This document shows, one piece after another, positions 1-59,691 of a DNA stretch of 59,691 nt (positions within the stretch are counted from its first letter, which is position 1; every line of letters starts with the position of its first letter). The stretch is from positions 124,001 to 183,691 of the forward strand of contig QPGO01000154.1 of the NCBI GenBank assembly GCA_008632985.1. Reading direction: 5' to 3'. The position numbers and the translations under genes were made by a program. The notes below the pieces were generated by a model. That model ran no database searches and was not told where the DNA came from. It saw nothing but the letters and a program-made list of their open reading frames with translations. This DNA is from Psammoneis japonica (lineage: Eukaryota).

Positions 1-3000
1 TGACAATCGAGACGGTGAAATCCAAGGTTCAGTTTCACCGCGATTCCACTTGTGACCCCTCTCCGAATTGGATTGCGCTTGCCTGTGTGTGGCAAAAGTT
101 GAAGGGCAGACCTCATTTTTTTGCAGAGCTGATGGCTGTGAACACATTGTTGCAAAGGAACTTGGGCACAAGAGCTTGCTGCACTTTCTTTCCGCAAAAG
201 GATGGAGTCACTCCAGTCAAGGCGCCAAACATCCTCATGTGTTGGAGCATCACCGTGCTCCCAAAGCAGAGGACATGAAAGGCATCAGCGACAAGGCAAA
301 ATCAACAGACATTGCAACCAACATGATGGCAAAGATTTCCATGTTGCACAAGCTTCTCCATGATCCCGGATTGTGCAACCCAAAGGGAGAGCCACTTGTC
401 AAGCACATTGAGCTGAGAAGTTTTGAAGGGAAGGTTTTGCGTCACGCACAACACCTTCACATTGGTTTTTTGATTCTTCGTGACAAGATTCTGCCGTGCG
501 CACCTGAAAGGAATGGCGACTGCGATCATTGGCTGCACTCCCTGTTCGGCAAATGTGACGAGACATCGACTTGCATCAACTTTTTGGAGAATTTCCTGGC
601 TCTTGGTCACTGTGAGACAACCAAAGACGAATGACCCATGTCCTTCCCTGAATTCGTAAAGTCGTTGTTCCGCCAACACAAAAATTCTTGGGAAAAGCCT
701 GTGCGACTGGCGATGCTCGATGTCGAGCGAGAACAAATGCGCGCAACACATGTCGATGAGACTCTTTTAAGATGTGTGAAAATTGATCGTGTGGTTTCTG
801 CCACTGACGATTCAGGCAAAAGCAAGGCTGCAAGGGATCGTTTTGAGGCCATGTGGAAAGCCAGGCTTTGTGACTTTGCCACTCAGCACAAGAAGAAAGA
901 AATCGGCAATGCAATTCCATCCGTTGCGAAAAATGCTCGGAAACAAAAAAATCCAAATGGCGTGAATCCATCACATTGTTTGATTGATTGTTTGTGCTCC
1001 TCTTCTTGTCTCTAATTCTTCTGTTCTTCTTGCCACCTCTTTAGCCGCCTCCCTTTGCTCCTCAAGCCCCAGTCTCAAAAACCCCAAAGATGGCGAACCT
1101 TCTGATGTTTCTCAGAACAAATTGCTGATTCTCCAAGATGTGCCGACTCTCGAGGAACAATTTGAATGTTCCCGAACAAAGTGGCCGACCCTCGGCACAA
1201 CTCATCAGTCACCTCCTCCTCCTCCAGACAATTTCACAAAAGAAGAGCTTGTGAAAGTGTTTCCTGAACCATCTCCATTTGCGATTCTGGGTGAGGTGAA
1301 GTCACAACATTCTCACCTTGTTGTCTTTGAGGAAACCCCCATTTCCGCTTCCTTCAAGGGGAGCTGTGTCAAGCACCAGTTGTCCCACAGCATCTCCAAT
1401 TTCCACTTGGTGAATCACCTCCACAAGTTCATGCATGGATTTGAAAACGGCATGGCTCCCAATGATCCGATGCAAGAATCGATGGTTGCGGTTGCTTGCC
1501 CGACCCAGTCAACCTCTCATTTTTCCGACGTGGTCACTCATTTGTGACACACGGACAAGATGCATCAGAAGTGCTTTTTTGGATTGTGATTCAGTGTGTC
1601 ATCAATGCTCCGTGCAGTGTTGGAACATGGCAAGCCGAATGAAAAAAGGGATGGACCAGAATGCAAGTTGTGCTGTCAGATCTGTTTTGGTTGTTGTGGC
1701 CAGAATTGCGAAGTTGCAGACGGTGAGTTAGCTGAAGTGGGACCTGCTCACAAGCCTGGTGCTGTCTTTGGCAGGGACAAGTGGGAGAAGCTTCCAAAGG
1801 ATGTGCAGATGATGATGGCCTCAATCTTGGACGCCGCGCAACTCTGCGAGGACGAAATTGATCTTGTTGCTTTGAAAGAAATGCGCTCCTTCCATGACCC
1901 ACACTGCGACAGTCTTTTCGCGGCTGAGCTCCACAAGATGGTTGGAGCCAAGCACACTAGAAGGGAAGGCGAGGAAATTCAAGTGAAGTGTTGTTGCACC
2001 AAGACTGGTGCTCTTTGCTCTCACCGCGAGACGCTGTTGGTCGCTCTTGGTTGTTGAAGGTTGTCACTGCATCCAAAGGCAATGCTGGAAACTGTGTCAG
2101 TTCGGTGCATGGGCATGCCGAGTTCCGATCGCGTGTGCATGGTCATTTCACAAAACTTGATCTGTCACATGCTGCAGAAATGATGAGATGCCGTGGCCCT
2201 TGTTGTCCTCCTTTGGGCAAGCCAACCCACAGAAACATCAAAGATTTTTTCCTTGACCCTCACTCTGTGTGGGTGGAAGAGGAAATTGGCAAGCCAAATC
2301 TTCCGTCCGACACAGCTGAGCATCCCGTTGTTGTCGCGCCGAGGAAACGTCTTCCGTTTGCCATCGTGAAGGACTTTAATTTCTCGCGCGGCTGTTTGGC
2401 AATCATCGACAACCTCGATGAGGTTGGTGCACATGATTGCTTTCGTTGCGCCGTTGTGGCTGGGTGTCAAACTGGATTCTCCCGTTTTTGCTGCTTGTTG
2501 TGCAACACAGATGCTGTGAAGCATCCTTTCGTGGCTGGCGATTGTGTCCTTCATTGCTTCAGAGAAGCTGCAAGGCTGTTTGGCAGCATTGCAGGGGGAT
2601 CGCAATGACCAGCGCATGCAGAGCCCGGGACTCGATTTTGAGGAGGTTCATGTGGCAGAGTGTGGGACGAAACTTGACGGTTTGATGGACTTGCTTGTTG
2701 GCGGACTGGTTGTTGTCATCGACTGGATCAATGACAATGTTGGCAAGCCAACGTTCAACCACAAGGCAATCGAGGATGTGTTTGAAGCCGTGGTCCAAAC
2801 ATGGGATCATGCAGGTGCTGATTGTGGAGAGTTCAGATGCATGAACTCTGTGCAGACATTGATGCTGTGTGGCATGGGGATCCATCCTCACCCTGACCTT
2901 CGTAATCTTGTCTGTCCGGTGGCCAAGTTGGGAGCGGCAAGGCAAATGGAGGAAATGAAGGTCCCGGTGGAGGAGCACGATTTACTCTTGGAACGGACAG

Positions 3001-6000
3001 AGGGTGATTTTGATTTGGAAGACTGTGGAAAGAATGGCCCAGAGTCTTTGCCATGTGACCTGAGTGCAGCTCGTGAAAAGATGGGAATCTGCAATGTCTT
3101 TTGTTGTGGACAGCATCTGTTGCTCTTGTTCTCTGACAAGCAATCAATGATCAAGCGGTTTGGAAGGCACGAATGGGAGCCAGTCCCATTCGTGTTGATT
3201 GATGAAGTTCGAGCCGAACTGGAACGGCAAAGAGAGGTTGCTTTTTCATGGCAATCACATTTGTTTTTTTGTCTGATCATGCTGACATCATCACATTGAA
3301 TTCTTGTTCTAACAGGAAGAAGGCCGCCGGCGATTTGTTGTCACTCGCAATGAACAAAAGCGACAATTGCGAGGAGGAGTCAATTGACGAGAAAACAAGC
3401 AAACTTCCAACTGCTTGCATGGGTGAAGAGGACAAAAGCAAAGAGCCTGTTGACGATGAGCACAGCCAAGTTGCACATTGCTCCGAGGGTGAAGAGGACC
3501 ACAGCGACTCAGGAGATTGTTTTGCAAGTGACGAAACCAACGGGGAAACACACAATGTGCTGTGGTTGGGGATGACCCGTCCGCTCAATGCAAGGCATCT
3601 ATCTTCTCAAGAATTGTGCTCTGAGAAGGGGGCAGCCTCAGTGTCGTCCGACCAACACAGGCAAGACGAGGCCTGCGCAATGGCATTTGAGGAAACCAAC
3701 AAAACAGCCACAAACGTCGTTCCAACAGTTTCTCTCCAAGACGGCCATCCTGATCTGCACTTAAATTGCAATGTGAAAGCAAGAGATTTCGTCAAGAGAG
3801 TCAAGCAGCAGTTTGAGAAACTTGTTGATTTCGAAAATCATGGGTTCGACCAAATCATGTTGGACCACTGCTGGATGCCAGATGGAGAGTGGTGCGATGG
3901 TCGTTTTGGGATGACTCAATTTTTCCAGAGCCCAATTGATCTTTGGGCCTTGCTCTCCAAAAACGAAGAAGGGGGGGACATGGTGATTCCCTTTGCTCTT
4001 GCAACCTTCTTCCAGGTTGTCAAACAATGGAAGAAATCATCGGCTGTGTTCGACATGTGCACAATGGACAATGATGCTGCAAAGAGCCGTGCGAGCACAT
4101 TCTTTGCAAGCAACCTTGTGACCCAAGAACAATGAGAATGGTGGTTGGGAAAGCCCTCCGATCAAGAAGAAGCTTGTCTTGGAGTTTCCGAAGAAGACAT
4201 CAGAACAAAAGCAATGGAAGGTGCTTGCACTGCACTGCTTCACATGCACCACAATGACTTTGCTGATTCTGAAAGGATCAAATTCATCATGTTTGCAAGA
4301 AAGAGTCAGGAAATCACTGTGAGTGAATGACAGATTGACGTGCGCATCCTGTTTTAGAAACAAATCTGACCAACACTTCCTTCTGTCCTCTGTGGCCCAA
4401 ACAAATGGGGCCTTTTCTTGAGCTTCTGCTGCTCCTGGACATTCTTCACAAACCAAAACATTGCCCCCAATTGCTTCGACAGGGACAACCCGCAACTTGG
4501 GTGAGCACTGAGTCTTCTCAGGCGTTGAAAGCCAGCTGTTTTGTTTGTGATCAAGCTGCCAGCGACTGACCAAGTCTGTGTGCTGATGCCGTTGCCTCAC
4601 AGTTCTCTGGCCAACATTGACAGGGCCTTCATCAAGACTCACACTCGTTGTCCTTGTCTTGTGGATGAGAAGGGAAAAGAAGAACAACACGCAAAAAGTG
4701 GCGGGAAAATGGCAAACACTACATTGTCTTTCAGATTTGGGTGATTCTTGTGGGTGTGACGTGTCTGCATTTTGATTTTTTGTCTGGCTTTTACAGCGAA
4801 TGTTGTTCTTTTTTATTTGCTGTCAAAATGCAGGATGTTGTCTCCATTGAAACGCAATGACAGCCACATCAAAAAGCAAGTTGGACCATTCATTGTCATG
4901 CACAAACATGTTTTCAAATTTCAGTGTTGCTGACAACAATTCGTGCAATGTCGCAGAGAAAAACAGAGTGGCTGGCTGTCTCAACATGACCCAGACAACG
5001 GCTGCACTGTCGAACAGCAACACTCCTCTCATTGTTGCCGTGCAAAGATCAAGATGTCGTCTGCAGCACCATCGGCAAAGAAGAGAAAGAAAAATGACAC
5101 CATTGAGCCAATGAGCCCAAGACTTCAGGCAGTGTTGAAGAGAACAGGTGCGCAGGCAGTGCATGGTGCATTGAAATCAGAAGTGGAGAAGGTGGCTGGA
5201 AATGATCTCTTTCCACAGGTGAAGTTTCTCAGTCTGTCAGAATTGGCAAGCAATGGGAGCGTCTCAATGTTTGTGAAGAAACAGATTGCTGGTGGCAACA
5301 TGGACACTTCAAATTGGTCAGGAACTTGGGAGGAATGGGCAAAAAAGGCAGCAAAAAGGCAAATTGACAATCGCAGAAACACGGTGTGTTTGGCTGTTGG
5401 GGCGGAGGCAATGCCCCGTAAGTTGAGTGACCAATGTGTGTGATTCGAGAGTTGCGTGTGTCTCACAAGAAGATGACGGTGATGCTTTGTCTGTGTGGGC
5501 GTTGTCACTGAGGAAGAGGGAAAGGAAAAAGAAAAGAAGCTCAAGGCGGCAGTGTCAGGAGGAAAAAGCAAAGCAGGAAAAAGTCAAGCCGTGACAAGAA
5601 TGAAGAGAATGATGTCCTGTTTGTGCCGACATGGGATCCGTTTGGCCCAGACACTGTCACCGGCGGCAAATGAAGGAACAAGCAGGCACACAAGTGGTTC
5701 TGTGATCACATCCTGCCTCAAACCAAGCAAAAGCAGGCATGGAGCAGTGCCATCAAAACTGGGAATGCACAGGTCTCACAGTTGTTTGTGGCAGGTGACG
5801 AAGCTTTGGCACCATCAGCTGTGGAGAATTGTTGGCAGGTGTGGGCATGCAGGAACAAGGAGGAGGCGGTGGAAGAATTGGGCGAGGAAATGGAGCCCGA
5901 AGAAACAAGGCCTGCCCCTTGGCACATGAAGCCAAAGAAACAATGAGTGTCTTGGGGAGATGACGGAATCATTCGGTTCAACGACCCATGCAAAGAGGTG

Positions 6001-8490
6001 ACAAAAGACAGAGACTCCAAGGAGGGCAAGGAGTTTGAAAAGTGGTGTGCGGAGATCAAGAAAAGCAAGCACGAGAAGTCTGGAGAAGCAAAAAAGAAGA
6101 AGAAGACAGCGCCGGCCGGCGACACGGAGAAGGTGAAGGCAATGAACAGCCCAATGGTGGAGAGCAGCAGGGATGATGACAGTGACGATGATGAGCAGGA
6201 GGTGGGCGCAAAAGGCAAAATGAACAATGGAGGAGACGAGTCCGATGGAGACGAGTCCGATGGAGACAAGTCCGATGATGATTGTCAGCTCAGTTCAAGA
6301 GAGTTGCCACAAGAAAATGTGCACACAGTTGACATGGCACTCGGTCATTGCACTGCAGACGCAACAAGGGATTGACTTGGCCGATGAAGCGCTTTTCTTG
6401 TTTAAAATGATGTTTGTGAAAATTGACAAACCAAGGTTTGTGTGGCAATGCAATCATGCATTGGCATGTGGCAACAAGGTGGAGGCAGAAATGGCGATGT
6501 GGACACAGTGAAAACAGCACACACAATTCTTGACAAGTTGTTGCAATGTTGGCACACCAAACTTGCAACCAGAGGTTGGCCTGTCACCACATGACAATGA
6601 TGTTTTGCAACATTTTGACAAATTGTCATCATGTGAATCTGCGCGATTTTAACATTTCGTGCACTCTGATGTGCCAGCACAAAGGGGCAGTCTCCAGTGC
6701 CGAGGCCTGTGCCACACTGGTTGACGAGACTGCAGCTTTCCTCTCTTCTCATGAGAGCAGGCTGCAGTTCATTGCCTGTCCTCACAACTCGCCACCACCG
6801 GTTGGGAAGGCTCTTAAAGCGATTGAAGGCAGCATTTCCTTTGGCATTTTTGATGAAGCACACGACATGGAAGGAGCAGGAAGACTGTTTGGATGCAGTC
6901 TCTGCAGTGTGTGTTTCGTTTCTTCCAGCTGACCGCCAACTTTCCTGCCAGAAACTCCTCCTCGGTGCAAGCAGAAGTCTCCACAACAAATCACCGTTTT
7001 GAGGTTCCAAGCTTGACAAGCACTGCGTGCAAAACACTCTTGTCAAAGAGGGAAGAGACCACTCATTGCCTCTCGGGCATTGGGAGCCTCGTCGCTGAAG
7101 TGCTCTTTGGGCCGTGCATCAAACCACGGAAGCTGGGAGGAAGCACAGAGCTGAACATTGCAGCCCCCATTTCACAATGTGTTTTGGAGCAGAGGAGGTC
7201 AGTGAGCACCCACGTGTCGATGCCAGCCAACTCTCCAAAGATGCCTTTGTGCCTTTTGCATTCCAAGTGGCTTTCCATGCATCAAATGCAAGCCATGCTG
7301 TGCCGCTCCACTCTGCCAATGCACGAGCATGGTCTTTTGTGGACTCAACTAGAACGGTGTTGATGGAGGACATTTCTGCATTTGTTGAACGCAACAACAA
7401 GCTGCAAAGAACAGGAAAATGAAAAGCAAGTCGCAGGAAGAGGCTGGAGGAGATTGGAGCACACGCGGCAAGAAAAAGAGACGCACTTTGTTGCCAAAAT
7501 GCCAACGCGTGGGTGCGGCCGAATGGCTTTTGACTGTGCGGTGCTCCAAGATGAACTGGCCACGTGTGCTCCATGACAGTGGCTGCCGACAGCCAGATCC
7601 TGCCATCCAATGCAATCACACTGACACTCCAGACAAAAACTGCACGACAGCTTCAAGCCAGCCCTGCACTGCAAGACATCACCCCTTCCTTGTCACACAC
7701 GTTTGACGCCTGACCCAATTCACTGCATCGCTCAGATTGGGGCACAAGGAGCGTGGCGGAGTGGTGCAAGCAAAGATTGTCAAATGACGTGTGATGTGCG
7801 GATGTTGTTGGGACATGCTCGAACAATCACAGCCGAGCACATCAAATGCTTCTGTGCCACTGATGGCAGGTGATGTGATGCGGGCAGTGCTGCAATGCCT
7901 GCAGCGGGTGATGATGATTGATTCCAGGCAGATTTCTCCATCAAATGTGTCCACCTGATCATCTTCTGACGTCAAACGCGTGCTTTTCGCAACTTTCTGC
8001 GCAGAGCGCAAGGTGCCCCATGTGTCCCGAAGAAGTGTCAGCTGAGCTGCTTTGTCAGTGTCGTGTTGCTCAAAGGCAGCAGTCAAGCGGCAGCATCAAT
8101 GCGGTTGTTTTGACCCGCAGCTTCTCTTTCATCATGGATCTTGTGCTTGGTGCTTTTTTGTTGAAGGCAGACCTCGGTCTGCCGATCGTGCTGTGCTCCG
8201 AGTCTGGCAACAGCGGAGCACACACAGAGCAAACAGACAATGGGACACTCAGTGGCGCACTTGCATTTGGCTGAAACCAAGCAGAAGCAGCAGAAACTGG
8301 GGCCATCATGGTGTGTTCGATCGTTTCGCGTTTGGCGTTGAAAATGAGAAATGAGCGCGTTCGATCATCGAGACACGACACTGCAACTTGAGGTTAGCCG
8401 GCGGCGCGGCTGACGCGGAAGTTTGGCGCCAAATTTCCCGGAAATTTCGCGCATGCGCCAAATTCACAATCTCCTGCCCTCTTCGCTTCA
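1..8490. other. TpA-depleted degraded repeat/TE-like block with broken ORFs (family not identified)
   Basis: TA is almost absent over 8.5 kb. Overlapping Tyr-free, Cys/His-rich ORFs occur in all frames. Several + strand ORF fragments look protein-like (3248-4135, 4943-6375), but I see no recognisable transposase motif. Confidence 0.6.
6546..7140 (+). pseudogene. Possible superfamily-2 helicase fragment (DEAH motif II)
   Basis: SFGIFDEAHDMEG in ORF 6546-6932, followed in another frame by FRFFQLTAN (motif III TAT-like) and EVLFGPCI. No Walker A motif is recognisable. Confidence 0.35.
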
Positions 8491-8787
8491 TTCAGATGAT
8501 AACCAGAGCACAGAAGCACAGAGCATGCTAGCTAGACCCCTGCCGTAGGTTGAGCACCCCCCCCCCCCAAAAAAAGGTTCTCGTTGTGCATGGGAAGAAT
8601 AGTTCGTTCGATATCCGGAAAGAGAGTTTATTAGTGTACGCGCAAGCAACATAGCACGACTCACGAGATCGAGATCCTTCAGCGTAGGGTTAGAGGGCAA
8701 AAACCTTGGTGTTTGCTTCTGCGCTGGAACCGCACAGTGTACATCTCACTCGGAACGGCGACCCAACATTACGATTTCGAATAAAAG

Positions 8788-9804
8788 ATGGAAAGGTTGA
8801 GCCACTCAAGTCCAAGTGTTTACGAGGGTGACGCCAATTTTGTTCCCTCGGAAAGAACGCCTCTCTGGAATCGACACACGACGGCATGTTCGAATAGTGT
8901 TTCGTCGTCACTTTTATTGAGACTTCGGCTTATGACAGCCTTGATATGCTTGCTAATGATGGGCTGGATGTTATGGTATTTCGATCCCAAGCGACCGTGG
9001 CACCCGCCGATAATGGCGTTTTCAAATAATAACGAGCCAGTATTTTCGTCAAGATTATGCGCTCATGCGGACGACTCGGCAGAGATCTGGTTGATTCGTC
9101 ATGGCGAAAAAGCACACAACATTAACGACATTAACTCCATGTACGATTTATCCAAGCTGGGGTGGAAACGTGCGAATTATCTATCAGAATTAGTCAGAAC
9201 TGGTCGCTGGCCAAAATTTGGTGCTCTTTTTGCAACAAGGTATGCGAGCAATAAAGAGATGCAACAAGCATGGCCTGAAGTCGCTACCCGCAATGGATTT
9301 TCCATGGTGAAACGAGAATATCAAACGCTAGTTCCAATGGCCAAGGTTCTGAATATGACAGTCAATGTTGACTTTGCCAAGGACAATGTCGAAGGAGTGG
9401 CCGTGGCTGCAACATTGGCGTCTCGAGAAAATTGTGGCACGCCGGTTTTAATCTCGTGGGATCATTGCAGCTTGCCGACATTGACTACACGTGGTTTTGG
9501 TTGCAATTATTCAACCTGCCAAAGATGCTGGGCTGACGATAGATTCGATGACGTCCTGATCCTTAGAGTGGGCATGAGGAAAGAATCCTCGGTCGTTGCA
9601 TCGGCGCTAATAAAAATGACTCGGGAGTATTTTGACAATGGGAACTCCACCATACCTTCATTGGAACTATTGAACCGAGCAGTGGAGAGCGAAAGTACGA
9701 CACCTTGTGCTCCTTCTTACTGCACAGACCGACCTGAAGCAAAAGAACTACTCAAGTGCGCGTGCTTCGATGGGAAAAGGTGGAGACCACTGCAGTCGGA
9801 TTGA
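8788..9804 (+). CDS. Membrane-anchored histidine phosphatase / phosphoglycerate-mutase-like protein
   Basis: 338-aa ORF with normal Tyr and TA content. It has an N-terminal hydrophobic segment, IWLIRHGEK (RHG motif), LSKLGWKRA and VLISWDH. Confidence 0.75.
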   Translation: MERLSHSSPSVYEGDANFVPSERTPLWNRHTTACSNSVSSSLLLRLRLMTALICLLMMGWMLWYFDPKRPWHPPIMAFSNNNEPVFSSRLCAHADDSAEIWLIRHGEKAHNINDINSMYDLSKLGWKRANYLSELVRTGRWPKFGALFATRYASNKEMQQAWPEVATRNGFSMVKREYQTLVPMAKVLNMTVNVDFAKDNVEGVAVAATLASRENCGTPVLISWDHCSLPTLTTRGFGCNYSTCQRCWADDRFDDVLILRVGMRKESSVVASALIKMTREYFDNGNSTIPSLELLNRAVESESTTPCAPSYCTDRPEAKELLKCACFDGKRWRPLQSD

Positions 9805-10469
9805 ACTTTCAATCGCATGCGAAACGAGTCCTCGAATTTTTACCCTTTATTGTTAGGCAGGATTGCGGATTATTTGCTGATCAAGCATCTGAAGCATCTT
9901 TGTTTCCTTCTGCAGTTTAGACAATGAACATCATTGATTTTGGCAGTTGTAGTGGTGGTGCTGCTGACATCGGAAGATATAGCTCTGGATGTAAATATTC
10001 TCCCTTGTCGCAGCAGTAGGAGAGTTCCGAGCTCAAAGAAGAACAGCCTTTTTTCGAATCGAAGATTGCTTCTCTTTGACTTTGGAAGAGATACGGCGTC
10101 TGAGGAAGAAGGATCGCAAGAGGAGCAAGTAAGGTGTCGATTGAGGACAACACAGCAGATTTTGATTGTTCCCTCGCATACCTCAGGAACCTTGTGAGAA
10201 CGGAGCGGAAAGTCGTAATGAGATGCAAGAGTAGACGACTCCGAGGGCTAAACTTAGAATTAGCAGGATTTTCTACGTTTCTGACATTAGTATTCAACGA
10301 ATTACTTAAGTTCAGGCATTCATGCGAGAAGAGATCCTTACCGCTATTCGACCTGTCGCCGGACCAATTCTGCCACCATTTTGGCCACAGAGCCTGTGGC
10401 TCCTGTCTTGTCATCCCAAACCTGAAAATCTTTTCAATGAGAAAGATAAGAAAGCATTAGGTACGCCAG

Positions 10470-12500
10470 TGAATGTCGAAAAGACATTTTGACTCACGGG
10501 GCCGGCAATGTCAATGTGGGCAAGGGCTTCTTCTTCTTGCTCACAAAGTTCTGCAAAAAGAGTGCGGCCGTAATGGCCCTGCCATGGTGAGTGCTGCAAT
10601 TCTTCAAATCTGCAAATCTTGCTTTCCAGCTGGTCATTGCACTCCTTGGCCATTTGGCACTCTTCATGCCTTGTCTCCAGTGGCTTTGGATGTGCTGTCA
10701 AGATCTTTGGCCAAGAAGTCATTGTCAGTCCAAACACCACAAATCTGTTTCCCATGGTGATCCACACAATTGTGGTGAGAGTGGTCAGTTCAATGATGGA
10801 CTTGCACTCCATCTCCTTGTCAGCAAAGACCAAGGCATCCACTGCAGTGAGTCCTCCTTTGGCATCAGCATTGACAACTTCAGCAGTCTTGCCATTTGAA
10901 GCCATCAAGACATCACCAGGACCGTGGCATGACCATCAATCATGTGCTGAAAAGATGGAGAGCAACACAGAAAGGTTGAACAATGGTGTGGCGTGAGGGA
11001 TTGAAGTGGGTCATTGCACAGCATTTCACTCACCTTGCACATGCTGCCATGATGAAATGCACCTTGACACCTGCCAGGGGCTCCATTGCAGCCATGGTCC
11101 CCCCAGCTGCTCCAAGAACAGCAGCCACACCAGCCACTGCAATCAATTTTCATTTGCTCCATCATGGATGATGTCTTGACATTGCACTCACCTGAAAGAC
11201 CAAGCATTGTGGTGAAAAGAGTTGGCGCAAAAGCCATTCCTGGCAAAATGGCAGGTGCAAAAAAGTGCTGCAAATCTCTTGTTTTAACACACCTGCAACA
11301 AAAAGCAGATGCCTTCTCCAATGATTCCTGCTTTTGTCTTTGTTTCTCCACACTGCTGGGTGGTGGAGCACACATCAAATGAATGAATTCCAAGTCCATT
11401 TCACCACACAGCACCACACTGAGCCTCACGCCTCACAATTTGTGTTCTGTTTTGCTGAGAGTGTTGCACTTGTTGACATGGTCCGCTGGATTCTGAAGAA
11501 CAATGTGCTTGGCCACATCAGCCAGACTCTCTGAAATTGGCACATTGTGTTGTGCGTTGACAATGTCTTTTTTCAATGTGAGCTTGTGGCATTTTACACT
11601 GCAAAGACTCGACATGGCAGAGCATGCAATCAAGCAGCAATTGGATTTGCAAATTTCTGAATTGTGAGAACAAAAGCTGGGCTGCTCAGAGGCCAACAAC
11701 CAAAGAAAGAAAACAAAAAGTGGCTTGTCTTTGCGCCGCCACAAGCCAGAAAACAGACGAACAAAACACGCCAAAGACTTGCCAGGAAAGAGAAGCTCTT
11801 GGTTGCACAAAACAAGAAGAGGTCGGGATCCACCCTTGTTTTGAGCCTTGGACCTCAAGAGGTGTTGGTTGTTTGATCTTTGGTTGGTTGAGAGGTTGAC
11901 GGCGGTCTTTGTGGCGGTCTTTGTGGCGCTCACAGCTCTTGAGGCATGTTGGCGTGTGGGGCGCCACAACTCCGCAACAAGTTGTTTTGCAGACTCTGCA
12001 ACAGAACACAATGTTTGAGAAACCTTGTCCTTCAAGGAAGGTTTTCACAATGTCCGTGATGTTGTGGACATCTGCATCATTGTGGAGCCCACAGCCTCGC
12101 TGCGGACTCTCCAAAACGACTGTTGTGTGCAAGCCTGCCCAGACAGCAAAACAAACCATCACACAGTGCTTGGCAAAACCTCATCCTCAAAGGAAGGTTT
12201 CCACAATGTCCACAACATTGCAGACATCTGCAATGTCATGTCCTGGAATCCACGACATTGTTGCGGGGATTTTGCAACAAATGCAAGCAACACGCTCACT
12301 TCCCCCTGGAGCACTCATTCCAAATTTGACGCTGCTTCTCAGATGGGGCAGGCTGCCAACCAATAAGATGGGCTGGGAACCACTCATGTTTGTCTTGAGA
12401 GCCTCACGTGTGCCATTTATTCAATTAGATAAAGCCACAGAGTGGATGCTCCTGGCACTGCCTTTTGCATTTCAGTGGTCGTCGAGACCAAACGGAAGGG
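10470..12500. other. TpA-depleted and partly CpG-depleted degraded repeat block
   Basis: Near absence of TA. It contains an internal diverged duplicate (about 12025-12080 vs 12180-12235) that differs by TG/CA swaps. Confidence 0.6.
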
Positions 12501-12577
12501 AGAGTCACGAATGTGGACTGCCACACAGACACACAGACACACAGACAATGCGACAAGCGCAACAATCTGAAATCCCG

Positions 12578-12759
12578 CGAATGAATGCCGATGTGGCCGC
12601 GTGGGGCAATGACAGCACCTCAAGCCTGAGAGCAGCAGTGACAAACCAAAGAGAACCCTGTGTCGATTAGATCGCACAAGATTGTGGGAAAGAACAAACC
12701 ACCAGATCGTGCGCGTCAGCCCCGGACCAGGGACTGACCGCTCCACCCAGATTTGCTCG
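12578..12759 (-). repeat. 3' LTR of copia element 1 (mutated copy)
   Basis: Aligns without gaps to 19231-19412. It is preceded on the minus strand by GCGGGGAC (weak PPT-like tract). Confidence 0.93.
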
Positions 12760-12842
12760 GTCCCCGCGAAACGGCAGTGACAACGCCGATTCGTCTAAAC
12801 CTGGAACATCCTCTCATAGAGAGGCAAACACAAAACCCAAAT

Positions 12843-15800
12843 TCAGACCACCAGCAATGCTGGCTTGGGAGGCCGAAAACACGTGGGCGCGAGCTGCAGG
12901 TGTCTGGCCTTGGTGTCGGGGCTCTGCCAAAAGACACAAGAGCAAAGTTTCCAACGCCGCTCTCCCGTCGTCACCTTTGTAAACAAATCCGCCAAATTCG
13001 TGTCCGTGTCCTCCTTCCCGACGCGAACAATGCCAGCCGCAACCGCTTCACGAACCAAATGACAGTTGATGGCATTGTGCTTCTTGTGCAGCACAGATTC
13101 CGGAACACTGACGTTCTTCACCACGCCGCGGTTGTCACAAAATACATTGGCAGGGCCTTCAATCGGTGCTCCAAACATGCGAAGTTTGCAATGCAAAGCA
13201 ACAATCAACTCCTTGCAAGTGCGCATCGCAACCAATTCGCCACCAAACGTCGCCGACTCCACTGTGTTCTGCTGCTTGCTAAACCAAATGATCGGAGCAT
13301 TGTTCACGAATGTCAAAATCCCGCCATGCGACCTGCGAGCAACAACGTTTCCCGCATGGTTAGCGTCAACAAATGCAGACACATTTGCTGGGTTGCCACG
13401 GGGCTTGGGCATCCGTGGCGGCAACTCCTCCTCAACGTCCCCGCAAAACTCCGTCCAGTCTGCAGCAGGGTTGAAAACAGATTCGTCAATCACAGGCATC
13501 TTCGGGTCAAAACCAATGCGACCAACATTCAAGTGCTTCTTCATGCACGCGAACACGTGGCACAACGCTTCGAGGTGCCCTTTCCTTGGGTTGGCTTGGT
13601 GCTGAGAGAGAATGGAAACTTCATGCAAGACATCGACACGGCCCAACTCGATCGCCCAACGACAAATGCCAATCAACTGCAAATGCCTGTCTGCCAAATC
13701 GGGTCCCAACTCGTCCGTTGCGTCTAATTCCGGCTTGTGCTTAGAAGGCAGTGGGTCCCTCACATTGTTCTTCAAGACTGCTCCATCACCGTCCTCTTCT
13801 AATGGCCCTTCCACCGTCTTGATCGCCGACTTGACACACGACTTCGGTGAGCTTGCCCAAATGGTGCGCCCATCTTCGGTCTGAACCTTCTCGACGTGGG
13901 CTCCAAGGTGTGACGATGGCTCTCCTTCACTCCCAGGTTTGACAGCAAATGATTCACCTGTGCTCTCGACAATGGATTTTCCTTGATGAGAAATGATTGG
14001 AATGTCGTCAACACAAACCAAAAGCATTTCATAATGCTCATGCCCATCGTCGCGAGTTGCCGCACGAACATGAATGTCGGGATCCGCCTTCGTTGATTCA
14101 AAACCCATGTTCCATAAAACCGATGCCAATGCGGACCTCCAAGAGTGTCCAGAGCTCTTCAAACCGCGCAGCGCTCGAGTCACAACTAGAACCTTGCCTT
14201 GGCACTCTCCACATTCCCTGCCACCTTCGAACCAGATCTTCTCCGCACACGGGGCATTCAAGTGCGCGTTCTCCAGGTCGACAGCCGCAATGTCCACTCC
14301 ATTCAATGCTGCCAGCAGGAATCCTAACCGTGCACTGTCCCTCGAAACAACACTTGAGCATGTGATCGATGATGGTGTTTCCGCAGTGTGACCTCCTGCA
14401 ACAAATCTGGCCTTCCCAGTGAAATCCATCTTTACGTCGAATGCCAAATGGCACCTGATCTCCTGATGACCACGCAAAGTTGTGCTCTTGCCTTCCCGGA
14501 CGACTTGAGGGGTTTCAGCTTCATGTTCGCACCACGCCATCTTGACCTTGTTCATCTCCTCATCAATTGCACGAGCCCAACAGTCCGTCCCCGTTTCCTG
14601 GTCAATCTTCAAAGCATCTTCCGTAGACTTGGGTAAACGTGTGCCGAACTTGTGGGCAGTGCGCCGGTGTTTCTTCTTAACCTTCAAGATGATGCGATTC
14701 CGCTTGCGCAAAACATGTGTGACCCACCAAGCAAACGCCGGTTCTTCGGTTAACCTGTTCGCTGCAGCATGCTCAGCAAGTTCAATCGGGTTAGACTCCT
14801 TCAGATCCTTGAGTTTCACCCACGACGCGCTGCCGTCCTTCCATGCGACCAACAGGTTCCATCCTTTCGTAGTTGTCTTCTCATGTTCGTTCCCGTCAGC
14901 TGTCTGAACTGTTCCTTCCTGGATCGGTGTAGCTTCGCCGGTCTTTTCGTGATCCTGTGTCTCCTGTAAAATGGAACACTGGTTGCCTTCGCTGTCAACT
15001 TGAGCAAACACATTCTCCGCGATCACATTGGCAGTGTGCTTGTCTCTGGCACCGTCTGTGCACTCAATCTCATGTTCGCGGGTGTCAAACAATGGATTCT
15101 GATGCCGGGTTCCAATCGGTCGCCCATCCTGACCTCGTGCCCGCTTGACTGCGACTCCTCGCCGTTCAGCGTTAGTCCCAACATCAAACACAAGTTCCAT
15201 TCCGAGATGTTGATCAATTGCCTGTTTGTCGTCGTCCTCGGGTCGTTCTCCTGGCAATGACATGTCCCCGCACTCCTCATCGGTTGGTGTCACACCGCCT
15301 TCACATTCCACGCCGGGGTTGCCGTCGATCGCCAAATCATCCAATGCAAATGCTGGTGCCGCTTCGTCGCCTTGTAAAACGAAATTGGTGTCATCTAACC
15401 GTGCCTCCAGTTGTTCGTTAAACTTGTCGACTTTCACATGAATGTCCGGCTGCACCATGTCGGCCTGCGTTACATGCTCGACCGAAGTCTTCGAAACCAT
15501 CTTCCCGGATTCCGTGACAATCCAATGACACATGTCCGATCCGACCTTGTGAGACACACCAAGCCATCGTCCAAGCCTCCTCGGGTCATCTGTTGCATTC
15601 GGCTTGTCGTGTCTGTCCCACCACCAGACCAGATCACAGAAACCGAAGTCCAAATGCTCGCCTGTTTCGGGTGTCTGACCAGTTGCCTCTTCACACCCAG
15701 TCCGTTTGTCGCGGCCTCTTGCCATGCGAGATACAAGTTCCGATTCACAAACTAGACCAAAATCCCACAATCGTTTCGGTGCCTTCTTCCTCGTCATCCG

Positions 15801-17246
15801 CAGGCGCCAACGCTTGGCCAAGAATCCGATCTCTCTTTCTGCTGCGTGATTCTGATTCTTACGACCTTGTTCCATTGTCCTGAGTTGGATCCTCATTCGA
15901 CGTGCGTGTTTCACAAACTCGGTGCTTCGTCCTGTGAACTCTCCAGCACCATCCGACATGAGATGCTCCGGCACTCCCACATCGTCTGTAAAGTCAACGA
16001 GAGACAAACCTGCCTCCGACCTTGTGGTCATTGGCACAACCTTTACAAACTTGCCCTGAGTGTGAACATTGGCACAAGTGTTGCCGAGCAAAGACTTCAC
16101 CTTGGATGTTAACGTGTCCACAAACCATGTCCCTTTTAATCTTTTCCGATGCAGGTCCAAGTGATCCACCCTAACTCTCCTTGACATTGGTTGGGTCGCC
16201 GTCCGCACACCGCGCTGTGCAGTTACATTGAGAGTGTCCTTAGCCGTTTCCAAGCCGACGTTCCACTTTCGTGCTAGCTCTTCAGCGTCGATCTTGGAGT
16301 GACAGTCCTTGCTGCGTAATTCCTCAACCGCTCTTGCTCTTTCGTCTGCGTCTGACCTGCACGCGCAAGCTGCGTTGACTGAACTGATGAGCCTGTCACA
16401 AAAGGATTGAAGATGATAGACTGGAGACAATCGAGTGAGTTCAGCTTCAACCTCGCCCCATTGGACTGCTTGAGACTTGGCCCTGTCGCTCTTCATTTCT
16501 GAAATCTGTTCCTGTCTCATGCCAGATGTCATCGAACGGACAGCACGCATCTCAGATTGCTCCCTTGTGCGCTGTGGCAAACCCATGTCGACTTCCGTTG
16601 GACTCCATGCGTTTCCTGTTAGCAGTGTTACTGGCAAGTTCTTCTCCTCCCAATCCGTCGGAACACGAGACTTGAAAGACACAATTGTCCCCGTGGAATT
16701 GAAAGGTGTGAAAGCTTCATCAGCTTCGACTCCAAACCCATTTCGAGTGTTGTAAGGGTTGTCGTGTGCGGGTGTGTCACACGCTCGCAACTGATTGGGG
16801 TTCAACAATGAATGCTGCATGTCAGTTCCAAACCACAGCATTTGGTCTCCAACCAGCAAGCACTCGCGAGTCGTTTCCGGATCCGTCCACACTGCGCAAC
16901 AACGCGCCACAGGAATCTGTTTAACCGGCTCACACAAATCTAGAAACGGGTGCACTTCACAGACTTCGTTTGTCAATTCCATGAGTTTCCAGTTGGTGCC
17001 AGCACAACAAGTGTCCGCATGAGTGTCACATTCGTTCCTCACCATGAAGCCGGGTGTCGTTAAGTTCGTCATCGCGGTGGCAGTCGTTGACCTTGTCACA
17101 CGTTTCGAAGTCACAGCAATGCGCCTTTTCGTTACCTTCTCTTGCAAATGAAACATTGGGTGGGGTTTAGTTAACAACATGATGAGCAACATGAATGCAA
17201 ATGATGTGTGTGCCAAGTGCGCCAACGCTCCCGTAGTTGAAACCAC
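12843..17246 (-). pseudogene. Copia pol polyprotein (protease, integrase, RT, RNase H), open frame but catalytically damaged
   Basis: DTHADTCCAG (PR), SDGAGEF...QNHAAERE (IN), KARFVAGGH, LRGLKSSG and CVDD (RT; normally LYGLK and YVDD), VDANHAG, CDN and NLADLFTK (RH). I find only 3 Tyr in 1467 aa. Confidence 0.92.
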
Positions 17247-17255
17247 CCCGATCAG

Positions 17256-18782
17256 TCAAACATGACCTTGACAGGCCCCTCGACCAAAAGCGCGCCCATT
17301 CCTGCCACCACGATCACGGTCAGCTCCGCGACCGCGGCCACCGTTTTCACCTTGCGCTTGACCTTGCTGCCCTTGACCTTGACGGTCTTGAACCTGAGCT
17401 TCGGCTGCTTGCCTGTTGCCTCCGTCGCGTCCGCCTCTTCCTGTGGGGTTTCCTCGACCACCGCGTCCGTGCATCCTTTCACGAGCTTGAAAAACACAAT
17501 TGAGACCTCCGTTAAAGCGCAATCTGTCCCATTCCTGGTCGGCAAATGTCCTCGTAGGATCCGACACATCGACTCCATTGATCACAGTTGTGCGATCACC
17601 GCCCCTTCCTTGATGTCCTCCGCGTCCTCCACCGCGGCCAAATCTGCCGCCACGCCCACGACCGCCGCGATGAAAACCTCGGCCACCACCACCGCCACCT
17701 CGGCTGATCTGAGAAATCTTGCGCTTTGTGCAATGCCAGGCTTCCAACTGAGCACCTGCACGCAAACGAGAGACTTCGGATGAGAAACAAGCACACGCCC
17801 CCGCGAAGTCACGAGGGCGCTGGTTGCTGATGACGGCCGCAGCCGCCACAAGACGGGCATCCTCCGATTTGACACCCTTCTGTGACATTTCAACCTTCTG
17901 CCGAGCAGACATGCTTTCATCCGGAACCTTGTCCAAAGTGGCAAAGGCACTGGTGAGTTTCTCCGTGAATTTCTCAAACGCAAGTGCACCTTCCTTTTTG
18001 TAGAGTGACGTTTCGACATTGGCCTTGGCCAAATGAACTCGCTTGCTCAATTCGCCTTCGCCATTGTGATGGTTGACCCAGGCCCAGAATGCTTCGCATC
18101 CATTCTCTGTTGCGTCACATGGTTTAATCCAAGCCCAACCAGCCGCATCAATCAAACACTCTTTTAACATGCGACACACGTGACGATCATCCACATCAAA
18201 CGCATCTCCGGCGAGCGGCAACTGATGCATGCGCTCCTCCTGATTGTCCGCGAACTCCGCCGGTGCAGGCATCCTCCTCGCGACATGTTTCAACGGCTCC
18301 TTAAGTGCACCAAGCTTCTGCGCCAACAAGTTCAAGAAAGCGTCTTCACACACGTCAAAATCTTCCGCTTTGAATTTGGTGAGGCTGTCAACCGTCGCAG
18401 TGGATTCCGCAAACTCCTTTTCAATGCGCCTGCCGTCCCTGGCCGCCGCCACAGCTGCAATGTTAAAATTCACCGCGACCAGTGGCTGGTTCCGTTTCGT
18501 TAAATCTCTCAACCACCAAACCAACGCCTGTGAGTTCTCAATCTGCATCATCCCTGGCGTCACGCGTCCATCGGCTGCTGTACGACGAGCCGCCCTTTGG
18601 GCTAGATCCTCAACATCATGGTCCGTTTCCATGACAGCAACATTCTCAAGAGCAGCAAACCCTTCATGGAAAACAAGCCTCGCCCCAGCGTGTTGGTCAA
18701 CAACACCACAAACTTGCAATGCCGCGTCTGCGTCAGCCGCCGCGGCCAAAGCCGCAAGTGCCACTGCTGGTGCCGCTGCCAT
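17256..18782 (-). pseudogene. Copia gag-like ORF
   Basis: 508-aa ORF immediately upstream of pol in a different frame, with an RGG-rich basic C-terminus and only one Tyr. Confidence 0.8.
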
Positions 18783-19216
18783 CCCATGAAAAGAGAAACA
18801 GAGGCAATGACCCGTGCAATGGGTCGCAATTTGGTGTGAGTGCGCATGGCACAGGAGGCCACACCGACCGGTGCCGTGACAACGGGTTCACGCAGCCAAC
18901 CGACTTCGGGGTGATCAATCCCGTGTCGTTTCCATCGTGAGCACACGCTCGGGCATGCCACCCAATGCCGCAATCGTTCCACACCCATTAACAACATGGA
19001 GATGGTGACTGTTTTGCGAGTATTTTCCGTTGCAAGCTGTTTCCTTTGGTCGTCATATGCGACACAGAGCACACGCTGCACGCGACAACCCCCTTTCGAC
19101 GCTACGCGTACGAATCAGTACATTTTCTACAGCTGCTCGTTCCATGCACACAATCACAACAATCAACCGTTTACAACGAGTTGTTTCCTTATCCGTTTCG
19201 TTCAGCTTTTCATCAA

Positions 19217-19230
19217 TGGCTCTGATAAAG
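19217..19230 (-). other. Primer binding site (initiator tRNA-Met-like)
   Basis: The minus strand reads CTTTATCAGAGCCA directly after the 5' LTR. The canonical Met PBS is TGGTATCAGAGC(CA). Confidence 0.75.
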
Positions 19231-19412
19231 CGAATAAATACCGATGTAGCCGCGTGGGGTAATGATAGTACCTTAAGCCTAAGAGTAGTAGTGACAAACC
19301 AAAGAGAACCCTGTGTCGATTAGATCGTATAAGATTGTGGGAAAGAACAAACCACCAGATCGTGCGCGTCAGCCCCGGACCAGGGACTGACCGCTCCACC
19401 CAGATTTACTCG
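19231..19412 (-). repeat. 5' LTR of copia element 1 (unmutated copy)
   Basis: Retains 14 TpA sites. It has short inverted termini CGAATAAAT...ATTTACTCG. Confidence 0.93.
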
Positions 19413-19754
19413 CCCGAAGTCACCACGCAAGAACCCAAAAAAAAACCGTGACTGAACAGGAGACAACTACAACTCTCGAGTAGGAAGGCATTTCAATTCT
19501 GCATACTGTCACAGATCCTATTCGAATTTGTGATATACCCCGTATTTGAAGAGAGAAAGGTAAGAAGCTAAATTCACCGCAAGAAATTGCTGAAACGATG
19601 CGGCAATCACAATGTCGGAACACGGAACGTTCTCGAAACACGACCCAGCTCCATCCAGCGTTTTCAAGTCGACTTTATCGCTGATTACCTTGACTGTGTC
19701 TCATATTGTAACACTTTCTGGAACTGCGACTTATTAGGAAGAGTAGTAAGAAGT

Positions 19755-20429
19755 ATGAATCGCGTCTTTGGAAAGAAGAAAGCCCCTGGTCCGCCCCCTC
19801 CCTCGCTCGATGAGACCTCTTCTGGCATGGGTGGACGCATAGACTCGATGGATGCAAAGATTATGAGTCTCGAAAAGGAGCTCAAGGGGTACAAGGATAA
19901 GATAAAAAAGACGAAGAGTCCCGCTGCAAAGAAAGGTCTCCAGAAACGTGCTATGGAAGTGTTGAAGCGGAAGCGTATGTATGAAGGCCAGCGTGATCAG
20001 ATGGCTGCGCAGCAGTTCAACGTGGACCAAGTCGCCTTCAATATGGAAAGTGCCAAGGCGTCTGTTGCGACAGTGGCGTCTCTGAAAGCAGCCAATAAGG
20101 ATCTTAAGCGCACGCTCAAGAAGGATCTCGATATTGATGAAGTGGATGATCTTGCGGACGATATGGCGGAGTTGATGGACGATTTCAATGAAATCAACGA
20201 GGCTCTGGGACAGAACTTTGCCACACCGGAGGATCTAGACGAAGCGGATCTAGACGCAGAACTGGAAATGCTAGAGGATGAATGGGAAGAGGAGGAAGAA
20301 GAAGTGGCTGATGCAACGCCAACTTATCTGTCTGAACCTGCCCTACCGGCACAACCCACAGGCGTACCTGGCGCCTCTACTCCAGCTGCTGTGGATGAGT
20401 TTGGACTTCCAATGGCGCAGACCGGATAA
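19755..20429 (+). CDS. VPS60: ESCRT-III Snf7-family protein, VPS60/CHMP5
   Basis: MNRVFGKKK start, KRAMEVLKRKRMYE, QQFNVDQ, EINEALG, DEADLDAELE and a C-terminal VDEFGLP. Confidence 0.92.
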   Translation: MNRVFGKKKAPGPPPPSLDETSSGMGGRIDSMDAKIMSLEKELKGYKDKIKKTKSPAAKKGLQKRAMEVLKRKRMYEGQRDQMAAQQFNVDQVAFNMESAKASVATVASLKAANKDLKRTLKKDLDIDEVDDLADDMAELMDDFNEINEALGQNFATPEDLDEADLDAELEMLEDEWEEEEEEVADATPTYLSEPALPAQPTGVPGASTPAAVDEFGLPMAQTG

Positions 20430-20576
20430 AGGAGAATACCAGAAACTGGCTGTTATCAATGTTGTACATCCTACAATATTAAAACTACATACCACAGTGT
20501 AAGCAACGCTGTTGTTGACTAAAATCAGTTTCACACTAACAACACCCTCAACTAACTAAAAACTCGCAACCCCCGT

Positions 20577-23510
20577 TCAAAAGCTTCGTGAAATGACACG
20601 CCTGACCGTATCTAGCTGGTAGCCAGCTTCTCCAAACGCGTCGCTCCTGCAAAACTCCGAGACGTCGTAAATCCTCCTGTCTCTCGCCCTGCCTTCCAAT
20701 TCATCCAGCGGCACTTCCAGAGTATCGAGTTCTCCGGGATCGGTCTCTCCCCTCTGCCTCTGCCTCTGCCGAATGACTTGATACATTTGCTCATTGCGAA
20801 ACATTTCTTGCAAAATGTGAAGGAGCAAATGAGCCCGATCCTCGCCCGTGCTGATAAACTTGGCAAAGCTCTTCTTGAGGGTTCGGCGAACACTAAACTT
20901 TTGAGCCGTAATAAAACTCTCCAGCATCATTCGGATACTGGCATCCATATCGTCGTCTCGAACGTACTCTCGCAAATGCATCTTGGCGTGGGCTTCAGCC
21001 ATTCGCATAATGGATTCGATATGACGAACAGCAATCGGGACACCGCCCGAGGCTGCCGATTCTTTTCGCAGCGCCACGTATAAGGATGCAATCTTTTCTT
21101 GATCAAACGTGTTGCCACGCAACACGGGACGGACATTGCTGCGGGCATACTGAATGTACTTGCGCAAGAGATCCTGCGGAATCACTCCCGGCTTGTCGTG
21201 CAAAGGCGACTCCGCCACGGGAAGTTCTGCACCACGAGCCACCTCGCTGGTGGGGATACTACGCATGTGACTTGCAGTAACAAACATTGCCAAGCGTTCG
21301 TCGGCAACGGGATCCACGGTATCTTGAAGGACACACAAAACGTCAAAGCGCTGTAAAATGGGGTCCGTGAGCTCCACATTTTCCGCCAAGGTGTTGGAAC
21401 TATCGTAGCGACCACCAATAGGGTTGGCCGCCGCAATGACAGAGCATCGTGCTTGGAGGGACGTCACAATACCAGCCTTGGAAACGGAAATACTCTGCTG
21501 TTCCATGGCTTCATGAATACTGGTTCGGTCTTGCTCGTTCATCTTGTCAAACTCGTCAATCAAGCACACACCCCGATCCGCCAAGACAAGAGCTCCACCC
21601 TCCAGGGTCCACTCCTTGGTGATTGGATCCTTGTGAACACTAGCGGTAAGCCCAACCGCACTGGCACCCTTGCCCGTACTGTACACGGCACGAGGCGCCG
21701 TGTTTTCCGCATACTTTAACAATTGACTCTTTGCGGTTCCGGGATCACCCAGCAACAAGACATTGACATCACCACGGATACGGTGCTTGTCGTCAATGTT
21801 TTTGGGGACGGCTCCAAACAAGCTCATGGCCAAGGCCATTTTGCAAAAGTCGTGTCCATAGATGCTTGGCGCAATGCTTTGCACAATCCGATCACCAATA
21901 TGTGGATCACGGGCCAGCTCGAGGATTTGCTGAATATCGGCTTCGGACAGATTAAACGTACTGGACTCGTCTTCCCGCTTGCGAACATGATTGGCCGTGA
22001 TGAATGTGGAAAAGACGGGAAATCCCGACTTGAGCGTCAAAGACGAGTCGTATGTGTGCTCGTAAACACCCGTGACTTCCACTTCTTCTCCGGGACGAGC
22101 CACGTCAATCAGATCGTCCGTCAAGAGCACCTCCTTGGTACGAGGGACACGTCCGGGCGGGACACTTCCTGGAGTCTCTTGCAGATTGACTCTCTGAAAG
22201 TTGCGATACTGCGACTTGGTGGGATGCAGCTTGAAGGCTGTGCCTTCTTCACAAAAGGAACACGAGTCCGGAGTATAACTCGCCGCAAGTCCTCCGCCGT
22301 GTCCGTCGACGCGAAAGGGTCCTTGGACTCCCTTGCAAGCCATACACGTGTAATAGGCCATTTGGAGTTGTGGGTACACCGAAGAACGGCGCGTGACAAC
22401 GCCGTGCACCTTGACGAGGCAATCCAAGTGCGAGCGGCGCAAATCGCGAAGAGAATCGAGAATGGGCACTTCGGCAATACGAACGCGAATCTCGCTCTTG
22501 ATAGCGTTGTAGGACGGAAACATGGCAAGCGTATGGCGAGTCGCAGCCTCGTTTAGCACATCCAGCATGTCTCGGGGAGCATCCGTGACCCAAAAGGCCA
22601 AGACCGGCTCTGCCTCCATCAAGTGTAGATAGGATACTTGAAGTGTCTGAAGATTGGAAGCACACATGGCTCGAATGCGCTGTTCGTAGATTCCATTTCC
22701 GTTGCGCCTGCGATTGTGCGTCACGTCACTCTCGACAATGAAATTGCGCAAAAAGAGCCGAAACTTGCGCTGCACTTCGCGTCTCGTGCGGTCTTGAGCA
22801 ATCCACTCTCGCAGCGGCACATCAAAGGCTTCCAAATTCACCAAGTCGTCTCCATCCAGATCGTCTTCATCTTGATCCTCCTCTTGTTCTTCTTCTCCGT
22901 CTTCATCTTGAGCTCGCGAAAACATACCACGCCTTGCCCTCCGGGCGTCCTCGTCTTCGTCTTGCTCAAAGTCATCGAGACGTCCATAAAATCCGTCATT
23001 ACGTCCTGACCGTTCTCTGTCTCGACGCAAAAGTTCTTGTTCGGCCGCACGGCGTTGATCCACATCCATAGCATCATAATCACGGTCATCAAGTCCTTCT
23101 GTACCGTAGGTATCGAGCGCGTCAATGCGTTGATAATCGCGCTCGGCATTCTCCATCAAGTCTTCGCCCTCTCCTTCTTCGAGTTCAAGGCCCTGAAGAT
23201 AATCCGCATCGTCGTCATCCTGCTCATTATCCTCGTCGTTATTACCCATATCGACGTCATCCACAGCGGTCGTATCGGCAGCGTCATAACCATTGTCACC
23301 GGGAAAGAGCGTCGGAGGCTCTTCTTCTTGTTGTTGACGTTGGCTACGTACCAGAGCCGCACGTCGTGCCAGACGAGCCGCTCGACTTTCCTCTGGTGGA
23401 CTATCGTTGTCGCTGTTGTTTAAATCATCGTCATCCTCTTCATCTTCTACTTCGATACGACGACGCTTTGGCTCGTGTGGGGAGCCTTCTTCTTCTTCTT
23501 GAGACGCCAT
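20577..23510 (-). CDS. MCM2: DNA replication licensing factor MCM2
   Basis: 977-aa ORF with an acidic N-terminus containing MENAERDYQRIDALDTY, a Zn finger, LLGDPGTAKSQ (Walker A), CLIDEFDKM and IAVRHIES. Confidence 0.97.
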   Translation of the reverse strand: MASQEEEEGSPHEPKRRRIEVEDEEDDDDLNNSDNDSPPEESRAARLARRAALVRSQRQQQEEEPPTLFPGDNGYDAADTTAVDDVDMGNNDEDNEQDDDDADYLQGLELEEGEGEDLMENAERDYQRIDALDTYGTEGLDDRDYDAMDVDQRRAAEQELLRRDRERSGRNDGFYGRLDDFEQDEDEDARRARRGMFSRAQDEDGEEEQEEDQDEDDLDGDDLVNLEAFDVPLREWIAQDRTRREVQRKFRLFLRNFIVESDVTHNRRRNGNGIYEQRIRAMCASNLQTLQVSYLHLMEAEPVLAFWVTDAPRDMLDVLNEAATRHTLAMFPSYNAIKSEIRVRIAEVPILDSLRDLRRSHLDCLVKVHGVVTRRSSVYPQLQMAYYTCMACKGVQGPFRVDGHGGGLAASYTPDSCSFCEEGTAFKLHPTKSQYRNFQRVNLQETPGSVPPGRVPRTKEVLLTDDLIDVARPGEEVEVTGVYEHTYDSSLTLKSGFPVFSTFITANHVRKREDESSTFNLSEADIQQILELARDPHIGDRIVQSIAPSIYGHDFCKMALAMSLFGAVPKNIDDKHRIRGDVNVLLLGDPGTAKSQLLKYAENTAPRAVYSTGKGASAVGLTASVHKDPITKEWTLEGGALVLADRGVCLIDEFDKMNEQDRTSIHEAMEQQSISVSKAGIVTSLQARCSVIAAANPIGGRYDSSNTLAENVELTDPILQRFDVLCVLQDTVDPVADERLAMFVTASHMRSIPTSEVARGAELPVAESPLHDKPGVIPQDLLRKYIQYARSNVRPVLRGNTFDQEKIASLYVALRKESAASGGVPIAVRHIESIMRMAEAHAKMHLREYVRDDDMDASIRMMLESFITAQKFSVRRTLKKSFAKFISTGEDRAHLLLHILQEMFRNEQMYQVIRQRQRQRGETDPGELDTLEVPLDELEGRARDRRIYDVSEFCRSDAFGEAGYQLDTVRRVISRSF

Positions 23511-23886
23511 GGTGTCGCTGTTGGGTGTTGCTGTGATGACGCTGGATTTTTTGTCAAAACGAAAATGGCGCGCCTCCCACCGACGACGGCAAGATGGAAG
23601 AGTCGAATGATTCAGCCGTCATTTGCCGTTAAGATGTGTAGCTTCATTACTCATTTCTACAGAAGTACATGTCAGTATTAAATCTACGAAGGGTTCGGGT
23701 ATTTCGCAAAAGGCCAAAATGGGCGAGCGCCTCTTCCGTACTAATCTCAAGTATATTTCTACATACATGTTTCCAGTACAAAACATTCGTAGCTGTCGAT
23801 TCGAACGGTCGCGTGTTGTTTTGCACAAGAATGACCGGCATTTTTCGGTGTTGCTGTTGGAGTCACACTCCGAAAGTCTTTTCACC

Positions 23887-25854
23887 ATGACGACGACGTT
23901 GTTTACTGGCGTCGCTTCTGCGGCTTTGCTGCTGCTAAGTAGTACTATTACAACATGCTCTGGCTTTTACATTCCCGGAGTGGCGCCCTTGACGTTTGAG
24001 AGAGGCGCAGACGTGCCTATGAAGGTGAACGCCATGACGTCTATCCACACGCAAATCCCCAAGGATTATTACCGTCTCCCCTTTTGCAAGCCTGCCAATG
24101 GTCCGAAAATGGCGTCTGAGAATCTCGGAGAATTTCTGACTGGAAACAAGATTCAGAACTCACCGTATACCCTCAATATGCTCACAGAAGCCTACTGCAC
24201 CAAGCTCTGTCAGGTGGAACTCTCCAAGTACACGGCGGCCCAACTGGCCCTCCACATCAAGTACGGATACCACAACAACTGGATCATTGACAACCTCCCC
24301 TCTGCGTCTGTCGGACTAACTGCGGCGGGACAGAGACAGAAACACTACGCTGGAGGCTTTCCAATCGGTTTCATGGATACCAAAACTAAGGATGCCTATG
24401 TCTACAACCACGTCAATATCATTGTTGATTACCACCAAGTCGATCCTGCAGTGGAAGGATACCGTGTTGTCGGCTTCTCGGTGGAGCCCATGAGTATTCA
24501 CCACGAGTTCCAAGGCGGATACGAGTGGGACGGTGAGGAACCCGAGGGATTCTCCAAGAACTTGGAAACGTGCAGTCCGGGGCAGCACATGGTGCGCACC
24601 ATGATTACCGCCAATCAAGTTGTCAAGGCTGATGAAAAGATACTGTACACCTACGATGTGACCTGGAAGGAGAGTGATATTCCATGGGCGTCTCGTTGGG
24701 ATACCTACTTGAATGAAGATCATCTTGTTCCTGCTCAAGTGCACTGGTATTCCATTACCAACTCGATTCTCGTTGTGCTCTTCTTGTCGCTCTTGGTGGT
24801 TTCCATTCTAGTGCGAAACTTACGTCGTGACATTGCTGCCTACAACACCATTGCGGCTCTTGCCGATGAAGAGAATGACGAGGAAGTAGACGAGACGGGA
24901 TGGAAGTTGGTTCACGCGGACGTGTTCCGTCCTCCCTCGTCGTATCCCATGATGTACTGCGTCTTTGTGGGAACGGGTGTGCAGTTGGCTTTTACCGTGC
25001 TCTTGTCCATTATCTTTTCCGCCATTGGATTCTTATCACCGGCTCGCCGTGGCTCTCTCATGATTGCCTGTCTGGTCTTTTACATGCTTTGCGGTGTTGC
25101 TGCCGGAGCTGTGAGCAGTCGTCTCTACAAGTCCTTCCGCGGAAGGCAGTGGCAGCTCTGTACCGTCTTGACGGCAGTGGCCTTTCCGGGACTTACCTTT
25201 GGACTCTTTTTGTTTTTCAACATTATTCTCTTCTTCTTCCATTCTTCGGCGTCGGTGCCATTTTTGGATATCATTATTTTGGTGGCCATGTGGGGATGTG
25301 TCTCGATTCCTCTTGTCTTTTTGGGAGCCTACTTTGGATACAAGGCGGAACCCATTTCCTTTCCCACCGTCACGTCTACGATTGCTCGGGCCATTCCAGA
25401 GCCGCAGCCTCTTTTGCATCCCATGGTGGGCATGACGGTTACCGGGCTTGTTCCCTTTGCCGCCGCCTATGTCGAGCTCTTCTTCATCATGACGTCCTTG
25501 TGGATGGACCAATTCTACTACGTGTTTGGGTTTACGCTCATTGTCTACATGATTCTTGTCATTACGTGCGCTGAAGTCACAGTCTTGCTGGTTTATTACC
25601 AATTGTGCGCTGAGAATCACAGGTGGTGGTGGTTTGCCTTTTTTGCGTCGGGCAGCACGGGATTGTACACCTTTTTGTACAGTTTCTTATGGTTCCGCAG
25701 TTTGGAGGCATCACGAATGCTCATAACGTATCTCTTGTACTTTGGGTACATGTTTCTCATATCGACCGCTCTGGCATTGGTTTGCGGAATGGTGGGAGCA
25801 CTTTCGTCGCTCTGGTTTGTACGCAAGATTTTCTCCAGCATCAAAGTGGATTAA
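23887..25854 (+). CDS. Transmembrane 9 superfamily (EMP70/nonaspanin) protein, intact copy
   Basis: Signal peptide followed by FYIPGVAP, ENLGEFL, ETGWKLVHADVFRPP, ENHRWWW and a C-terminal IKVD. Confidence 0.95.
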   Translation: MTTTLFTGVASAALLLLSSTITTCSGFYIPGVAPLTFERGADVPMKVNAMTSIHTQIPKDYYRLPFCKPANGPKMASENLGEFLTGNKIQNSPYTLNMLTEAYCTKLCQVELSKYTAAQLALHIKYGYHNNWIIDNLPSASVGLTAAGQRQKHYAGGFPIGFMDTKTKDAYVYNHVNIIVDYHQVDPAVEGYRVVGFSVEPMSIHHEFQGGYEWDGEEPEGFSKNLETCSPGQHMVRTMITANQVVKADEKILYTYDVTWKESDIPWASRWDTYLNEDHLVPAQVHWYSITNSILVVLFLSLLVVSILVRNLRRDIAAYNTIAALADEENDEEVDETGWKLVHADVFRPPSSYPMMYCVFVGTGVQLAFTVLLSIIFSAIGFLSPARRGSLMIACLVFYMLCGVAAGAVSSRLYKSFRGRQWQLCTVLTAVAFPGLTFGLFLFFNIILFFFHSSASVPFLDIIILVAMWGCVSIPLVFLGAYFGYKAEPISFPTVTSTIARAIPEPQPLLHPMVGMTVTGLVPFAAAYVELFFIMTSLWMDQFYYVFGFTLIVYMILVITCAEVTVLLVYYQLCAENHRWWWFAFFASGSTGLYTFLYSFLWFRSLEASRMLITYLLYFGYMFLISTALALVCGMVGALSSLWFVRKIFSSIKVD

Positions 25855-26477
25855 TAAGCAGAGATTTGAGTATCTCTACTAGGGCTAGAGTTGTTGGGAT
25901 TACGATAAGGTGTAAAGCACAAGAAACTAGCCATGCATGTTATCCAATGAAGAGTGTTTGTTTTATTCTCCTGGTTAAAAGAGCAGCGAGGTTAGAGCGT
26001 ACATTGTGTGCAAAAGAAGAAGAGCAAGTGGGTTGATGGAACAAGACAACAACGTTGTTGAGCGCACACTACCTCCAAGTGCCAAAGTAGATGCCATGTG
26101 CCATCCACACTGGCAAAACCCCCACAAAGGTGACAAGTGCATCAGCAGTTGAAAACAGTGCAGGAAGCTCCCACTGCCTGTGACCCCAAAGTGGCAAAGA
26201 AGAGCGAGCAAATGCAAGAGCTTGTGACTCAATGCAAGGCAGCTGAGATTTGGCAAGGTGGTGTGGCTGCAGCAACAGCCAGTGAGTTGACTTGTGATTC
26301 AACCAGTGACAGCCAATGTTTGGCAGTGTGCATTGTTGTCACAGCAACAGCCAGTGAGTGGACTTGCAAAGCCTCAAAGTGGCAATGGTGTGAATGTGGC
26401 CTTTGCACATGGAGCAACTGCCATGACACACACAATGGCATCTTGTGTGTTGTTGACCTTCAAGCAACAATGCAACC

Positions 26478-26970
26478 AAGTTGTTTGTCAACAAACAAGA
26501 AGAAAGCAGTGGCACCAACGTCAAACATTCTTGCAAAGCCAAGGTTGCAGATCCACCAGCTGTGCTGCCAGGGAACAACAGGCCAAAGCATCAAATGAAA
26601 AGCACAGCTTGGTGAAAAAGAAGCCCAGCTGCAGCAAGTTTCCATGTTGCTGAAGAGGTGGAGAATGCTGTGGAGGAAAAAACTTGGTGTGCTCATGAGT
26701 TTGCCAACATCGTGCACAAACTTGCAAACAAGCCAACAAGCAGCAGCCCACCAGCCCAACAAAAGAGGATGTTGATCATCTCAGACACAGCTGCTGTGGT
26801 TGAGCCCCATTCTCACAACCACAGCATGTGTGTGACAAGTCATGGTGCCAGCAAAATGTTGGGCAAAACATTTCAGAAAAAGACAGCCAAAGCTGTGGTG
26901 AAAATTTGACAAGGTGCAGAGAAGGGTGAGGAAATGTGAGAGGTGAAAGCAGTTCTTGTTTTTTGTCATT
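26478..26970 (+). repeat. Dispersed repeat, homologous to about 36665-37170
   Basis: Shared blocks such as CAAGTTGTTTGTCAACAAACAA, GCAAAGCCAAGGTTGCAGATCCAC and AAGTCATGGTGCCAGCAAAA. Many differences are TG/CA swaps. Confidence 0.85.
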
Positions 26971-26977
26971 TCTCACA

Positions 26978-27177
26978 GAGTCAAAAAGGTTGGTCTGAAC
27001 CAGTGTTTTCTTGTCAGTCAAAAAGGTTGGTCTGAACCAACCTTTTCAAGTGAGTCTAAAAGGCTGGTCTGCTGAACCAAACCTTTTCAAGTGAGTCAAA
27101 AAGGTTTGGTCTGACCAACTTTTTCTTGTCAGTCAAAAAGGTTCCAACCGACATTTTGGGTGAGTCAAAAAGGTTGG
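26978..27177. repeat. Tandem array of about 6 units (about 32-41 bp) starting AGTCAAAAAGGTT, with internal dyad symmetry
   Basis: Repeated AGTCAAAAAGGTTGGTCTGAACCA. One unit reads AAAAGGTTGGT-CTGA-ACCAACCTTTT. Confidence 0.85.
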
Positions 27178-27179
27178 CA

Positions 27180-27438
27180 TGAGCAGGCCAACAGCTGCAA
27201 GGGGTCATCACACATCAGGGGAAGAAGGCAGAGAGATCAGGGTCATTGTCCAGCCACTCAAAGTTTTGTGGCAAGAGGTTGGCGTCATGCTGGGATTTCT
27301 TGTGTGTGATTCCCCAGTCCTTGGCATGGCAGAGGTGCCAAGCAATCCATTTCAGGGTGGAGCAGTGGATGTTGGTGGGGGCAGCAGAGAGCTTCAAGAG
27401 TGCTGTGATGGGGCATCCAACAACTGGGTGGCATGCCA

Positions 27439-27513
<75 letters not shown>

Positions 27514-29800
27514 ATTCACTGAGGATGGCATGGCAACCAAAATGCACTTTTTGGTGAGGTCGGCAGCTTCAGGTGTTCCTTCCAATGGTCCTTCATGGTG
27601 GACCAGTTCTTCTGTGCAATCAACTGGGATCAGGGTGACCTTGCAGCCCTCATTGTCAGTTTCCTTTGGTGAAAGGGATTCCCATCTGCGGGTCTTCAAC
27701 ATGCATGCAATGCATGCTCAGCAGTTGATGGTGGTGGAGTTGTCATTTTGGACGACGTCAAGTCTGTTGAAACTGGTGCACAGGCAGAGGTGCTTGAACA
27801 GCGAGGTCAGTTCATTCTCTGGCTGAAGTTGCATTTCCCAAGTGTGCTCATGGACTTCAATGTCAACGTCTTCCACTGGGGTGACAAGTGCAAAGTTGTC
27901 AACTTGTGGCAGGAGAATCAATTTGATTCCCTTGCAGACACTGGAGTGCACACATTTGTCATGCAGGGTGTTCTGGAAAATGAGCCTGGCATCACAACGC
28001 ATCAAGCTGATGTGCTTTCCTCCCAGTGCACCACTTTCAGGGTGTCTTTGAAGGGCACAGAGGAGTGGCAAGACATGGGATGGGCTCAAGGTCTTCCAAA
28101 AATTGCTCTGGTGCCATTCACAGCATGCATCATTGGTTGAGACACAAACTGGAGAGCTGAACAGAAGGGAACGGGTTTGTGCATCTTGTGTGTCACTGCC
28201 ACAGATCCAACAGCACGTGCCAGTGCTGAGCACAATGAGCTTGCATTGTGTCACCTGTTCCACACAGGAAGAACATGTCAAGGCAAGTTCACAGAGTGCA
28301 GGTGCTGCCTTTTGTGAGCCATTGCCACATTGTCAGCCAGGATTGCTGTTCTCCAGCTGTTCTCACATTTGATGTTGCCAGCGGGGTTGCAGGACAGTGA
28401 CACCCTGGGATGAGATTGAGGGGGTCCACACAGGCTAAGGGCATGGAACTGATTGAGTTGCTTGTGCTTCCCTCCTTCCCATTCTGGCCAAGTGGACAGC
28501 TTTTGCAATCAAGTGTGGGTGAGTTGGTCAAGCTCAGCTTCTTTGTGAGTCATGTCATCACACAAGAACATTGCACTGAGGTGTTTGCAGAATGCACCAG
28601 CAGGGATTGTGTTTTCCAAGAAGTCATTTTTGGGGCAGATGATTGATGCCATCTCATGCACCTCACCAAGGGAGACATCAGGTGTGTGTTCATTCAGCCA
28701 GTTGGCCTTGGGTGCAAATCTCTGGTGTTCATCCAACACACATTGCAACTGTTGGAAGTCAGTGTGGCATTCAGGGGCAAAAGTGATTTCACAACTTGGG
28801 ATGTCTTCTTGGAACACCTTTTGCAAGTCTTTCTTGGCATTGTCCACAGTGAATGCTTTGTGCAATTGGGGCAGCAAAAGGGTTGGCATGTGACTGAAAC
28901 TGTGGCACAGCAGTTTCTGTCATTTCTGAGGGGAGTGGCATGCCTTGCTTGACTTCAACTCTTTGGAGTGGTGGATGAGGGTGTGTGTGTGGGCAGGGGG
29001 GGGGGGGAGAGATGGTTGAGGGGCATGTTGTTCACCCCTTGCATTGCACATGCTTCATTTGCTTCACTTCAACTTTGTTGGCTGTGGGGTCCCACCATGG
29101 ATGTTCTTGGTTGTGCCAGGGAGACACCCAAGGAGCAAAGCACACCTTTCTTTGAGTGTGTCTTGAGCTCTGCCTTGCGGTGGCTCCTGGGGGGGTGAAT
29201 CCATGCTCGGCATCCAAAAGTGCATGGTGCATGGAGATTTTCTTGTTTTCCAGCAGCTTTTGTGACCGGGGTGACATCTTGGTCTCAGGATGGCGTGGCA
29301 TTCTTGACACATGTGAAGTGATCAAGCACACATGGCCAAAAAGAAATTCGAGAGGTTGGCTCCAACGAGGAGCATGCAGACTCCGTTTTTGACCATGAGA
29401 TGTGAGCATTCAACTGGGCCACACTGGTTGGAGACTCCAACACCAGAAAGGCACAAGTCACAATCAAATTTGTCTTCAAAAAGTTGGCAAACCTTGGGGT
29501 TTATGTTGTGCAGTTCTCCACCTTGATCCAGCACAAACACACATTTGTCATGACACTTTGGGGAGCACCCATGCAAGAATTGCCAAATCCAATTTGACAG
29601 GCTTTTTTTGTGAGCTGTGGGTGACACCATGGAGCATGCATGAGCAATGATCATGTGTTCTTGTTGTCTGTCACATTTTTCCTTTCATCTTTCATGCCAG
29701 CACAGTCCACAGCATGTTCCATGTCTGCTGATGACTGTCCAGCAAAAGCAAAAGCAATGGCAAGTCATTGGTGGGGTTGTGTCATCACATGCAAGAGAAG
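27180..29800 (-). mobile_element. Old degraded Ty1/copia pol remnant (integrase and RT)
   Basis: FVLDQGGELH...SNQCGPVECSH (IN), LSTWPEWEGGKHKQLNQF, ALQRHPESGAL, LPQVDNFAL (RQVDDF-type RT) and HAKDWGITH. It has many frameshifts and uncertain boundaries. Confidence 0.8.
27442..27511. repeat. (GT)35 microsatellite inside the copia RT remnant
   Basis: Perfect dinucleotide run. Confidence 0.97.
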
Positions 29801-30000
29801 GTGGGCAAACAGAGAACAAATGACAAGATGAGGCCCTCTGCCTGTTTCCCTTGTTGTTCTTGGCAGATGATTGGTGGTGATGGGAAGAGCTGCGGCAACC
29901 CAAAATGGTCCAACAATGATGGGGCCTTTGCTCCACTGATTGTTGCATTTCATGCATTCCACTGTGCACTGTGTTTGGTGTTGCTCTTCATTTTTCCTCT

Positions 30001-30102
30001 GTTGTTGTTGTTGTTGTTGTCGTCGTCGTCGTTGTTGTTGTCGTTGTTGTTGTCGTTGTCATTGTCATTGTTGTTGTCATTGTTGTTGTCATTGTTGTTG
30101 TT
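30001..30102. repeat. Compound (GTT/GTC/ATT)n trinucleotide repeat
   Basis: Visible directly in the sequence. Confidence 0.95.
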
Positions 30103-32050
30103 GATGTGCGGGGAGTTGTCACTCCATGCACAACAACACACACCTGCCAGTCTGTGCCGTTGGGGAAAGGGCGTGTCATTGTGCCAACAACTGAATTTGG
30201 ATGATCTCCACAAGACAGTCAGCTTTGGTGTGTGGCTGCTCTGCTTTGCTCTTTCTGACCAATTGCATCAGAGCATGAGCACTCCCTCTGCACAGCTTGA
30301 CAGCTTTGCTGCTGGGGGTTGTTTGCAGTGCTGGGTGGGGGTCTCTTGCAGTGCTGTGAAAGAAAGTTCAGCTGAGCTGGCCTCCGTGCCACTTTTTTCT
30401 TGCTTGCCGTTGTGCCCATCAGAGAAAATCTTTTGTCTCCTTCAAATGAGCTGAGATTGTTTTCTTTGACTGATGCAGTGTGGCTTCACAACATTTTGTG
30501 TCCTTCACAACTGCCCCCCTTTGATCATTGTGCTCTCTCACAATTTTTTAGCACTCATGCAGTTTTGGACTGTCCACATGCATGTCCCTCTCTTGCTGGC
30601 TTTTTTAAAACTGAGACTTCCATGAGCCATGGCCAGCTGGTCTGGGACAGAGCTGGTGCCATCTTGTCTGTGGCCTCCACTGTCATGGTGCAACCAGCCA
30701 GTGTGAGCCTCGCTGCAGCTTCTCCTGAGTCAACCCCTTTTGTCCCTCCCCTTTTGTTTCTGTTTGCAAAAATTTGGTTTGATCCACCCAGATTTGCCCC
30801 TGCAGAGCCTCTTTGGCTTTGTCTGGAACCTGTGGAAAGAATCAGCCACTCTGACTCTGCAAAATTTGGCAGAGCCTCTGCTGAGTTCTGCACCACTTCT
30901 TGACTCAACAATGACTCACATCTTTCACAAAGTTTTGGTTTTGTTTTTTCTTTGCAAGCTGGCCATCTTCTGCCATTGTCTCCTTCATTCAACCATGGCT
31001 GCCAACATCCTTGCTGCAATCAAGCACCAAAGGAAACATCTTTTAAGATGTTGGGGTCTTCAATGCCAACTGCTTGCTCAACCAAGCAACCCTCTGTCTC
31101 TGCTGTGGTGCTGGCGCCAACATCATTGACCCTGTTGAGTGGGAAATTTGACTGTCCTCTTGATGTCTGTGTTGTGCTCATTGTTGAACCAGAGCTCCCT
31201 CTGTTGACAGTGGAACAAGCTCAAGAAGTGTGCTGCAAGCTTTGTGGACACAGTTGCCAAAATGACCCCAATGACAGATCTGTCTCCATTTTTGTCTCAC
31301 CCAAGTGTGGGCCACCACATTCAAGCTCCCACATGACATGCCAAGGTTGTTTCTGATGATGTCAAAGGGACAACCCTCGCTGATGGTGTGAAAACTGGTT
31401 GGCGTCTCTCATGCACCTTCACACTGGCACACTGGCATGCCAGCAGCCGCTGTTGAGCAAAGCCAGTTGTTGCAAGAGCCTTGCTTCCTGTGAATTTTCC
31501 ACCCCCCACGGGATTCTTTGTTGGTTGGAGTTCATCCCAGGACAAGGTGATTGCCTTTTATGGTGGTGTCCAACTTTCCTGCCTCATTCTTTTGCTTGGG
31601 AGCAGCCGGCTCTGTGTCATCCAGCATGATGCGGGCTGCTCTCTCAGCAAAGGAAAAGGCCTTTTTTTGACCAAGCTGCTGGAGGTCTTCAGGTCATCAA
31701 CATTTTTGTGGGTTGCAGTTTTTGCAACTTTGACAACAACAATTTCCAGGCCATTGCACCTTTCTCAGACAAGTGGTGCCTTTGTGTGTCCAAGATCCAT
31801 GCCACCAGGGAGAATTTTTTTGACAGGGAGAATTTTTTGACAGCACTTTACAGGGGTGCTGGGCACACACCCCACTGCCACCACACCCCCAGCCCAGCTC
31901 TGCCAACAAGAACAGCAGTGGCACTCCTCTGCTGGGAGGTGCTGCTGCTCAAGCTCCCATCATGGTCTGTGTCTGTGCTTTGGAAACCAAGAAGGAAAAG
32001 GGCCTCAAGGAGAAGGCAGACTTTGTGCATTTCAAAATCTTGCCTGCTTT

Positions 32051-32220
32051 GCACAAAGGTGCACAGCGGCCCATCTGCTCAAAATCAATCACCACCCAAT
32101 CACTTTGCATGGCTCCTGGGCACTGTTCCAATGATGCACAAAGGTGCACAGCAGCCCATCTGCCCAAAATCAATCACCGCCCAGTCACTTTGCATGGCTC
32201 CTGGCACTGCTCCAATGATG
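32051..32220. repeat. Two-copy tandem direct repeat of about 85 bp
   Basis: GCACAAAGGTGCACAGC...CACTTTGCATGGCTCCTGG...CCAATGATG occurs twice. Confidence 0.85.
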
Positions 32221-34175
32221 AGGTTGCAACTCAAGACCATCAACGGCAAAATGGCACCTGTCTCTGCCATGCTCACTTCAAAGATGATCAGCCTGATGCC
32301 ATCAAGCAACAGCCCCCATCCCACAACTGATGTGCACAACTTCTGGCAATGTGGTGAAAAAAGCAAGCATGCCGAGTTGCAATTGTGCATGTTGCAGTGT
32401 GGTGGCACATGTTTTTGGTGTTTTGGTGGCATTGGCCTCTCCTTGTCTTGCCCCCAGTGTTCCATTTTGTCTCATGTTCTGTGGCAAAGTGGCCACGTGG
32501 AAAGCGTGAAGAGTCATGACCTCTCAGTGTGCTGAACAAAGCAGGAAAACCAGGCACACAGTCGGAGCTGGTGTGTGCACACACAGAGTGGATTTGTGCA
32601 ATTTTCTCCCACTGGTGGTGCCAGTGTCATTTGGTTGTTAAAACCCTGTTTTGGCACATGTCATTGCATCCTGACTCTTGCTTTGCCTTGCCCACAGGGG
32701 GGAAGCTGGGGCGGCCTTGCCAGCAGTTCCCTCATCTGCGCCAGCCCAGTGGTGCAACAAACAACTGAGGGGCACACTGGCAAATTTGTGCCACAGCTCA
32801 TGTGACCACATGGCAGCTCTTTTTGTCTGTTTTGTGGCCTCACCAGTTTTTCGTTGAGTGGGGACAGCAGGAGCTGGTGGAGGATCTGCTGTCTCTCTTG
32901 AGATCCAAAATGGCCCACTTGGACAGCAAGGTGCAGCTGGGAACCTGGTGTTGTCCACTGCAATCATGGGCAAACACCACACAAAGCAGAGACAAGACAG
33001 CCAAAACCCAAAATCCAGTTTACAAAAACTTCCACATCACTCTCCCACTTGCTCTCTCTCTTGCTCTTGCACACACACGCACACTCACAACAAAACTTTG
33101 ACATCACTTGCCCAGGGTGGTCAGCGAAACATGACTCCTTCAGGGATGAATCCACTTGTGTGTCCCCCCCCGCCCTGACCCCAGCTGGGGACAGACAGGC
33201 AAGACACATGACAAAGATGACGCTGATGAGACATTTTATGAAAATTGCATGGATGCTGCAAAGTCTTCATTTGCCGGAGATGAGTGTCCAAAGGAAGCCC
33301 AAAAAGCACACAGGATGCACCCCAATTGCAGGTGGGAATCCGCACAACATTGGGCCTGCAGAATTCCACATGCATGCTCTGCATTGAAGTTGTCAGGTGA
33401 TGAACACATCTGTGATTGCCAACAGAAAAAGAGGCAATTTTGTGAGGGCACAAATCTCCCATGATTGAAGTGCATCATTTTTTGCTTGGCCCAGTCACGT
33501 CCAGTCTGCCAAGGACCTCAATTGAGGCAAAAACCCAGCGGAGGATGGCACAAATTGTGTGGAATTTGACAGAGCAAGCCAAGATGCTGCCTCAAATTTT
33601 CAGGCACTGAAAGCCATTTTTGCGAGGGCAGGCATTTGCATGGCTGAACTCCACACACTCCAAGACATGGGCTCCACACACGCTGTGCACTGTCGCTGTG
33701 GAGTCGCTGCACTCAAATCGTCAGGATTTGGCAGCTGTTTGATGGCTCTGGCAGGACACCCACGCAGAACCTGTGCAGCCCTCAATTGAGGAAAAATCTG
33801 GGAGGCTGGACAGCTGTGCGCTCCCCAGATGTTGAAGAACGCACAAGGTGCACAGCTGTTCCCAAAAATGTGCGCCAAACAAAACATCCAAGGCTCTGCA
33901 AAACAGGGAGTGTGGAGCAATTTTTTGGAAGATCAGACGTGGAAATATGTGCACGAAAAACATGCGATGGATGATGAAAAACAAAATGTGTCACACACGT
34001 CAGTGCTGCGAGCTCCCACCTCTGGGACTGACAAATGCGACAGTAAAATCATGATTGTTGCAAAGCGTCCAATTTTGTTTTTAGTCACGAATTGGCGGGA
34101 CTCAAGGGAGTGTCCCTTCAGTCCCGCCAAAAATTGCGACTCGTGACTCGTGACACGAACAATTCTCTTTTCACC

Positions 34176-36023
34176 ATGACGCCGGGATGATGGTTTGCTC
34201 GCGTCGCTTCTGCGGCCGCACTGCTGCTAAGTAGTGCTATCACATCATGCTCTGGCTTTTTCAATCCCGGTGTGGCACCCTCGACCTTTCAGAAAGGCGA
34301 CGACGTTCCCCTGAAGGTAAACGCCGTGACATCCATCCACACTCAAAACCCAAAGGATCAACACCTTCTTCCCTTTTGCAAGCTTTCCAATGGTCCCAAA
34401 ATGGCGTCGGAGAATCTCGGAGAGCTCTTAACTGGAAATAAAATCCAGAGCTCGCCGTATTCCATCAAAATGCTGACTGAAGCGTACTGCGTCAAGCTCT
34501 GTCAGACAGAAACACTACGCTGGAGGATTTCCTATTGGTTTCATGGATACCAAAACCAGGGATGCCTATGTCTACAACCATGTCAATATCATTGTTGATT
34601 ACCACCAAGTCGATCCTGAAGTGGAGGGATACCTTGTTGTCGGCTTCTCGGTCGAGCCCATCAGTATTCACCACGAGTTTCGAGGCGGATACGAGTGGGA
34701 CGGTGAGCAGCCCGAGGGATTCTCCAAGAACTTGGACACGTGCAGTCCCGGACAGCACATGGTGCGCACCATGATTACCGCCAACCAAGTTGTCAAGGCT
34801 GATGAAAAGATACTGTAACCTTCGATGTGACCTGGAAGGAGAGTGATATTCCATGGGCATCTCGCTGGGATACCTACTTGAATGAAGATCATCTTGTTCC
34901 TGCCCAAGTGCACTGGTATTCCATTACCAACTCGATTCTCGTTGTGTTGTTCTTGTCGCTCTTGGTGGTTTCCATTCTAGTGCGAAACTTACGTCGTGAC
35001 ATTGCTGCCTACAACACCATTGCGGCTCTTGCCGATGAAGAGAATGACGAGGAAGTGGACGAGACCGGATGGAAATTGGTTCACGCGGACGTGTTCCGTC
35101 CTCCCTCTTCGTATCCCATGATGTACTGCGTCTTTGTGGGAACGGGTGTGCAGTTGGCTTTTACCGTGCTCTTGTCCATTATCTTTTCCGCCATTGGATT
35201 CTTATCACCGGCTCGCCGTGGCTCTCTCATGATTGCCTGTCTGGTCTTTTACATGCTTCGTGGTGTTGCTGCCGGAGCTGTGAGCAGCCGTCTCTACAAG
35301 TCCTTCCGCGGAAGGCAGTGGCAGCTCTGTACCGTCTTGACGGCAGTGGCCTTTCCGGGACTTACCTTTGGACTCTTTTTGTTTTTCAACATTATTCTCT
35401 TCTTCTTCCATTCTTCGGCGTCTGTGCCATTTTTGGATATCATTATTTCGGTGGCCATGTGGGGATGTGTCTCGATTCCTCTCTTCTTTTTGGGAGCCTA
35501 CTTTGGATACAAGGCGGAACCCATTTCCTTTCCTACCGTCACGTCTACGATTGCTCGGGCCATTCCAGAGCCGCAGCCTCTCTTGCATCCCATGGTCGGC
35601 ATGATGGTTACCGGGCTTGTGCCATTTGCCGCCGCCTTTGTCGAGCTGTTCTTCATCATGACGTCCTTGTGGATGGACCAATTCTACTACGTGTTTGGGT
35701 TTACGCTCATTGTCTACATGATTCTTGTCATTACGCGCGCTGAAGTCACAGTCTTGCGGGTTTATTACCAACTGTGCGCTGAGAATCACAGGTGGTGGTG
35801 GTTTGCCTTTTATGCATCGGGCAGCACGGGATTGTACACTTTTGTCTACAGTTTCTTTTGGTTCAAGAGTTTGGAGGCTTCACGAATGCTCATGACTTAT
35901 CTCTTGTATTCTGGGTACATGTTTCTCATTTCGACCGCTCTGGCATTGGTTTGCGGAATGGTGGGAGCACTTTCTTCTCTCTGGTTTGCACGCAAGATTT
36001 TCTCCAGCATCAAAGTGGATTAA
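34176..36023 (+). pseudogene. TM9SF duplicate (copy 2), frameshifted pseudogene
   Basis: Near-identical to 23887-25854 over the 3' three-quarters, with homology continuing to about 36205. It has a disrupted 5' end, lacks the 122-bp segment 24214-24335 and has an indel with a stop at about 34816. Confidence 0.9.
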
Positions 36024-36209
36024 TAAGCAGAGATTTGAGTATCTCTACTAGGGCTAGAGTTGTTGGGATTACGATAAGGTGTAAAGCACAAGAAACTAGC
36101 CATGCATGTTATCCAATGAAGAGTGTTTGTTTTATTATCCTGGTTAAAAGAGCAGCGAGGGTGGAGCGTACATTGTGTGCAAAAGAAGAAGAGTAAGTGG
36201 GTTGAAGAT

Positions 36210-39200
36210 GTGATGATTTTTTGAAATGAGGAAAAACACTTCTCCTGGCAAAGCTGAGCAATTTGGGTGATCAGAAACTTGCGCACAACTGCCAGCCACA
36301 CTGCAGCTCATTCACTTTTGCACACACAAGCACAAAACATCAGAGGAGGGGACAATTTGCTTGGGCCCATCTGCGTCAATTTGGGGTGAAAAGCACTGCA
36401 AAACTTTTTTCTCAAGCTGCTCACTGATGTGCCTTCCTGAAAAATTGTTGGGCATCTGCCCGCCAATGACAACTTGTGAGCAGGCCAACTCTGACAATTT
36501 GCCCACCAAAGTTGTGCACTTCTTGCGAGTCTTGGCAGGTTCCACAGCTCCTCTTGTTTTTTTTTTGTTCAGTGTGTGATGTGGTTTGATGAGTTGCAGC
36601 CAGCCATTTGCTCTGAAACAGCACACCCCCTGGCTTGCCTTTTTTACACAGCAGCCTGGCACAAACAAGTTGTTTGTCAACAAACAAAGCAATGGTGCCA
36701 ATGTCAAATGTTCCTGCAAAGCCAAGGTTGCAGATCCACTGGCTGTGCTGCCAGGGAAGGATGGGTCAAAGCATCAAATGAAGCACAGCTTTGTGGAAAA
36801 GACACCCAGCTTCAGCAAGCTTCCATGTTGTCAAAGAGACAGAGCATGCTGTGAAGAAAAAAACTTGGCATGCTAATGAGATTGCCAAGGTGACAAGCAA
36901 ACTTGCAAGCAAGAAGCAAGCAAACAAGTGGCAACCTGGCTGGTGCAACAAAAGAGGGTGCCAGTCATCTCAAGTGCAGCTGCAAGCAGCACTGCTGTTG
37001 TTGAACCCCATTTTGACAACCACAGCAAATGCACAACAAGTCATGGTGCCAGCAAAAGCTTGGGCAAAATGTTTTAAAAGAAAAGCAGCCAACGCTGTGG
37101 CACAAACTCAACAAGGTGTGGAAAGAAGGATGAGGAAGCATGCAGGGTGGCGGCAGCATTTGTTTCTTGCCATTGCCAGCTTGACACCCAGGCAAACAAA
37201 GCACTGGATGATTTGGTGGCAAGGGAAGCACCCAAAACAAGGCTTTGATCCACCATGCTGTCATGGCAGTGCAAACACAACACAGCTGCAGTGCTGCATG
37301 CTGCTGTTGGTTTGGAGATGAGGTTGTTGCACCAGGTCAGCTGGTGATGTGGGTGCAAGGTTGAGTGGCTGACACATCCTTGTCTTTGCAAAAGCCACAA
37401 TGATTGCCATCGCTGTTCATGATCTGAGTGCAAGAAAATGAAATTTGCCAAGACCAGATGGTCAGCAACAGCAAAGATCAAGGTGCATCAGGGGCCCAAG
37501 AAAGGCGCCGCTGCAAAAAGAAAGACAAGTGCTGTTCCAGCAGCACTGAACTTTCAAGTGACAGCAGAACACTGAATGGCAGCCTCTGTGAGTCAGCACT
37601 CTCAAAGTTTTCTGAAGCTGGGATGGCCCTGCAGCCAGGGTGCACCACAACAACTGGGCCATCATTGACGATCACTCCTCTGCTTTGGCTGAGGTTGCTG
37701 CAGCATGACAGATGCAGAAACACTGTTCTGTTGGAGATTTCATGCTGGTTTCTTGGATGCCAAGATCAGGGGTGCCTGTGTCTGCAACCACATCAATGCA
37801 CTTGTTCATTGCCGCCAAGTCAACCTCCCACAGCAGGGGGGCACTGTGCTGTGGGATTCTCAGCAGAGCACATGAGAGCCTTTGTCATTGACTCCAAGGC
37901 AAGTGTGGTGTGCACAATGACTGCTGCCAACCAGTGTCAAGGCTGACAAATGACAAAAGATTCTGTGCACCACCTGTGATGTGACATGGAAGAAAGAGTG
38001 TGATGCTCTGTGGGGGTGTCGTGTTTGGGCACCAACTCAAGTGAGAACCATTTTTTCTTGTCAAGTGCCCCAGTGCTCTGATGCAAAGTTGACTTTCATG
38101 TTTTTGTTGCTGCTGGCAGCAGCTTCCATTTGTTTGGGTGCAAAGCTCGTTTTTTGACATTGCTGCCTGCTTGCAATGCTGGCACAGCTCTGAGTGCACA
38201 ACCACTGCAGCTTGGGTGTTGTTCTTGTGCAGTTGTGTTTGAGCAGCATGGCCAACAACTGCTGATGTTTGCTTTTGATGTGTCATTGTTTGATCTGTGC
38301 CTTTTTATTTTGAGCCCAGCATTGTTCAAAAAGTGCTTGCACCACCCAGGTTTTTTGCCAGCACAAATTTTTGAACAGCTGGGCAGGCACACAAAAAAAG
38401 GACAGACACATGCAAGCTGCAACTGCCTGTGAAATCTGCATGATGGGGTGTTGACCAACATGTGAAAGAAAGCATTTGGGGAGCTTGCTGTGAAGAAAAA
38501 TGGGGCTCAATTGGAGACAAGGTTGTGGGTGTGGTGCTCAGGTTGTGTTGTCTCCAGCTCAAGCCCAAATGGTGGTTGTCAGCAGACACGTGGTCCTCAG
38601 CTTTCTGACACAGTGCACATTGCAACACACCAAGCAAACACCAAATGCAAAGGTGTCAATGGCAGGGCAGCTAAAAATGCAACCTTGCTCCTTTGAAAAG
38701 AGATCTCTGTGATTGCTTGCTTGTTGTGCTCTCAGCTGCTGGCCACTCCCAGCTCAAGGGTTTTTGACCCAGCTCTCCACTGGTCAAAGCTGCTTTGGAC
38801 AAAATGCAACTTTGCTGCCCAAGAGGCTGCTCAGATCAGATTCATCCAACATGCTTGCACTTGTTTCTCTCAACTTTGATGCCACTGCTCTTTCACCCCA
38901 TTGCAAGCTTCCAAGACTTGGACTTGAGTGGCAACCAGCTCTTTTTCTTTGATGGCCAGAGAGGCCAGCTGATTGGAGTTTGAGAGACTTCCAGGGAGGC
39001 TTGCACCTCAGCTGTTGTTGTCTCTTTCTCTTCAATGGGAAGACCAGCTGAAATTGAAGGGGGGTGGGGTTTTTGATGCTTGAGCTGGAAACTTTGCTGC
39101 CTTGCTTTCTTGAAGAAGAGCTGGCAGATTCTCAATGATGAATTTGTTGGTGGTGTCAGCTTGAAAGAGGAGAAGCTGCTGCCCCAGCACCATTGCCAAC

Positions 39201-40310
39201 TTTGACACAGACAAACAGTCAGCACCTGCTGTGCACTTGCCATTGGCTGCAGTTTCTCAACCTTGCTTGGCTGGAGCACAGCAGCTTGGCTCCCACACTG
39301 GCTGCTGGCTGGCACTTCTTGACCTGGTTTTGTCTGCCTTGGCTTCTTCCATCAATGTGTCTGCCAATGCCTCAGCTTTTTGGGGTGACTCAGCTGCTGG
39401 TGCTCCTCATTTTTGGGATGACTTGTCAGCTGGCATGCCTTGGTTTCTTCAAGCTGGTTTTCCTTGCTGGGCTCTCAACTTCATTTGTTGACTTGACCCT
39501 TGTTTGGTGGGTTTTTCAGACAAATTTTTGTTGCAGAATTTTTGGCTCATTGACTTCTTGGGGGGGGGGGGGCTTGTTGGGTTGCTTCTTCAAGAAACCT
39601 TCCTTCTTGCTGGGTTTTTGACTTCATTCACCAACCTTGGGCACCCTTGTTGGGTGATTCTTTCAGCTGACTCTTTGTCCCCTTTGTTGATCACCAGCAG
39701 CTGGCATTCACTCTCCTCATGATGCATGTTTCCATGTGGGCAAGATGGCAGCCATGGGCTGGCTGGTGTTAGAGCCAGCAGCACTGCTTCAAGAACAACA
39801 ACATTTCTCCTCTCAAAGCTGAGGAGCACAGTGCACTGCCACCAGCTTTTCTTCATCTGCCCATGCTCATTCCTTGCTCACAGCAAGTGCAGCACTTGGG
39901 CGCACAAATGTGCTTGTCAGAGGCCACACAAGTCATTTCGTGTTGCTGTTTAAATTTCAGCTTGAGTCACCAAACTGACCTTTCCCTTGGCGCAGTCTCT
40001 GCTTGCTGTTCAGACAGGCTCCACTGTCATGTGTGTCTCTTTCTGATGCAGTGTGTGTCTTGGTGGCTCTGCCCAGTGACAAAGTGGGGAGCAGTCTGGA
40101 AAAGAACAAAGAACAATCAACTCATCCACAGAAATCTTTGAAAAGTGTGACCATGCTGACTGCCTTCAAGAGTCATCCCACAAACTTGAAGAACAATCGA
40201 GTCACAACGGCACAACCATTGACACTGCCAATCACAACTCACAACTCCGAACGACGGCAAGCGGCAAAACACAGACAGACGGCTGCGTCCGCTGCACGCA
40301 CGCACATTCA
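36210..40310. other. Block depleted of both TpA and CpG
   Basis: TA and CG are both nearly absent. Confidence 0.8.
37570..38075 (+). pseudogene. TM9SF fragment (copy 3), heavily degraded and TpA-erased
   Basis: ACCACAACAACTGG, CAGAAACAC, GGATGCCAAGATCAGGGGTGCCTGTGTCTGCAACCACATCAATG and TGTCAAGGCTGA...GATGTGACATGGAAG are colinear with 24200-24750. Confidence 0.8.
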
Positions 40311-40319
40311 GAGTTCTTC

Positions 40320-40445
40320 TCTACTCTACCGGTAGCTACTAGTAGCTACTCTCTCTAGCTAGTAGCTAGCTACTCTCTAGAGAGTGCTGTAGCTACTAGT
40401 GCCGGTAGAGAGCAACTCTAGCTAGAGTAGAGCTAGTCCACCGGC
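40320..40445. repeat. Low-complexity CTAG/AGCT/TAG-rich palindromic island
   Basis: CTACTAGTAGCTACT...CTAGCTAGTAGCTAGCTACTCTCTAGAGAG...; very TA-dense. Confidence 0.85.
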
Positions 40446-40501
40446 ATGATCGTTTGAATGATGACAGTGCCTTGTTGGAGTTTGGATCTAATTTTATGCT
40501 C

Positions 40502-42481
40502 TTATTTCTTCCGCGATGTCATTTGCAAGTTGGAGAAACAGTGGAGGAGGCTTGGATGCTTCCGATTCCGGGCTGTGAGACTAAAAGCGGAACAGATTTG
40601 GCTTTTTCCGGCACGAGTGGGGTAGCGAGAATGACCTGCCGTCGCCATGGCGTCGTGCGGCTCAGCTCGACCGCGAGTCATGCTATTTTGTGACTCGGAT
40701 TCCTTTTTGTCAGCATCGTTTTCGGTTAGACCGCGATCGTGTTCGTCAGCTGTCGTGTCGTCAGCCGTGGCATCTCGTGCAGGCGCAGCCGTGGCATCTC
40801 GTGGCTGCTCCACATGGCCGTCCACCGTTTTGTCAGGATTCTGTGCCCCTGGTCGTTGAGCCTGCTGAGCTTGCCGCATCGGCAGTGTCACGAGATGCAA
40901 TGTCAAGTAACGAAAGAGGCTCGCTTTGTCCTCTTTTTTGGTGATGTCAAATGGGAGGAAGCGGTCGTCCAGCCATTCTGCGACGCGTCGTTGGTGGCTT
41001 TCCAGCACGCCCGTAAAAGCATCTGCAAGCATCTTGTCAAAGCCATGCTTGCCCTCGCTAAAGTCAAACCGCATGCGGGTAAGAGTGACGACACGACCAC
41101 CATCCAAGCATTCCGTTCGGATCTTGCTGATGAAAGCAGAGTTGTTGGCCCCAACAAAGTCATTGATCGCATCACCAATGAAGGTGAGCGTGCCACAGGT
41201 GCTGTCACCCAAGCCTTCCACAAGTTGCGTGATTTGAGCATTTCCAAATGGGAGTTTTCCGCAAACAATGAGATCTTGCAACGGAACAAAATCACCAGAC
41301 AGCAGTGATTCGACTAAAGCGGCGCCACCGCCCTCCAGGACGCACGACGCGAGCTTGACTTTACCCCGATATTTCACAAGGGCTTGCTGCTGTGGGGCGC
41401 TCAGGATGGCATTGGAAATCTGAACGATCACCTTCGAGGACACTGGAAGCTTCTTCCAGAAGTCTGGATCCTCAAGCAAAAGGTTTCCCGGCGCACATTC
41501 ATCACCAAGCAGGGGACAAGTTGCACAATCCAACAACGGTTGAAGGCCCGGCCCTTCTCGGGAGGCCGACACGGCTTCCTCGACGAGTTTCCAGAAAATT
41601 TCTTTCACTGCATCACACGGCAGCGTTGAAGGATGGGAACTGCGCCACGTGACACTGATTGTCTGGTCTTCATCATCGCTGCCGAGTTGCATGGTAACAG
41701 ACTCGTTGAAACCAGCCGCTGGAAGGAGAAACCCCGTAGTTTCTTCATAACCATCGGGATCGTACACATCCTCGGCAAACAAGAGAGTGGGACCGACGGG
41801 ACAGATTGAGACTACGTGGCCGTCTTCAGAGAGACGACTGAAAATTTCCGACCAAGATTGAGTCTGTAAAACGTCCAATGGGGTGGTGCGCTGAATGACC
41901 GATGCAAGCAAGTCCGTGACAAAGCGAGGTTTCTTCGTCATTGCAGCCAAGAGTTCAATCAATATTTTGGTTTGGCCTCCGTTCGCCTTGACGCCTCCGT
42001 TGGCAATGATCACAGCTTCTTGGTTAAATGCGCGGTCCTTGATTTCCCAGAGAGAGTCGTCGTTAGCAATGAGATGGACTTGTTTCAGTCGGAAGGCATG
42101 AATGGCTTCTTGGAGGTATTCCTGAATAAAGCTATCACTCTTGTTGGTGGTTGCATTGGATGGCATTTCAATAATGAAAAGGGGGACGGGAATTGTGTCC
42201 GCCGTCGCTGAAGCATTGTTCGCTGTAGCACGGGGTGCCCTGTCGGGTTGCGCGGGAGTAAGACTTTCCACGGACTCGGACGATTGCGAGTTCTCTCGAC
42301 GCAATGGAGATGGGTTGTTCCCTCGTACGAGCGCTGGTTGGTTTCCCTGTAAAAAGGAGAGATGAGGTGTGTGAGAAACCGAGGGAGGCACACACCAATC
42401 AGCAACAAGAATGAACAGAATCGACGTACGGGAAGAGATTCTGCGAAACGTCGTGCATGCCCTGAACGTGACTACGACCAA
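40502..42481 (-). CDS. Hypothetical protein (659-aa open frame; true start or upstream exon uncertain, possibly up to about 42990)
   Basis: Long ORF with Tyr and TA retained and no recognisable motif. An intron-like GTACGT...TTTTTACAG at 42429-42347 does not join the upstream ORF to this frame. Confidence 0.55.
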   Translation of the reverse strand: MVVVTFRACTTFRRISSRTSILFILVADWCVPPSVSHTPHLSFLQGNQPALVRGNNPSPLRRENSQSSESVESLTPAQPDRAPRATANNASATADTIPVPLFIIEMPSNATTNKSDSFIQEYLQEAIHAFRLKQVHLIANDDSLWEIKDRAFNQEAVIIANGGVKANGGQTKILIELLAAMTKKPRFVTDLLASVIQRTTPLDVLQTQSWSEIFSRLSEDGHVVSICPVGPTLLFAEDVYDPDGYEETTGFLLPAAGFNESVTMQLGSDDEDQTISVTWRSSHPSTLPCDAVKEIFWKLVEEAVSASREGPGLQPLLDCATCPLLGDECAPGNLLLEDPDFWKKLPVSSKVIVQISNAILSAPQQQALVKYRGKVKLASCVLEGGGAALVESLLSGDFVPLQDLIVCGKLPFGNAQITQLVEGLGDSTCGTLTFIGDAINDFVGANNSAFISKIRTECLDGGRVVTLTRMRFDFSEGKHGFDKMLADAFTGVLESHQRRVAEWLDDRFLPFDITKKEDKASLFRYLTLHLVTLPMRQAQQAQRPGAQNPDKTVDGHVEQPRDATAAPARDATADDTTADEHDRGLTENDADKKESESQNSMTRGRAEPHDAMATAGHSRYPTRAGKSQICSAFSLTARNRKHPSLLHCFSNLQMTSRKK

Positions 42482-42972
42482 CAGGGCGGTGGGGAGTTAC
42501 GGCAGCGTGCAACTCGCGTTGGCTTGTCATGAGTTCACGATGACGTTCTCGCGCCGCTGCATCTGCACGACGCATCCAAGGCGGTGTGGTGTCATTGTCG
42601 CTGCCCCCCACATTTTGATTCTCGACATTAGACTGATGTCCAATGTAAGTGCCACCTACATTTAAACTGAAATTAGTTGCTCGTGCAGCCGTTCCATACA
42701 CCAAATCTTGCAGTTGCCCCACAGACATCCCGACTGAAAGACCCCGACCACCACCGTCACCGACACCAACGTGAGCCACAGCATCATTTGCTGGTGCCAC
42801 TGGCGGCACACGACGGGCAATCTGATAATGTGCAATAAAGATTGGCAAGGATAAGAGGCAGCAATAAACAATTAGACGACACATGACGGAAGAAAGACAA
42901 AACTTACAGGAGCGGTAGCCACGAGTCGCTCCGGGGAATTCTCGGATACCGTCTCGACGACAGGGGATTGAC

Positions 42973-43206
42973 GAGTCACGACTCAACGTCATTCTGGTCG
43001 CATCTCACGACTACAACCCAGACTCAGATTTTCTCTTCGAAATAAACAGCTCATCACAAAATCGATTCAAACAGAAGCAACGACATTCGTCATAATTTTT
43101 AGACAACGACTTTGAACAAGCGTCTGTTTACCTCTGTCGCTGTTCATATTGCTGCCAACCTCCGAGGTCTTGTCCATCCTGCCAGCTGTGGGACTGCATC
43201 TCGACT
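42973..43206 (+). repeat. 5' LTR of copia element 2
   Basis: Matches 49980-50211. It reads AGTCACGA...TCTCGACT and is followed by GGTCATGGAGACC (possible PBS). Confidence 0.9.
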
Positions 43207-43368
43207 GGTCATGGAGACCAATTTGCGTGTTGACGAGAGCTCCTGACCGAGTCATCGTCACGGACGCTTTTGGTTTTTGATTTTGAAGCAAACCCGGGAA
43301 ATAGCTGAGTCTCTCTTGCTTCTCTCGTCTTCATTCTAACCAGAATCTCCCATGCCACACTCTCTGTC

Positions 43369-45540
43369 ATGGCTGCCATCGACCCGGATGTTCTGGCGAA
43401 GGTGTTTGCCGATGCAATGGCCGCCAACGCCGCAGCGAACGCTCCTCCGCCTCCAACCAAGCCGTCACGTGGTGGAATTCACCCAACCCACGGGGTTTAC
43501 ATTGGTGGTTCCAAACTCGATGACAACTGTGAACAATCCAACGACAGAACCTGCCGACTCGCCTCTCAGCGCCGTCATCCCAAGGCTCTCGACTCGATGG
43601 AACGATCTCTCCGCGATCAACAAGCTTCCGCAATGACTTCCAAGTTCAACGGTCGACTTGAGATTTCGGATGGTCCCATCAACGAGCTTGACAAGGACCA
43701 CTTCGTCAAGACTGTTCGAGATCTGGCAGAAGCCCACGGTCAGCAGACGTTCCACCATGTCAAGAACAGCGACGACAAGGTTCAACATGTCTTCGAACAT
43801 CTCCACGAGTTTGCTGTGACCGATCTCGTGAACGAATACAAGGTTGGGAAAGCAGCTGCCGATGACGCCAAGTACGACGAGATCAAGCTCGACGACATCG
43901 GGCTCTCTCAGCCACTCGTTCACTCAAGAATCACCAATGCCTTTCGCGAGAAAATCGAGACCAAGTTCAACCATCTCAAGGACTGCCAAGACTGCCCTGG
44001 ATCTGTTCTGTTCATGATGGCTCTCGACACTTGCAATGCTGGCACTCTGACGGATGTTGAGATGGCTGAGAAGCAGCCAGAAGACCTCAGTTTGGTTGAC
44101 TGTCCCGGCGAGGATTGCACGGACTTTGCTGCCGAAGCTCTTCGCATCATGAAAATCGTGCAGACCGACTGCGCGCTTCCGGCGAACACAAGCTCCAAGC
44201 TGCTCCACAAGATCTCCTCTGCGTCCTCTGAATGCTTCAATCGGAGAGTCTGCAACAAGCTCGACGACGTCAAGGCTGTGGAACGCAAGTGCCGCCTCAA
44301 GAATCCTGCTGACATCACGTCCGACAGCGATTGCAACACGCTCGGACCGGTCGGTGTCATTGCGTGGATTCAGGAGCAACACAATGAACTCGTGAAGGAT
44401 GGGGAGTGGCCTGCTTTGGTCGCCAAGCTACCCGCAAGCAATCTTTTGACTGCGGATGACCCTGGGAAGATGAAGCACTGTTGTGGTTGCGGTCTCGAGG
44501 GGCACACCAAGAAGACGTGCCCGAAGTGCAACGCCAAACCGCCGCGCGACGATCCTCCTACGAATCCGCCGCCTGCAGACGACCCTTCCAAGAAGAAGCG
44601 GAGACCCATCGCTGCCTGGCACATTAAATTTGATGGAGAAACGAAGAAGGACAAGAATGGCAAGGAATGGAAGTGGTGTGCCACGTGCACGGCAAAGGGT
44701 GCCGACAAACCTGGAATCCATCAGAAGCACTCTACCGCGGAACATGCCGCAGACCACAAGCGTCCTCCCAAGGAAACCCCAGCCGGGAATCTGTCTTCCG
44801 TTGCTGATCCGGACAGTGGCGTGCCCATGGGTCCGCCAGCTCAGACCACCAAGGAACCAGAGGGAGACGAGTCCGACCCCAACGAGTTGGTTTTCACGGG
44901 AATGTGGTGCGCGGCCACAGATGCCGTCACCGACCCGGATTTCTTTCCTGATCCTGTTGCTGCTGCAATTGTTGTCACTCCGGCTTCTTCAGCCGAGAGG
45001 GAGAGCGATGCAGTCATTGGCACTGAGGTGCTTTGCAACGAAACGAGCCCATCTGTGCTCACCTCAGTCATGGATCCAGTCGTGTCTCCCATCGTGGTTG
45101 AGACTGTCACTCCTGAAGACGCCGATGACTTCTGTGAATGCTGCAACGCTTTCTCTACATTTGAAAACGAACCACCGGCTATTGAGTTGTTTCCGGCCTC
45201 GAAGCTGCACTCTGTCAAGCATCCTGATGAGTTCTTTGACGCTCCCGCAAATTTGACGGGTGTGCTGTCAGACGACACAAAGTCAGATCTCATCCTTGAA
45301 CACGACGTACACTTTGAAGACGCATGCTGCGACTTGCCTCCGTGTGTTGCATGTTGTGGCTTCGATTTCTACGATCCAGAGATCCTGGATGTGGATGATT
45401 GTCACGAGGACGTCGAAGACGAGCCCACTTCGCGTCGATCAATCTTGGGGCGGGTCAAGCTGTTCACATTCTGGCTTGCCGCCATGTTTTGGGAAATGGT
45501 GCTGCACTTTTGCTTTGCTCCGATCCCAAGTGTGCCTTGA
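43369..45540 (+). pseudogene. Copia gag-like ORF
   Basis: 723 aa with a CCGCGLEGHTKKTC zinc knuckle and a WKWCATC motif. Confidence 0.8.
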
Positions 45541-45570
45541 GCTCTACGCCGCCAGGGCAAACTCCCAACC

Positions 45571-48500
45571 TTGCATGGGTTTCCAGCCTCCTGGATGGTC
45601 CTGTCCATTGCAGTTATGGTGTGGTCAGCAGTTTGCGCCGGTCAACAGCCCGAGCATCCGTTCTCGAACATGCCAAGCCGTTTTTCGACCGCTGGCTCTC
45701 AAGTCTACCACATTGTGGAAGAGCTAGATGACCGGACAGTGTCAGATGCGGGGTCACTGTTCGAATGTCACAGGATCAAAGGCACGCAAGCACTCACCGA
45801 GTTTGTTGCGCGCCATCCATCACACGCACTGAGCACTCGTCTCAAGGCCTGCTGGGAGAGCCCAGAAGCAGCTGAAAGGTCTGACACGATAGACGAATCA
45901 GCCTTCTTTGACACCTGTGAGGAACTGGAACCTCTCGATGACCAGAAGCATTTCTTCGATGCTCTTGAGGACTTCAGCCCAGATTTCTTCCAGTTTGATG
46001 AGCTCTGTCTGCCCAATCACATCGTGGACACTGCTCATTTTCAAGATCCTGTGGAACTGTTGGAGGACGCACATGCCAGGCCAGTTGTCTACAACACCTC
46101 CACCATCCAACTGCTCACCGGACAATCTCAAGCCGACCTTCTTGCATCCGATCTGCAGGCACTCATCGGTCTGTCGGACGAAGCTCTCACGGTTGTCATG
46201 GACACTGGTGCCACGCCAGCCATTGCCCCCGACAAAGATGATTTTGCGGGGCCCATGACTGTTCCCAAGAAACCCTTGCAGATCAATGGGATTGCCAATG
46301 GTCTTGCCATCCAGGGTGCCGGTCCGGTTGCGTGGGTGTTCACAACGCCAAGTGGCGCCACCATCCAACTGAACACCATGGCGCGCTACGTCCCTGGAGC
46401 CCGTCAACGCCTGCCATCGCCTCAACGCCTCTTCAACGAAGAGAAGGGGGCACGTGGGAAGTGTGAGGGCAATGAAACCACTTTCCGTGTGCACATTGAC
46501 GGGACAGGCAAGTTGGTCGTGCCATGTCACCCATCAAGCCACTTGCCCATTGCGTCGATGACCAAGGGCGCATCTGCCGCTCCACAAGTGAATCTACAAA
46601 TCCTCAACAAGGAGAATCAAAGCCTCACGGCAGGCCAAAAGCTTCTTGTCGAAATGCATGCCCGTTTTGGCCATTTAAACTTTGGTCGCGTCCAAGCACT
46701 TCTCCGCGCAGTTCCGTTCCCATTGAACCGTTTCAAGTTCACAGCGAAGTGTGACCACCCAAGATGCGAGGCATGCGAGCATGCCAAAGGTCACAGACAC
46801 TCCCTTGCATCCACTCACAAGTCGACAGTCCCTGAACGCGACAGGGCCCTTCAAGCTGACCATCTTCGACCGGGTCAGGCTGTCAGCGTTGATCATTTTG
46901 AGTCGTGCCTTTTAGGCCGAACCTTTGACTCATGTGGCAAAGCCACGTCCAAGCAATTCAAGGGCGGTTGTGTCTTTGTCAACCACGCCTCTGGATGTGT
47001 CCAGGTTGAGCACCAACTGGGTTTCTCCACTGTTGAGACGATGTGAGTGAAGCAAGCGCATGAGAAACATGCTTTGGACCACGGTGTCATCGTCCAAGAA
47101 TTTCTTGCCGACAGCGGCGCTTTCAAGGCCAATGCTTTTGTGCAACATGTGCGAGATCATGAACAACGTCTCCGTTTTTGTGGAACCAACGCCCATCATC
47201 AGAACGGCGTCACAGAGCGGGGCATCCAACGCATCTCCAACATGGCGAGAGCGATGTTGCTTCATGCATCAATCCACTGGAAAGGGGGAATTGACAGCTC
47301 CCTGTGGCCCATGGCTGTTTCTCATGCCACACGTGTCTACAATGTCACCCCAAATTCCAAGGGACATTGCCCAGCGGACATTTTCACCGGTTCGACAGTG
47401 CCAAGACACCGTTTGTGAGACATTCACACATGGGGATGTCCAGCACACGCACTTGATCCAACCCTCGCTTCCAGAAAGAAACTCCCGCATTGGGAACCTC
47501 GCACTCATCACACTTTGTTCGTGGGACTCAGTGCCATCCATCCCAGTGAGGTTCCTTTGGTCCTCAGTCTACAAACTGGAAGTGTCACTCCTCAGTGTCA
47601 TGTGGTCTTTGACGATCTCTTCACTGCCGCACCATCAATCGAGAGGGAGACGGATCCACCTGATCACTGGGAGCACTCATGTCTCAACCAATCGACATGC
47701 ATCCTTCTGGAGAAGGAACAATCAGTCCATTCACACGATGAGTGGCTTGCCCCTCCAGAGCATCAACGTAAAGAACGCAAACCAGCCAGAGCGACACGTG
47801 TTCGCGGCCATTTTGAGCCTGCTCCATCGACTGCTGTGCCGGATTCACCCACTTCTCGCGACGACGTTGCCGATCGAGTCGCACCTGCCACTCAGCAGCC
47901 AATGCCACCAGTCCCACCTGCAACTCAAACTCCTGCAGACCCTGCGGACTCCATGCCAATTCTGCCACCTGAACCTCAAGACAGTGACAAACTTCTGCCA
48001 CCCAAAGTGCCGACGGAACCAACAGCTCCTCCCCCAGTCAAGACACCTCCTGTGACGGATCCAGAGGGAGTGTCAGGGCTGCGACGGTCTTCAAGGTCAA
48101 CCAAGGGAAAGTTCAACTCTGCCAAGTTTGTAGATGAAGTCTGCTTCAGCTCCGTCAAGGAAGTGCCGCTGCCGATCGGACACGAGGCTCAACTGGCTCA
48201 TCTGGCAACTCTTGAGACGGATTTGGACAGTGGTGCCATCAATGTCTTCGATCCACGAGCCTGCGCAGCTAGTGAGAAAACCAAGGACCCTGATGTGCCT
48301 TCGTTGCACAATGCTCTGAAAGGTCCGGATGCCAACGAATGGACCAAGGCAATGAAAATTGAAGTCAACGCACTCACACATCATCAAGCCTGGAAAGCAG
48401 TCGAGCGTCAGCCGCACATGAATGCACTTCCAGGTGCATGGGCACTCAAGCTCAAGAGACTCCCAGATGGAACCCCTCTCAAGCACAAGGCCCGATGCTG

Positions 48501-49959
48501 TGTCCGTGGTGATTTACAGAAAGAAGGAGTCAACCACTTCAAAACCTGCATGCCAGTTGTGCAATGGTCCAGCATCCGACTCATGCTCACTGCGGTGTTA
48601 AAGGAGGGATGGACCACACATCAGGTGGACCACACCACAGCCTTTTGCCAAGCTGATGTCGCCGAGGAAGTTTGCATGACACTGCCGAAGGGTTTTGCGC
48701 CGAGGTCGGGACTCAACATGGTTCTCAAACTTTTGAAAGGACCACACAGCCTAAAACAGTCTCCCAAGGGCTTCCACGAGAAGTTGCGAGCTGGTTTAAC
48801 CGAGCACGGATGGGCACCTTCAACCATGGACCCCTGTTTGTATTTCAAAGAGGGTGTGATGTGTGTGGTGCACGTCGACGACACCGCATTTGCTGGAGCT
48901 TCAGCTGAAGCTCTGGAGGAAGAAATTCGCAAGTTAGGAGTCTCCAACGACGAACATCGCCACGCATTTGAACTTAGAGACGAAGGAGAAGTCGGTGACT
49001 TTCTCGGCATCAAGATCGAAAAGCTCTCCGAGGGTCGATTTCCACTCACTCAACCCGGTCTAATTGACAAGGTCCTGCGCACCGCACAGATGCAGGATTG
49101 CAATGGAGCATCCACTCCAGCTCCACCTGCGGCTGTTGGTGCCGACACGGATGGCCCACCTTTTGATGAACCCTGCGATTGTCGCTCAGTTGTTGGAATG
49201 TTGATGTGCTTGGCAGCGAACAGCCGGCCAGACATTGCGTGTGCCACACATCAAGTGGCTCGATTTTCGTTTGCACCCCGAGCGTCCCACGCTGCTGCAG
49301 TGAAGCGGATGCTCCGATGCCTCAAAGCAACTGCTGCTGAAGGTCTCATTCTCAAGCCTGTGCAAGACCATCGAGTTGATTGTTGCGTCGATTCTGACTT
49401 CGCGGGGTTGTTTGGTGTGGAAGATGGTCAAGACCCAGTTTCTGTCAAGTCCAGGACTGGACACCTTGTCTGCTGCGCCGGCTGCCCGCTTGTCTGGGTG
49501 TCCAAGCTGCAGACTCTTGCAGCATTGTCGACCATGGAAGCGGAACATGTCGCACTTTCTCAAGCCATGTGCGATCTCATCCCTGTTCGTGAAGTTCTCA
49601 AGGAACTCAACCACCACGCATTCGGAAAGTCTGGCCGCCAAAACCCCACCACAACTCACTCCAAGGCTTTTGAGCTCGCAAACCAAGGCACCGATGACTC
49701 GCCTGTTGAGCAGAATGTCCCACCTGTGTCCGTTGTGTACAAAGACAACTCCGCGTGCCTCAAGTTCGCACGCATGCCCAAGTTGTCTCCGCAAACCAAA
49801 CACATCGGCATCCCGCACCACTGGTTTAGGACTAAAGTTGAACAATTGGAGATCGATGTCCAACCTGTCAGCACTCTAGAGCAACTGGCCGATCAGTTCA
49901 CGAAGGGACTGCGGACCGATGCGTTCCGTACGGCTAGAAAGGCTCTTATGGGCTGGTGA
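45571..49959 (+). pseudogene. Copia pol (PR, IN, RT, RH) with in-frame TGA stops and a frameshift
   Basis: VMDTGAT (PR), HARFGH...CEAC, VSVD...ADSG...QNGVTER (IN), HKARCCVRGD and VHVDD (RT), VDSDFAG...QLADQFTK...LMGW (RH). TGA stops at 47044 and 47416. Confidence 0.92.
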
Positions 49960-49979
49960 GCTCTCTCGGTTGAGAGGGA

Positions 49980-50211
49980 GAGTCACGACTCAACGTCATT
50001 CTGGTCGCATCTCACGACTACAACCCAGACTCAGATTTTCTCTTCGAAATAATTAGCTCATCACAAAATCGATTCAAACAGAAGCAACGACATTCGTCAC
50101 AATTTCTAGACAACGACTTTCAACAAGCGTCTGTTTGCCTCTGTCGCCATTCATGTTGCTGCCAACCTCCGAGGTCTCATCCATCCTGCTCAGCTGTGGG
50201 ACTGCATCTCG
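49980..50211 (+). repeat. 3' LTR of copia element 2 (probably clipped by about 3 bp)
   Basis: Matches the 5' LTR up to CATCTCG and then runs directly into reductase coding sequence. Confidence 0.88.
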
Positions 50212-50841
50212 TCCAATGCGAAGCTCGCCTTGGCGGCAGAAAAGGTGGCGGTCGGGTTGGGAGCACAAACCAAGTGCATCAATCTTGGATCTCACGAGCT
50301 GCCCCTCTACAATCAAGATGACGAGGCGGACAAGGGGATGCCATCCAACGCTGTGAAACTCAAGGAGGAGTTGTCATCAGCAGATGGATGGATCATTGCT
50401 GGTCCCGAGCACAACGGATCCATTGTGCCCCTTGTTGTCAACGCATTTACGTGGTGCAGCCGTGGCGACCCAGAAGGATCGCCCATGTGCGCCACATTTC
50501 ATGGAAAGTCTGCAACAGTTCTCAGTGCGTCTCCTGGCGCCATGGGAGGCATGAGGTCGTTGAATCCTCATCGTCAGTTGTTGCAAAACTTGGGAGTGAA
50601 CGTGTTGCCCGCATCGGTTGCTGCAGGAGGCGCCTTCAATGCCTTTGATGACACTGGAGCCTTGACGGATTCACGGCACAAATCCATGCTTGAGGCCGCA
50701 GTCAGTGATCTTTGTTGCCAAACGAGAGACAAAGCGAACCGCGAAGCAACGTGTGATTTAATCCGTGCCAGCACGGTGGGAGAGTGCGGAAATGTCGACG
50801 TGGCTCAACAGTGGTTTTTGCCAATGCAAGCATCACAGTAG
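50212..50841 (+). pseudogene. NADPH-dependent FMN reductase (flavodoxin-like), 5'-truncated and TpA-mutated
   Basis: SNAKLA, LPLYNQD, ADGWIIAGPEHNGS (PEYNGS motif), LSASPGAMGGMRSL. The N-terminal GSxR phosphate-binding loop is missing. Confidence 0.85.
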
Positions 50842-51515
50842 ATTCAATGTTGAATCATCATCCTGCCGATGGACGGGTTCACACACAACTGCATTTTCGA
50901 CGCAACGAAGAGCACCACTCTCTCTCTCTCTCTCTCTGTCAAGCGTGTTTGATCTCTCGAATTTTTCGGCTCTTACCCACCAATGAGGAGGGGGAAACGC
51001 GTCTCGCACAAGCAACATTGTGATCCCAGGAAGAAAGCTGAGAGTCACAGCTGCTGTCAGGGTCTCTGGAACTTCGATGAGTTGGATCCGCGACAACTGC
51101 CGCAACAGAGGAACACCGGCAAGAGAGTGGAAAATCTGTCTGTGTGCACAATTTCCATCCGAGGCAATTGCGACTAATTTTTTTGAAATTTCAACACAAT
51201 GTCAATGAATGCATGTCTGCAACAATGCGTCATCGGCGGTGACGACAGAAGCTCGAGCGATGTGCGTGCGATGTTGTGATGACGATCCTCATTCCTCATC
51301 ATGGCACTGTTTGTGTCGGCGTGCCACGCAATGCAAACAACCCACGCCACAACCATCAACAGACATTGCCATGCGGGATCACACCCTGGCATGTGTCCTT
51401 CAGCCTGAAGCCTTCAGTGCGTTGCCGACGCCGACTGCCCATTGATTTGCCCACTCTTGGGCGTTCGTTGGGGGCTCTCTGACAGATGCAATGGTGATGA
51501 TTGCGCGGCTGATGG

Positions 51516-53726
51516 TTGTCGCCTTTGTTTGCGTTAAAGCAATTCTTGGCTCCAAATGCAGCGGTTGCGAAGATCGTCAGGCATGAAACGCATTCTCTGC
51601 TTTGGAAGAAGTTGCGGTGCAAGGGCGTTTCGCAATGCATGAGTTCTTTTTTTGTCACGCAAGTGAAGATCACTGCAAGGGTTCGTCCACTTTCCAATTT
51701 CGCACATGCCTCACATTCTCCACCTCTCCCGCTTCCAACACAGCAAAGGCATTGCTCCAAGAACTGTCGACAACTTGGACACGGCAAGAAGAAGGGTGTT
51801 AAAAAAGGAAAGTTTACGAATGTAGCGAGGAAACGAGGGAAAAGGAGTGAAACGCCATCCGCAGCCCCCTCGAGTTCTCCAAGCGGCAAGCCATCCCAAG
51901 AACCGTCCAGTGTGCCATCCAGGTCACCCAGTTCTGCTCCAAGTGGTGCTCCCAGCATTTCTCCAAGTAAGAGCCCGTCGGCAGCACCCTCTAGCATGCC
52001 CAGTGAATCGCCTTCCGAATCGCCTTCCGAATCGCCAAGCGCCACACCGAGTGATTCTCCGAGTGAAACCCCGTCAGACATTCCTTCAAACATGCCAAGC
52101 GCATCGCCGTCCCAAAAACCAAGCAATGCCCCGAGTGGCGCTCCCAGCAGCGCTCCAAGCGACGCCCCGTCGGATGCACCTTCGAAAATACCGAGTAGAT
52201 CGCCAAGCTGTGCGCCGAGTAGAACTCCAAGTGAAACTCCGTCGGATGCACCTTCAAACATGCCGAGCAAATCGCCGTCCCAAACACCAAGCAATGCGCC
52301 AAGTAGTGTGCCAAGTAAACGCCCAAGTGAAACACCATCGGAATTTCCTTCAGGCATGCCGAGCACATCGCCGTCCCAAAAACCAAGCATTCTCCCAAGC
52401 AGTGCTCCCAGTGGCGCTCCAAGTGAAACCCCGTCGAACGTGCCTTCAAACATTCCGAGTGCGTCACCGTCCCAAATGCCAAGTGATGCCCCAAGCAGTG
52501 CTCCCAGTGAGTTTCCGAGTGAAAATCCATTGGAGTTACCTTCCAGCGTGCCGAGTAGATTGCCAAGCTCTGTTCCCAGCACTGCTCCAAGTGGAACCCC
52601 ATCGGATGCACATGCCATCAAAACAAGTTCATCGCCGTCCGAAACACCAAACAGCTCCCCAACGCCGCCTTCTTCACCGGCAGGTCCCACAGTTCCTTCG
52701 ACTCCACCATCAGATGCTCCTTCATCAGGCCCGGTGGCTGGCCCAACACCTCCTCCATCGAGTTCGCCATCCGGTGCACCATCATCAGGCCCGGTGGCTG
52801 GCCCCACACCCCCTCCAACAGCGACACCATCGGATGCTCCTTCATCAGGCCCGGTGGCTGGCCCAACACCTCCTCCATCGAGTTCGCCATCCAGTGCACC
52901 ATCATCAGGCCCGGTGGCTGGCCCGACATCCCCTCCAACAGCGACACCATCGGATGCTCCTTCATCAGGCCCGGTGGCTGGCCCCACACCTCCTCCATCG
53001 AGTTCGCCATCCGGTGCACCATCATCAGGCCCGGTGGCTAGTCCCACACCCCCTCCAACAGCGACACCATCGGATGCTCCTTCATCAGGCCCGGTGGCTG
53101 GCCCCACACCTCCTCCATCGAGTTCGCCATCCGGTGCACCATCATCAGGCCCGGTGGCTAGTCCCACACCCCCTCCAACAGCGACACCATCGGATGCTCC
53201 TTCATCAGGCCCGGTGGCTGGCCCAACACCTCCTCCATCGAGTTCGCCATCCAGTGCACCATCATCAGGCCCGGTGGCTAGTCCCACACCCCCTCCCACA
53301 GCGACACCATCGGATGCGCCTTCATCAGGCCCGGTGGCTGGCCCCACACCTCCTCCATCGAGTTCACCATCTGGTGCACCATCATCAGGCCCGGTGGCTA
53401 GTCCCACAGCGACACCATCGGACACCCCTTCATCAGGCCCGGTGGCTGGCCCCACACCTCCTCCATCGAGTTCGCCATCCGGTGCACCATCATCAGGCCC
53501 GGTGGCTGGCCCCACACCTCCTCCATCGACTTCACCATCCTCTGGTCCAACAGAGCCATCAACAGCACCTGACAGTGTTCCGTCAACATCTCCACCCGGC
53601 TCTCCGTCCTCGGGTCCTGCAGCTCCGTCAATGGGCCCCGCAGCACCGACGTTTCCAACAGTCTCGGGTCCGACAGCTCCGTCAGCACCCGCACCCCCAC
53701 CGACTCAAATCTTCCGTAGAAAGTGA
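51516..53726 (+). CDS. Pro/Ser/Thr-rich repeat protein (possibly extracellular or cell-wall); 5' end uncertain and may be degraded
   Basis: Lys-rich segment followed by (PSxx)n repeats and 60-bp SDAPSSGPVAGPTPPP-type tandem units at about 52705-53530. Confidence 0.6.
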   Translation: MSPLFALKQFLAPNAAVAKIVRHETHSLLWKKLRCKGVSQCMSSFFVTQVKITARVRPLSNFAHASHSPPLPLPTQQRHCSKNCRQLGHGKKKGVKKGKFTNVARKRGKRSETPSAAPSSSPSGKPSQEPSSVPSRSPSSAPSGAPSISPSKSPSAAPSSMPSESPSESPSESPSATPSDSPSETPSDIPSNMPSASPSQKPSNAPSGAPSSAPSDAPSDAPSKIPSRSPSCAPSRTPSETPSDAPSNMPSKSPSQTPSNAPSSVPSKRPSETPSEFPSGMPSTSPSQKPSILPSSAPSGAPSETPSNVPSNIPSASPSQMPSDAPSSAPSEFPSENPLELPSSVPSRLPSSVPSTAPSGTPSDAHAIKTSSSPSETPNSSPTPPSSPAGPTVPSTPPSDAPSSGPVAGPTPPPSSSPSGAPSSGPVAGPTPPPTATPSDAPSSGPVAGPTPPPSSSPSSAPSSGPVAGPTSPPTATPSDAPSSGPVAGPTPPPSSSPSGAPSSGPVASPTPPPTATPSDAPSSGPVAGPTPPPSSSPSGAPSSGPVASPTPPPTATPSDAPSSGPVAGPTPPPSSSPSSAPSSGPVASPTPPPTATPSDAPSSGPVAGPTPPPSSSPSGAPSSGPVASPTATPSDTPSSGPVAGPTPPPSSSPSGAPSSGPVAGPTPPPSTSPSSGPTEPSTAPDSVPSTSPPGSPSSGPAAPSMGPAAPTFPTVSGPTAPSAPAPPPTQIFRRK

Positions 53727-53952
53727 TTGTGAAGCCCGTGTGCGTTGTATCTTGAACGACACTGCGCACTTCAGCAATTCAGCGTCTTTGCAATACCTAA
53801 ATCTTCCGTAGGTGAGGCTGCGTGCGTTGTACCTTAGACGGTACTGCGCACTTAAACAATTCATCGTCTTTGCACGGCATTGGAAATGGGTGGGGAAACA
53901 ATAGAAAATGATCGGTGACTGAGAAGTACAGCAGTGCACTAAACAGAAACGA

Positions 53953-55051
53953 CTAGGCGTATAAAACATGTTTATTATTTCTTCGTAGGAGGTGTGTATT
54001 CCCTCTCAGGGTTCTCTCTTTCAGTTCAGGGTCAAGCTTCCAGGCGTTGCTCTCAACACCGTTCATATTGTATACAAAGTGCTCCATTCTACGAAATGCG
54101 CCTGTTTGATCCAAGACGTCATTGCACGCCCCGCTGACAATGCAATAGTTCCCATCGTAGGGTGCCTTGTGGTGCAATGCATGAGGTTTCCGTCCAATTA
54201 TAACGCCCGCGTCTTGAAGCCAATTTACCCATTGCGGCACCTCACTCTTGTCATGTGCGACCACTTGTGAAATTCCTGAGAAAGAATTTCCAGAGAGCAA
54301 AACACGGCCAAGAAGAAAGTAACTGTTGGTCCGGTAAGAAAAGAAATGAGAGCCATTGTGGGTACGCCGAAGGGGACGCACAGTTTGTACACGTTATTGC
54401 AAAACTCGCGTTCTGTAATTGTCCATGGAGCCGAGTGATGACCTTGAAATGCAGCAATGATATTTCCCATGATTGGAGTACGGCCATTGCCGTAGTTGTC
54501 GACCGACCAATGCAACACACCCGAGCCAAAATCTGCAAGCAACCAACTTGATACGGCAAGCGCTAATGCCTGAGTGCTTGTCGTTGCCAGGTCGCCACCA
54601 TTGCTTGAGTACAATTCCTGCAATGCAGCTGCAGCTATGGCCCCGTTTCCCAAGAATGTTCCAAGCACCATGGCAACTTGATAAGGTTGTGTCTCCAGCG
54701 TGTCTCCCTCGACGACAACTGAAGCTACCTTTCCCTTTGGCCGTTCGATACCAGATCCCTCTAATCCAAAAACGAATCCATCGTCAAGATACGTTTTCGA
54801 TTGTGTCTCGGGAACTGATACATCTTGTTCTGACATGACGCTTACAGCATTCAGTGATGTAGAGGACTGGGAGTTTAGAGCCTTCGCGTTGCTATTCAAT
54901 CTTGGCTCGTTGGCATTCATTGAAAGGCGACTCTTGCTTGTGATTCGCTTCGATGATGAAAAGCTGACTCGTCGTTGTGTGGAAGCTGTAAACTTTCGAC
55001 ATTACATGAAAGCAACAGCAATACGGAGCAAGCGAGAGAAGGAATCTTCAT
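53953..55051 (-). CDS. FAD4/TMEM189(Kua)-family lipid desaturase-like protein with apparent frameshifts
   Basis: ADFGSGVLHWSVDNYG, FQGHH, QEFHKWSH and HALHHKAPYDGNYCIVSG. Signal-peptide-like MKIPSLACSVLLLL at 55051. Frame breaks near 54250 and 54920-54960. Confidence 0.85.
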
Positions 55052-56064
55052 GGTTCTTGAATGAGGTGTGGAGTAGTGAGTGAAGGGAAGAAAAAATGAA
55101 ACGCGTTGCAAGAAAGACCTCACAAAGAATTTATGTGTAAATATGCTTCCAAAACAAAATGAACAAGAGTGAATATCACCACGTGTGAATGAAGTGGTGT
55201 GAACGTAGTGGCGAGTACAAAACATCATCGACCGCAAAACAACAAAGAAATGTGAGTCATCCGCATCAACTCGAAATTTGAAAACGACGTGGCGAATTCC
55301 ATAAGTAATTTGCCTTCGGATTACGTCATTCACGCTGAGATGTATTCAAAAACATATGTTCATAAGGATTTATAATAAAGCCACGTGTGTCCGTCACTGG
55401 CGACACGCCGAAGCAAAGCTTGCTACTGCCCTCACAAATTCGCGGCACTCCGCACGAGCCAAAAAAAATGATGGGACGCTGTGGAATGAACTTGCCGAAA
55501 AGATCAAGATGATGAAACGAAACGATAGGTGCACGTGTGTCGATGATGTAGGTCTCCAATGCAGGAGGTGACATCATGTGATTCACTCGCTTCCTATCAT
55601 GCTTTGAAGCGGGCTGAAACCTTCATTGCTTTACAGGGGTATTTTGAGAGAGCTTGTTCGAACTTCGGTTCTGTGCGGCATGGATTAAACTATTCGGTTT
55701 TCTGCGAGCGAACTGTGTAAAGACAAATATTAATAACTTATACGAAAACGATCAACCTACTATATGATGCAGCTAGCATAAGTTAATCCAGCGCTCGTCA
55801 CCAAACCAGTTGTTGTATTCTAACAAACCAAATTGCAGTAGCAAGATTGAATAGTAATAAAACGACATGATATTCACTATTCTAAGGCTCGAAACAGTGA
55901 TTGTAAACATGTACAATGCTAAATAAGTTACTGGGAATACTGAAAGACACAACAAATCTACTTTTTCTCGTTCATCACGACGCTTCGACTTGACGAACCG
56001 TGTGGAACGATGAATTGTGTACAATCCCAACTAGGATACCTGGAATGGAACGCGCTCCACTCGT

Positions 56065-56960
56065 TTAGATGTTTTCCTTGTCCAAGTCGTCAAAGTATGG
56101 GTGGTTCAACGAGTCCTTGGCCGTGATGCGCTCGTTGGGGTTGTACGCGAGGAACTTCTCCAACAAGGCGAGCCCAAGGCTATCCAGATTGTCTGTTACC
56201 GATGGAGAAAACTGTGACTTGTACCAACGAGGAAAGGCAGAGTTCCAATCCGGTAGCTGCGTGACACCGGGCCAGACTTGTTCGTTAGGCGTGCCGAGCT
56301 GACGAAAGATTTTGTAGAGCTGATCAATTTCTGAATCACCAGGGAACAGAGCACGCTTGGTGACCATTTCGACAAAGATGGTGCCGAGAGCCCACACGTC
56401 AGCGGGTGGAGCATAAGTCTGTGATCCAAGAAGAATTTCAGGAGGGCGATACCACAACGTAACCACCTCGTGGGTAAGCGGACGGATCGGCGGGCAGAAA
56501 GCACGAGCCAGTCCAAAATCAGCCAGCTTCAACCTTCCATCCCTGGAAACGAGCAGATTCTGCGGTTTGAGATCCCGATGCATGACACCGCGTGCGTGAC
56601 AAAAGGCGAGACCCCGGCAGCACTGGAACAGGTACGACTTGACGAGAATGGCTGAAGCTGATCATTGCAAGACTCCATGTACTTTTTCAAATCACGGTCG
56701 AGAAACTCAAACACGAGGTACAGCTTTCCGTCAGATTGCACGCAATCCTTAAGCTCGACGATATTCTCGTGGCTAAGCTCTCTCAAGAGACTAATTTCAC
56801 GCAAGCCGTCGGCGGAATGCCCTCATCTTCCACTTCGAGTCGGATCCTCTTGAGAGCAACAATCTCATCCGTCTGACGATCGCGGGCTTTGTACACGACG
56901 CCATAAGTACCCTCGCCGAGTTAGAACCGGGCTTTTCAATCTTCTGATACTGTACATGCC
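56065..56960 (-). CDS. Cyclin-dependent kinase, CDK1/CDKA type (P(S)TALRE, CDKA2-like) with apparent frameshifts
   Basis: [45 protein letters not shown] and [13 protein letters not shown]. The frame changes several times, and the start is uncertain. Confidence 0.9.
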
Positions 56961-57656
56961 GAGAGTCGATAGAAGTTAGACGGGGTTGTGAATAGAGAGT
57001 TGTTTTTGCCATTGGCTTGTCCGCTGATATAGCAAAAAATTGGGAAACGGATAGGGCAGGCTAGCTACAGGCTTCTCAGTACATTTCTACGGCGAACGTT
57101 ATTTTCATTCAAATTCCGCGAAACAAACGGGATTTTTACACGTCCGTGAAAGACATACCGAGCTCTACGATGAGCCTTTGGACAATGCTGTCAGAGACTC
57201 CGTCGTCTCGTTCTGCCCCGTTATCTCACCAAAAAACAGCACAACAACCACAGTCTCGTAAATTAGACAATAGCACATCCGATTCGATGGTGCTTACCTT
57301 TCCATCGTGAAGGCTTGGGTCTTGAAAACGAACGACAACAACACAACAAATTGTTGACGGCTGTTGATGTGCAAAGAGTGAAAATGGCGGTGCCGACAAT
57401 CTCGGCGCGTCTGTACCAGGCATACTGAGCAAGCGTATGTAGAACTGTACAAGATCAGTACCACAACGGAATCTCCTTTGTATTCTACCTGCATTATAGA
57501 TATGTAGGTCTAGAGGTTTTTATTCTCATGAATATTTAAGGATATTCAAGTCTTAGATCCCCGGCTCATTTTTTCGCTCCCGATGCGAAGCAACTTCAAC
57601 AACAGCCACACAGAACCAACCGATCGGCTTATATTGAATCAATCTCTGATGAAGAA

Positions 57657-59691
57657 ATGATACGCCAAGGATGCAGACTGTCGACGAGAGCTATCGGTAG
57701 CCGGAAATGGACAGTTGGACCGTCATGTTGTTTGAGCCTTCAAAAATCAGAGACATGGCTACAACAACAAGAACGTAGGTGCTGTGCGATATTCCCGTCA
57801 AGAAAATCACCTGCCACAAGGCTGTTTCAACGTAATTCAGTTGCACCAAGAGGAGGTCTTTTCTCAATTGATGGGTTACACAAGCCATCCGACTTTGTGG
57901 CTCTGGCAACAGATGCTAAATCGGTATGTGACGGGCTGCGTTCCTCCTTGACGAGTTTGGAGGCCATTACGTCTAAAGAACACGCGTCTGAAACTTTAAA
58001 GAGACTGGACAATGTCAGCAAGACTGTATGCAATGTCATTGATGCGGCCGAATTATGTCGATCCGTCCATTCTTCTGTAGCATGGCGGGAAGCGTCGTCC
58101 AAGGCTTTTGCAATCATGAGTGATTACATTGCATTGTTAAACTCCGACACACATTTGTACCGTGCGTTATCCATGGTTACAAATTCGGATTACTTTCCCC
58201 AGTTATCTCAAGAAGAGCAACGATTTGCAATTCTACTAAAGGCGGAATTTGAACGTGATGGAATACACTTGCCGGATGAAGAACGAAACAAAGTACGAAC
58301 ATTGCAAAACCATGTAACTCAATTGGAAACGCTCTTTACCGACAACATTACGCATTCAAGAAAATACTTTGATGTGGACGCTGCATGGGTTGAAGAAATT
58401 ATACCGCGGCACATTTTGGAAGCGCACGTTCCACAATCAAACAAGGANNNNNNNNNNNNNNNNNNNNNNNNNNNNNNNNNNNNNNNNNNNNNNNNNNNNN
58501 NNNNNNNNNNNNNNNNNNNNNNNNNNNNNNNNNNNNNNNNNNNNNNNNNNNNNNNNNNNNNNNNNNNNNNNNNNNNNNNNNNNNNNNNNNNNNNNNNNNN
58601 NNNNNNNNNNNNNNNNNNNNNNNNNNNNNNNNNNNNNNNNNNNNNNNNNNNNNNNNNNNNNNNNNNNNNNNNNNNNNNNNNNNNNNNNNNNNNNNNNNNN
58701 NNNNNNNNNNNNNNNNNNNNNNNNNNNNNNNNNNNNNNNNNNNNNNNNNNNNNNNNNNNNNNNNNNNNNNNNNNNNNNNNNNNNNNNNNNNNNNNNNNNN
58801 NNNNNNNNNNNNNNNNNNNNNNNNNNNNNNNNNNNNNNNNNNNNNNNNNNNNNNNNNNNNNNNNNNNNNNNNNNNNNNNNNNNNNNNNNNNNNNNNNNNN
58901 NNNNNNNNNNNNNNNNNNGTTTGGAATATCAATGAAAGATAGTATGGACGATGAGGAGAAAATGGGATGTCGGAGATGATGGCAGTCATCTTGGTGTAAG
59001 GTTCGCAAGTTTGTCTTTCATGACGAGAACCGTCGACCGTTGGGTACAATGTATTTGGATCTTCACCCACGAGAAGGCAAGTACGGGCACGCAGCACACT
59101 TTACTGTTCGATGTGGCTGCGTTATTGGAGGAGGACCGAGTGAGCGACGCGGAGATGAGGAGTACCAGCTACCTATTGTTGCTCTTGTATGCAACATGTC
59201 GTCTCTCATCAAGCTCAATTCTAAGTCATTCTGAGGTCGAAAACTGTTCCATGAGTTTGGCCATGCATTACATTCCCTGCTGTCACGGACAACCTTCCAG
59301 CACCTATCTGGCATCGTGGTGCCATGGACTTTGTCGAAACGCCATCGCACCTGTTCGAACAATACGCATGGGACCCAACGTTTCTCAAGGTTTTTGCAAG
59401 ACACCATCACAGTGGTGAGCCAATACCGGACGACTTGATACACAAATTGGTTCAATCTAGGAACGAGTTTCGTTCCATTGATATACAAAATCAAATTATT
59501 GTATGCACTTTTCGACAGACCATATTTGGAATACCGGACCTTCCAGCCAAGTACTACGCAAGTTCTTTGCAAAGTATCACAAGATCTTTGGTGTCCCATA
59601 CGCGGAAGGCACTCACTGGCATTCACGCTTTGGGCATTTGGTCACGTATGGTGCTGGACTTATGGATATCTCTATGCTCAGGTGTTTGCAG
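57657..59691 (+). CDS. MIPEP: Mitochondrial intermediate peptidase (peptidase M3A); interrupted by an N gap, frameshifts and the window end
   Basis: Transit-peptide-like N-terminus, LDNVSKTVCNVIDAAELCRSVH, YLDLHPREGKYGHAAHFTVRCG, FHEFGHALHSLLSRT (HExxH), DFVETPSHLFE and RFGHLVTYGAG. Confidence 0.88.
58448..58918. other. Assembly gap (N run)
   Basis: Run of N. Confidence 1.

Follow-up and report, generated by a model that had tools for sequence, protein, structure and literature searches.

A signature of regional TpA hypermutation in retrotransposons and adjoining dead genes of the diatom Psammoneis japonica

Known systems of dinucleotide mutation

The closest described system comes from Bigelowiella natans, where giant-virus and virophage DNA integrated in the genome undergoes TpA hypermutation (Mettrop et al., bioRxiv 10.64898/2026.01.13.699255). 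According to this preprint, two viral regions gained 231 de novo mutations, of which 230 were A to G or T to C, all of these on TpA by the authors' account. It also describes 124 TpA-poor clusters that are rich in CpA and TpG, with TpA-poor coding sequences enriched in reverse-transcriptase and DDE Pfams. The NCLDV region has a Rho of 0.45 and the virophage region is reported as not depleted. The authors propose an ADAT2-like DNA adenine deaminase; their Discussion states that ADARs prefer a U 5′ of the edited A, and they cite DNA activity of ADAT2/ADAT3 (TadA family) in Trypanosoma and amphioxus (10.64898/2026.01.13.699255).

In this work we analysed a window (the whole stretch of 59,691 nucleotides) from a diatom, which its MCM2 sequence assigns to the raphid pennates. 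Our results confirm that its transposons and adjoining dead genes have had nearly all TA converted to TG or CA, within sharply bounded domains. The signature matches that measured in B. natans: in both cases only TpA to TpG/CpA changes are involved, on both strands, in kilobase-scale regions of a normal genome, and in non-host DNA. That said, the host is a diatom (stramenopile) here and a chlorarachniophyte (rhizarian) there, and in place of viral inserts the process here has hit LTR retrotransposons and dead host-type genes. Depletion in the diatom domains is near complete (residual TA o/e 0.03–0.14). The signature was measured experimentally in B. natans; what can be read here are edges inside elements next to host promoters, a coupled tier of CpG decay and a 3′ pyrimidine preference. 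We found no report of TpA hypermutation in a diatom in the literature searched.

Other systems share parts of this pattern. RIP, a genome defence of Neurospora and other fungi, also makes in-place transitions at one dinucleotide on both strands, is directed at transposons and can leak into neighbouring DNA. However, RIP changes C:G to T:A, which generates new TpA and stop codons and leaves the DNA AT-rich, whereas the diatom process destroys TpA, produces neither TAA nor TAG stops and leaves GC close to 0.5. RIP also requires duplication, and a 1.7-kb duplicate with 96% identity is untouched here. Diatom DNMT4 is related to RID, its function being given as unknown (PMC9998398). ADAR hyperediting of repeat-derived dsRNA and APOBEC3 editing of retroelement cDNA are likewise deaminase-based restrictions of retroelements. 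These act on RNA or single-stranded cDNA prior to integration and leave strand-biased changes, unlike the diatom changes, which appear post-integration, strand-symmetric and able to reach non-retroelement DNA. Finally, decay of 5-methylcytosine in methylated transposons is ordinary and accounts for the diatom CpG loss only, the CpG to TpG/CpA tier being confined to the same domains, where methylation is predicted. In the diatom P. tricornutum, DNMT5a is documented to methylate CpG in transposons (PMC9998398).

Extent and edges of the depleted domains

Depleted zones were called by a two-state HMM on TA positions. Gene islands, where the initial annotation had described TA as normal, have a TA o/e of 0.59 (0.589), the baseline for expected counts. 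The zones are as follows.

1–8499: depleted zone (domain D1), middle CpG tier; TA 22 observed, 320 expected; CG o/e 0.60
10463–18988: depleted zone
26089–34227: depleted zone (domain D3), TpA and CpG both lost; TA 14 observed, 305 expected; CG o/e 0.18
36195–40321: depleted zone (domain D4), TpA and CpG both lost; TA 7 observed, 159 expected; CG o/e 0.11
40728–41694: small additional depleted zone
43148–53716: depleted zone, including a GC-rich tandem repeat at 51.9–53.7 kb

The elements and genes in and between them are listed below.

10353–11627, minus strand: M17 leucyl-aminopeptidase pseudogene, hypermutated and frameshifted (Pfam Peptidase_M17, E 8e-19)
12578–19412, minus strand: copia element 1 (RVT_2), 3′ LTR 12577–12759, 5′ LTR 19230–19412
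19413–26088: gene island with normal TpA (Pfam; TA o/e 0.61, CG o/e 1.05)
19572–20429, plus strand: Snf7/VPS60 (Pfam)
20577–23618, minus strand: MCM2 (Pfam)
23611–25854, plus strand: EMP70 copy A (Pfam)
34166–36205, plus strand: EMP70 copy B, a tandem duplicate between two depleted domains (alignment to copy A)
37584–38022, plus strand: third, degenerate EMP70 fragment in domain D4 (tblastn)
42973–50211, plus strand: copia element 2 (RVT_2, E 2.6e-33; gag_pre-integrs), LTRs 42973–43203 and 49980–50211
50209–50838, plus strand: FMN-reductase-type gene remnant (Pfam FMN_red, E 8.7e-24, profile positions 14–150)
51901–53716: GC-rich, TA-poor tandem repeat with a PT-repeat ORF (Pfam PT repeat; spacing 60 and 96 nt), comprising repeat families that are labelled D1 and D2

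Four zones proposed initially (1–8490, 10470–19000, 26090–34080 and 36210–40310) have near-identical bounds in the HMM. For a fifth, 43140–51800, the start agrees (43148) and the end does not, as the HMM continues to 53716; this extra stretch, the tandem repeat, may be TA-poor for compositional reasons (13 TA observed, 41 expected; GC 0.56–0.65). TpA loss amounts to 70–96% in six domains, with Poisson P from 1e-27 to 1e-109 across six TA-depleted blocks; further counts are 7 observed and 83 expected at 10463–12576, 61 and 204 in copia 1, and 47 and 219 in copia 2. GC content had been named as a possible cause and is ruled out, since it is nearly equal in the depleted (0.49–0.55) and normal (0.46–0.51) zones.

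The edges are as sharp as first claimed, 50–250 bp wide and step-like in their TA spacing. For example, a TA at 26088 is followed on the right only by one at 27057, and near 40321 a TA at 39951 is followed by others at 40322, 40327, 40333 and onwards. TpA and CpG edges coincide at 26089 and at 36195. It is also borne out that the domains ignore element boundaries: one edge lies within copia element 1 (18988), another within the last intron of the M17 pseudogene (10463), and copia element 2 is mutated from about 43148 onward, which places an edge inside its 5′ LTR. The spared end of both copia elements adjoins the upstream region of the neighbouring host gene. TG and CA have similar o/e values in every domain, and same-strand clustering of changes is absent (z −0.2 to −1.8).

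The blocks at 1–8499, 26–34 kb and 36–40 kb are host-gene derived in part and were not recognisable as transposons. None of the domain D1 ORFs (among 95 ORFs scanned) has a Pfam match, and neither copia homology nor RY-coded homology was found in this domain. The final ~600 bp of D1 and ~550 bp of D3 are TA-free with normal CG. In addition, 26473–26970 in D3 is homologous to 36662–37174 in D4 (~500 bp, 74% identical), with 18 TG/CA double differences that imply that the two copies were mutated independently after duplication.

Mutated elements, dead genes and the CpG tier

A good example of the process is copia element 1. The two LTRs of a retrotransposon are identical at insertion. This element, flanked by a CCCG target-site duplication (read from sequence), is mutated over 12577–18988, and its 5′ UTR and 5′ LTR (18989–19412) are spared; the mutated zone thus ends next to VPS60 much as proposed, at about 19000. 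All 13 differences between the LTRs are TA in the 5′ LTR and TG or CA in the 3′ LTR (TA 14 and 1, CG 12 and 12), a pattern with a chance of 1.6e-17 under random substitution. Tyrosine makes up 0.2% of its 1470-aa ORF. One contig of sequencing run X1 joins 12573 to 19413 with four shared letters, the CCCG duplication, and reads as an empty-site allele, from a single contig with a shorter side of 23 letters, where joints with sides below 30 carry a warning. Such an allele would mean that the insertion is still polymorphic, which bears on the speed of the process.

The loss of tyrosine codons gives the direction of change. Among 18 Tyr columns of the copia element 2 reverse transcriptase that are conserved in 25 homologues, 7 read His, 7 Cys, 1 is kept and 3 are other residues; other residue classes are kept at 67–100%, except Ile (45%) and Asn (3/6). 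Tyr content is 0.2–0.6% in the copia ORFs, FMN_red and M17, 1.7–5.1% in island genes and 1.0–4.4% in 99 homologues. In 66 related copia loci from metagenomes, TA o/e is at least 0.25 in every 1-kb window and 0.47–0.91 over the whole locus. The signature was found in none of these loci nor in the 99 database homologues; the process is therefore not a general feature of the sampled diatom copia elements, and TpA depletion does not appear to be intrinsic to the element lineage. Other copia copies in run X1 show 7 CA/TG doubles among 40 listed variant rows, which again speaks for hits made separately in each copy after duplication.

Host-type sequences inside the domains share this fate. The last exon of the M17 pseudogene (10353–10419) lies in normal DNA and the remainder in the TA- and CG-poor 10463–12576. 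Its HSPs fall in several frames (tblastn, 109 full-length homologues), and conserved motifs are altered relative to PDB chains (YRPGD to HGPGD, NTDAEGRL to NADAKGGL). In run X2 a spliced joint, 10419>10496 with CT..AC ends, lies in the pseudogene, and the cDNA-like contig extends ~200 bp into the depleted zone (10496–10667), so the domains are not strictly untranscribed. The FMN_red remnant (Tyr 0.4%) begins at the end of the copia-2 3′ LTR, within depleted 50212–51900 (10 TA observed, 57 expected), and its PEYNYS motif reads PEHNGS when aligned to PDB 1rtt and 4hs4. Some host-type sequences inside the domains may be paralogous copies.

The EMP70 copies provide a control. Positions 24334–26036 and 34504–36205 are identical in 1633 of 1703 columns (96%), and their 69 substitutions comprise 34 transversions, 18 other transitions, 7 TA-type and 10 CG-type changes. 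This is ordinary divergence in a 1.7-kb duplicate, in agreement with the earlier claim that homology alone is not the trigger. Copy B is free of hypermutation except at its 5′ end (34196–34362), where the domain edge tapers as a gradient into the gene and 6 of ~11 ancestral TA sites are converted. The third fragment, in D4, keeps none of the 12 TA (7 TG, 3 CA) and none of the 14 CG (6 CA, 4 TG) of the gene copy, with 62 transitions and 20 transversions in 258 aligned bases.

Loss of CpG to TpG/CpA is a real second, slower tier in the same domains. The initial annotation had distinguished younger copia elements that lost TA and kept CG from blocks that lost both, and this stands: the copia elements have a CG o/e of 0.97 and 0.80, against 0.18 at 26–34 kb and 0.11 at 36–40 kb, with 0.32 at 10463–12576. 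TpA loss outpaces CpG loss, as the element-1 LTR pair has changed at 13 of 14 TpA, 0 of 12 CpG and 0 other sites; the EMP70 fragment illustrates the older stage, with both dinucleotides gone. The two processes converge on TG/CA, and among the 40 X1 variant rows listed, 21 are exchanges between CG and TG/CA. The CpG tier may reflect 5-methylcytosine deamination. Together these give a candidate two-stage clock for repeat age, uncalibrated and resting on four data points.

Mechanism and rival explanations

We consider it likely that the window records regional, in-place, strand-symmetric DNA hypermutation of TpA, with the edges, long open frames and CpG tier described above. On this reading TpA is changed to TpG or CpA (A:T to G:C) on either strand about equally, after insertion. 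Retrotransposons are hit together with anything else that shares their domains, such as host-type genes turned pseudogene and old fragments of duplicated genes, and the process stops within 50–250 bp at edges that may fall away from the ends of elements. TpA hypermutation makes no TAA or TAG stops, hence long open frames remain, while Tyr codons become His or Cys and all other signals that contain TA are lost. The residual sites suggest a preferred target of 5′-TAY-3′, a preference confounded by CpG decay in old domains: residual TA is enriched in TTAA (4.4x), CTAA (2.8x) and CTAG (2.2x) and depleted in ATAT (0.11), ATAC (0.17) and GTAC (0.34), and YTGY+RCAR is up by 19 per kb, YCAY+RTGR by 7 per kb. 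The enzyme is probably a DNA adenine deaminase. For the chemistry, in which a deaminase of the TadA/ADAT type or another kind would turn adenine in DNA into hypoxanthine, we would put the chances at even or slightly lower. In tRNAs U33 invariably stands before A34, and the target of bacterial TadA is U-A-C-G, so a DNA-acting ADAT is expected to favour 5′-TA, perhaps TAY; the likeness of ADAT2/ADAT3 to the TAY preference is a mechanistic analogy. The guide, on roughly even chances, would be silent chromatin with methylated cytosine, which active host promoters would hold in check as barriers. Taken as a whole, the initial interpretation is supported in part, and its chromatin domains are a candidate guide.

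Could the same chemistry be triggered by sequence repetition, as in fungal RIP, with multi-copy DNA recognised by homology? The copia family has many copies (994 X1 contigs on the 20-kb stretch 10001–30000), summed X1 word depth over copia element 1 is far above its flanks, and the D4 EMP70 fragment and the 500 bp shared by D3 and D4 are both duplicated and mutated. Any paralogous host-type sequence could also have been recognised in this way. However, the longest and most similar duplicate, EMP70 A/B, carries few TA-type substitutions (7 of 69), the edges at 18988 and ~43148 cut repeated elements and spare equally repeated LTR sequence, and word depth, which is not copy number, is at flank level (49–76) over 10668–12001 and 26009–30000. 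We regard such a trigger as unlikely. It is very unlikely that A-to-I editing of retrotransposon RNA by ADAR- or ADAT-like enzymes with a 5′ U preference was fixed by reverse transcription, so that elements arrive TA-poor. The UA context fits the ADAR neighbour preference stated in the B. natans preprint (10.64898/2026.01.13.699255), and retrotransposons are the clearest targets. This explanation is contradicted by the 13 TpA differences between LTRs of one insertion, by the equal His and Cys counts and TG close to CA, which indicate mutation of both strands, by the mutated M17, FMN_red and EMP70 sequences, and by edges within an LTR and a host intron.

Artefacts of sequencing or assembly have a similarly small probability. 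Some long-read platforms miscall modified bases, so that methylated adenine or cytosine in silent DNA might be read as G/A or T/C, and the domains do coincide with probably methylated DNA. Yet Logan contigs of run X1 repeat the TA-free sequence at word depth 52–61, and a 2004-nt X1 contig over 10550–12516 has 5 differences from the window; X1 (library type not on record) may be the assembly's own sample, in which case this agreement is not independent against an assembly-level artefact. The window also contains a 471-N scaffold gap, typical of short-read scaffolding, copies differ in whether a TA site became TG or CA, and old domains carry transversions, frameshifts and indels as well. Selection against TpA/UpA, or compositional drift in non-coding or foreign DNA, is more improbable still: mild under-representation of TpA is common and is seen in the islands too, but the steps within tens of bases at the edges, the destroyed conserved residues in coding sequence, the 13 to 0 count in the element-1 LTR pair and the related elements elsewhere that lack depletion speak against it, the LTR pair and edges contradicting it outright. 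The slightest chance of all attaches to the reverse polarity, in which TA-free sequence is ancestral and RIP-like C to T changes turned CpA/TpG into TpA in the islands and in the spared LTR. The LTR comparison by itself gives no direction, but protein alignments contradict this polarity: where 25 homologues conserve Tyr, the window has His or Cys, and conserved motifs read PEHN for PEYN and HGPGD for YRPGD. The island TA o/e is also one that falls in the span of values of the 66 related loci.

In summary, regional TpA hypermutation is the likely reading of this window, and would place in a diatom a TpA-erasing process for which the one report to date concerns a distantly related alga, Bigelowiella natans.

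Extent, edges and tiers of the TpA-depleted domains

Across the 59,691 bases of the window the observed/expected ratio (o/e) is 0.26 for TA, 1.45 for CA and 1.47 for TG, and the TA deficit is unevenly distributed. Domains were called with a two-state HMM run on the TA positions, and the loss in each zone was computed against the TA o/e baseline of the islands themselves, 0.589. These islands, the zones of normal TpA, host genes for Snf7/VPS60, MCM2, EMP70, a lipid desaturase and a protein kinase fragment (Pfam). The closest relatives of MCM2 are raphid pennate diatoms, including Amphora, Cylindrotheca, Nitzschia and Seminavis, at identities of up to ~83%. None of the hits is identical, so the window comes from a diatom whose own proteins are absent from the collection searched.

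TA-depleted zones called by the HMM, with loss of TA relative to the islands
1-8499: 93%
10463-18988: 92% in 10463-12576, 70% in copia 1
26089-34227: 95%
36195-40321: 96%
40728-41694: a sub-zone within an open reading frame
43148-53716: 79% in copia 2, 82% in 50212-51900

The TpA-free domains proposed in the initial annotation are real. Measured against the islands, the HMM zones have lost 70-96% of their TA, with Poisson P values from 1e-14 to 1e-109. Most of the edges had been placed within ~15 bp of ours; the right edge put at 34080 falls ~150 bp inside the HMM's 34227. The normal zones in between have a TA o/e of 0.44-0.63, with the exception of a 406-bp tract at 1.08. GC content is nearly equal in depleted (0.49-0.55) and normal (0.46-0.51) zones, therefore base composition, which the annotation had named as a reason to abandon its reading, does not explain the pattern.

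The edges from the segmentation are 50-250 bp wide and the flanking DNA is normal, so the depletion is confined to discrete regions. Some edges are steps, e.g. a TA at 26088 is followed by the next only at 27057, and a TA at 39951 by others at 40322, 40327, 40333 and onward. The edge at 34227 is a gradient: near the EMP70 copy B 5' end (34196-34362), conversion has reached some 6 of 11 ancestral TA.

The division into two tiers is also real. The CG o/e is lowest in the 36-40 kb (0.11) and 26-34 kb (0.18) blocks, intermediate in 10463-12576 (0.32) and 1-8499 (0.60), and highest in copia 2 (0.80) and copia 1 (0.97). At 26089 and 36195 the edges of CpG decay are the edges of TA loss. The right margins of three old domains (7900-8499, 33680-34227 and 40200-40321) are TA-free with a normal density of CpG, and it looks as if the TA-erasing domain has more recently widened there by 100-600 bp.

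The non-copia zones are overlapped by 115 stop-to-stop ORFs of at least 110 aa, and 95 of these were searched with Pfam; the other 20 overlap a copia element, the repeat tract or an island gene. Among these 95 ORFs no transposon family was found in 1-8499, 26089-34227 or 36195-40321. A tblastn search with copia homologues longer than 1000 aa matched solely the two copia elements and nothing in the three large domains, and local alignments in a purine/pyrimidine code, which ignores transitions, gave nothing beyond the homologies already known.

Some further content of the window deserves mention. The region 51901-53716 consists of GC-rich tandem repeats with periods of 60, 96 and 120 nt (Pfam PT repeat), in which both strands carry long open frames and TA occurs once every 120 nt; the TA poverty of 51.9-53.7 kb may be due to hypermutation or to the mere composition of GC-rich repeats. 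A tract of CTAG, GTAG and CTAC words at 40320-40440 (TA o/e 1.08) lies exactly at the right edge of the 36195-40321 domain, and could be what is left of an element's end, or a sequence that marks the boundary. The ORF at 40505-42496 (minus strand, 664 codons), which matched no Pfam family and had no relative in a set of 8000 scored candidates, encloses the sub-zone 40728-41694 (TA o/e 0.14, CpG normal). This sub-zone may be a domain of the young tier, the frame being open merely through missing TAA and TAG. Positions 58448-58918 are 471 N, a scaffold gap.

Direction of change in the copia elements and host-type sequences

Copia elements, and three host-type sequences located in depleted DNA
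Copia 1 (element 1), minus strand, LTRs at 12577-12759 and 19230-19412, with RVT_2 and gag_pre-integrs (Pfam)
Copia 2 (element 2), plus strand, LTRs at 42973-43203 and 49980-50211, with RVT_2 and gag_pre-integrs (Pfam)
M17 leucyl aminopeptidase, minus strand, ~11627 to 10353, matched by tblastn in several frames
FMN-reductase-type frame (FMN_red), starting at the end of the 3' LTR of element 2, where the conserved PEYNYS reads PEHNGS
Third EMP70 fragment, 37584-38022, degenerate and inside depleted DNA

The two LTRs of a retrotransposon insertion are identical at integration. Those of element 1 now differ at 13 of 183 positions, and all 13 are TA in the 5' LTR and TG or CA in the 3' LTR, an outcome with a chance of 1.6e-17 under random substitution. 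There are zero non-TA differences and zero CpG changes. The TA counts are 14 and 1 while the CG counts are 12 and 12, which bears out the proposal that TpA loss outpaces CpG loss.

A pairwise LTR comparison is blind to polarity, therefore protein alignments were used for the direction. The RT-RNase H frame of copia 2 was aligned with 25 diatom homologues at ~50% identity, and 18 columns were taken as conserved, with Tyr in at least 70% of the 25. At these columns copia 2 has Tyr just once, His (CAY) seven times, Cys (TGY) seven times and another residue three times, i.e. TA has been lost, about equally via each strand. Other residue classes are retained at 67-100%, except Ile (45%) and Asn (3/6). 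Changes at GTA and CGN codons should yield V->A and R->H/C/Q replacements, and these are present too. The Tyr content is 0.2-0.6% in the copia, FMN_red and M17 frames, against 1.7-5.1% in the island genes and 1.0-4.4% across all 99 homologues. In every domain the TG o/e is close to the CA o/e, and a strand-run test of the TG/CA labels in depleted zones found no clustering above the level of normal zones.

The mutated part of element 1 ends at 18988, and its 5' UTR and 5' LTR keep their TA, as had been claimed with an end at ~19000. Element 2 is mutated from ~43148, within its 5' LTR, where retained and converted sites are intermixed over ~30 bp. By coordinates, the spared end of each element adjoins the upstream region of a host gene: Snf7 on the plus strand from ~19.5 kb for element 1, and a minus-strand frame ending near 43.0 kb for element 2. 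In the M17 pseudogene, whose conserved motifs have changed from YRPGD to HGPGD and from NTDAEGRL to NADAKGGL, the TA edge at 10463 lies inside the last intron (10420-10495, defined by a spliced joint in X2, a public sequencing run), and the last exon (10353-10419) is in normal DNA. With edges inside copia 1, the 5' LTR of copia 2 and this intron, the domains are independent of element boundaries, as the annotation held.

A tandem duplication of ~10.2 kb covers the EMP70 gene region (23877-26036 and 34166-36205). Copy B, which is in three frame pieces and has depleted DNA on both flanks, is probably a pseudogene. In the genic part (24334-26036 versus 34504-36205; 1703 columns) copies A and B are 96% identical, the 69 substitutions comprising 34 transversions, 18 other transitions, 7 TA-type and 10 CG-type changes. 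This divergence is ordinary despite the depleted flanks of copy B, and with so few TA-type changes in so close a duplicate, homology alone is insufficient for targeting. In the neighbouring depleted part (26473-26970 versus 36662-37174) identity is 74%, with 18 TG<->CA double differences, thus mutation struck the two copies separately once the duplication had occurred, with TG or CA as the random outcome at each ancestral site. Relative to the intact gene, the third fragment has kept 0 of 12 TA (7 TG, 3 CA) and 0 of 14 CG (6 CA, 4 TG), among 62 transitions and 20 transversions.

The context of the target was analysed with 146 residual TA in depleted zones and 668 TA in normal zones. Residual sites are over-represented in YTAR (TTAA 4.4x, CTAA 2.8x, CTAG 2.2x) and under-represented in RTAY (ATAT 0.11, ATAC 0.17, GTAC 0.34), and in mixed contexts the products of the TAY strand (YTGY+RCAR) are in excess by 19 per kb and the opposite products by 7 per kb. 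These sequence contexts hint at a moderate preference for 5'-T-A-pyrimidine, with CpG decay as a confounder in the old domains.

Public reads and related copia loci

Three public runs are available from one sample, and we compared their Logan contigs with positions 10001-30000. Contigs of run X1 at a word depth of 52-61 match the TA-free single-copy stretches, e.g. one of 2004 nt that spans 10550-12516 shows 5 differences from the window, and this run behaves like genomic DNA. That X1 reproduces the TA-free sequence argues against a base-calling artefact, although X1 is possibly the assembly's own data. Over copia 1 there are many similar X1 contigs, as for a multi-copy family, with a summed word depth of 700-1160 against 52-61 in the flanks, a figure that indicates multiple copies and gives no copy number. 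The places where X1 differs include 212 transitions and 48 transversions. Of 275 X1 variant rows 40 are listed, and among these 40, 14 make up seven CA<->TG doubles, 21 are CG<->TG/CA, 2 are TA<->TG and 3 are other changes.

One X1 contig links 12573 directly to 19413 through 4 shared letters, the shorter side being just 23 letters. The sequence CCCG flanks element 1 at 12574-12577 and 19413-19416 as a target-site duplication. Together these look like an empty-site allele, therefore the insertion of element 1 is probably heterozygous or polymorphic in the sequenced sample. There are 13 TpA changes and 0 others in 183 bp of an insertion that apparently still has its empty-site allele. If this reading is right, ~70% of the TpA of element 1 has gone while no other LTR substitution was gained; the element would have inserted where the depleted M17 zone formerly met the region upstream of Snf7, and would have been mutated from the silent side to within ~420 bp of the host flank.

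Run X2 has joints with GT..AG or CT..AC ends (19557>19736 and 10419>10496) that are absent from X1, and we take it as cDNA-like; the record does not state the library type. The first joint defines a 178-nt GT..AG intron (19558-19735) at the 5' end of Snf7/VPS60. At the 3' end of the pseudogene for M17 (10496-10667), a spliced X2 contig is shorter than the window by 2 nt at 10528 and by 1 nt at 10614, where X1, unlike X2, agrees with the window; this contig may derive from a paralogue or another allele. Within 10001-30000 X2 contigs are missing over most depleted zones, which we do not read as evidence on expression.

The TA poverty is not a property of this copia lineage, since 66 related copia loci from metagenome contigs have whole-locus TA o/e values of 0.47-0.91 and no 1-kb window in them falls below 0.25. 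The TpA signature was found in 0 of these 66 loci and in 0 of 99 database homologues, thus the diatom copia elements sampled do not generally undergo the process, which argues against a universal diatom trait. Many of the environmental loci combine low CpG (o/e 0.23-0.6) with a normal TpA level; in copia elements, CpG decay is therefore common and TpA erasure uncommon.

Mechanism and relation to known systems

The process acts in situ and at the DNA level, turning TpA into TpG or CpA symmetrically on both strands, in domains with edges independent of element ends, and it outpaces both CpG decay and background substitution. Editing of transcripts before reverse transcription was rejected as a source because the LTRs of one insertion differ, the changes are strand-symmetric and host-type genes are mutated. 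ADAR and APOBEC editing differ as well, in that the changes here are post-integration, strand-symmetric and reach non-retroelement DNA. A RIP-like origin of the island TA is rejected too, since conserved Tyr columns read His or Cys in the window. Fungal RIP converts C:G to T:A, raises TpA and AT content and makes stops, whereas here the polarity is opposite, GC is 0.49-0.55, no TAA or TAG stops are created and frames of up to 1470 codons remain open. Furthermore, RIP is triggered by duplication, yet the 96%-identical EMP70 duplicate shows only 7 TA-type changes among 69.

Full-text literature searches turned up no account of TpA hypermutation in a diatom, and the sole matching paper was a preprint on Bigelowiella natans (bioRxiv 10.64898/2026.01.13.699255). 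In that preprint, two integrated viral regions account for 231 of the 302 de novo mutations, and 230 of the 231 are A->G or T->C, all on TpA according to the authors; the local rate is ~6e-7, ~1000x background, and the process is active in some lines only. The preprint also describes 124 TpA-poor, CpA+TpG-rich clusters in the genome, an enrichment of reverse-transcriptase and DDE domains in TpA-poor CDS, and an ADAT2 homologue as the authors' candidate enzyme. The window resembles this account in the near-exclusive change of TpA to TpG/CpA (13/13 LTR sites, 14/18 Tyr columns, 10/12 TA in the EMP70 fragment), in the use of both strands (His:Cys 7:7, TG o/e close to CA o/e, no strand runs) and in confinement to discrete regions with normal flanks. 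The same signature is seen here in a different SAR lineage and near completion, whereas the viral inserts of B. natans are partly depleted; the targets there are foreign or selfish, and here the two copia elements are of that kind while M17, FMN_red and EMP70-derived host-type sequence is hit too.

As to the chemistry, adenine would be deaminated to hypoxanthine, which pairs with C. The natural target of ADAT/TadA, A34, is always preceded by U33, and bacterial TadA reads U-A-C-G; these habits make a TadA/ADAT-type enzyme an attractive candidate deaminase. The guide may be silent, cytosine-methylated chromatin, because the CpG and TA edges coincide at 26089 and 36195 and the spared ends adjoin host upstream regions. 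This suggestion also leans on P. tricornutum, a diatom for which methylation of transposon CpG by DNMT5a has been documented (PMC9998398). The CpG tier would be ordinary 5mC deamination, and its direction fits 5mC decay (10 of 14 CpG to TG/CA in the EMP70 fragment; CG<->TG/CA in 21 of the 40 X1 rows listed). The initial reading was largely right; targeting by chromatin domain is something we infer, and its two-stage clock is uncalibrated.

It is possible, although on balance we lean against it, that a chromatin-guided DNA adenine deaminase defence is common to diatoms and chlorarachniophytes, and so maybe old in SAR. Such a defence would erase the TpA of insertions that are still polymorphic, be stopped by an adjacent active gene's promoter over no more than one or two nucleosomes, and also consume host genes in silent domains. 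If true, TpA and CpG decay together would be a built-in, two-speed clock of silencing age.

We file the finding as a further case of a very recently described process. TpA-specific A:T->G:C hypermutation has so far had one experimental description, a 2026 preprint on a rhizarian alga. Beyond what that preprint describes, the window adds retrotransposons seen a short time after they inserted, edges that disregard the ends of elements and halt close to host promoters, host-type genes lost as collateral damage, a CpG tier coupled to the TpA one and the hint of a TAY target. For annotation it matters that depleted DNA loses its Tyr codons and TA-containing signals; hypermutated elements retain long Tyr-free open frames and escape homology searches, which fail on the old domains. 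Diatoms are an ecologically major group with genetically tractable species, and the finding opens to direct test the identity of the deaminase that acts on adenine in DNA, the nature of its guide, and how far a RIP-like defence of opposite polarity has spread among eukaryotes.

Follow-up and report, generated by a model that had tools for sequence, protein, structure and literature searches.

Sharply bordered TpA-poor domains in a pennate diatom suggest a regional, perhaps deaminase-driven conversion of TpA to TpG and CpA after integration

The DNA analysed here, referred to as the window, is a single 59.7-kb stretch of the genome of a pennate diatom (Psammoneis japonica, contig QPGO01000154.1), and all of the regional findings come from it. 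About 60% of the window consists of sharply bordered domains with 1–4 TpA per kb, and the intervening host genes are normal. Three of these genes were taken as controls: Snf7 (19572–20426, plus strand), MCM2 (20580–23618, minus strand), and EMP70 (23611–25851, plus strand). Each has normal TpA (rho TpA 0.4–0.7 across 19572–25851) and a Tyr content of 1.75–5.1%. The window also holds two Copia elements. Element 1 lies on the minus strand, and its interior (12760–19230) carries a pol frame (12843–17255, RVT_2) and a gag frame (17256–18887), with what we take to be a tRNA-iMet-like primer binding site adjoining its 5′ LTR. Element 2 occupies 42973–50211 on the plus strand, with LTRs at 42973–43203 and 49980–50211.

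The LTRs of element 1 were located by a direct-repeat search, which returned a single, gap-free repeat of 93% identity (12577–12759 and 19230–19412). Because this repeat starts with the final base of the target-site duplication, the LTRs begin at 12578 and 19231 and are 182 bp each, with the 3′ LTR on the left (12578–12759) and the 5′ LTR on the right (19231–19412). Alignment, checked by script, gave exactly 13 differences. Five have G on the left and A on the right, always preceded by T, and eight have C on the left and T on the right, always followed by A. All are transitions, and along the 182-bp alignment there is no difference at CpG, ApA, or any other non-TpA position. The left and right LTRs contain 1 and 14 TA, 17 and 9 CA, 15 and 10 TG, and 12 and 12 CG, respectively, the sole shared TA lying within TTAG at 12668. 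The left LTR has therefore lost 13 of 14 TpA (5 to TpG and 8 to CpA), all of which the right LTR retains, while all 12 CpG are unchanged in both. If 13 transitions fell at random, the chance that all would hit the 28 TpA bases among 183 is (28/183)^13 = 2.5e-11. With 13/14 TpA changed versus 0 of ~155 other bases, the rate ratio is at least ~136, and we are confident that the process runs at least ~100 times faster at its target than at other bases. These counts agree with an earlier note on this DNA, which had described gap-free 182-bp LTRs with 13 differences, every one TG or CA on the left where the right LTR has TA, and 13 of 14 TpA changed with none elsewhere, including CpG and ApA.

A contig from a public run joins position 12573 directly to 19413, with 4 shared letters, and represents the empty site of element 1; with the sequence itself, it identifies the target-site duplication as CCCG (12574–12577 on the left and 19413–19416 on the right). 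Both LTRs thus belong to one insertion, and since the empty site is present in X1, that insertion is young or polymorphic. The Logan contigs designated X1–X3 derive from one sample of one study, which may be the source of the assembly itself. Among their tabulated matches, no contig spans either LTR–flank junction of this copy of element 1. One X2 contig carries the LTR in its TA form next to a different flank, being identical at 79/79 positions over 19230–19308 and covering 10 of the 13 variable sites.

A pair of sequences alone has no polarity, and the alternative that a RIP-like C>T change at CpA produced the TA of the right LTR from an ancestral left LTR would require 13 of 32 CpA/TpG sites to have changed, an ordinary dose of RIP. 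This reading is refuted by the coding sequence. The pol of element 1 contains 0.20% Tyr, compared with 2.73–4.64% in 119 of 120 homologues. At 24 columns where at least 70% of 40 homologues have Tyr, element 1 has a TGY Cys codon 12 times, a CAY His codon nine times, and CGC, TAT, and TTT once each, while two control homologues have Tyr at 23/24 and 24/24 of the same columns. In place of YVDD, element 1 has CVDD and element 2 has HVDD. Furthermore, TA is present in the other LTR copy, and a left LTR in its original state would have started out with a single TpA in its 182 bp, compared with ~46 per kb in unmutated relatives. The change therefore ran, in all likelihood, from an ancestral TA to TG or CA, as the earlier note had supposed; its question of whether outgroups would instead make TG/CA ancestral was pursued, and the Tyr codons, the TA-form LTR, and the site-class kinetics described below came out the opposite way. 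Other X1 copies differ from element 1 at 197 places (180 transitions and 17 transversions). Eight of the 32 best-supported events among them are TG-versus-CA doubles, and CpG decay accounts for 17 of the 32 listed events among family copies.

The flanking bases of the lost sites point, with high confidence, to one strand of 5′-TAY-3′ as the unit of attack (A>G), equivalent to T>C at 5′-RTA-3′ on the opposite strand. Under this rule RTAY offers two targets, RTAR and YTAY one, and YTAR none. Expected numbers were taken from 73 unmutated relatives (267 kb), whose protein identity is only 46–86%. In the interior of element 1, 3 two-target sites were observed versus 102 expected, 24 versus 142 for one target, and 34 versus 44 for none (chi-square across site classes, p = 1.5e-23). 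Survival is thus 0.029 with two targets, 0.169 with one, and 0.77 with none, and the square of the one-target value is 0.028. When per-strand doses were fitted for TAA/TAC/TAG/TAT, element 1 gave 0.26/1.12/0.17/2.14, element 2 gave 0.87/1.19/0.02/1.68, and a metagenomic contig, L028, described below, gave 0.09/1.24/−0.27/1.25. In the deep domains, the increase was 28.8 per kb for RCAR/YTGY products and 8.4 per kb for RTGR/YCAY, where the TAY rule with symmetric CpG decay predicts 29.0 and 10.2. RCAR and YTGY are about equally frequent in every poor domain (e.g., 276/251 and 144/141), and it is very likely that the two strands are attacked independently and about equally, in keeping with the earlier claim that both strands are affected. 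The first hit destroys the TpA site and CpG is consequently never produced. There are departures from the rule: survival of GTAA/TTAC in element 1 is 0.29, above its prediction, and in the LTR pair two of eight one-target sites changed on the disfavoured strand. Tyr codons became Cys 15 times and His 12 times overall; after a pyrimidine the ratio was 6:1 and after a purine 9:11, a weak test (Fisher one-sided p = 0.075). The earlier note had named the TpA dinucleotide as the target; the specificity for TpA stands, but the motif was too short, as site classes and doses place the actual target at TAY on the struck strand.

Within element 1, TpA has been lost from 12760 to ~19000, and the final ~230 bp (19001–19230) are untouched. 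Counts of two-, one-, and no-target sites place the border at 18989–19021: they are 1/1/7 per kb over 18001–19000, and 7/13/3 in the 412 bp of 19001–19412, as expected of unmutated DNA. On the other side, a TpA scan found the poor tract to continue into the flank (10572–12577), where there is a decayed Peptidase_M17 remnant (10414–10935, minus strand). The domain at 1–8394 (rho TpA 0.02–0.06, with CpG also reduced) contains a plus-strand remnant of a gene of unknown family (3206–4132), in which LDYYW reads LDHCW. Another domain, poor in both TpA and CpG (26089–34227; rho TpA 0.02–0.05 and rho CpG 0.05–0.35), begins ~240 bp past the EMP70 stop. A further TpA- and CpG-poor domain (36195–40321) follows an EMP70 paralogue, and 36662–37174, at its start, is homologous to 26473–26970 at 74% identity, with 14 TG-versus-CA double differences. 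Element 2 has 0.2–0.6% Tyr, and its LTRs are both partly mutated, at different sites; they differ by 11 substitutions, eight of which belong to the TA/TG/CA class. The TpA-poor DNA adjoining it (50212–53400) includes 120-bp tandem repeats and a plus-strand FMN-reductase gene remnant (50212–50838), in which PEYN reads PEHN and no two-target TpA is left.

These observations make us confident that the silent domains contain LTR retrotransposons together with remnants of decayed genes, and that the tracts end sharply, within a few hundred bp of expressed host genes. They bear out the earlier proposals that the process is targeted rather than general decay, and that it acted after integration. The scope given in that note, repeat DNA, is either too narrow a description or not the trigger, because the EMP70 duplicates (1.7 kb, 96% identity) differ by 69 ordinary substitutions, just seven of these being of the TA kind, while host-type gene remnants in the poor domains have been struck. 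Beyond the two Copia elements, 85 frames from the poor domains were scanned and none matches a transposon family, and the description "transposon-directed" therefore applies to the two elements only.

The same signature is found in one of 74 metagenomic relatives, L028, which reads CVDD, has Cys, His, and Tyr at 4, 5, and 2 Tyr columns, respectively, and retains 1/15/9 two-, one-, and no-target TpA versus 26/36/11 expected. Among 120 protein homologues there is likewise one, P0025, which is only partly affected (C5 H2 F2 Y15). The signature is therefore rare, limited to certain lineages, or under-sampled.

We think it probable that TpA in the silent domains of this pennate diatom is converted to TpG or CpA by a regional process that operates once integration has taken place and relies on an adenine deaminase. 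Adenine deamination is the simplest reading of the chemistry, although on its own we would give it about an even chance. An enzyme with a TadA/ADAT2-like preference for A after T would be recruited to silent or foreign chromatin, not to repeats as such, and would deaminate DNA adenine to hypoxanthine, which would be read as G at the next replication. Elements would thereby be disabled, every Tyr codon being a potential target (YVDD to CVDD or HVDD). Loss of TpA cannot create new stop codons and the frames consequently stay deceptively open.

Sequence alone does not separate A>G (at TAY) from T>C (at RTA), the two being fully symmetric, and the damaged base could instead be thymine, modified at 5′-RTA-3′ in silent chromatin and mispairing with G. 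One such route would be TET/JBP-type oxidation to 5-hydroxymethyl- or 5-formyluracil, akin to the way 5-methylcytosine drives CpG decay. Dinoflagellate 5-hydroxymethyluracil favours TpA, 5-formyluracil pairs with G, and the heavy CpG decay in the old poor domains makes base modification of those domains plausible. Nevertheless, we consider thymine damage unlikely, since a rate at least ~100 times background, near saturation of a polymorphic insertion, and unchanged CpG in the LTR pair are more suggestive of an enzyme converting bases than of slow mispairing. The earlier note had also proposed an error-prone polymerase of the Pol eta type; on this reading it would be recruited during repair in silent chromatin and would write G opposite T at TA steps. 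Pol eta makes A>G changes at WA motifs, yet ApA is unchanged in the LTR pair, the LTR changes are all transitions (and transversions make up 17 of the 197 differing places among X1 copies), and a base-specific enzyme working on each strand fits both the preference for a 3′ pyrimidine and the squared survival; such a polymerase is very unlikely.

The spared 5′ LTR and adjacent 230 bp, set against a heavily mutated interior and 3′ LTR, speak against mutation in place to the extent that they would also be expected had cDNA been edited while single-stranded during reverse transcription, as APOBEC3 does but on adenine. The 5′ LTR would then escape as the last part to be synthesised, becoming double-stranded immediately, and the copy would have arrived already mutated, which suits a young or polymorphic insertion. 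We regard this as highly improbable, given that the strands are equally affected (Cys 15:His 12; RCAR 144:YTGY 141), the tract extends into the flank at 10572–12577, the host-type gene remnants beside element 2 are mutated, the two LTRs of that element are mutated at different sites, and the comparable process in Bigelowiella natans, in the available text of a preprint, acts on resident chromosomal DNA (bioRxiv 10.64898/2026.01.13.699255). As for an artefact, in which a modified base was misread or repeats were wrongly polished and the true sequence is still TA, the window contains an assembly gap of 471 N, and the X1–X3 runs may be the assembly's own source. However, strandwise misreading in a consensus would return CG or TA with the same frequency as TG or CA, whereas CG never appears among the products and CpG is depleted, not elevated. 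An X1 contig over the TpA-poor flank (12300–12516) is identical, at single-copy depth and with no mixed calls, and the signature recurs in an unrelated metagenome contig and another database protein. Moreover, a base read as G would be copied as G and become a true mutation after one replication. An artefact is thus barely credible.

Among known systems, RIP in fungi resembles the diatom process in being fast, context-specific, and transition-only, in ruining mobile elements in place, and in forming sharply bordered tracts that spill over into adjacent genes. Its chemistry runs the other way: C>T changes convert CpA to TpA and create stop codons, whereas the diatom process destroys TpA and makes no stops. 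RIP also requires duplicated DNA, and here a 1.7-kb duplicate of 96% identity is untouched. APOBEC3 is likewise a deaminase that hypermutates retroelements and leaves fossil copies in the genome, but its substrate is cytosine, and it edits a single strand (seen as plus-strand G>A) before integration, while in the diatom A/T is changed to G/C, the two strands are affected equally, and the flanks are included. Hyper-editing of retroelement RNA by ADARs, which are metazoan enzymes, shares A>G and a preference for U before the edited A; RNA editing, however, would leave sense-strand marks only and identical LTRs, neither of which fits element 1. Decay of methylated CpG gives the same TpG/CpA products in the same silent domains, the older ones having rho CpG of 0.05–0.35, but it has another substrate and is much slower here (12 CpG intact versus 13/14 TpA gone). 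The tRNA adenosine deaminases TadA and ADAT2, and the base editors derived from them, edit A after U or T; in the natural substrate U precedes the edited A34, and the tRNA-Arg context, UAC, corresponds to TAY. DNA editing by amphioxus and Trypanosoma ADAT2 is cited in the available text of the B. natans preprint (bioRxiv 10.64898/2026.01.13.699255). ADAT2 is universal and its presence alone therefore explains nothing.

The closest parallel is the TpA hypermutation of integrated viral DNA in B. natans (Mettrop et al., bioRxiv 10.64898/2026.01.13.699255, 14 Apr 2026), and the earlier note's statement that no description was known does not hold. As far as the available text of that preprint goes, nearly all changes are A>G/T>C, occur only at TpA to give TpG/CpA, arise in mutation-accumulation lines at ~1000 times the rate of the rest of the genome, and are confined to particular silent foreign regions; genome-wide, TpA-poor clusters rich in CpA and TpG are enriched in reverse-transcriptase and DDE domains, and an adenine deaminase is proposed. 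That text makes no mention of diatoms, the third base, or retrotransposons. To our knowledge it is the one earlier report of a TpA-targeted process, and it concerns an unrelated alga. The present case adds a diatom as host, LTR retrotransposons among the targets, a rule for the third base, and sharply bordered tracts. Both cases show A>G/T>C at TpA only, in silent regions, but B. natans is a rhizarian and the diatom a stramenopile. The B. natans mutations were observed as they arose and those of the diatom are inferred from sequence. The targets in B. natans, one single-copy NCLDV insert and one virophage insert, are still well short of saturation (rho TpA 0.45), whereas those in the diatom are LTR retrotransposons and gene remnants, driven down to 1–4 TpA per kb.

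A repeat search of the window returned a single direct repeat (12577-12759 and 19230-19412), which corresponds to the two long terminal repeats (LTRs) of a Copia retrotransposon on the minus strand, hereafter element 1. The LTRs are 182 bp each and align without gaps, and they differ at 13 places, every one an A>G or T>C transition at a TpA dinucleotide. As the earlier note had described, and as our alignment confirmed for 13/13 sites, the right LTR carries TA at each variable site and the left LTR carries TG at five and CA at eight. Accordingly, the left and right LTRs contain 1 and 14 TA, 17 and 9 CA, and 15 and 10 TG dinucleotides, respectively, and all 12 CpG are intact in both. Thirteen of the 14 TpA sites have changed in the left LTR, compared with none of the ~155 other bases, and the chance that 13 randomly placed transitions would all fall in TpA is 2.5e-11. 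Taken as a clock, the LTRs place the per-site rate at TpA at least ~136-fold above background, which is a bound from one pair and not a measured rate. Given that all 12 CpG are retained, TpA is lost much faster than CpG. By a hand estimate, the 13 sites form 5 strand runs versus ~7 expected, so that clustering of hits by strand, as a sign of processivity, was not significant.

Element 1 spans 12578-19412 and is flanked by a 4-bp target-site duplication, CCCG. A Logan contig from a public sequencing run (X1) joins 12573 directly to 19413, with four letters common across the joint, and represents the empty site. Both LTRs are therefore derived from one insertion, which is either not fixed in that sample, or young; one or more alleles or cell lines in the sequenced sample lack it. 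The pol frame (12843-17255, minus strand, 1470 codons) matches the Pfam family RVT_2 (E = 6.8e-11), and a frame scan identified a second long frame, gag, at 17256-18887 on the same strand; Pfam detected no integrase domain in the mutated element 1 protein. The motif TATCAGAGCC, which we take to be a primer binding site, adjoins the right LTR on the minus strand, which identifies that LTR as the 5′ one. By virtue of its LTRs, target-site duplication, RVT_2 domain and primer-binding-site-like motif, element 1 is a Ty1/Copia LTR retrotransposon of the diatom CoDi-like type. Its closest database relatives are up to 69% identical, and those that are named come from Fragilaria crotonensis. The window contains no further copy of element 1, and a tblastn search of the window with three Copia pol homologues and the element 1 gag found only two Copia elements, the other being element 2 (42973-50211, plus strand).

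The LTR pair alone has no polarity, and the naive rival explanation is that a process resembling repeat-induced point mutation (RIP) generated TA in the right LTR by C>T changes at CpA. TAY codons are the only codons for tyrosine, and in element 1 tyrosine makes up just 0.20% of pol and 0.18% of gag, compared with 2.73-4.64% in 119 of 120 homologues. At 24 conserved columns, defined as those with Tyr in ≥70% of 40 homologues, element 1 encodes Cys at 12 (TGT or TGC), His at nine (CAT or CAC), and Arg (CGC), Tyr and Phe at one each; two control homologues retain Tyr at 23/24 and 24/24 of these columns. Likewise, the catalytic YVDD of element 1 reads CVDD. A contig from another run (X2) is identical to the right LTR over 19230-19308 (79/79 letters, spanning 10 of the 13 variable sites) and enters a different flank at the LTR edge, indicating that another copy also has the TA form. 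The summed depth of X1 contigs is 380-1940 in element 1 versus 52-61 in its flanks, a sum that gives no copy number, and the X1 copies differ from element 1 of the window at 197 places, of which 180 are transitions. Among the 40 best-supported of these 197 rows we sorted 32 events, comprising eight TG-versus-CA doubles, four TA/TG, 17 CpG/TpG-or-CpA, and three others. In the old domains of the window, TG-versus-CA doubles were rejected as proof of an ancestral TA, since an ancestral CpG gives the same pattern. Runs X1-X3 come from one sample, possibly the assembly's own source, and lend no independent support. Finally, a newborn LTR with one TpA per 182 bp is not credible, because unmutated relatives have ~46 TpA per kb. 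The tyrosine codons, the X2 copy, the X1 copies and the TpA density of relatives together rule out a RIP-like origin of the right LTR. The direction claimed in the earlier note, TA to TG/CA, was thus borne out by the conserved Tyr codons that now read Cys or His and by the other LTR copy; rather than showing TG/CA to be ancestral, homologues keep Tyr at the conserved columns. We have high confidence both in the reality of the process and in this direction.

Per-kb odds ratios (rho) and a 200-bp TpA map revealed that TpA loss is a property of domains, not of a single LTR pair. TpA-poor domains lie at 1-8394, 10572-19000, 26089-34227, 36195-40321, and about 40800-53400, and several of them have 1-4 TpA per kb and a rho TpA of 0.02-0.06. 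In TpA-poor blocks of 2-8 kb, rho CA/TG reaches 1.45-2.0, with normal DNA between the blocks. The older domains have a rho CpG of 0.05-0.35, and CpG is not lost in the two Copia elements. Host genes between the domains have a rho TpA of 0.4-0.7 and 1.75-5.1% Tyr; the five that are spared comprise a frame at 8785-9804, Snf7, MCM2, EMP70 (endomembrane protein 70) and an EMP70 paralogue. MCM2 is 74-79% identical to that of raphid pennate diatoms, those named being Amphora, Cylindrotheca, Nitzschia and Seminavis. The domain borders are abrupt, with the switch inside element 1 located between 18989 and 19021. At another border, a very TA-dense stretch (40322-40495), with a TpA every 3-13 bp over 40322-40434, starts exactly at the end of a TpA-free domain, and is a candidate border element or promoter region. 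We also observed a TG/CA microsatellite at about 27500, within a TpA-free domain, that encodes repeated Cys-Val in the frame 27164-27823. An X2 contig of 841 letters (depth 516) matches only 19477-19560 (a stretch of 84 bases that lies upstream of Snf7) and is unlike the window beyond 19560; the match may represent either a small repeat or one exon of a spliced transcript. Positions 58448-58918 are an assembly gap of 471 N.

To describe the sequence context, we classed TpA sites by their neighbours. The target is 5′-TAY-3′ (A>G) on the struck strand, equal to 5′-RTA-3′ (T>C) on the other, and RTAY presents TAY on both strands (two-target), RTAR and YTAY on one, and YTAR on neither. The densities of these three classes are 12.7, 19.8 and 5.9 per kb in normal DNA, and 0.04, 0.98 and 1.21 per kb in deep domains. 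Using 73 unmutated relatives (267 kb) as the baseline (16.4, 22.8 and 7.05 per kb), the element 1 interior retains 3 two-target, 24 one-target and 34 no-target sites, versus 102, 142 and 44 expected (difference between classes, p = 1.5e-23). The corresponding survival values are 0.029, 0.169 and 0.77, and 0.169 squared is 0.028; two-target survival is therefore the square of one-target survival, as predicted by independent hits on the two strands. Four-parameter fits gave per-strand doses for TAA, TAC, TAG and TAT of 0.26, 1.12, 0.17 and 2.14 in element 1; 0.87, 1.19, 0.02 and 1.68 in element 2; and 0.09, 1.24, -0.27 and 1.25 in a metagenome contig, L028. The products are in agreement with this rule: deep domains gained 28.8 RCAR/YTGY and 8.4 RTGR/YCAY per kb, versus 29.0 and 10.2 expected once symmetric CpG decay is added to it. 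The strands are struck about equally in every domain (RCAR/YTGY of 276/251, 74/71, 144/141, 271/299 and 150/163), and Tyr codons yielded 15 Cys versus 12 His. These comprise 6 Cys versus 1 His after a pyrimidine and 9 versus 11 after a purine, a difference that is weak alone (p = 0.075). The rule has exceptions, in that the disfavoured strand was hit at 2/8 one-target LTR sites and TTAC is lost slowly in element 1. Together with the 230 bp next to it, the 5′ LTR is unmutated; this stretch, ~160 bp from the Snf7 frame, holds 7, 13 and 3 two-, one- and no-target sites versus 6.8, 9.4 and 2.9 expected.

The earlier note had proposed that repeat DNA is the target. This holds for the two Copia elements, both of which are mutated; it fails for the duplicated EMP70, which is spared, and for non-transposon remnants, which are mutated. 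A segmental duplication (23877-26036 and 34166-36205) carries the EMP70 gene and its partial paralogue, which over 1703 bp (24334-26036 and 34504-36205) are 96% identical. Their 69 substitutions have an ordinary spectrum: 34 are transversions, 10 belong to the CpG kind, seven to the TA kind, and the other 18 are further transitions. TpA is normal in both copies, which speaks against duplication as such being the trigger. A TpA-free block lies downstream of each copy, and the first 500 bp of the two blocks (26473-26970 and 36662-37174) are only 74% alike. Beyond the Copia elements, the poor domains hold remnants of host-type genes: a Pfam search of 85 frames from poor domains found no transposon family, and the only real matches were to Peptidase_M17 and FMN_red. 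The former is a decayed leucyl aminopeptidase fragment (10414-10935, minus strand) at the edge of the element 1 poor flank, in which NTDAEGRL reads NADAKGGL, and the catalytic residues are therefore lost. A frame at 3206-4132 (plus strand), in the TpA-free, CpG-poor domain 1-8394, belongs to no Pfam family and has real relatives (12 matches with E ≤ 0.001, the best at 3.5e-58 and 54% identity), with which it shares a conserved LDYYWMPxGEW motif. It reads LDHCW, where the relatives read LDYYW (3/5), MDYFW (1/5) or LDWFW (1/5).

Element 2 contains 0.2-0.6% Tyr, and its YVDD reads HVDD. Counted by eye, its LTRs (42973-43203 and 49980-50211) differ by 11 substitutions and one indel; eight of the 11 fall into the TA/TG/CA class, with changes in both directions and two TG-versus-CA doubles among them. 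Directly after its 3′ LTR, in a frame that starts inside the LTR, lies the remnant of an NADPH-dependent FMN reductase (FMN_red; 50212-50838, plus strand). It has 0.48% Tyr and four TpA over its 630 bp, with no two-target site among them, and PEHN replaces the PEYN of four solved homologues. The remnant is probably a host gene that was truncated by the insertion of element 2 and then mutated with it. Further along, 51356-53704 consists of 120-bp tandem repeats whose copies are 76-94% alike and each contain a single TpA (53039, 53159, 53279, 53399), with long Gly/Asp/Pro-rich frames on both strands, a GC content of 0.58-0.59 and a GC skew of -0.25. From the distribution of mutated and spared DNA, we infer that silent chromatin is targeted, with spreading from insertions that stops at active genes.

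Could the signature be an artefact, caused by strand-wise misreading of a modified base that was merged into the consensus? Such misreading would generate CG and TA at the same frequency as TG and CA, but CG never arises. Moreover, an X1 contig over the poor flank at 12300-12516 is identical at single-copy depth, and the signature is also present in other data sets. We examined 74 metagenomic loci that encode relatives: in 73 of them TpA is normal (rho 0.57-0.93), and the remaining one, L028 (Ga0210366_10033647), has a rho TpA of 0.26, a CVDD motif, and four Cys, five His and two Tyr at the Tyr columns; it has 1, 15 and 9 two-, one- and no-target sites versus 26, 36 and 11 expected. One database protein, P0025, is partly affected (five Cys, two His, two Phe and 15 Tyr), and the other 119 proteins are normal. 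Both records represent related Copia elements, with Tyr loss that is full in L028 and partial in P0025.

With respect to mechanism, these data establish the direction, the motif, the independence of the two strands, the self-limitation, the regional borders and the bound on the rate; for the chemistry we infer that adenine in DNA would be deaminated to hypoxanthine, which would then be read as G. This is the one-step chemical route to A>G, and we give adenine deamination roughly an even chance of being the process. TadA and ADAT2 act on A after U, and the context in tRNA-Arg is UAC. The mirror reading, T>C at RTA via a modified thymine, seems to us unlikely. Editing of cDNA of the APOBEC type, which acts on one strand, before integration, and on the element only, would account for the spared 5′ LTR, but fails to explain why both strands are edited (15 Cys versus 12 His at Tyr codons; 144 RCAR versus 141 YTGY), why the flanks of the element are mutated, or why the element 2 LTRs differ from each other. 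A Pol eta-like polymerase fails as well, given that there are no ApA changes and transversions are scarce. No stop codon can arise from TA>TG or TA>CA, since only TAA, already a stop, becomes TGA, and no stop contains CA; ruined elements therefore retain long frames, here of 1470 codons. Because mutated elements keep these frames and yet lose almost all Tyr, counts of “intact” transposons are unsafe in genomes of this sort, and genes beside insertions can also be destroyed.

A literature search returned one match, a preprint on Bigelowiella natans, and none for a diatom with transposable elements and A-to-G changes. In the available text of that preprint (Mettrop et al., bioRxiv 10.64898/2026.01.13.699255, 14 April 2026), 15 mutation-accumulation lines gave 302 new mutations, of which 231 lay within two integrated viral sequences, one NCLDV and one virophage; all but one of the 231 were A>G or T>C changes, and each of these 230 affected a TpA. 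Mutations arose at ~6e-7 per site per generation, with the NCLDV region struck in only 11/15 lines. Reverse-transcriptase and DDE domains were over-represented in TpA-poor clusters across the genome, and an ADAT2-like deaminase was proposed. That text makes no mention of diatoms, trinucleotides or retrotransposons. Nor is such a spectrum mentioned, under the terms searched, in the available text of Maumus et al. (2009) on diatom Copia elements, or in that of Hoguin et al. (2023) on diatom DNA methyltransferases. Stramenopile-restricted deaminases, including a deaminase-SAM-Tudor architecture and an LmjF36.5940-like group, are described in the accessible part of Iyer et al. (2011), and are leads rather than findings.

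The observation of the earlier note is confirmed, and its direction and its main inference, a targeted process that acts after integration, are supported. A near-saturated fossil trace in a diatom adds a second, ecologically dominant lineage to one rhizarian alga, and raises the odds of a widespread eukaryotic defence over an oddity. The LTR pair, the third-base rule and the squared survival make up a quantitative signature (per-strand attack at TAY, independent strand hits, self-limitation) that is binding on any candidate enzyme, and for which other genomes can be screened by simple counting. We tentatively suggest, at somewhat less than even confidence, that diatoms and chlorarachniophytes share a chromatin- or small-RNA-guided genome defence whose effector is a natural 5′-TAY-3′ DNA adenine deaminase, acting on both strands of resident chromosomal DNA and erasing Tyr codons and TA-containing signals without creating stop codons. 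If so, the shared system would be old or widely spread in the SAR supergroup; it would stand beside RIP and APOBEC as their A-to-G equivalent, and would supply natural adenine base editors. For base editing, a natural enzyme that converts A to G in chromosomal DNA would be directly relevant.

Compared with known systems, the phenomenon differs from fungal RIP both in direction, since RIP makes C>T changes at CpA that raise TpA and lower CpA/TpG, and in trigger, since RIP responds to duplication and the EMP70 duplicates keep normal TpA. It is also unlike APOBEC-type cDNA editing, in that both strands and the flanks are struck. It resembles the Bigelowiella type in consisting almost only of A>G and T>C at TpA, giving TpG or CpA depending on the strand, in coupling TpA loss to CpA and TpG gain in clustered windows, and in a rate that is, by the one-pair bound, orders of magnitude above background; within TpA, the order of classes here is RTAY > RTAR/YTAY > YTAR. 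The phenomenon is thus of a type with one previous description, which appeared months ago and concerns another supergroup lineage. New features are a diatom as host, the near-saturation of LTR retrotransposons, the TAY rule together with its squared survival, sharp borders beside active genes, and the collateral loss of neighbouring genes.

Follow-up and report, generated by a model that had tools for sequence, protein, structure and literature searches.

A probable post-insertion TpA to TpG/CpA rewriting of a copia-like retrotransposon with an open frame in the diatom Psammoneis japonica

Results

Elements in the window

A young copia-like element of the diatom Psammoneis japonica has very probably been rewritten after its insertion by a local process acting on DNA, which turned TpA into TpG or CpA and kept the reading frame open. 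The element, here called element 1, lies in a window (the whole stretch of DNA that was analysed) of 59,691 nt, corresponding to positions 124,001–183,691 on the forward strand of contig QPGO01000154.1 in assembly GCA_008632985.1. Its sequence marks it as a Ty1/copia-like LTR retrotransposon of very recent origin on the minus strand, flanked by 183-nt direct repeats, and the window also holds a copia-like element of another family (element 2), flanked by 231-nt repeats (Table 1).

Table 1. Features of the two elements and their surroundings, in positions of the window.
Feature	Positions	Strand	Remarks
3' LTR, element 1	12577–12759	-	mutated copy; direct repeat of 19230–19412; 1 TA left (TTAG), 12 CG
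Read-through tail	12843–12926	-	CAG (12926–12924) at family stop site, 26 more codons, TGA at 12845–12843
VFWQ	12935–12924	-	final Q is the CAG at 12926–12924
pol	12927–17255	-	3 Tyr remain; 23 of 24 conserved Tyr gone; RVT_2 42.7 bits
INCHLVRE	13047–13070	-	Tyr in 97% of relatives, here Cys (TGT)
RT active-site box CVDD	14004–14015	-	Cys is TGT; YVDD in 93% of 60 relatives
LRGLKSSG	14148–14171	-	Tyr in 98% of relatives, here Arg (CGC); both TA bases altered
Native in-frame TGA between gag and pol	17256–17258	-	next codon CTG
gag	17259–18782	-	508 codons counted from ATG; 1 Tyr, against 12–16 in nine relatives
Leader adjoining 5' LTR	18990–19229	-	spared, by TA density; edge of mutated tract at about 18990–19020, within the element
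5' LTR, element 1	19230–19412	-	unmutated copy; 14 TA, 12 CG
Snf7-family gene ORF	19572–20429	+	160 bases from element 1 5' LTR
Element 2	42973–50211	+	copia-like, other family; LTRs 42973–43203 and 49980–50211; single gag-pol frame 43309–49959
Element 2 internal TGA stops	45538–45540, 47044–47046, 47416–47418	+	span 45538–47418; gag-pol frame not stop-free
Element 2 RT motifs	PHSLKQ 48742–48759; HVDD 48871–48882	+	–

Relatives of pol numbered 1349 at E ≤ 1e-10; the best 25 of these span 100% of residues 330–1440 with 57–67% identity, and the named relatives among these best 25 come from Fragilaria crotonensis. Identity to one of the relatives (P0001) was 63.7% over 1425 aligned columns (67% by BLASTP), and the tblastn match of P0021 covers 18713–12933, showing colinearity with the family over the full length of gag-pol. 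The copia-type RT domain (Pfam RVT_2, PF07727) of element 1 scored above the cut-off of 31.6 bits; two intact relatives reached merely 63.8 and 53.4 bits, and element 2 scored 116.1 bits. No integrase domain was detected by Pfam in element 1, nor in its intact relatives, and pol is assigned as the protease-integrase-RT-RNase H region through its colinearity with relatives of about 1400 residues. In element 2, gag_pre-integrs upstream of RVT_2 was found at 23.4 bits, under the cut-off of 28.4.

The arrangement of gag, TGA, CTN and pol seen in element 1 recurs in all ten relatives' loci that hold gag. Beside the 5' LTR, TATCAGAGCC resembles the initiator-tRNA-Met primer-binding site of copia elements, and we take it to be a putative site of this kind. 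The LTR ends of element 1 are without matching 5-bp flanks that would mark a target-site duplication.

Tyrosine codons in pol and gag

The stop-to-stop ORF at 12843–17255 on the minus strand comprises 1470 codons, with 3 Tyr, 42 Cys and 58 His. An earlier note on this DNA had described an open pol with 3 Tyr; the open frame and the Tyr count were reproduced, and its length of 1467 is here replaced by 1470 codons. The medians of 120 relatives are 3.46% Tyr, 1.18% Cys and 2.67% His, with Tyr below 1.5% in none of them, and the neighbouring host gene MCM2 encodes 27 Tyr in 1013 residues.

A pol column was counted as conserved when 80% or more of 60 relatives had Tyr there, which gave 24 columns. 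Element 1 keeps Tyr at a single one and otherwise reads Cys (TGY, 12 columns), His (CAY, nine), Arg (CGC, one) and Phe (TTT, one). The earlier note had proposed such a count, having reported Cys, His or Arg at conserved Tyr positions in CVDD, LRGLKSSG and INCHLVRE, and each of these motifs was located. The six conserved Tyr columns of gag were one kept, three Cys, one His and one Arg (CGC), and the 27 of element 2, whose HVDD and PHSLKQ motifs had been named as well and were also found, were one kept, ten Cys, ten His, one Arg, three Phe, one Trp and one Thr. Conserved columns of residues other than Tyr were kept at 79–100% in element 1, with the exception of Ile (58%).

Across 612 conserved columns, element 1 deviates at 79; TpA-type amino-acid changes make up 44 of these and reverse-type changes two, and a single TpA hit would explain the codon in 40 of the 79. 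The relatives show medians of 26 differences at the same columns, three of the TpA type and three of the reverse type. The replacements point to a loss of function, and the protein of element 1 is almost certainly dead.

Comparison of the LTRs

The 183-nt LTRs differ at 13 positions, each of which is TA in the 5' LTR and TG or CA in the 3' LTR, and at no others; TA and CG counts are given in Table 1. Since the LTRs differ solely at TpA sites, the change took place after insertion, in situ, and fast. The direction from TA to TG or CA, which had been deduced earlier from conserved motifs, is thus fixed twice, by the conserved Tyr columns of the 60 relatives and by 13 of 13 LTR differences. The suspicion that dating by LTR divergence would be inflated was likewise well founded, the raw divergence being 7.1% and falling to 0% without TpA sites.

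Regional distribution of TpA loss

Repeats in the window were found to be TA-depleted and the host gene region spared: observed/expected TA is 0.11–0.24 in element 1 and 0.02–0.06 in older repeat blocks (0.02–0.24 for repeats altogether), and 0.39–0.72 in the gene region (bins 19001–26000). The corresponding CG ratio is 0.83–1.09 in bins wholly inside element 1 (13001–19000) and 0.05–0.2 in the old blocks. TA density jumps 5.6-fold at about position 18990, with 60 TA in 12772–18988 (9.7/kb) and 24 in 18989–19430 (54/kb). The mutated tract extends leftward into older repeat DNA and halts about 230 bases inside element 1, sparing the 5' LTR. As the tract stops inside the element, beside an active-looking gene, targeting of silent chromatin fits better than targeting of the repeat as a unit, and chromatin may thus act as the guide.

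We also weighed a sequencing or base-calling artefact, in which silent chromatin would still have TA in its DNA and a modified base there would cause TG or CA to be called. Modified bases are known to give systematic errors on some sequencing platforms, and the records name no library type for either the assembly or DNA run X1. The k-mer (Logan) contigs of run X1, which may come from the window's own assembly sample, and so give no independent proof against an artefact, and which contain just 0.43 of the sampled words, include 235 of 1177 pieces that are at least 99% alike to element 1, together with many variant copies, where transitions account for 283 of the 318 variant places. In other data sets, relatives on two metagenome contigs (L028 and L049) show the same TA depletion, at 0.26 and 0.25 against 0.56–0.91 in the remaining 59, and the copies left by a duplication disagree at the same sites, one having TG where its partner has CA. 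We consider an artefact highly improbable on these grounds.

Extent, context and strand of the changes

Counted per 1000 codons, TA at positions 1-2, 2-3 and 3-1 of the codon numbered 31.5, 53.1 and 70.8 in 12 intact relatives versus 2.0, 18.4 and 12.2 in element 1. About 79% of TA is estimated to have been erased from pol, by some 180 hits; the state before mutation was approximated from relatives 58–67% identical in protein, so that the number of hits and the context factors are estimates. Survival of TA per strand depended on the 3' neighbour (likelihood-ratio chi-square 60.9, 3 df), being 0.07 for T, 0.33 for C, 0.83 for G and 0.92 for A. 5'-TAY-3' is the favoured target and coincides with the Tyr codon. 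TTAA dominates among the TA that survive in the old repeat blocks.

Both strands were acted on, as 57 inferred hits divide on the coding strand into 31 T>C and 26 A>G, with no clustering of these 57 hits by strand (runs test P = 0.87). Two Tyr columns, one in pol and one in gag, read CGC and correspond to TAC changed at both bases, which would not be expected of a process that is sequential and strictly limited to TpA.

Hypermutated proviruses are known to arise when the RNA or cDNA of a retroelement is edited, and an element edited in this way, as RNA by an ADAR-like enzyme or as cDNA during reverse transcription, could have integrated in its hypermutated form. This is very unlikely, being already contradicted by the asymmetry of an LTR pair that differs at 13 TpA sites and nowhere else; moreover, the tract ends within the element and extends into flanking DNA outside it, and both strands were hit without runs. 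ADARs prefer a 3' G, and the 3' preference found here (T over C, and both far over G and A) is unlike theirs. A 5' U is reported by Mettrop et al. (10.64898/2026.01.13.699255) to be favoured by ADARs, which agrees with such editing.

The preferred explanation is a DNA-level process that, after insertion, would change TpA sites of either strand one at a time into TpG or CpA, with its fastest action at 5'-TAY-3'. Tyr codons would become Cys or His codons, ATA, GTA and CTA would become Thr, Ala and Pro codons, and TAG and TAA stops would become sense codons or TGA. Within this explanation, the chemistry may be adenine deamination to hypoxanthine, with a TadA/ADAT2-like DNA deaminase as candidate, to which we give somewhat less than an even chance.

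The base attacked may also be T rather than A. 5-Formyluracil mispairs with G, and a TET/JBP-like enzyme, for example, could oxidise or otherwise modify the T of TpA (in 5'-RTA-3'), as to 5-formyl- or 5-hydroxymethyl-uracil, leading to T>C. T>C and A>G are one change seen from opposite strands, and the strand symmetry and context model suit either base. Thymine attack is nevertheless rather unlikely, as no sequence feature specifically favours it and the experimental report of the signature puts forward an adenosine deaminase, as a candidate only (10.64898/2026.01.13.699255). If thymine were the target, the outcome and the biology would be the same and the enzyme family another.

Stop codons and the open frame

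The frame of element 1 is open over 2014 codons, interrupted by the native TGA only, and runs 27 codons past the family end. In 44 of 60 relatives the protein terminates at the Trp just before the CAG of element 1, and at 22 DNA loci of relatives the stop codon at this site is TAG in seven, TAA in four and TGA in 11, in agreement with the earlier reading of this CAG as a lost ancestral stop, possibly TAG. Enumeration of codons gave zero paths from sense to stop by TpA>TpG/CpA, and the roughly 180 hits in pol created no stops, where an equal number of hits of other kinds is expected to give 5.1–9.5. The frame stays open and lengthens because TpA>TpG/CpA removes stops and cannot write any.

The claim that inactivation proceeded without stop codons thus holds for element 1 and fails for element 2, with its three internal TGA. 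At the corresponding columns 40 relatives have, in order, Arg (33 of 40), Arg (40 of 40) and Lys (21) or Arg (13), and these stops were probably made by CpG decay. Dead elements of the kind of element 1 may be mis-annotated as intact genes; element 1 does pass the Pfam RVT_2 cut-off.

The open frame could also suggest that the element encodes a lineage-specific, Tyr-poor variant that still works and belongs to an active family that evolved to avoid TA. However, no selection is needed for such a frame, since TpA>TpG/CpA alone yields one. With the YxDD box among the changed Tyr columns, threefold more conserved-column changes than the relatives' median, a lost native stop and the same process in the non-coding LTRs, a functional variant has next to no probability.

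Discussion

The changes share features with several known systems. In repeat-induced point mutation (RIP) of Neurospora and other fungi, too, transposons in the genome are disabled by local hypermutation through transitions, with a dinucleotide signature left behind. It converts CpA into TpA, enriching TA, lowering GC and, by enumeration, making TAA and TAG stops from CAA, CAG and TGG, whereas here TA is erased, GC rises and stops are removed with none made; fungal RIP was rejected on the TA depletion, the direction TA>TG/CA and the lack of created stops. As to duplication as a trigger, as in RIP, the duplicated 5' LTR is untouched, though at 183 nt it may not be long enough to qualify as a repeat.

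Hypermutation of retroviruses and retrotransposons by APOBEC3 (G>A) and ADAR (A>G) is strand-specific and precedes integration, its substrate being cDNA or RNA, and APOBEC3G makes stops (TGG>TAG). Deaminase-type transition hypermutation of retroelements in a dinucleotide context is common to these enzymes and the present case, and APOBEC-edited proviruses are dead as well. The changes in element 1 differ from theirs in being post-integration, on both strands (31:26) and without stops. An ADAR/APOBEC-type origin before integration, with strand-specific and LTR-shared changes, was rejected, as 31 T>C stand beside 26 A>G and 13 sites differ between the LTRs.

CpG decay of methylated transposons by deamination of 5-methylcytosine also ends in TG and CA, in the same silent DNA of the window. 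It is slower here, element 1 having lost most of its TA with CG still near expectation and 12 CG in each LTR, and unlike TpA erasure it can make stops (CGA>TGA).

A close likeness is to Bigelowiella natans, where A>G/T>C hypermutation confined to TpA arose de novo, at a very high rate, in mutation-accumulation lines and targets integrated giant-virus and virophage DNA, with the rest of the genome normal (Mettrop et al., bioRxiv preprint, 2026, 10.64898/2026.01.13.699255). For element 1, the 13 TpA hits against 0 other differences in 183 nt of LTR are an indirect sign that the rate may be high as well. In that alga, TpA-depleted predicted CDS are enriched in reverse-transcriptase and DDE domains, and an ADAT2/TadA-like DNA adenine deaminase is proposed, not demonstrated, as the agent. 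Both cases thus involve only A>G and T>C, only at TpA, and are limited to DNA that is foreign or repetitive. They differ in host, a diatom (stramenopile) as against a chlorarachniophyte, and in target, with LTR retrotransposons and entire silent regions affected in the present case, for which a 3' pyrimidine preference (TAY) was also measured; the process, watched as it arose in culture there, is inferred here from end states. The main text of the preprint makes no mention of stop codons, nonsense, tyrosine, open reading frames or a flanking, neighbouring or trinucleotide context.

We tentatively suggest, at somewhat below even likelihood, a 'reverse RIP' in diatoms, in which a genome-defence enzyme not yet described would deaminate adenine at 5'-TAY-3' in the double-stranded DNA of silent chromatin. 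As the signature is found in a chlorarachniophyte and in contigs of uncultured relatives, the system may go far back and be common among SAR lineages. The enzyme would kill transposons before one ordinary LTR substitution appears, and nature would have supplied in it an adenine editor of double-stranded DNA. It would never write stops, and its victims would remain in the genome as long open frames with Cys or His in place of Tyr.

Layout and family of element 1

The window consists of diatom nuclear DNA, as illustrated by an MCM2 gene whose best named relatives are from Amphora, Cylindrotheca, Nitzschia and Seminavis (75–79% identity). Element 1, a Ty1/copia-like LTR retroelement, is complete, and no target-site duplication was recognised at its LTR ends. 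A database search returned 1349 relatives at E<=1e-10 (top identity 67%), some being named as reverse transcriptases from Fragilaria crotonensis. The sole Pfam domain is RVT_2 (42.7 bits, cut-off 31.6), and since intact relatives likewise contain RVT_2 alone with low scores (63.8 and 53.4 bits), the weak profile match is a family trait. When the window was searched by tblastn with four relatives, only element 1 and element 2, a second copia-like element from another family, were matched.

Features of the window discussed in the text (window positions)
Feature	Position	Strand	Remarks
Element 1, complete copia-like LTR retroelement	12577-19412	-	LTRs, gag and pol
LTRs of element 1, 183 nt each	12577-12759 and 19230-19412	-	direct repeats
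gag of element 1, 508 codons	18782-17259	-	
In-frame TGA between gag and pol	17258-17256	-	
pol of element 1	starts 17255	-	
Element 2	42973-50211	+	copia-like, other family
MCM2 gene	20577-23618		
EMP70 (TM9SF) gene and 5'-truncated second copy	23611-25854 and 34806-36023		10.2 kb apart
TA-free DNA behind EMP70 copies	26447-26970 and 36639-37174		
TA-poor blocks	1-8000, 11001-12000, 26001-34000, 37001-40000		TA o/e 0.02-0.06, TG+CA o/e up to 2.0
GC-rich tandem arrays	52035-53712		periods 96 and 60 bases
Long ORFs over tandem arrays	51356-53704, 51513-53726, 51826-53811		several frames, both strands
Assembly gap, 471 N	58448-58918		within ORF 57540-58979

A metagenome scan using the element's own pol found no loci, and one using an alignment of 17 relatives gave 61; these are only approximately 64–71% identical in DNA, which is too distant for site-by-site ancestry, and were therefore used for codon and context statistics only. 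All ten loci holding gag (L002, L003, L006, L007, L008, L012, L029, L034, L035 and L046) share with element 1 one TGA at this gag/pol site, with CTN as the next codon. The gag-TGA-pol arrangement in one frame is native to the family, and the TGA-CTN looks like a programmed stop-codon read-through site for gag-pol expression. An earlier note, made from the sequence alone, had described an open pol; the frame is indeed open, with the correction that the pol ORF sits behind this native TGA.

Loss of conserved tyrosines

The pol frame encodes only 3 Tyr in 1470 codons (0.2%), together with 42 Cys and 58 His. Across 120 relatives the median is 3.46% for Tyr, 1.18% for Cys and 2.67% for His, and not one of them falls under 1.5% Tyr. 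The earlier note had claimed that Tyr was erased and the catalytic YVDD lost, and had proposed counting residues at conserved Tyr columns. When pol was aligned by MAFFT to its 60 best relatives, 24 columns had Tyr in at least 80% of the relatives. Element 1 keeps Tyr in a single one; the remainder read Cys in 12 (TGT/TGC throughout), His in 9 (CAT/CAC throughout), Arg in 1 (CGC) and Phe in 1, which bears the claim out. The three motifs originally singled out correspond to YVDD, LYGLKS and INYH in the family, and in gag 1 of 6 conserved Tyr columns is kept. Conserved pol columns of other residues were 79–100% kept, save for Ile (58%), where the losses were to Thr and Val, the other expected products of TA loss. 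Element 1 differs at 79 of 612 conserved pol columns, 44 of these differences being of kinds that TpA changes (TA to TG or CA, on either strand) can make (40 also at the codon level) and 2 of the reverse kinds; the medians for relatives at the same columns are 26, 3 and 3, respectively.

Twice, a conserved Tyr has become Arg encoded by CGC (pol codon 1030 at 14148-14171, and gag codon 322), with both TA bases changed. These cases are not predicted by a process limited to TpA, which should halt after the first change.

The predicted protein P0023, a relative from a public assembly, contains 1.71% Tyr, 2.21% Cys and 3.91% His and has 15 TpA-type changes at conserved columns (median 3); it is probably a partly hypermutated copy annotated as a protein.

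Extent, sequence context and strandedness of TA loss

The TA level before the changes was taken as the median of twelve relatives whose pol ORFs reach 1200 codons or more. Per 1000 codons, these have 31.5, 53.1 and 70.8 TA at codon positions 1-2, 2-3 and 3/1, and element 1 has 2.0, 18.4 and 12.2. Approximately 227 TA would thus be expected in the element 1 pol, of which 48 are present and ~180 (~79%) lost, where this count and the context values below are estimates, the 'before' state being that of relatives rather than the true ancestor. The base that follows the adenine has a strong effect: a model with independent changes per strand reproduces all ten NTAN classes and puts per-strand survival at 0.07 in TAT, 0.33 in TAC, 0.83 in TAG and 0.92 in TAA (likelihood-ratio chi-square 60.9, 3 df). 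The few TA survivors in the old TA-free blocks follow this ranking too, TTAA being the commonest, with none left in GTAC or ATAC/GTAT contexts. Because TAY, the sequence preferred as target, is also the codon for Tyr, Tyr loss reaches ~95% compared to the overall TA loss of ~79%.

For 57 changes at columns at least 60% conserved the strand could be assigned, giving 31 T>C and 26 A>G on the coding strand. Their order showed 33 runs against 29.3 expected (P = 0.87), and strand-coordinated clusters, sought among the same 57 changes, were not found. The occurrence of changes on both strands without runs excludes an origin by editing of the plus-strand RNA or of a single cDNA strand, and also speaks against long single-strand tracts.

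Frames remain open under TpA erasure

Enumeration of every codon in every flanking context revealed that neither A>G after T nor T>C before A can convert a sense codon into a stop; under TpA changes TAG instead becomes TGG or CAG, and TAA becomes CAA or TGA. In the present gag-pol ORF, stop-making changes constitute 3.9% of all possible single-base changes, 2.8% of transitions and 5.3% of G:C>A:T transitions, and 180 changes of those kinds would be expected to create 5 to 9 stops, where element 1 shows none. The absence of stop codons claimed in the earlier note thus holds for element 1 but not for element 2, whose 2216-codon frame contains three internal TGA codons. At the corresponding columns, relatives have Arg (33/40), Arg (40/40), and Lys (21/40) or Arg (13/40). 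The CG o/e (observed/expected) of element 2 is already lowered (0.65–0.89), and the TGA codons would fit a later addition via CGA>TGA, i.e. ordinary CpG decay.

The suggested read-through of the terminal stop at CAG (12926-12924) was upheld: 44 of 60 relatives end exactly at the preceding Trp, and the DNA of 22 loci has a stop at the CAG position (TAG in 7, TAA in 4 and TGA in 11). A stop can become CAG in one step only via TAG>CAG. The element 1 frame extends 27 codons beyond the family end, to a TGA at 12845-12843.

The mean six-frame stop-to-stop run was 38.0 codons in TA-free blocks vs 28.6 in gene-like DNA, and TGA was the commoner stop in the former (892 of 954 six-frame stops in three large blocks). 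The possibility that all frames are opened was rejected as this inflation is only modest; the effect is therefore that old frames stay open.

LTR comparison

In the 183-nt LTR core, 13 sites differ between the two LTRs of element 1, all being TA in the 5' LTR; the 3' LTR reads TG at 5 of them and CA at 8. No other difference is found. The 5' and 3' LTRs contain 14 vs 1 TA and 12 vs 12 CG, the sole TA kept in both being in TTAG. A wider local alignment has 16 mismatches in 195 columns, the 3 extra ones lying in the last columns, outside clear homology. As the LTR pair was identical at integration and all differences are TA vs TG/CA, the changes postdate insertion and took place in the genome, quickly enough that the 183 LTR bases had as yet acquired no ordinary substitution. 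Together with the TGY/CAY codons at conserved Tyr columns, the 13 sites establish the direction TA to TG/CA that had been proposed, and the anticipated inflation of LTR dating is evident from a divergence of 7.1% raw and 0% with TpA sites set aside. The LTRs of element 2 have 11 mismatched bases, of which 4 are TA vs TG/CA and 4 more form two sites where one LTR has TG and its partner CA, which are independent changes on opposite strands.

Distribution of erasure in the window

The TA density is 9.7 per kb at 12772-18988 and 54 per kb at 18989-19430, and the tract therefore ends within element 1, sparing ~230 bases of leader and the entire 5' LTR, which is located 160 bases from a Snf7-family gene ORF. 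Leftward, the tract continues into older DNA (TA o/e 0.03, low CG). Targeting by chromatin state would fit better than repeat recognition, because the duplicated LTR is spared and the tract edge ignores the element limits.

The CG o/e of the TA-poor blocks is 0.05–0.35 in three and 0.43–0.73 in 1-8000, and neither of the two copia families gave a match in them. The TA-free tails behind the two EMP70 copies differ by 34 mismatched bases in TG-vs-CA doubles, which means that TA was lost independently in both after the duplication. As a before/after pair, the EMP70 duplication was rejected: the gene part differs ordinarily and the doubles are confined to the TA-free tail. One tandem-array ORF was tested against Pfam and gave no match.

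Read data and metagenome relatives

The DNA run X1 (Logan contigs) contains 0.43 of the sampled words of element 1; 235 of 1177 pieces are at least 99% alike to it, with transitions at 283 of 318 variant places, although X1 is possibly the sample the window came from and the agreement is not independent proof. No RNA run was listed as containing the element. We classified the 40 best-supported of the 318 places as TG-vs-CA doubles (10, at five sites), single TA vs TG/CA differences (7), TG/CA in the window vs CG in other copies (14), CG in the window vs TG/CA in other copies (4) and other (5). Element 1 thus belongs to a multi-copy family in which pyrimidine-purine steps vary. As to the excess of CG in other copies, this copy may have lost CpG, or the others may have gained CG from TA.

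The same TA-depleted state is present in data sets independent of X1: two metagenome loci, L028 (1-1590) and L049 (1-1344), have TA o/e of 0.26 and 0.25, 0.4% and 1.9% Tyr, and Cys/His-rich frames, and the remaining 59 of 61 have TA o/e of 0.56–0.91. L028 and L049 are 77% alike, with 16 CA/TG doubles in 992 columns compared to 16 in 4504 and 14 in 3157 columns for two control pairs, which is no more than suggestive. TpA erasure seems to act also in uncultured diatoms.

Relation to known systems and significance

The observation is confirmed and its original interpretation supported: element 1 is an instance of TpA-erasing hypermutation. The only report of the TpA signature found in the literature is a preprint on Bigelowiella natans, where integrated giant-virus and virophage DNA in mutation-accumulation lines mutates ~1000x faster than the rest of the genome, almost only by A>G/T>C and always at TpA, and an ADAT2-like protein is proposed as candidate (10.64898/2026.01.13.699255). 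The same preprint describes 324 very-low-TpA predicted CDS enriched for reverse-transcriptase domains, which would fit frames staying open, a matter on which it is silent; its main text does not contain the terms 'stop codon', 'tyrosine', 'nonsense', 'open reading', 'trinucleotide', 'flanking' or 'context' (10.64898/2026.01.13.699255). TpA erasure in diatoms was not found by full-text search, and a diatom DNA methyltransferase paper, in the text available, mentions RIP only via the DNMT4/RID relationship. RIP and TpA erasure are chemically opposite, and both destroy mobile DNA in place; RIP makes TAA/TAG from CAA, CAG and TGG, whereas TpA erasure makes no stops. TA-erasing hypermutation is a second eukaryotic route, besides RIP, to this end. 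New from this window are the preference for TAY, proof and demonstration that the process is unable to make stops, an erased terminal stop, a tract edge inside the element and an LTR clock inflated from 0 to 7.1%.

The TAY preference, action on both strands and lack of strand runs provide concrete criteria for recognising the responsible enzyme, and an enzyme that naturally edits adenine in duplex DNA would be of practical interest. A dead gene is usually recognised by its stop codons, of which TpA erasure makes none: even after ~180 changes, the LTRs of element 1 are present, its gag-pol frame is unbroken and its RT domain scores above the cut-off of Pfam. In such genomes, pipelines labelling such copies 'intact' or 'autonomous' would err, and gene finders would likewise predict proteins from dead DNA. 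Dating insertions and reconstructing bursts in diatom genomes requires a TpA-masked clock.
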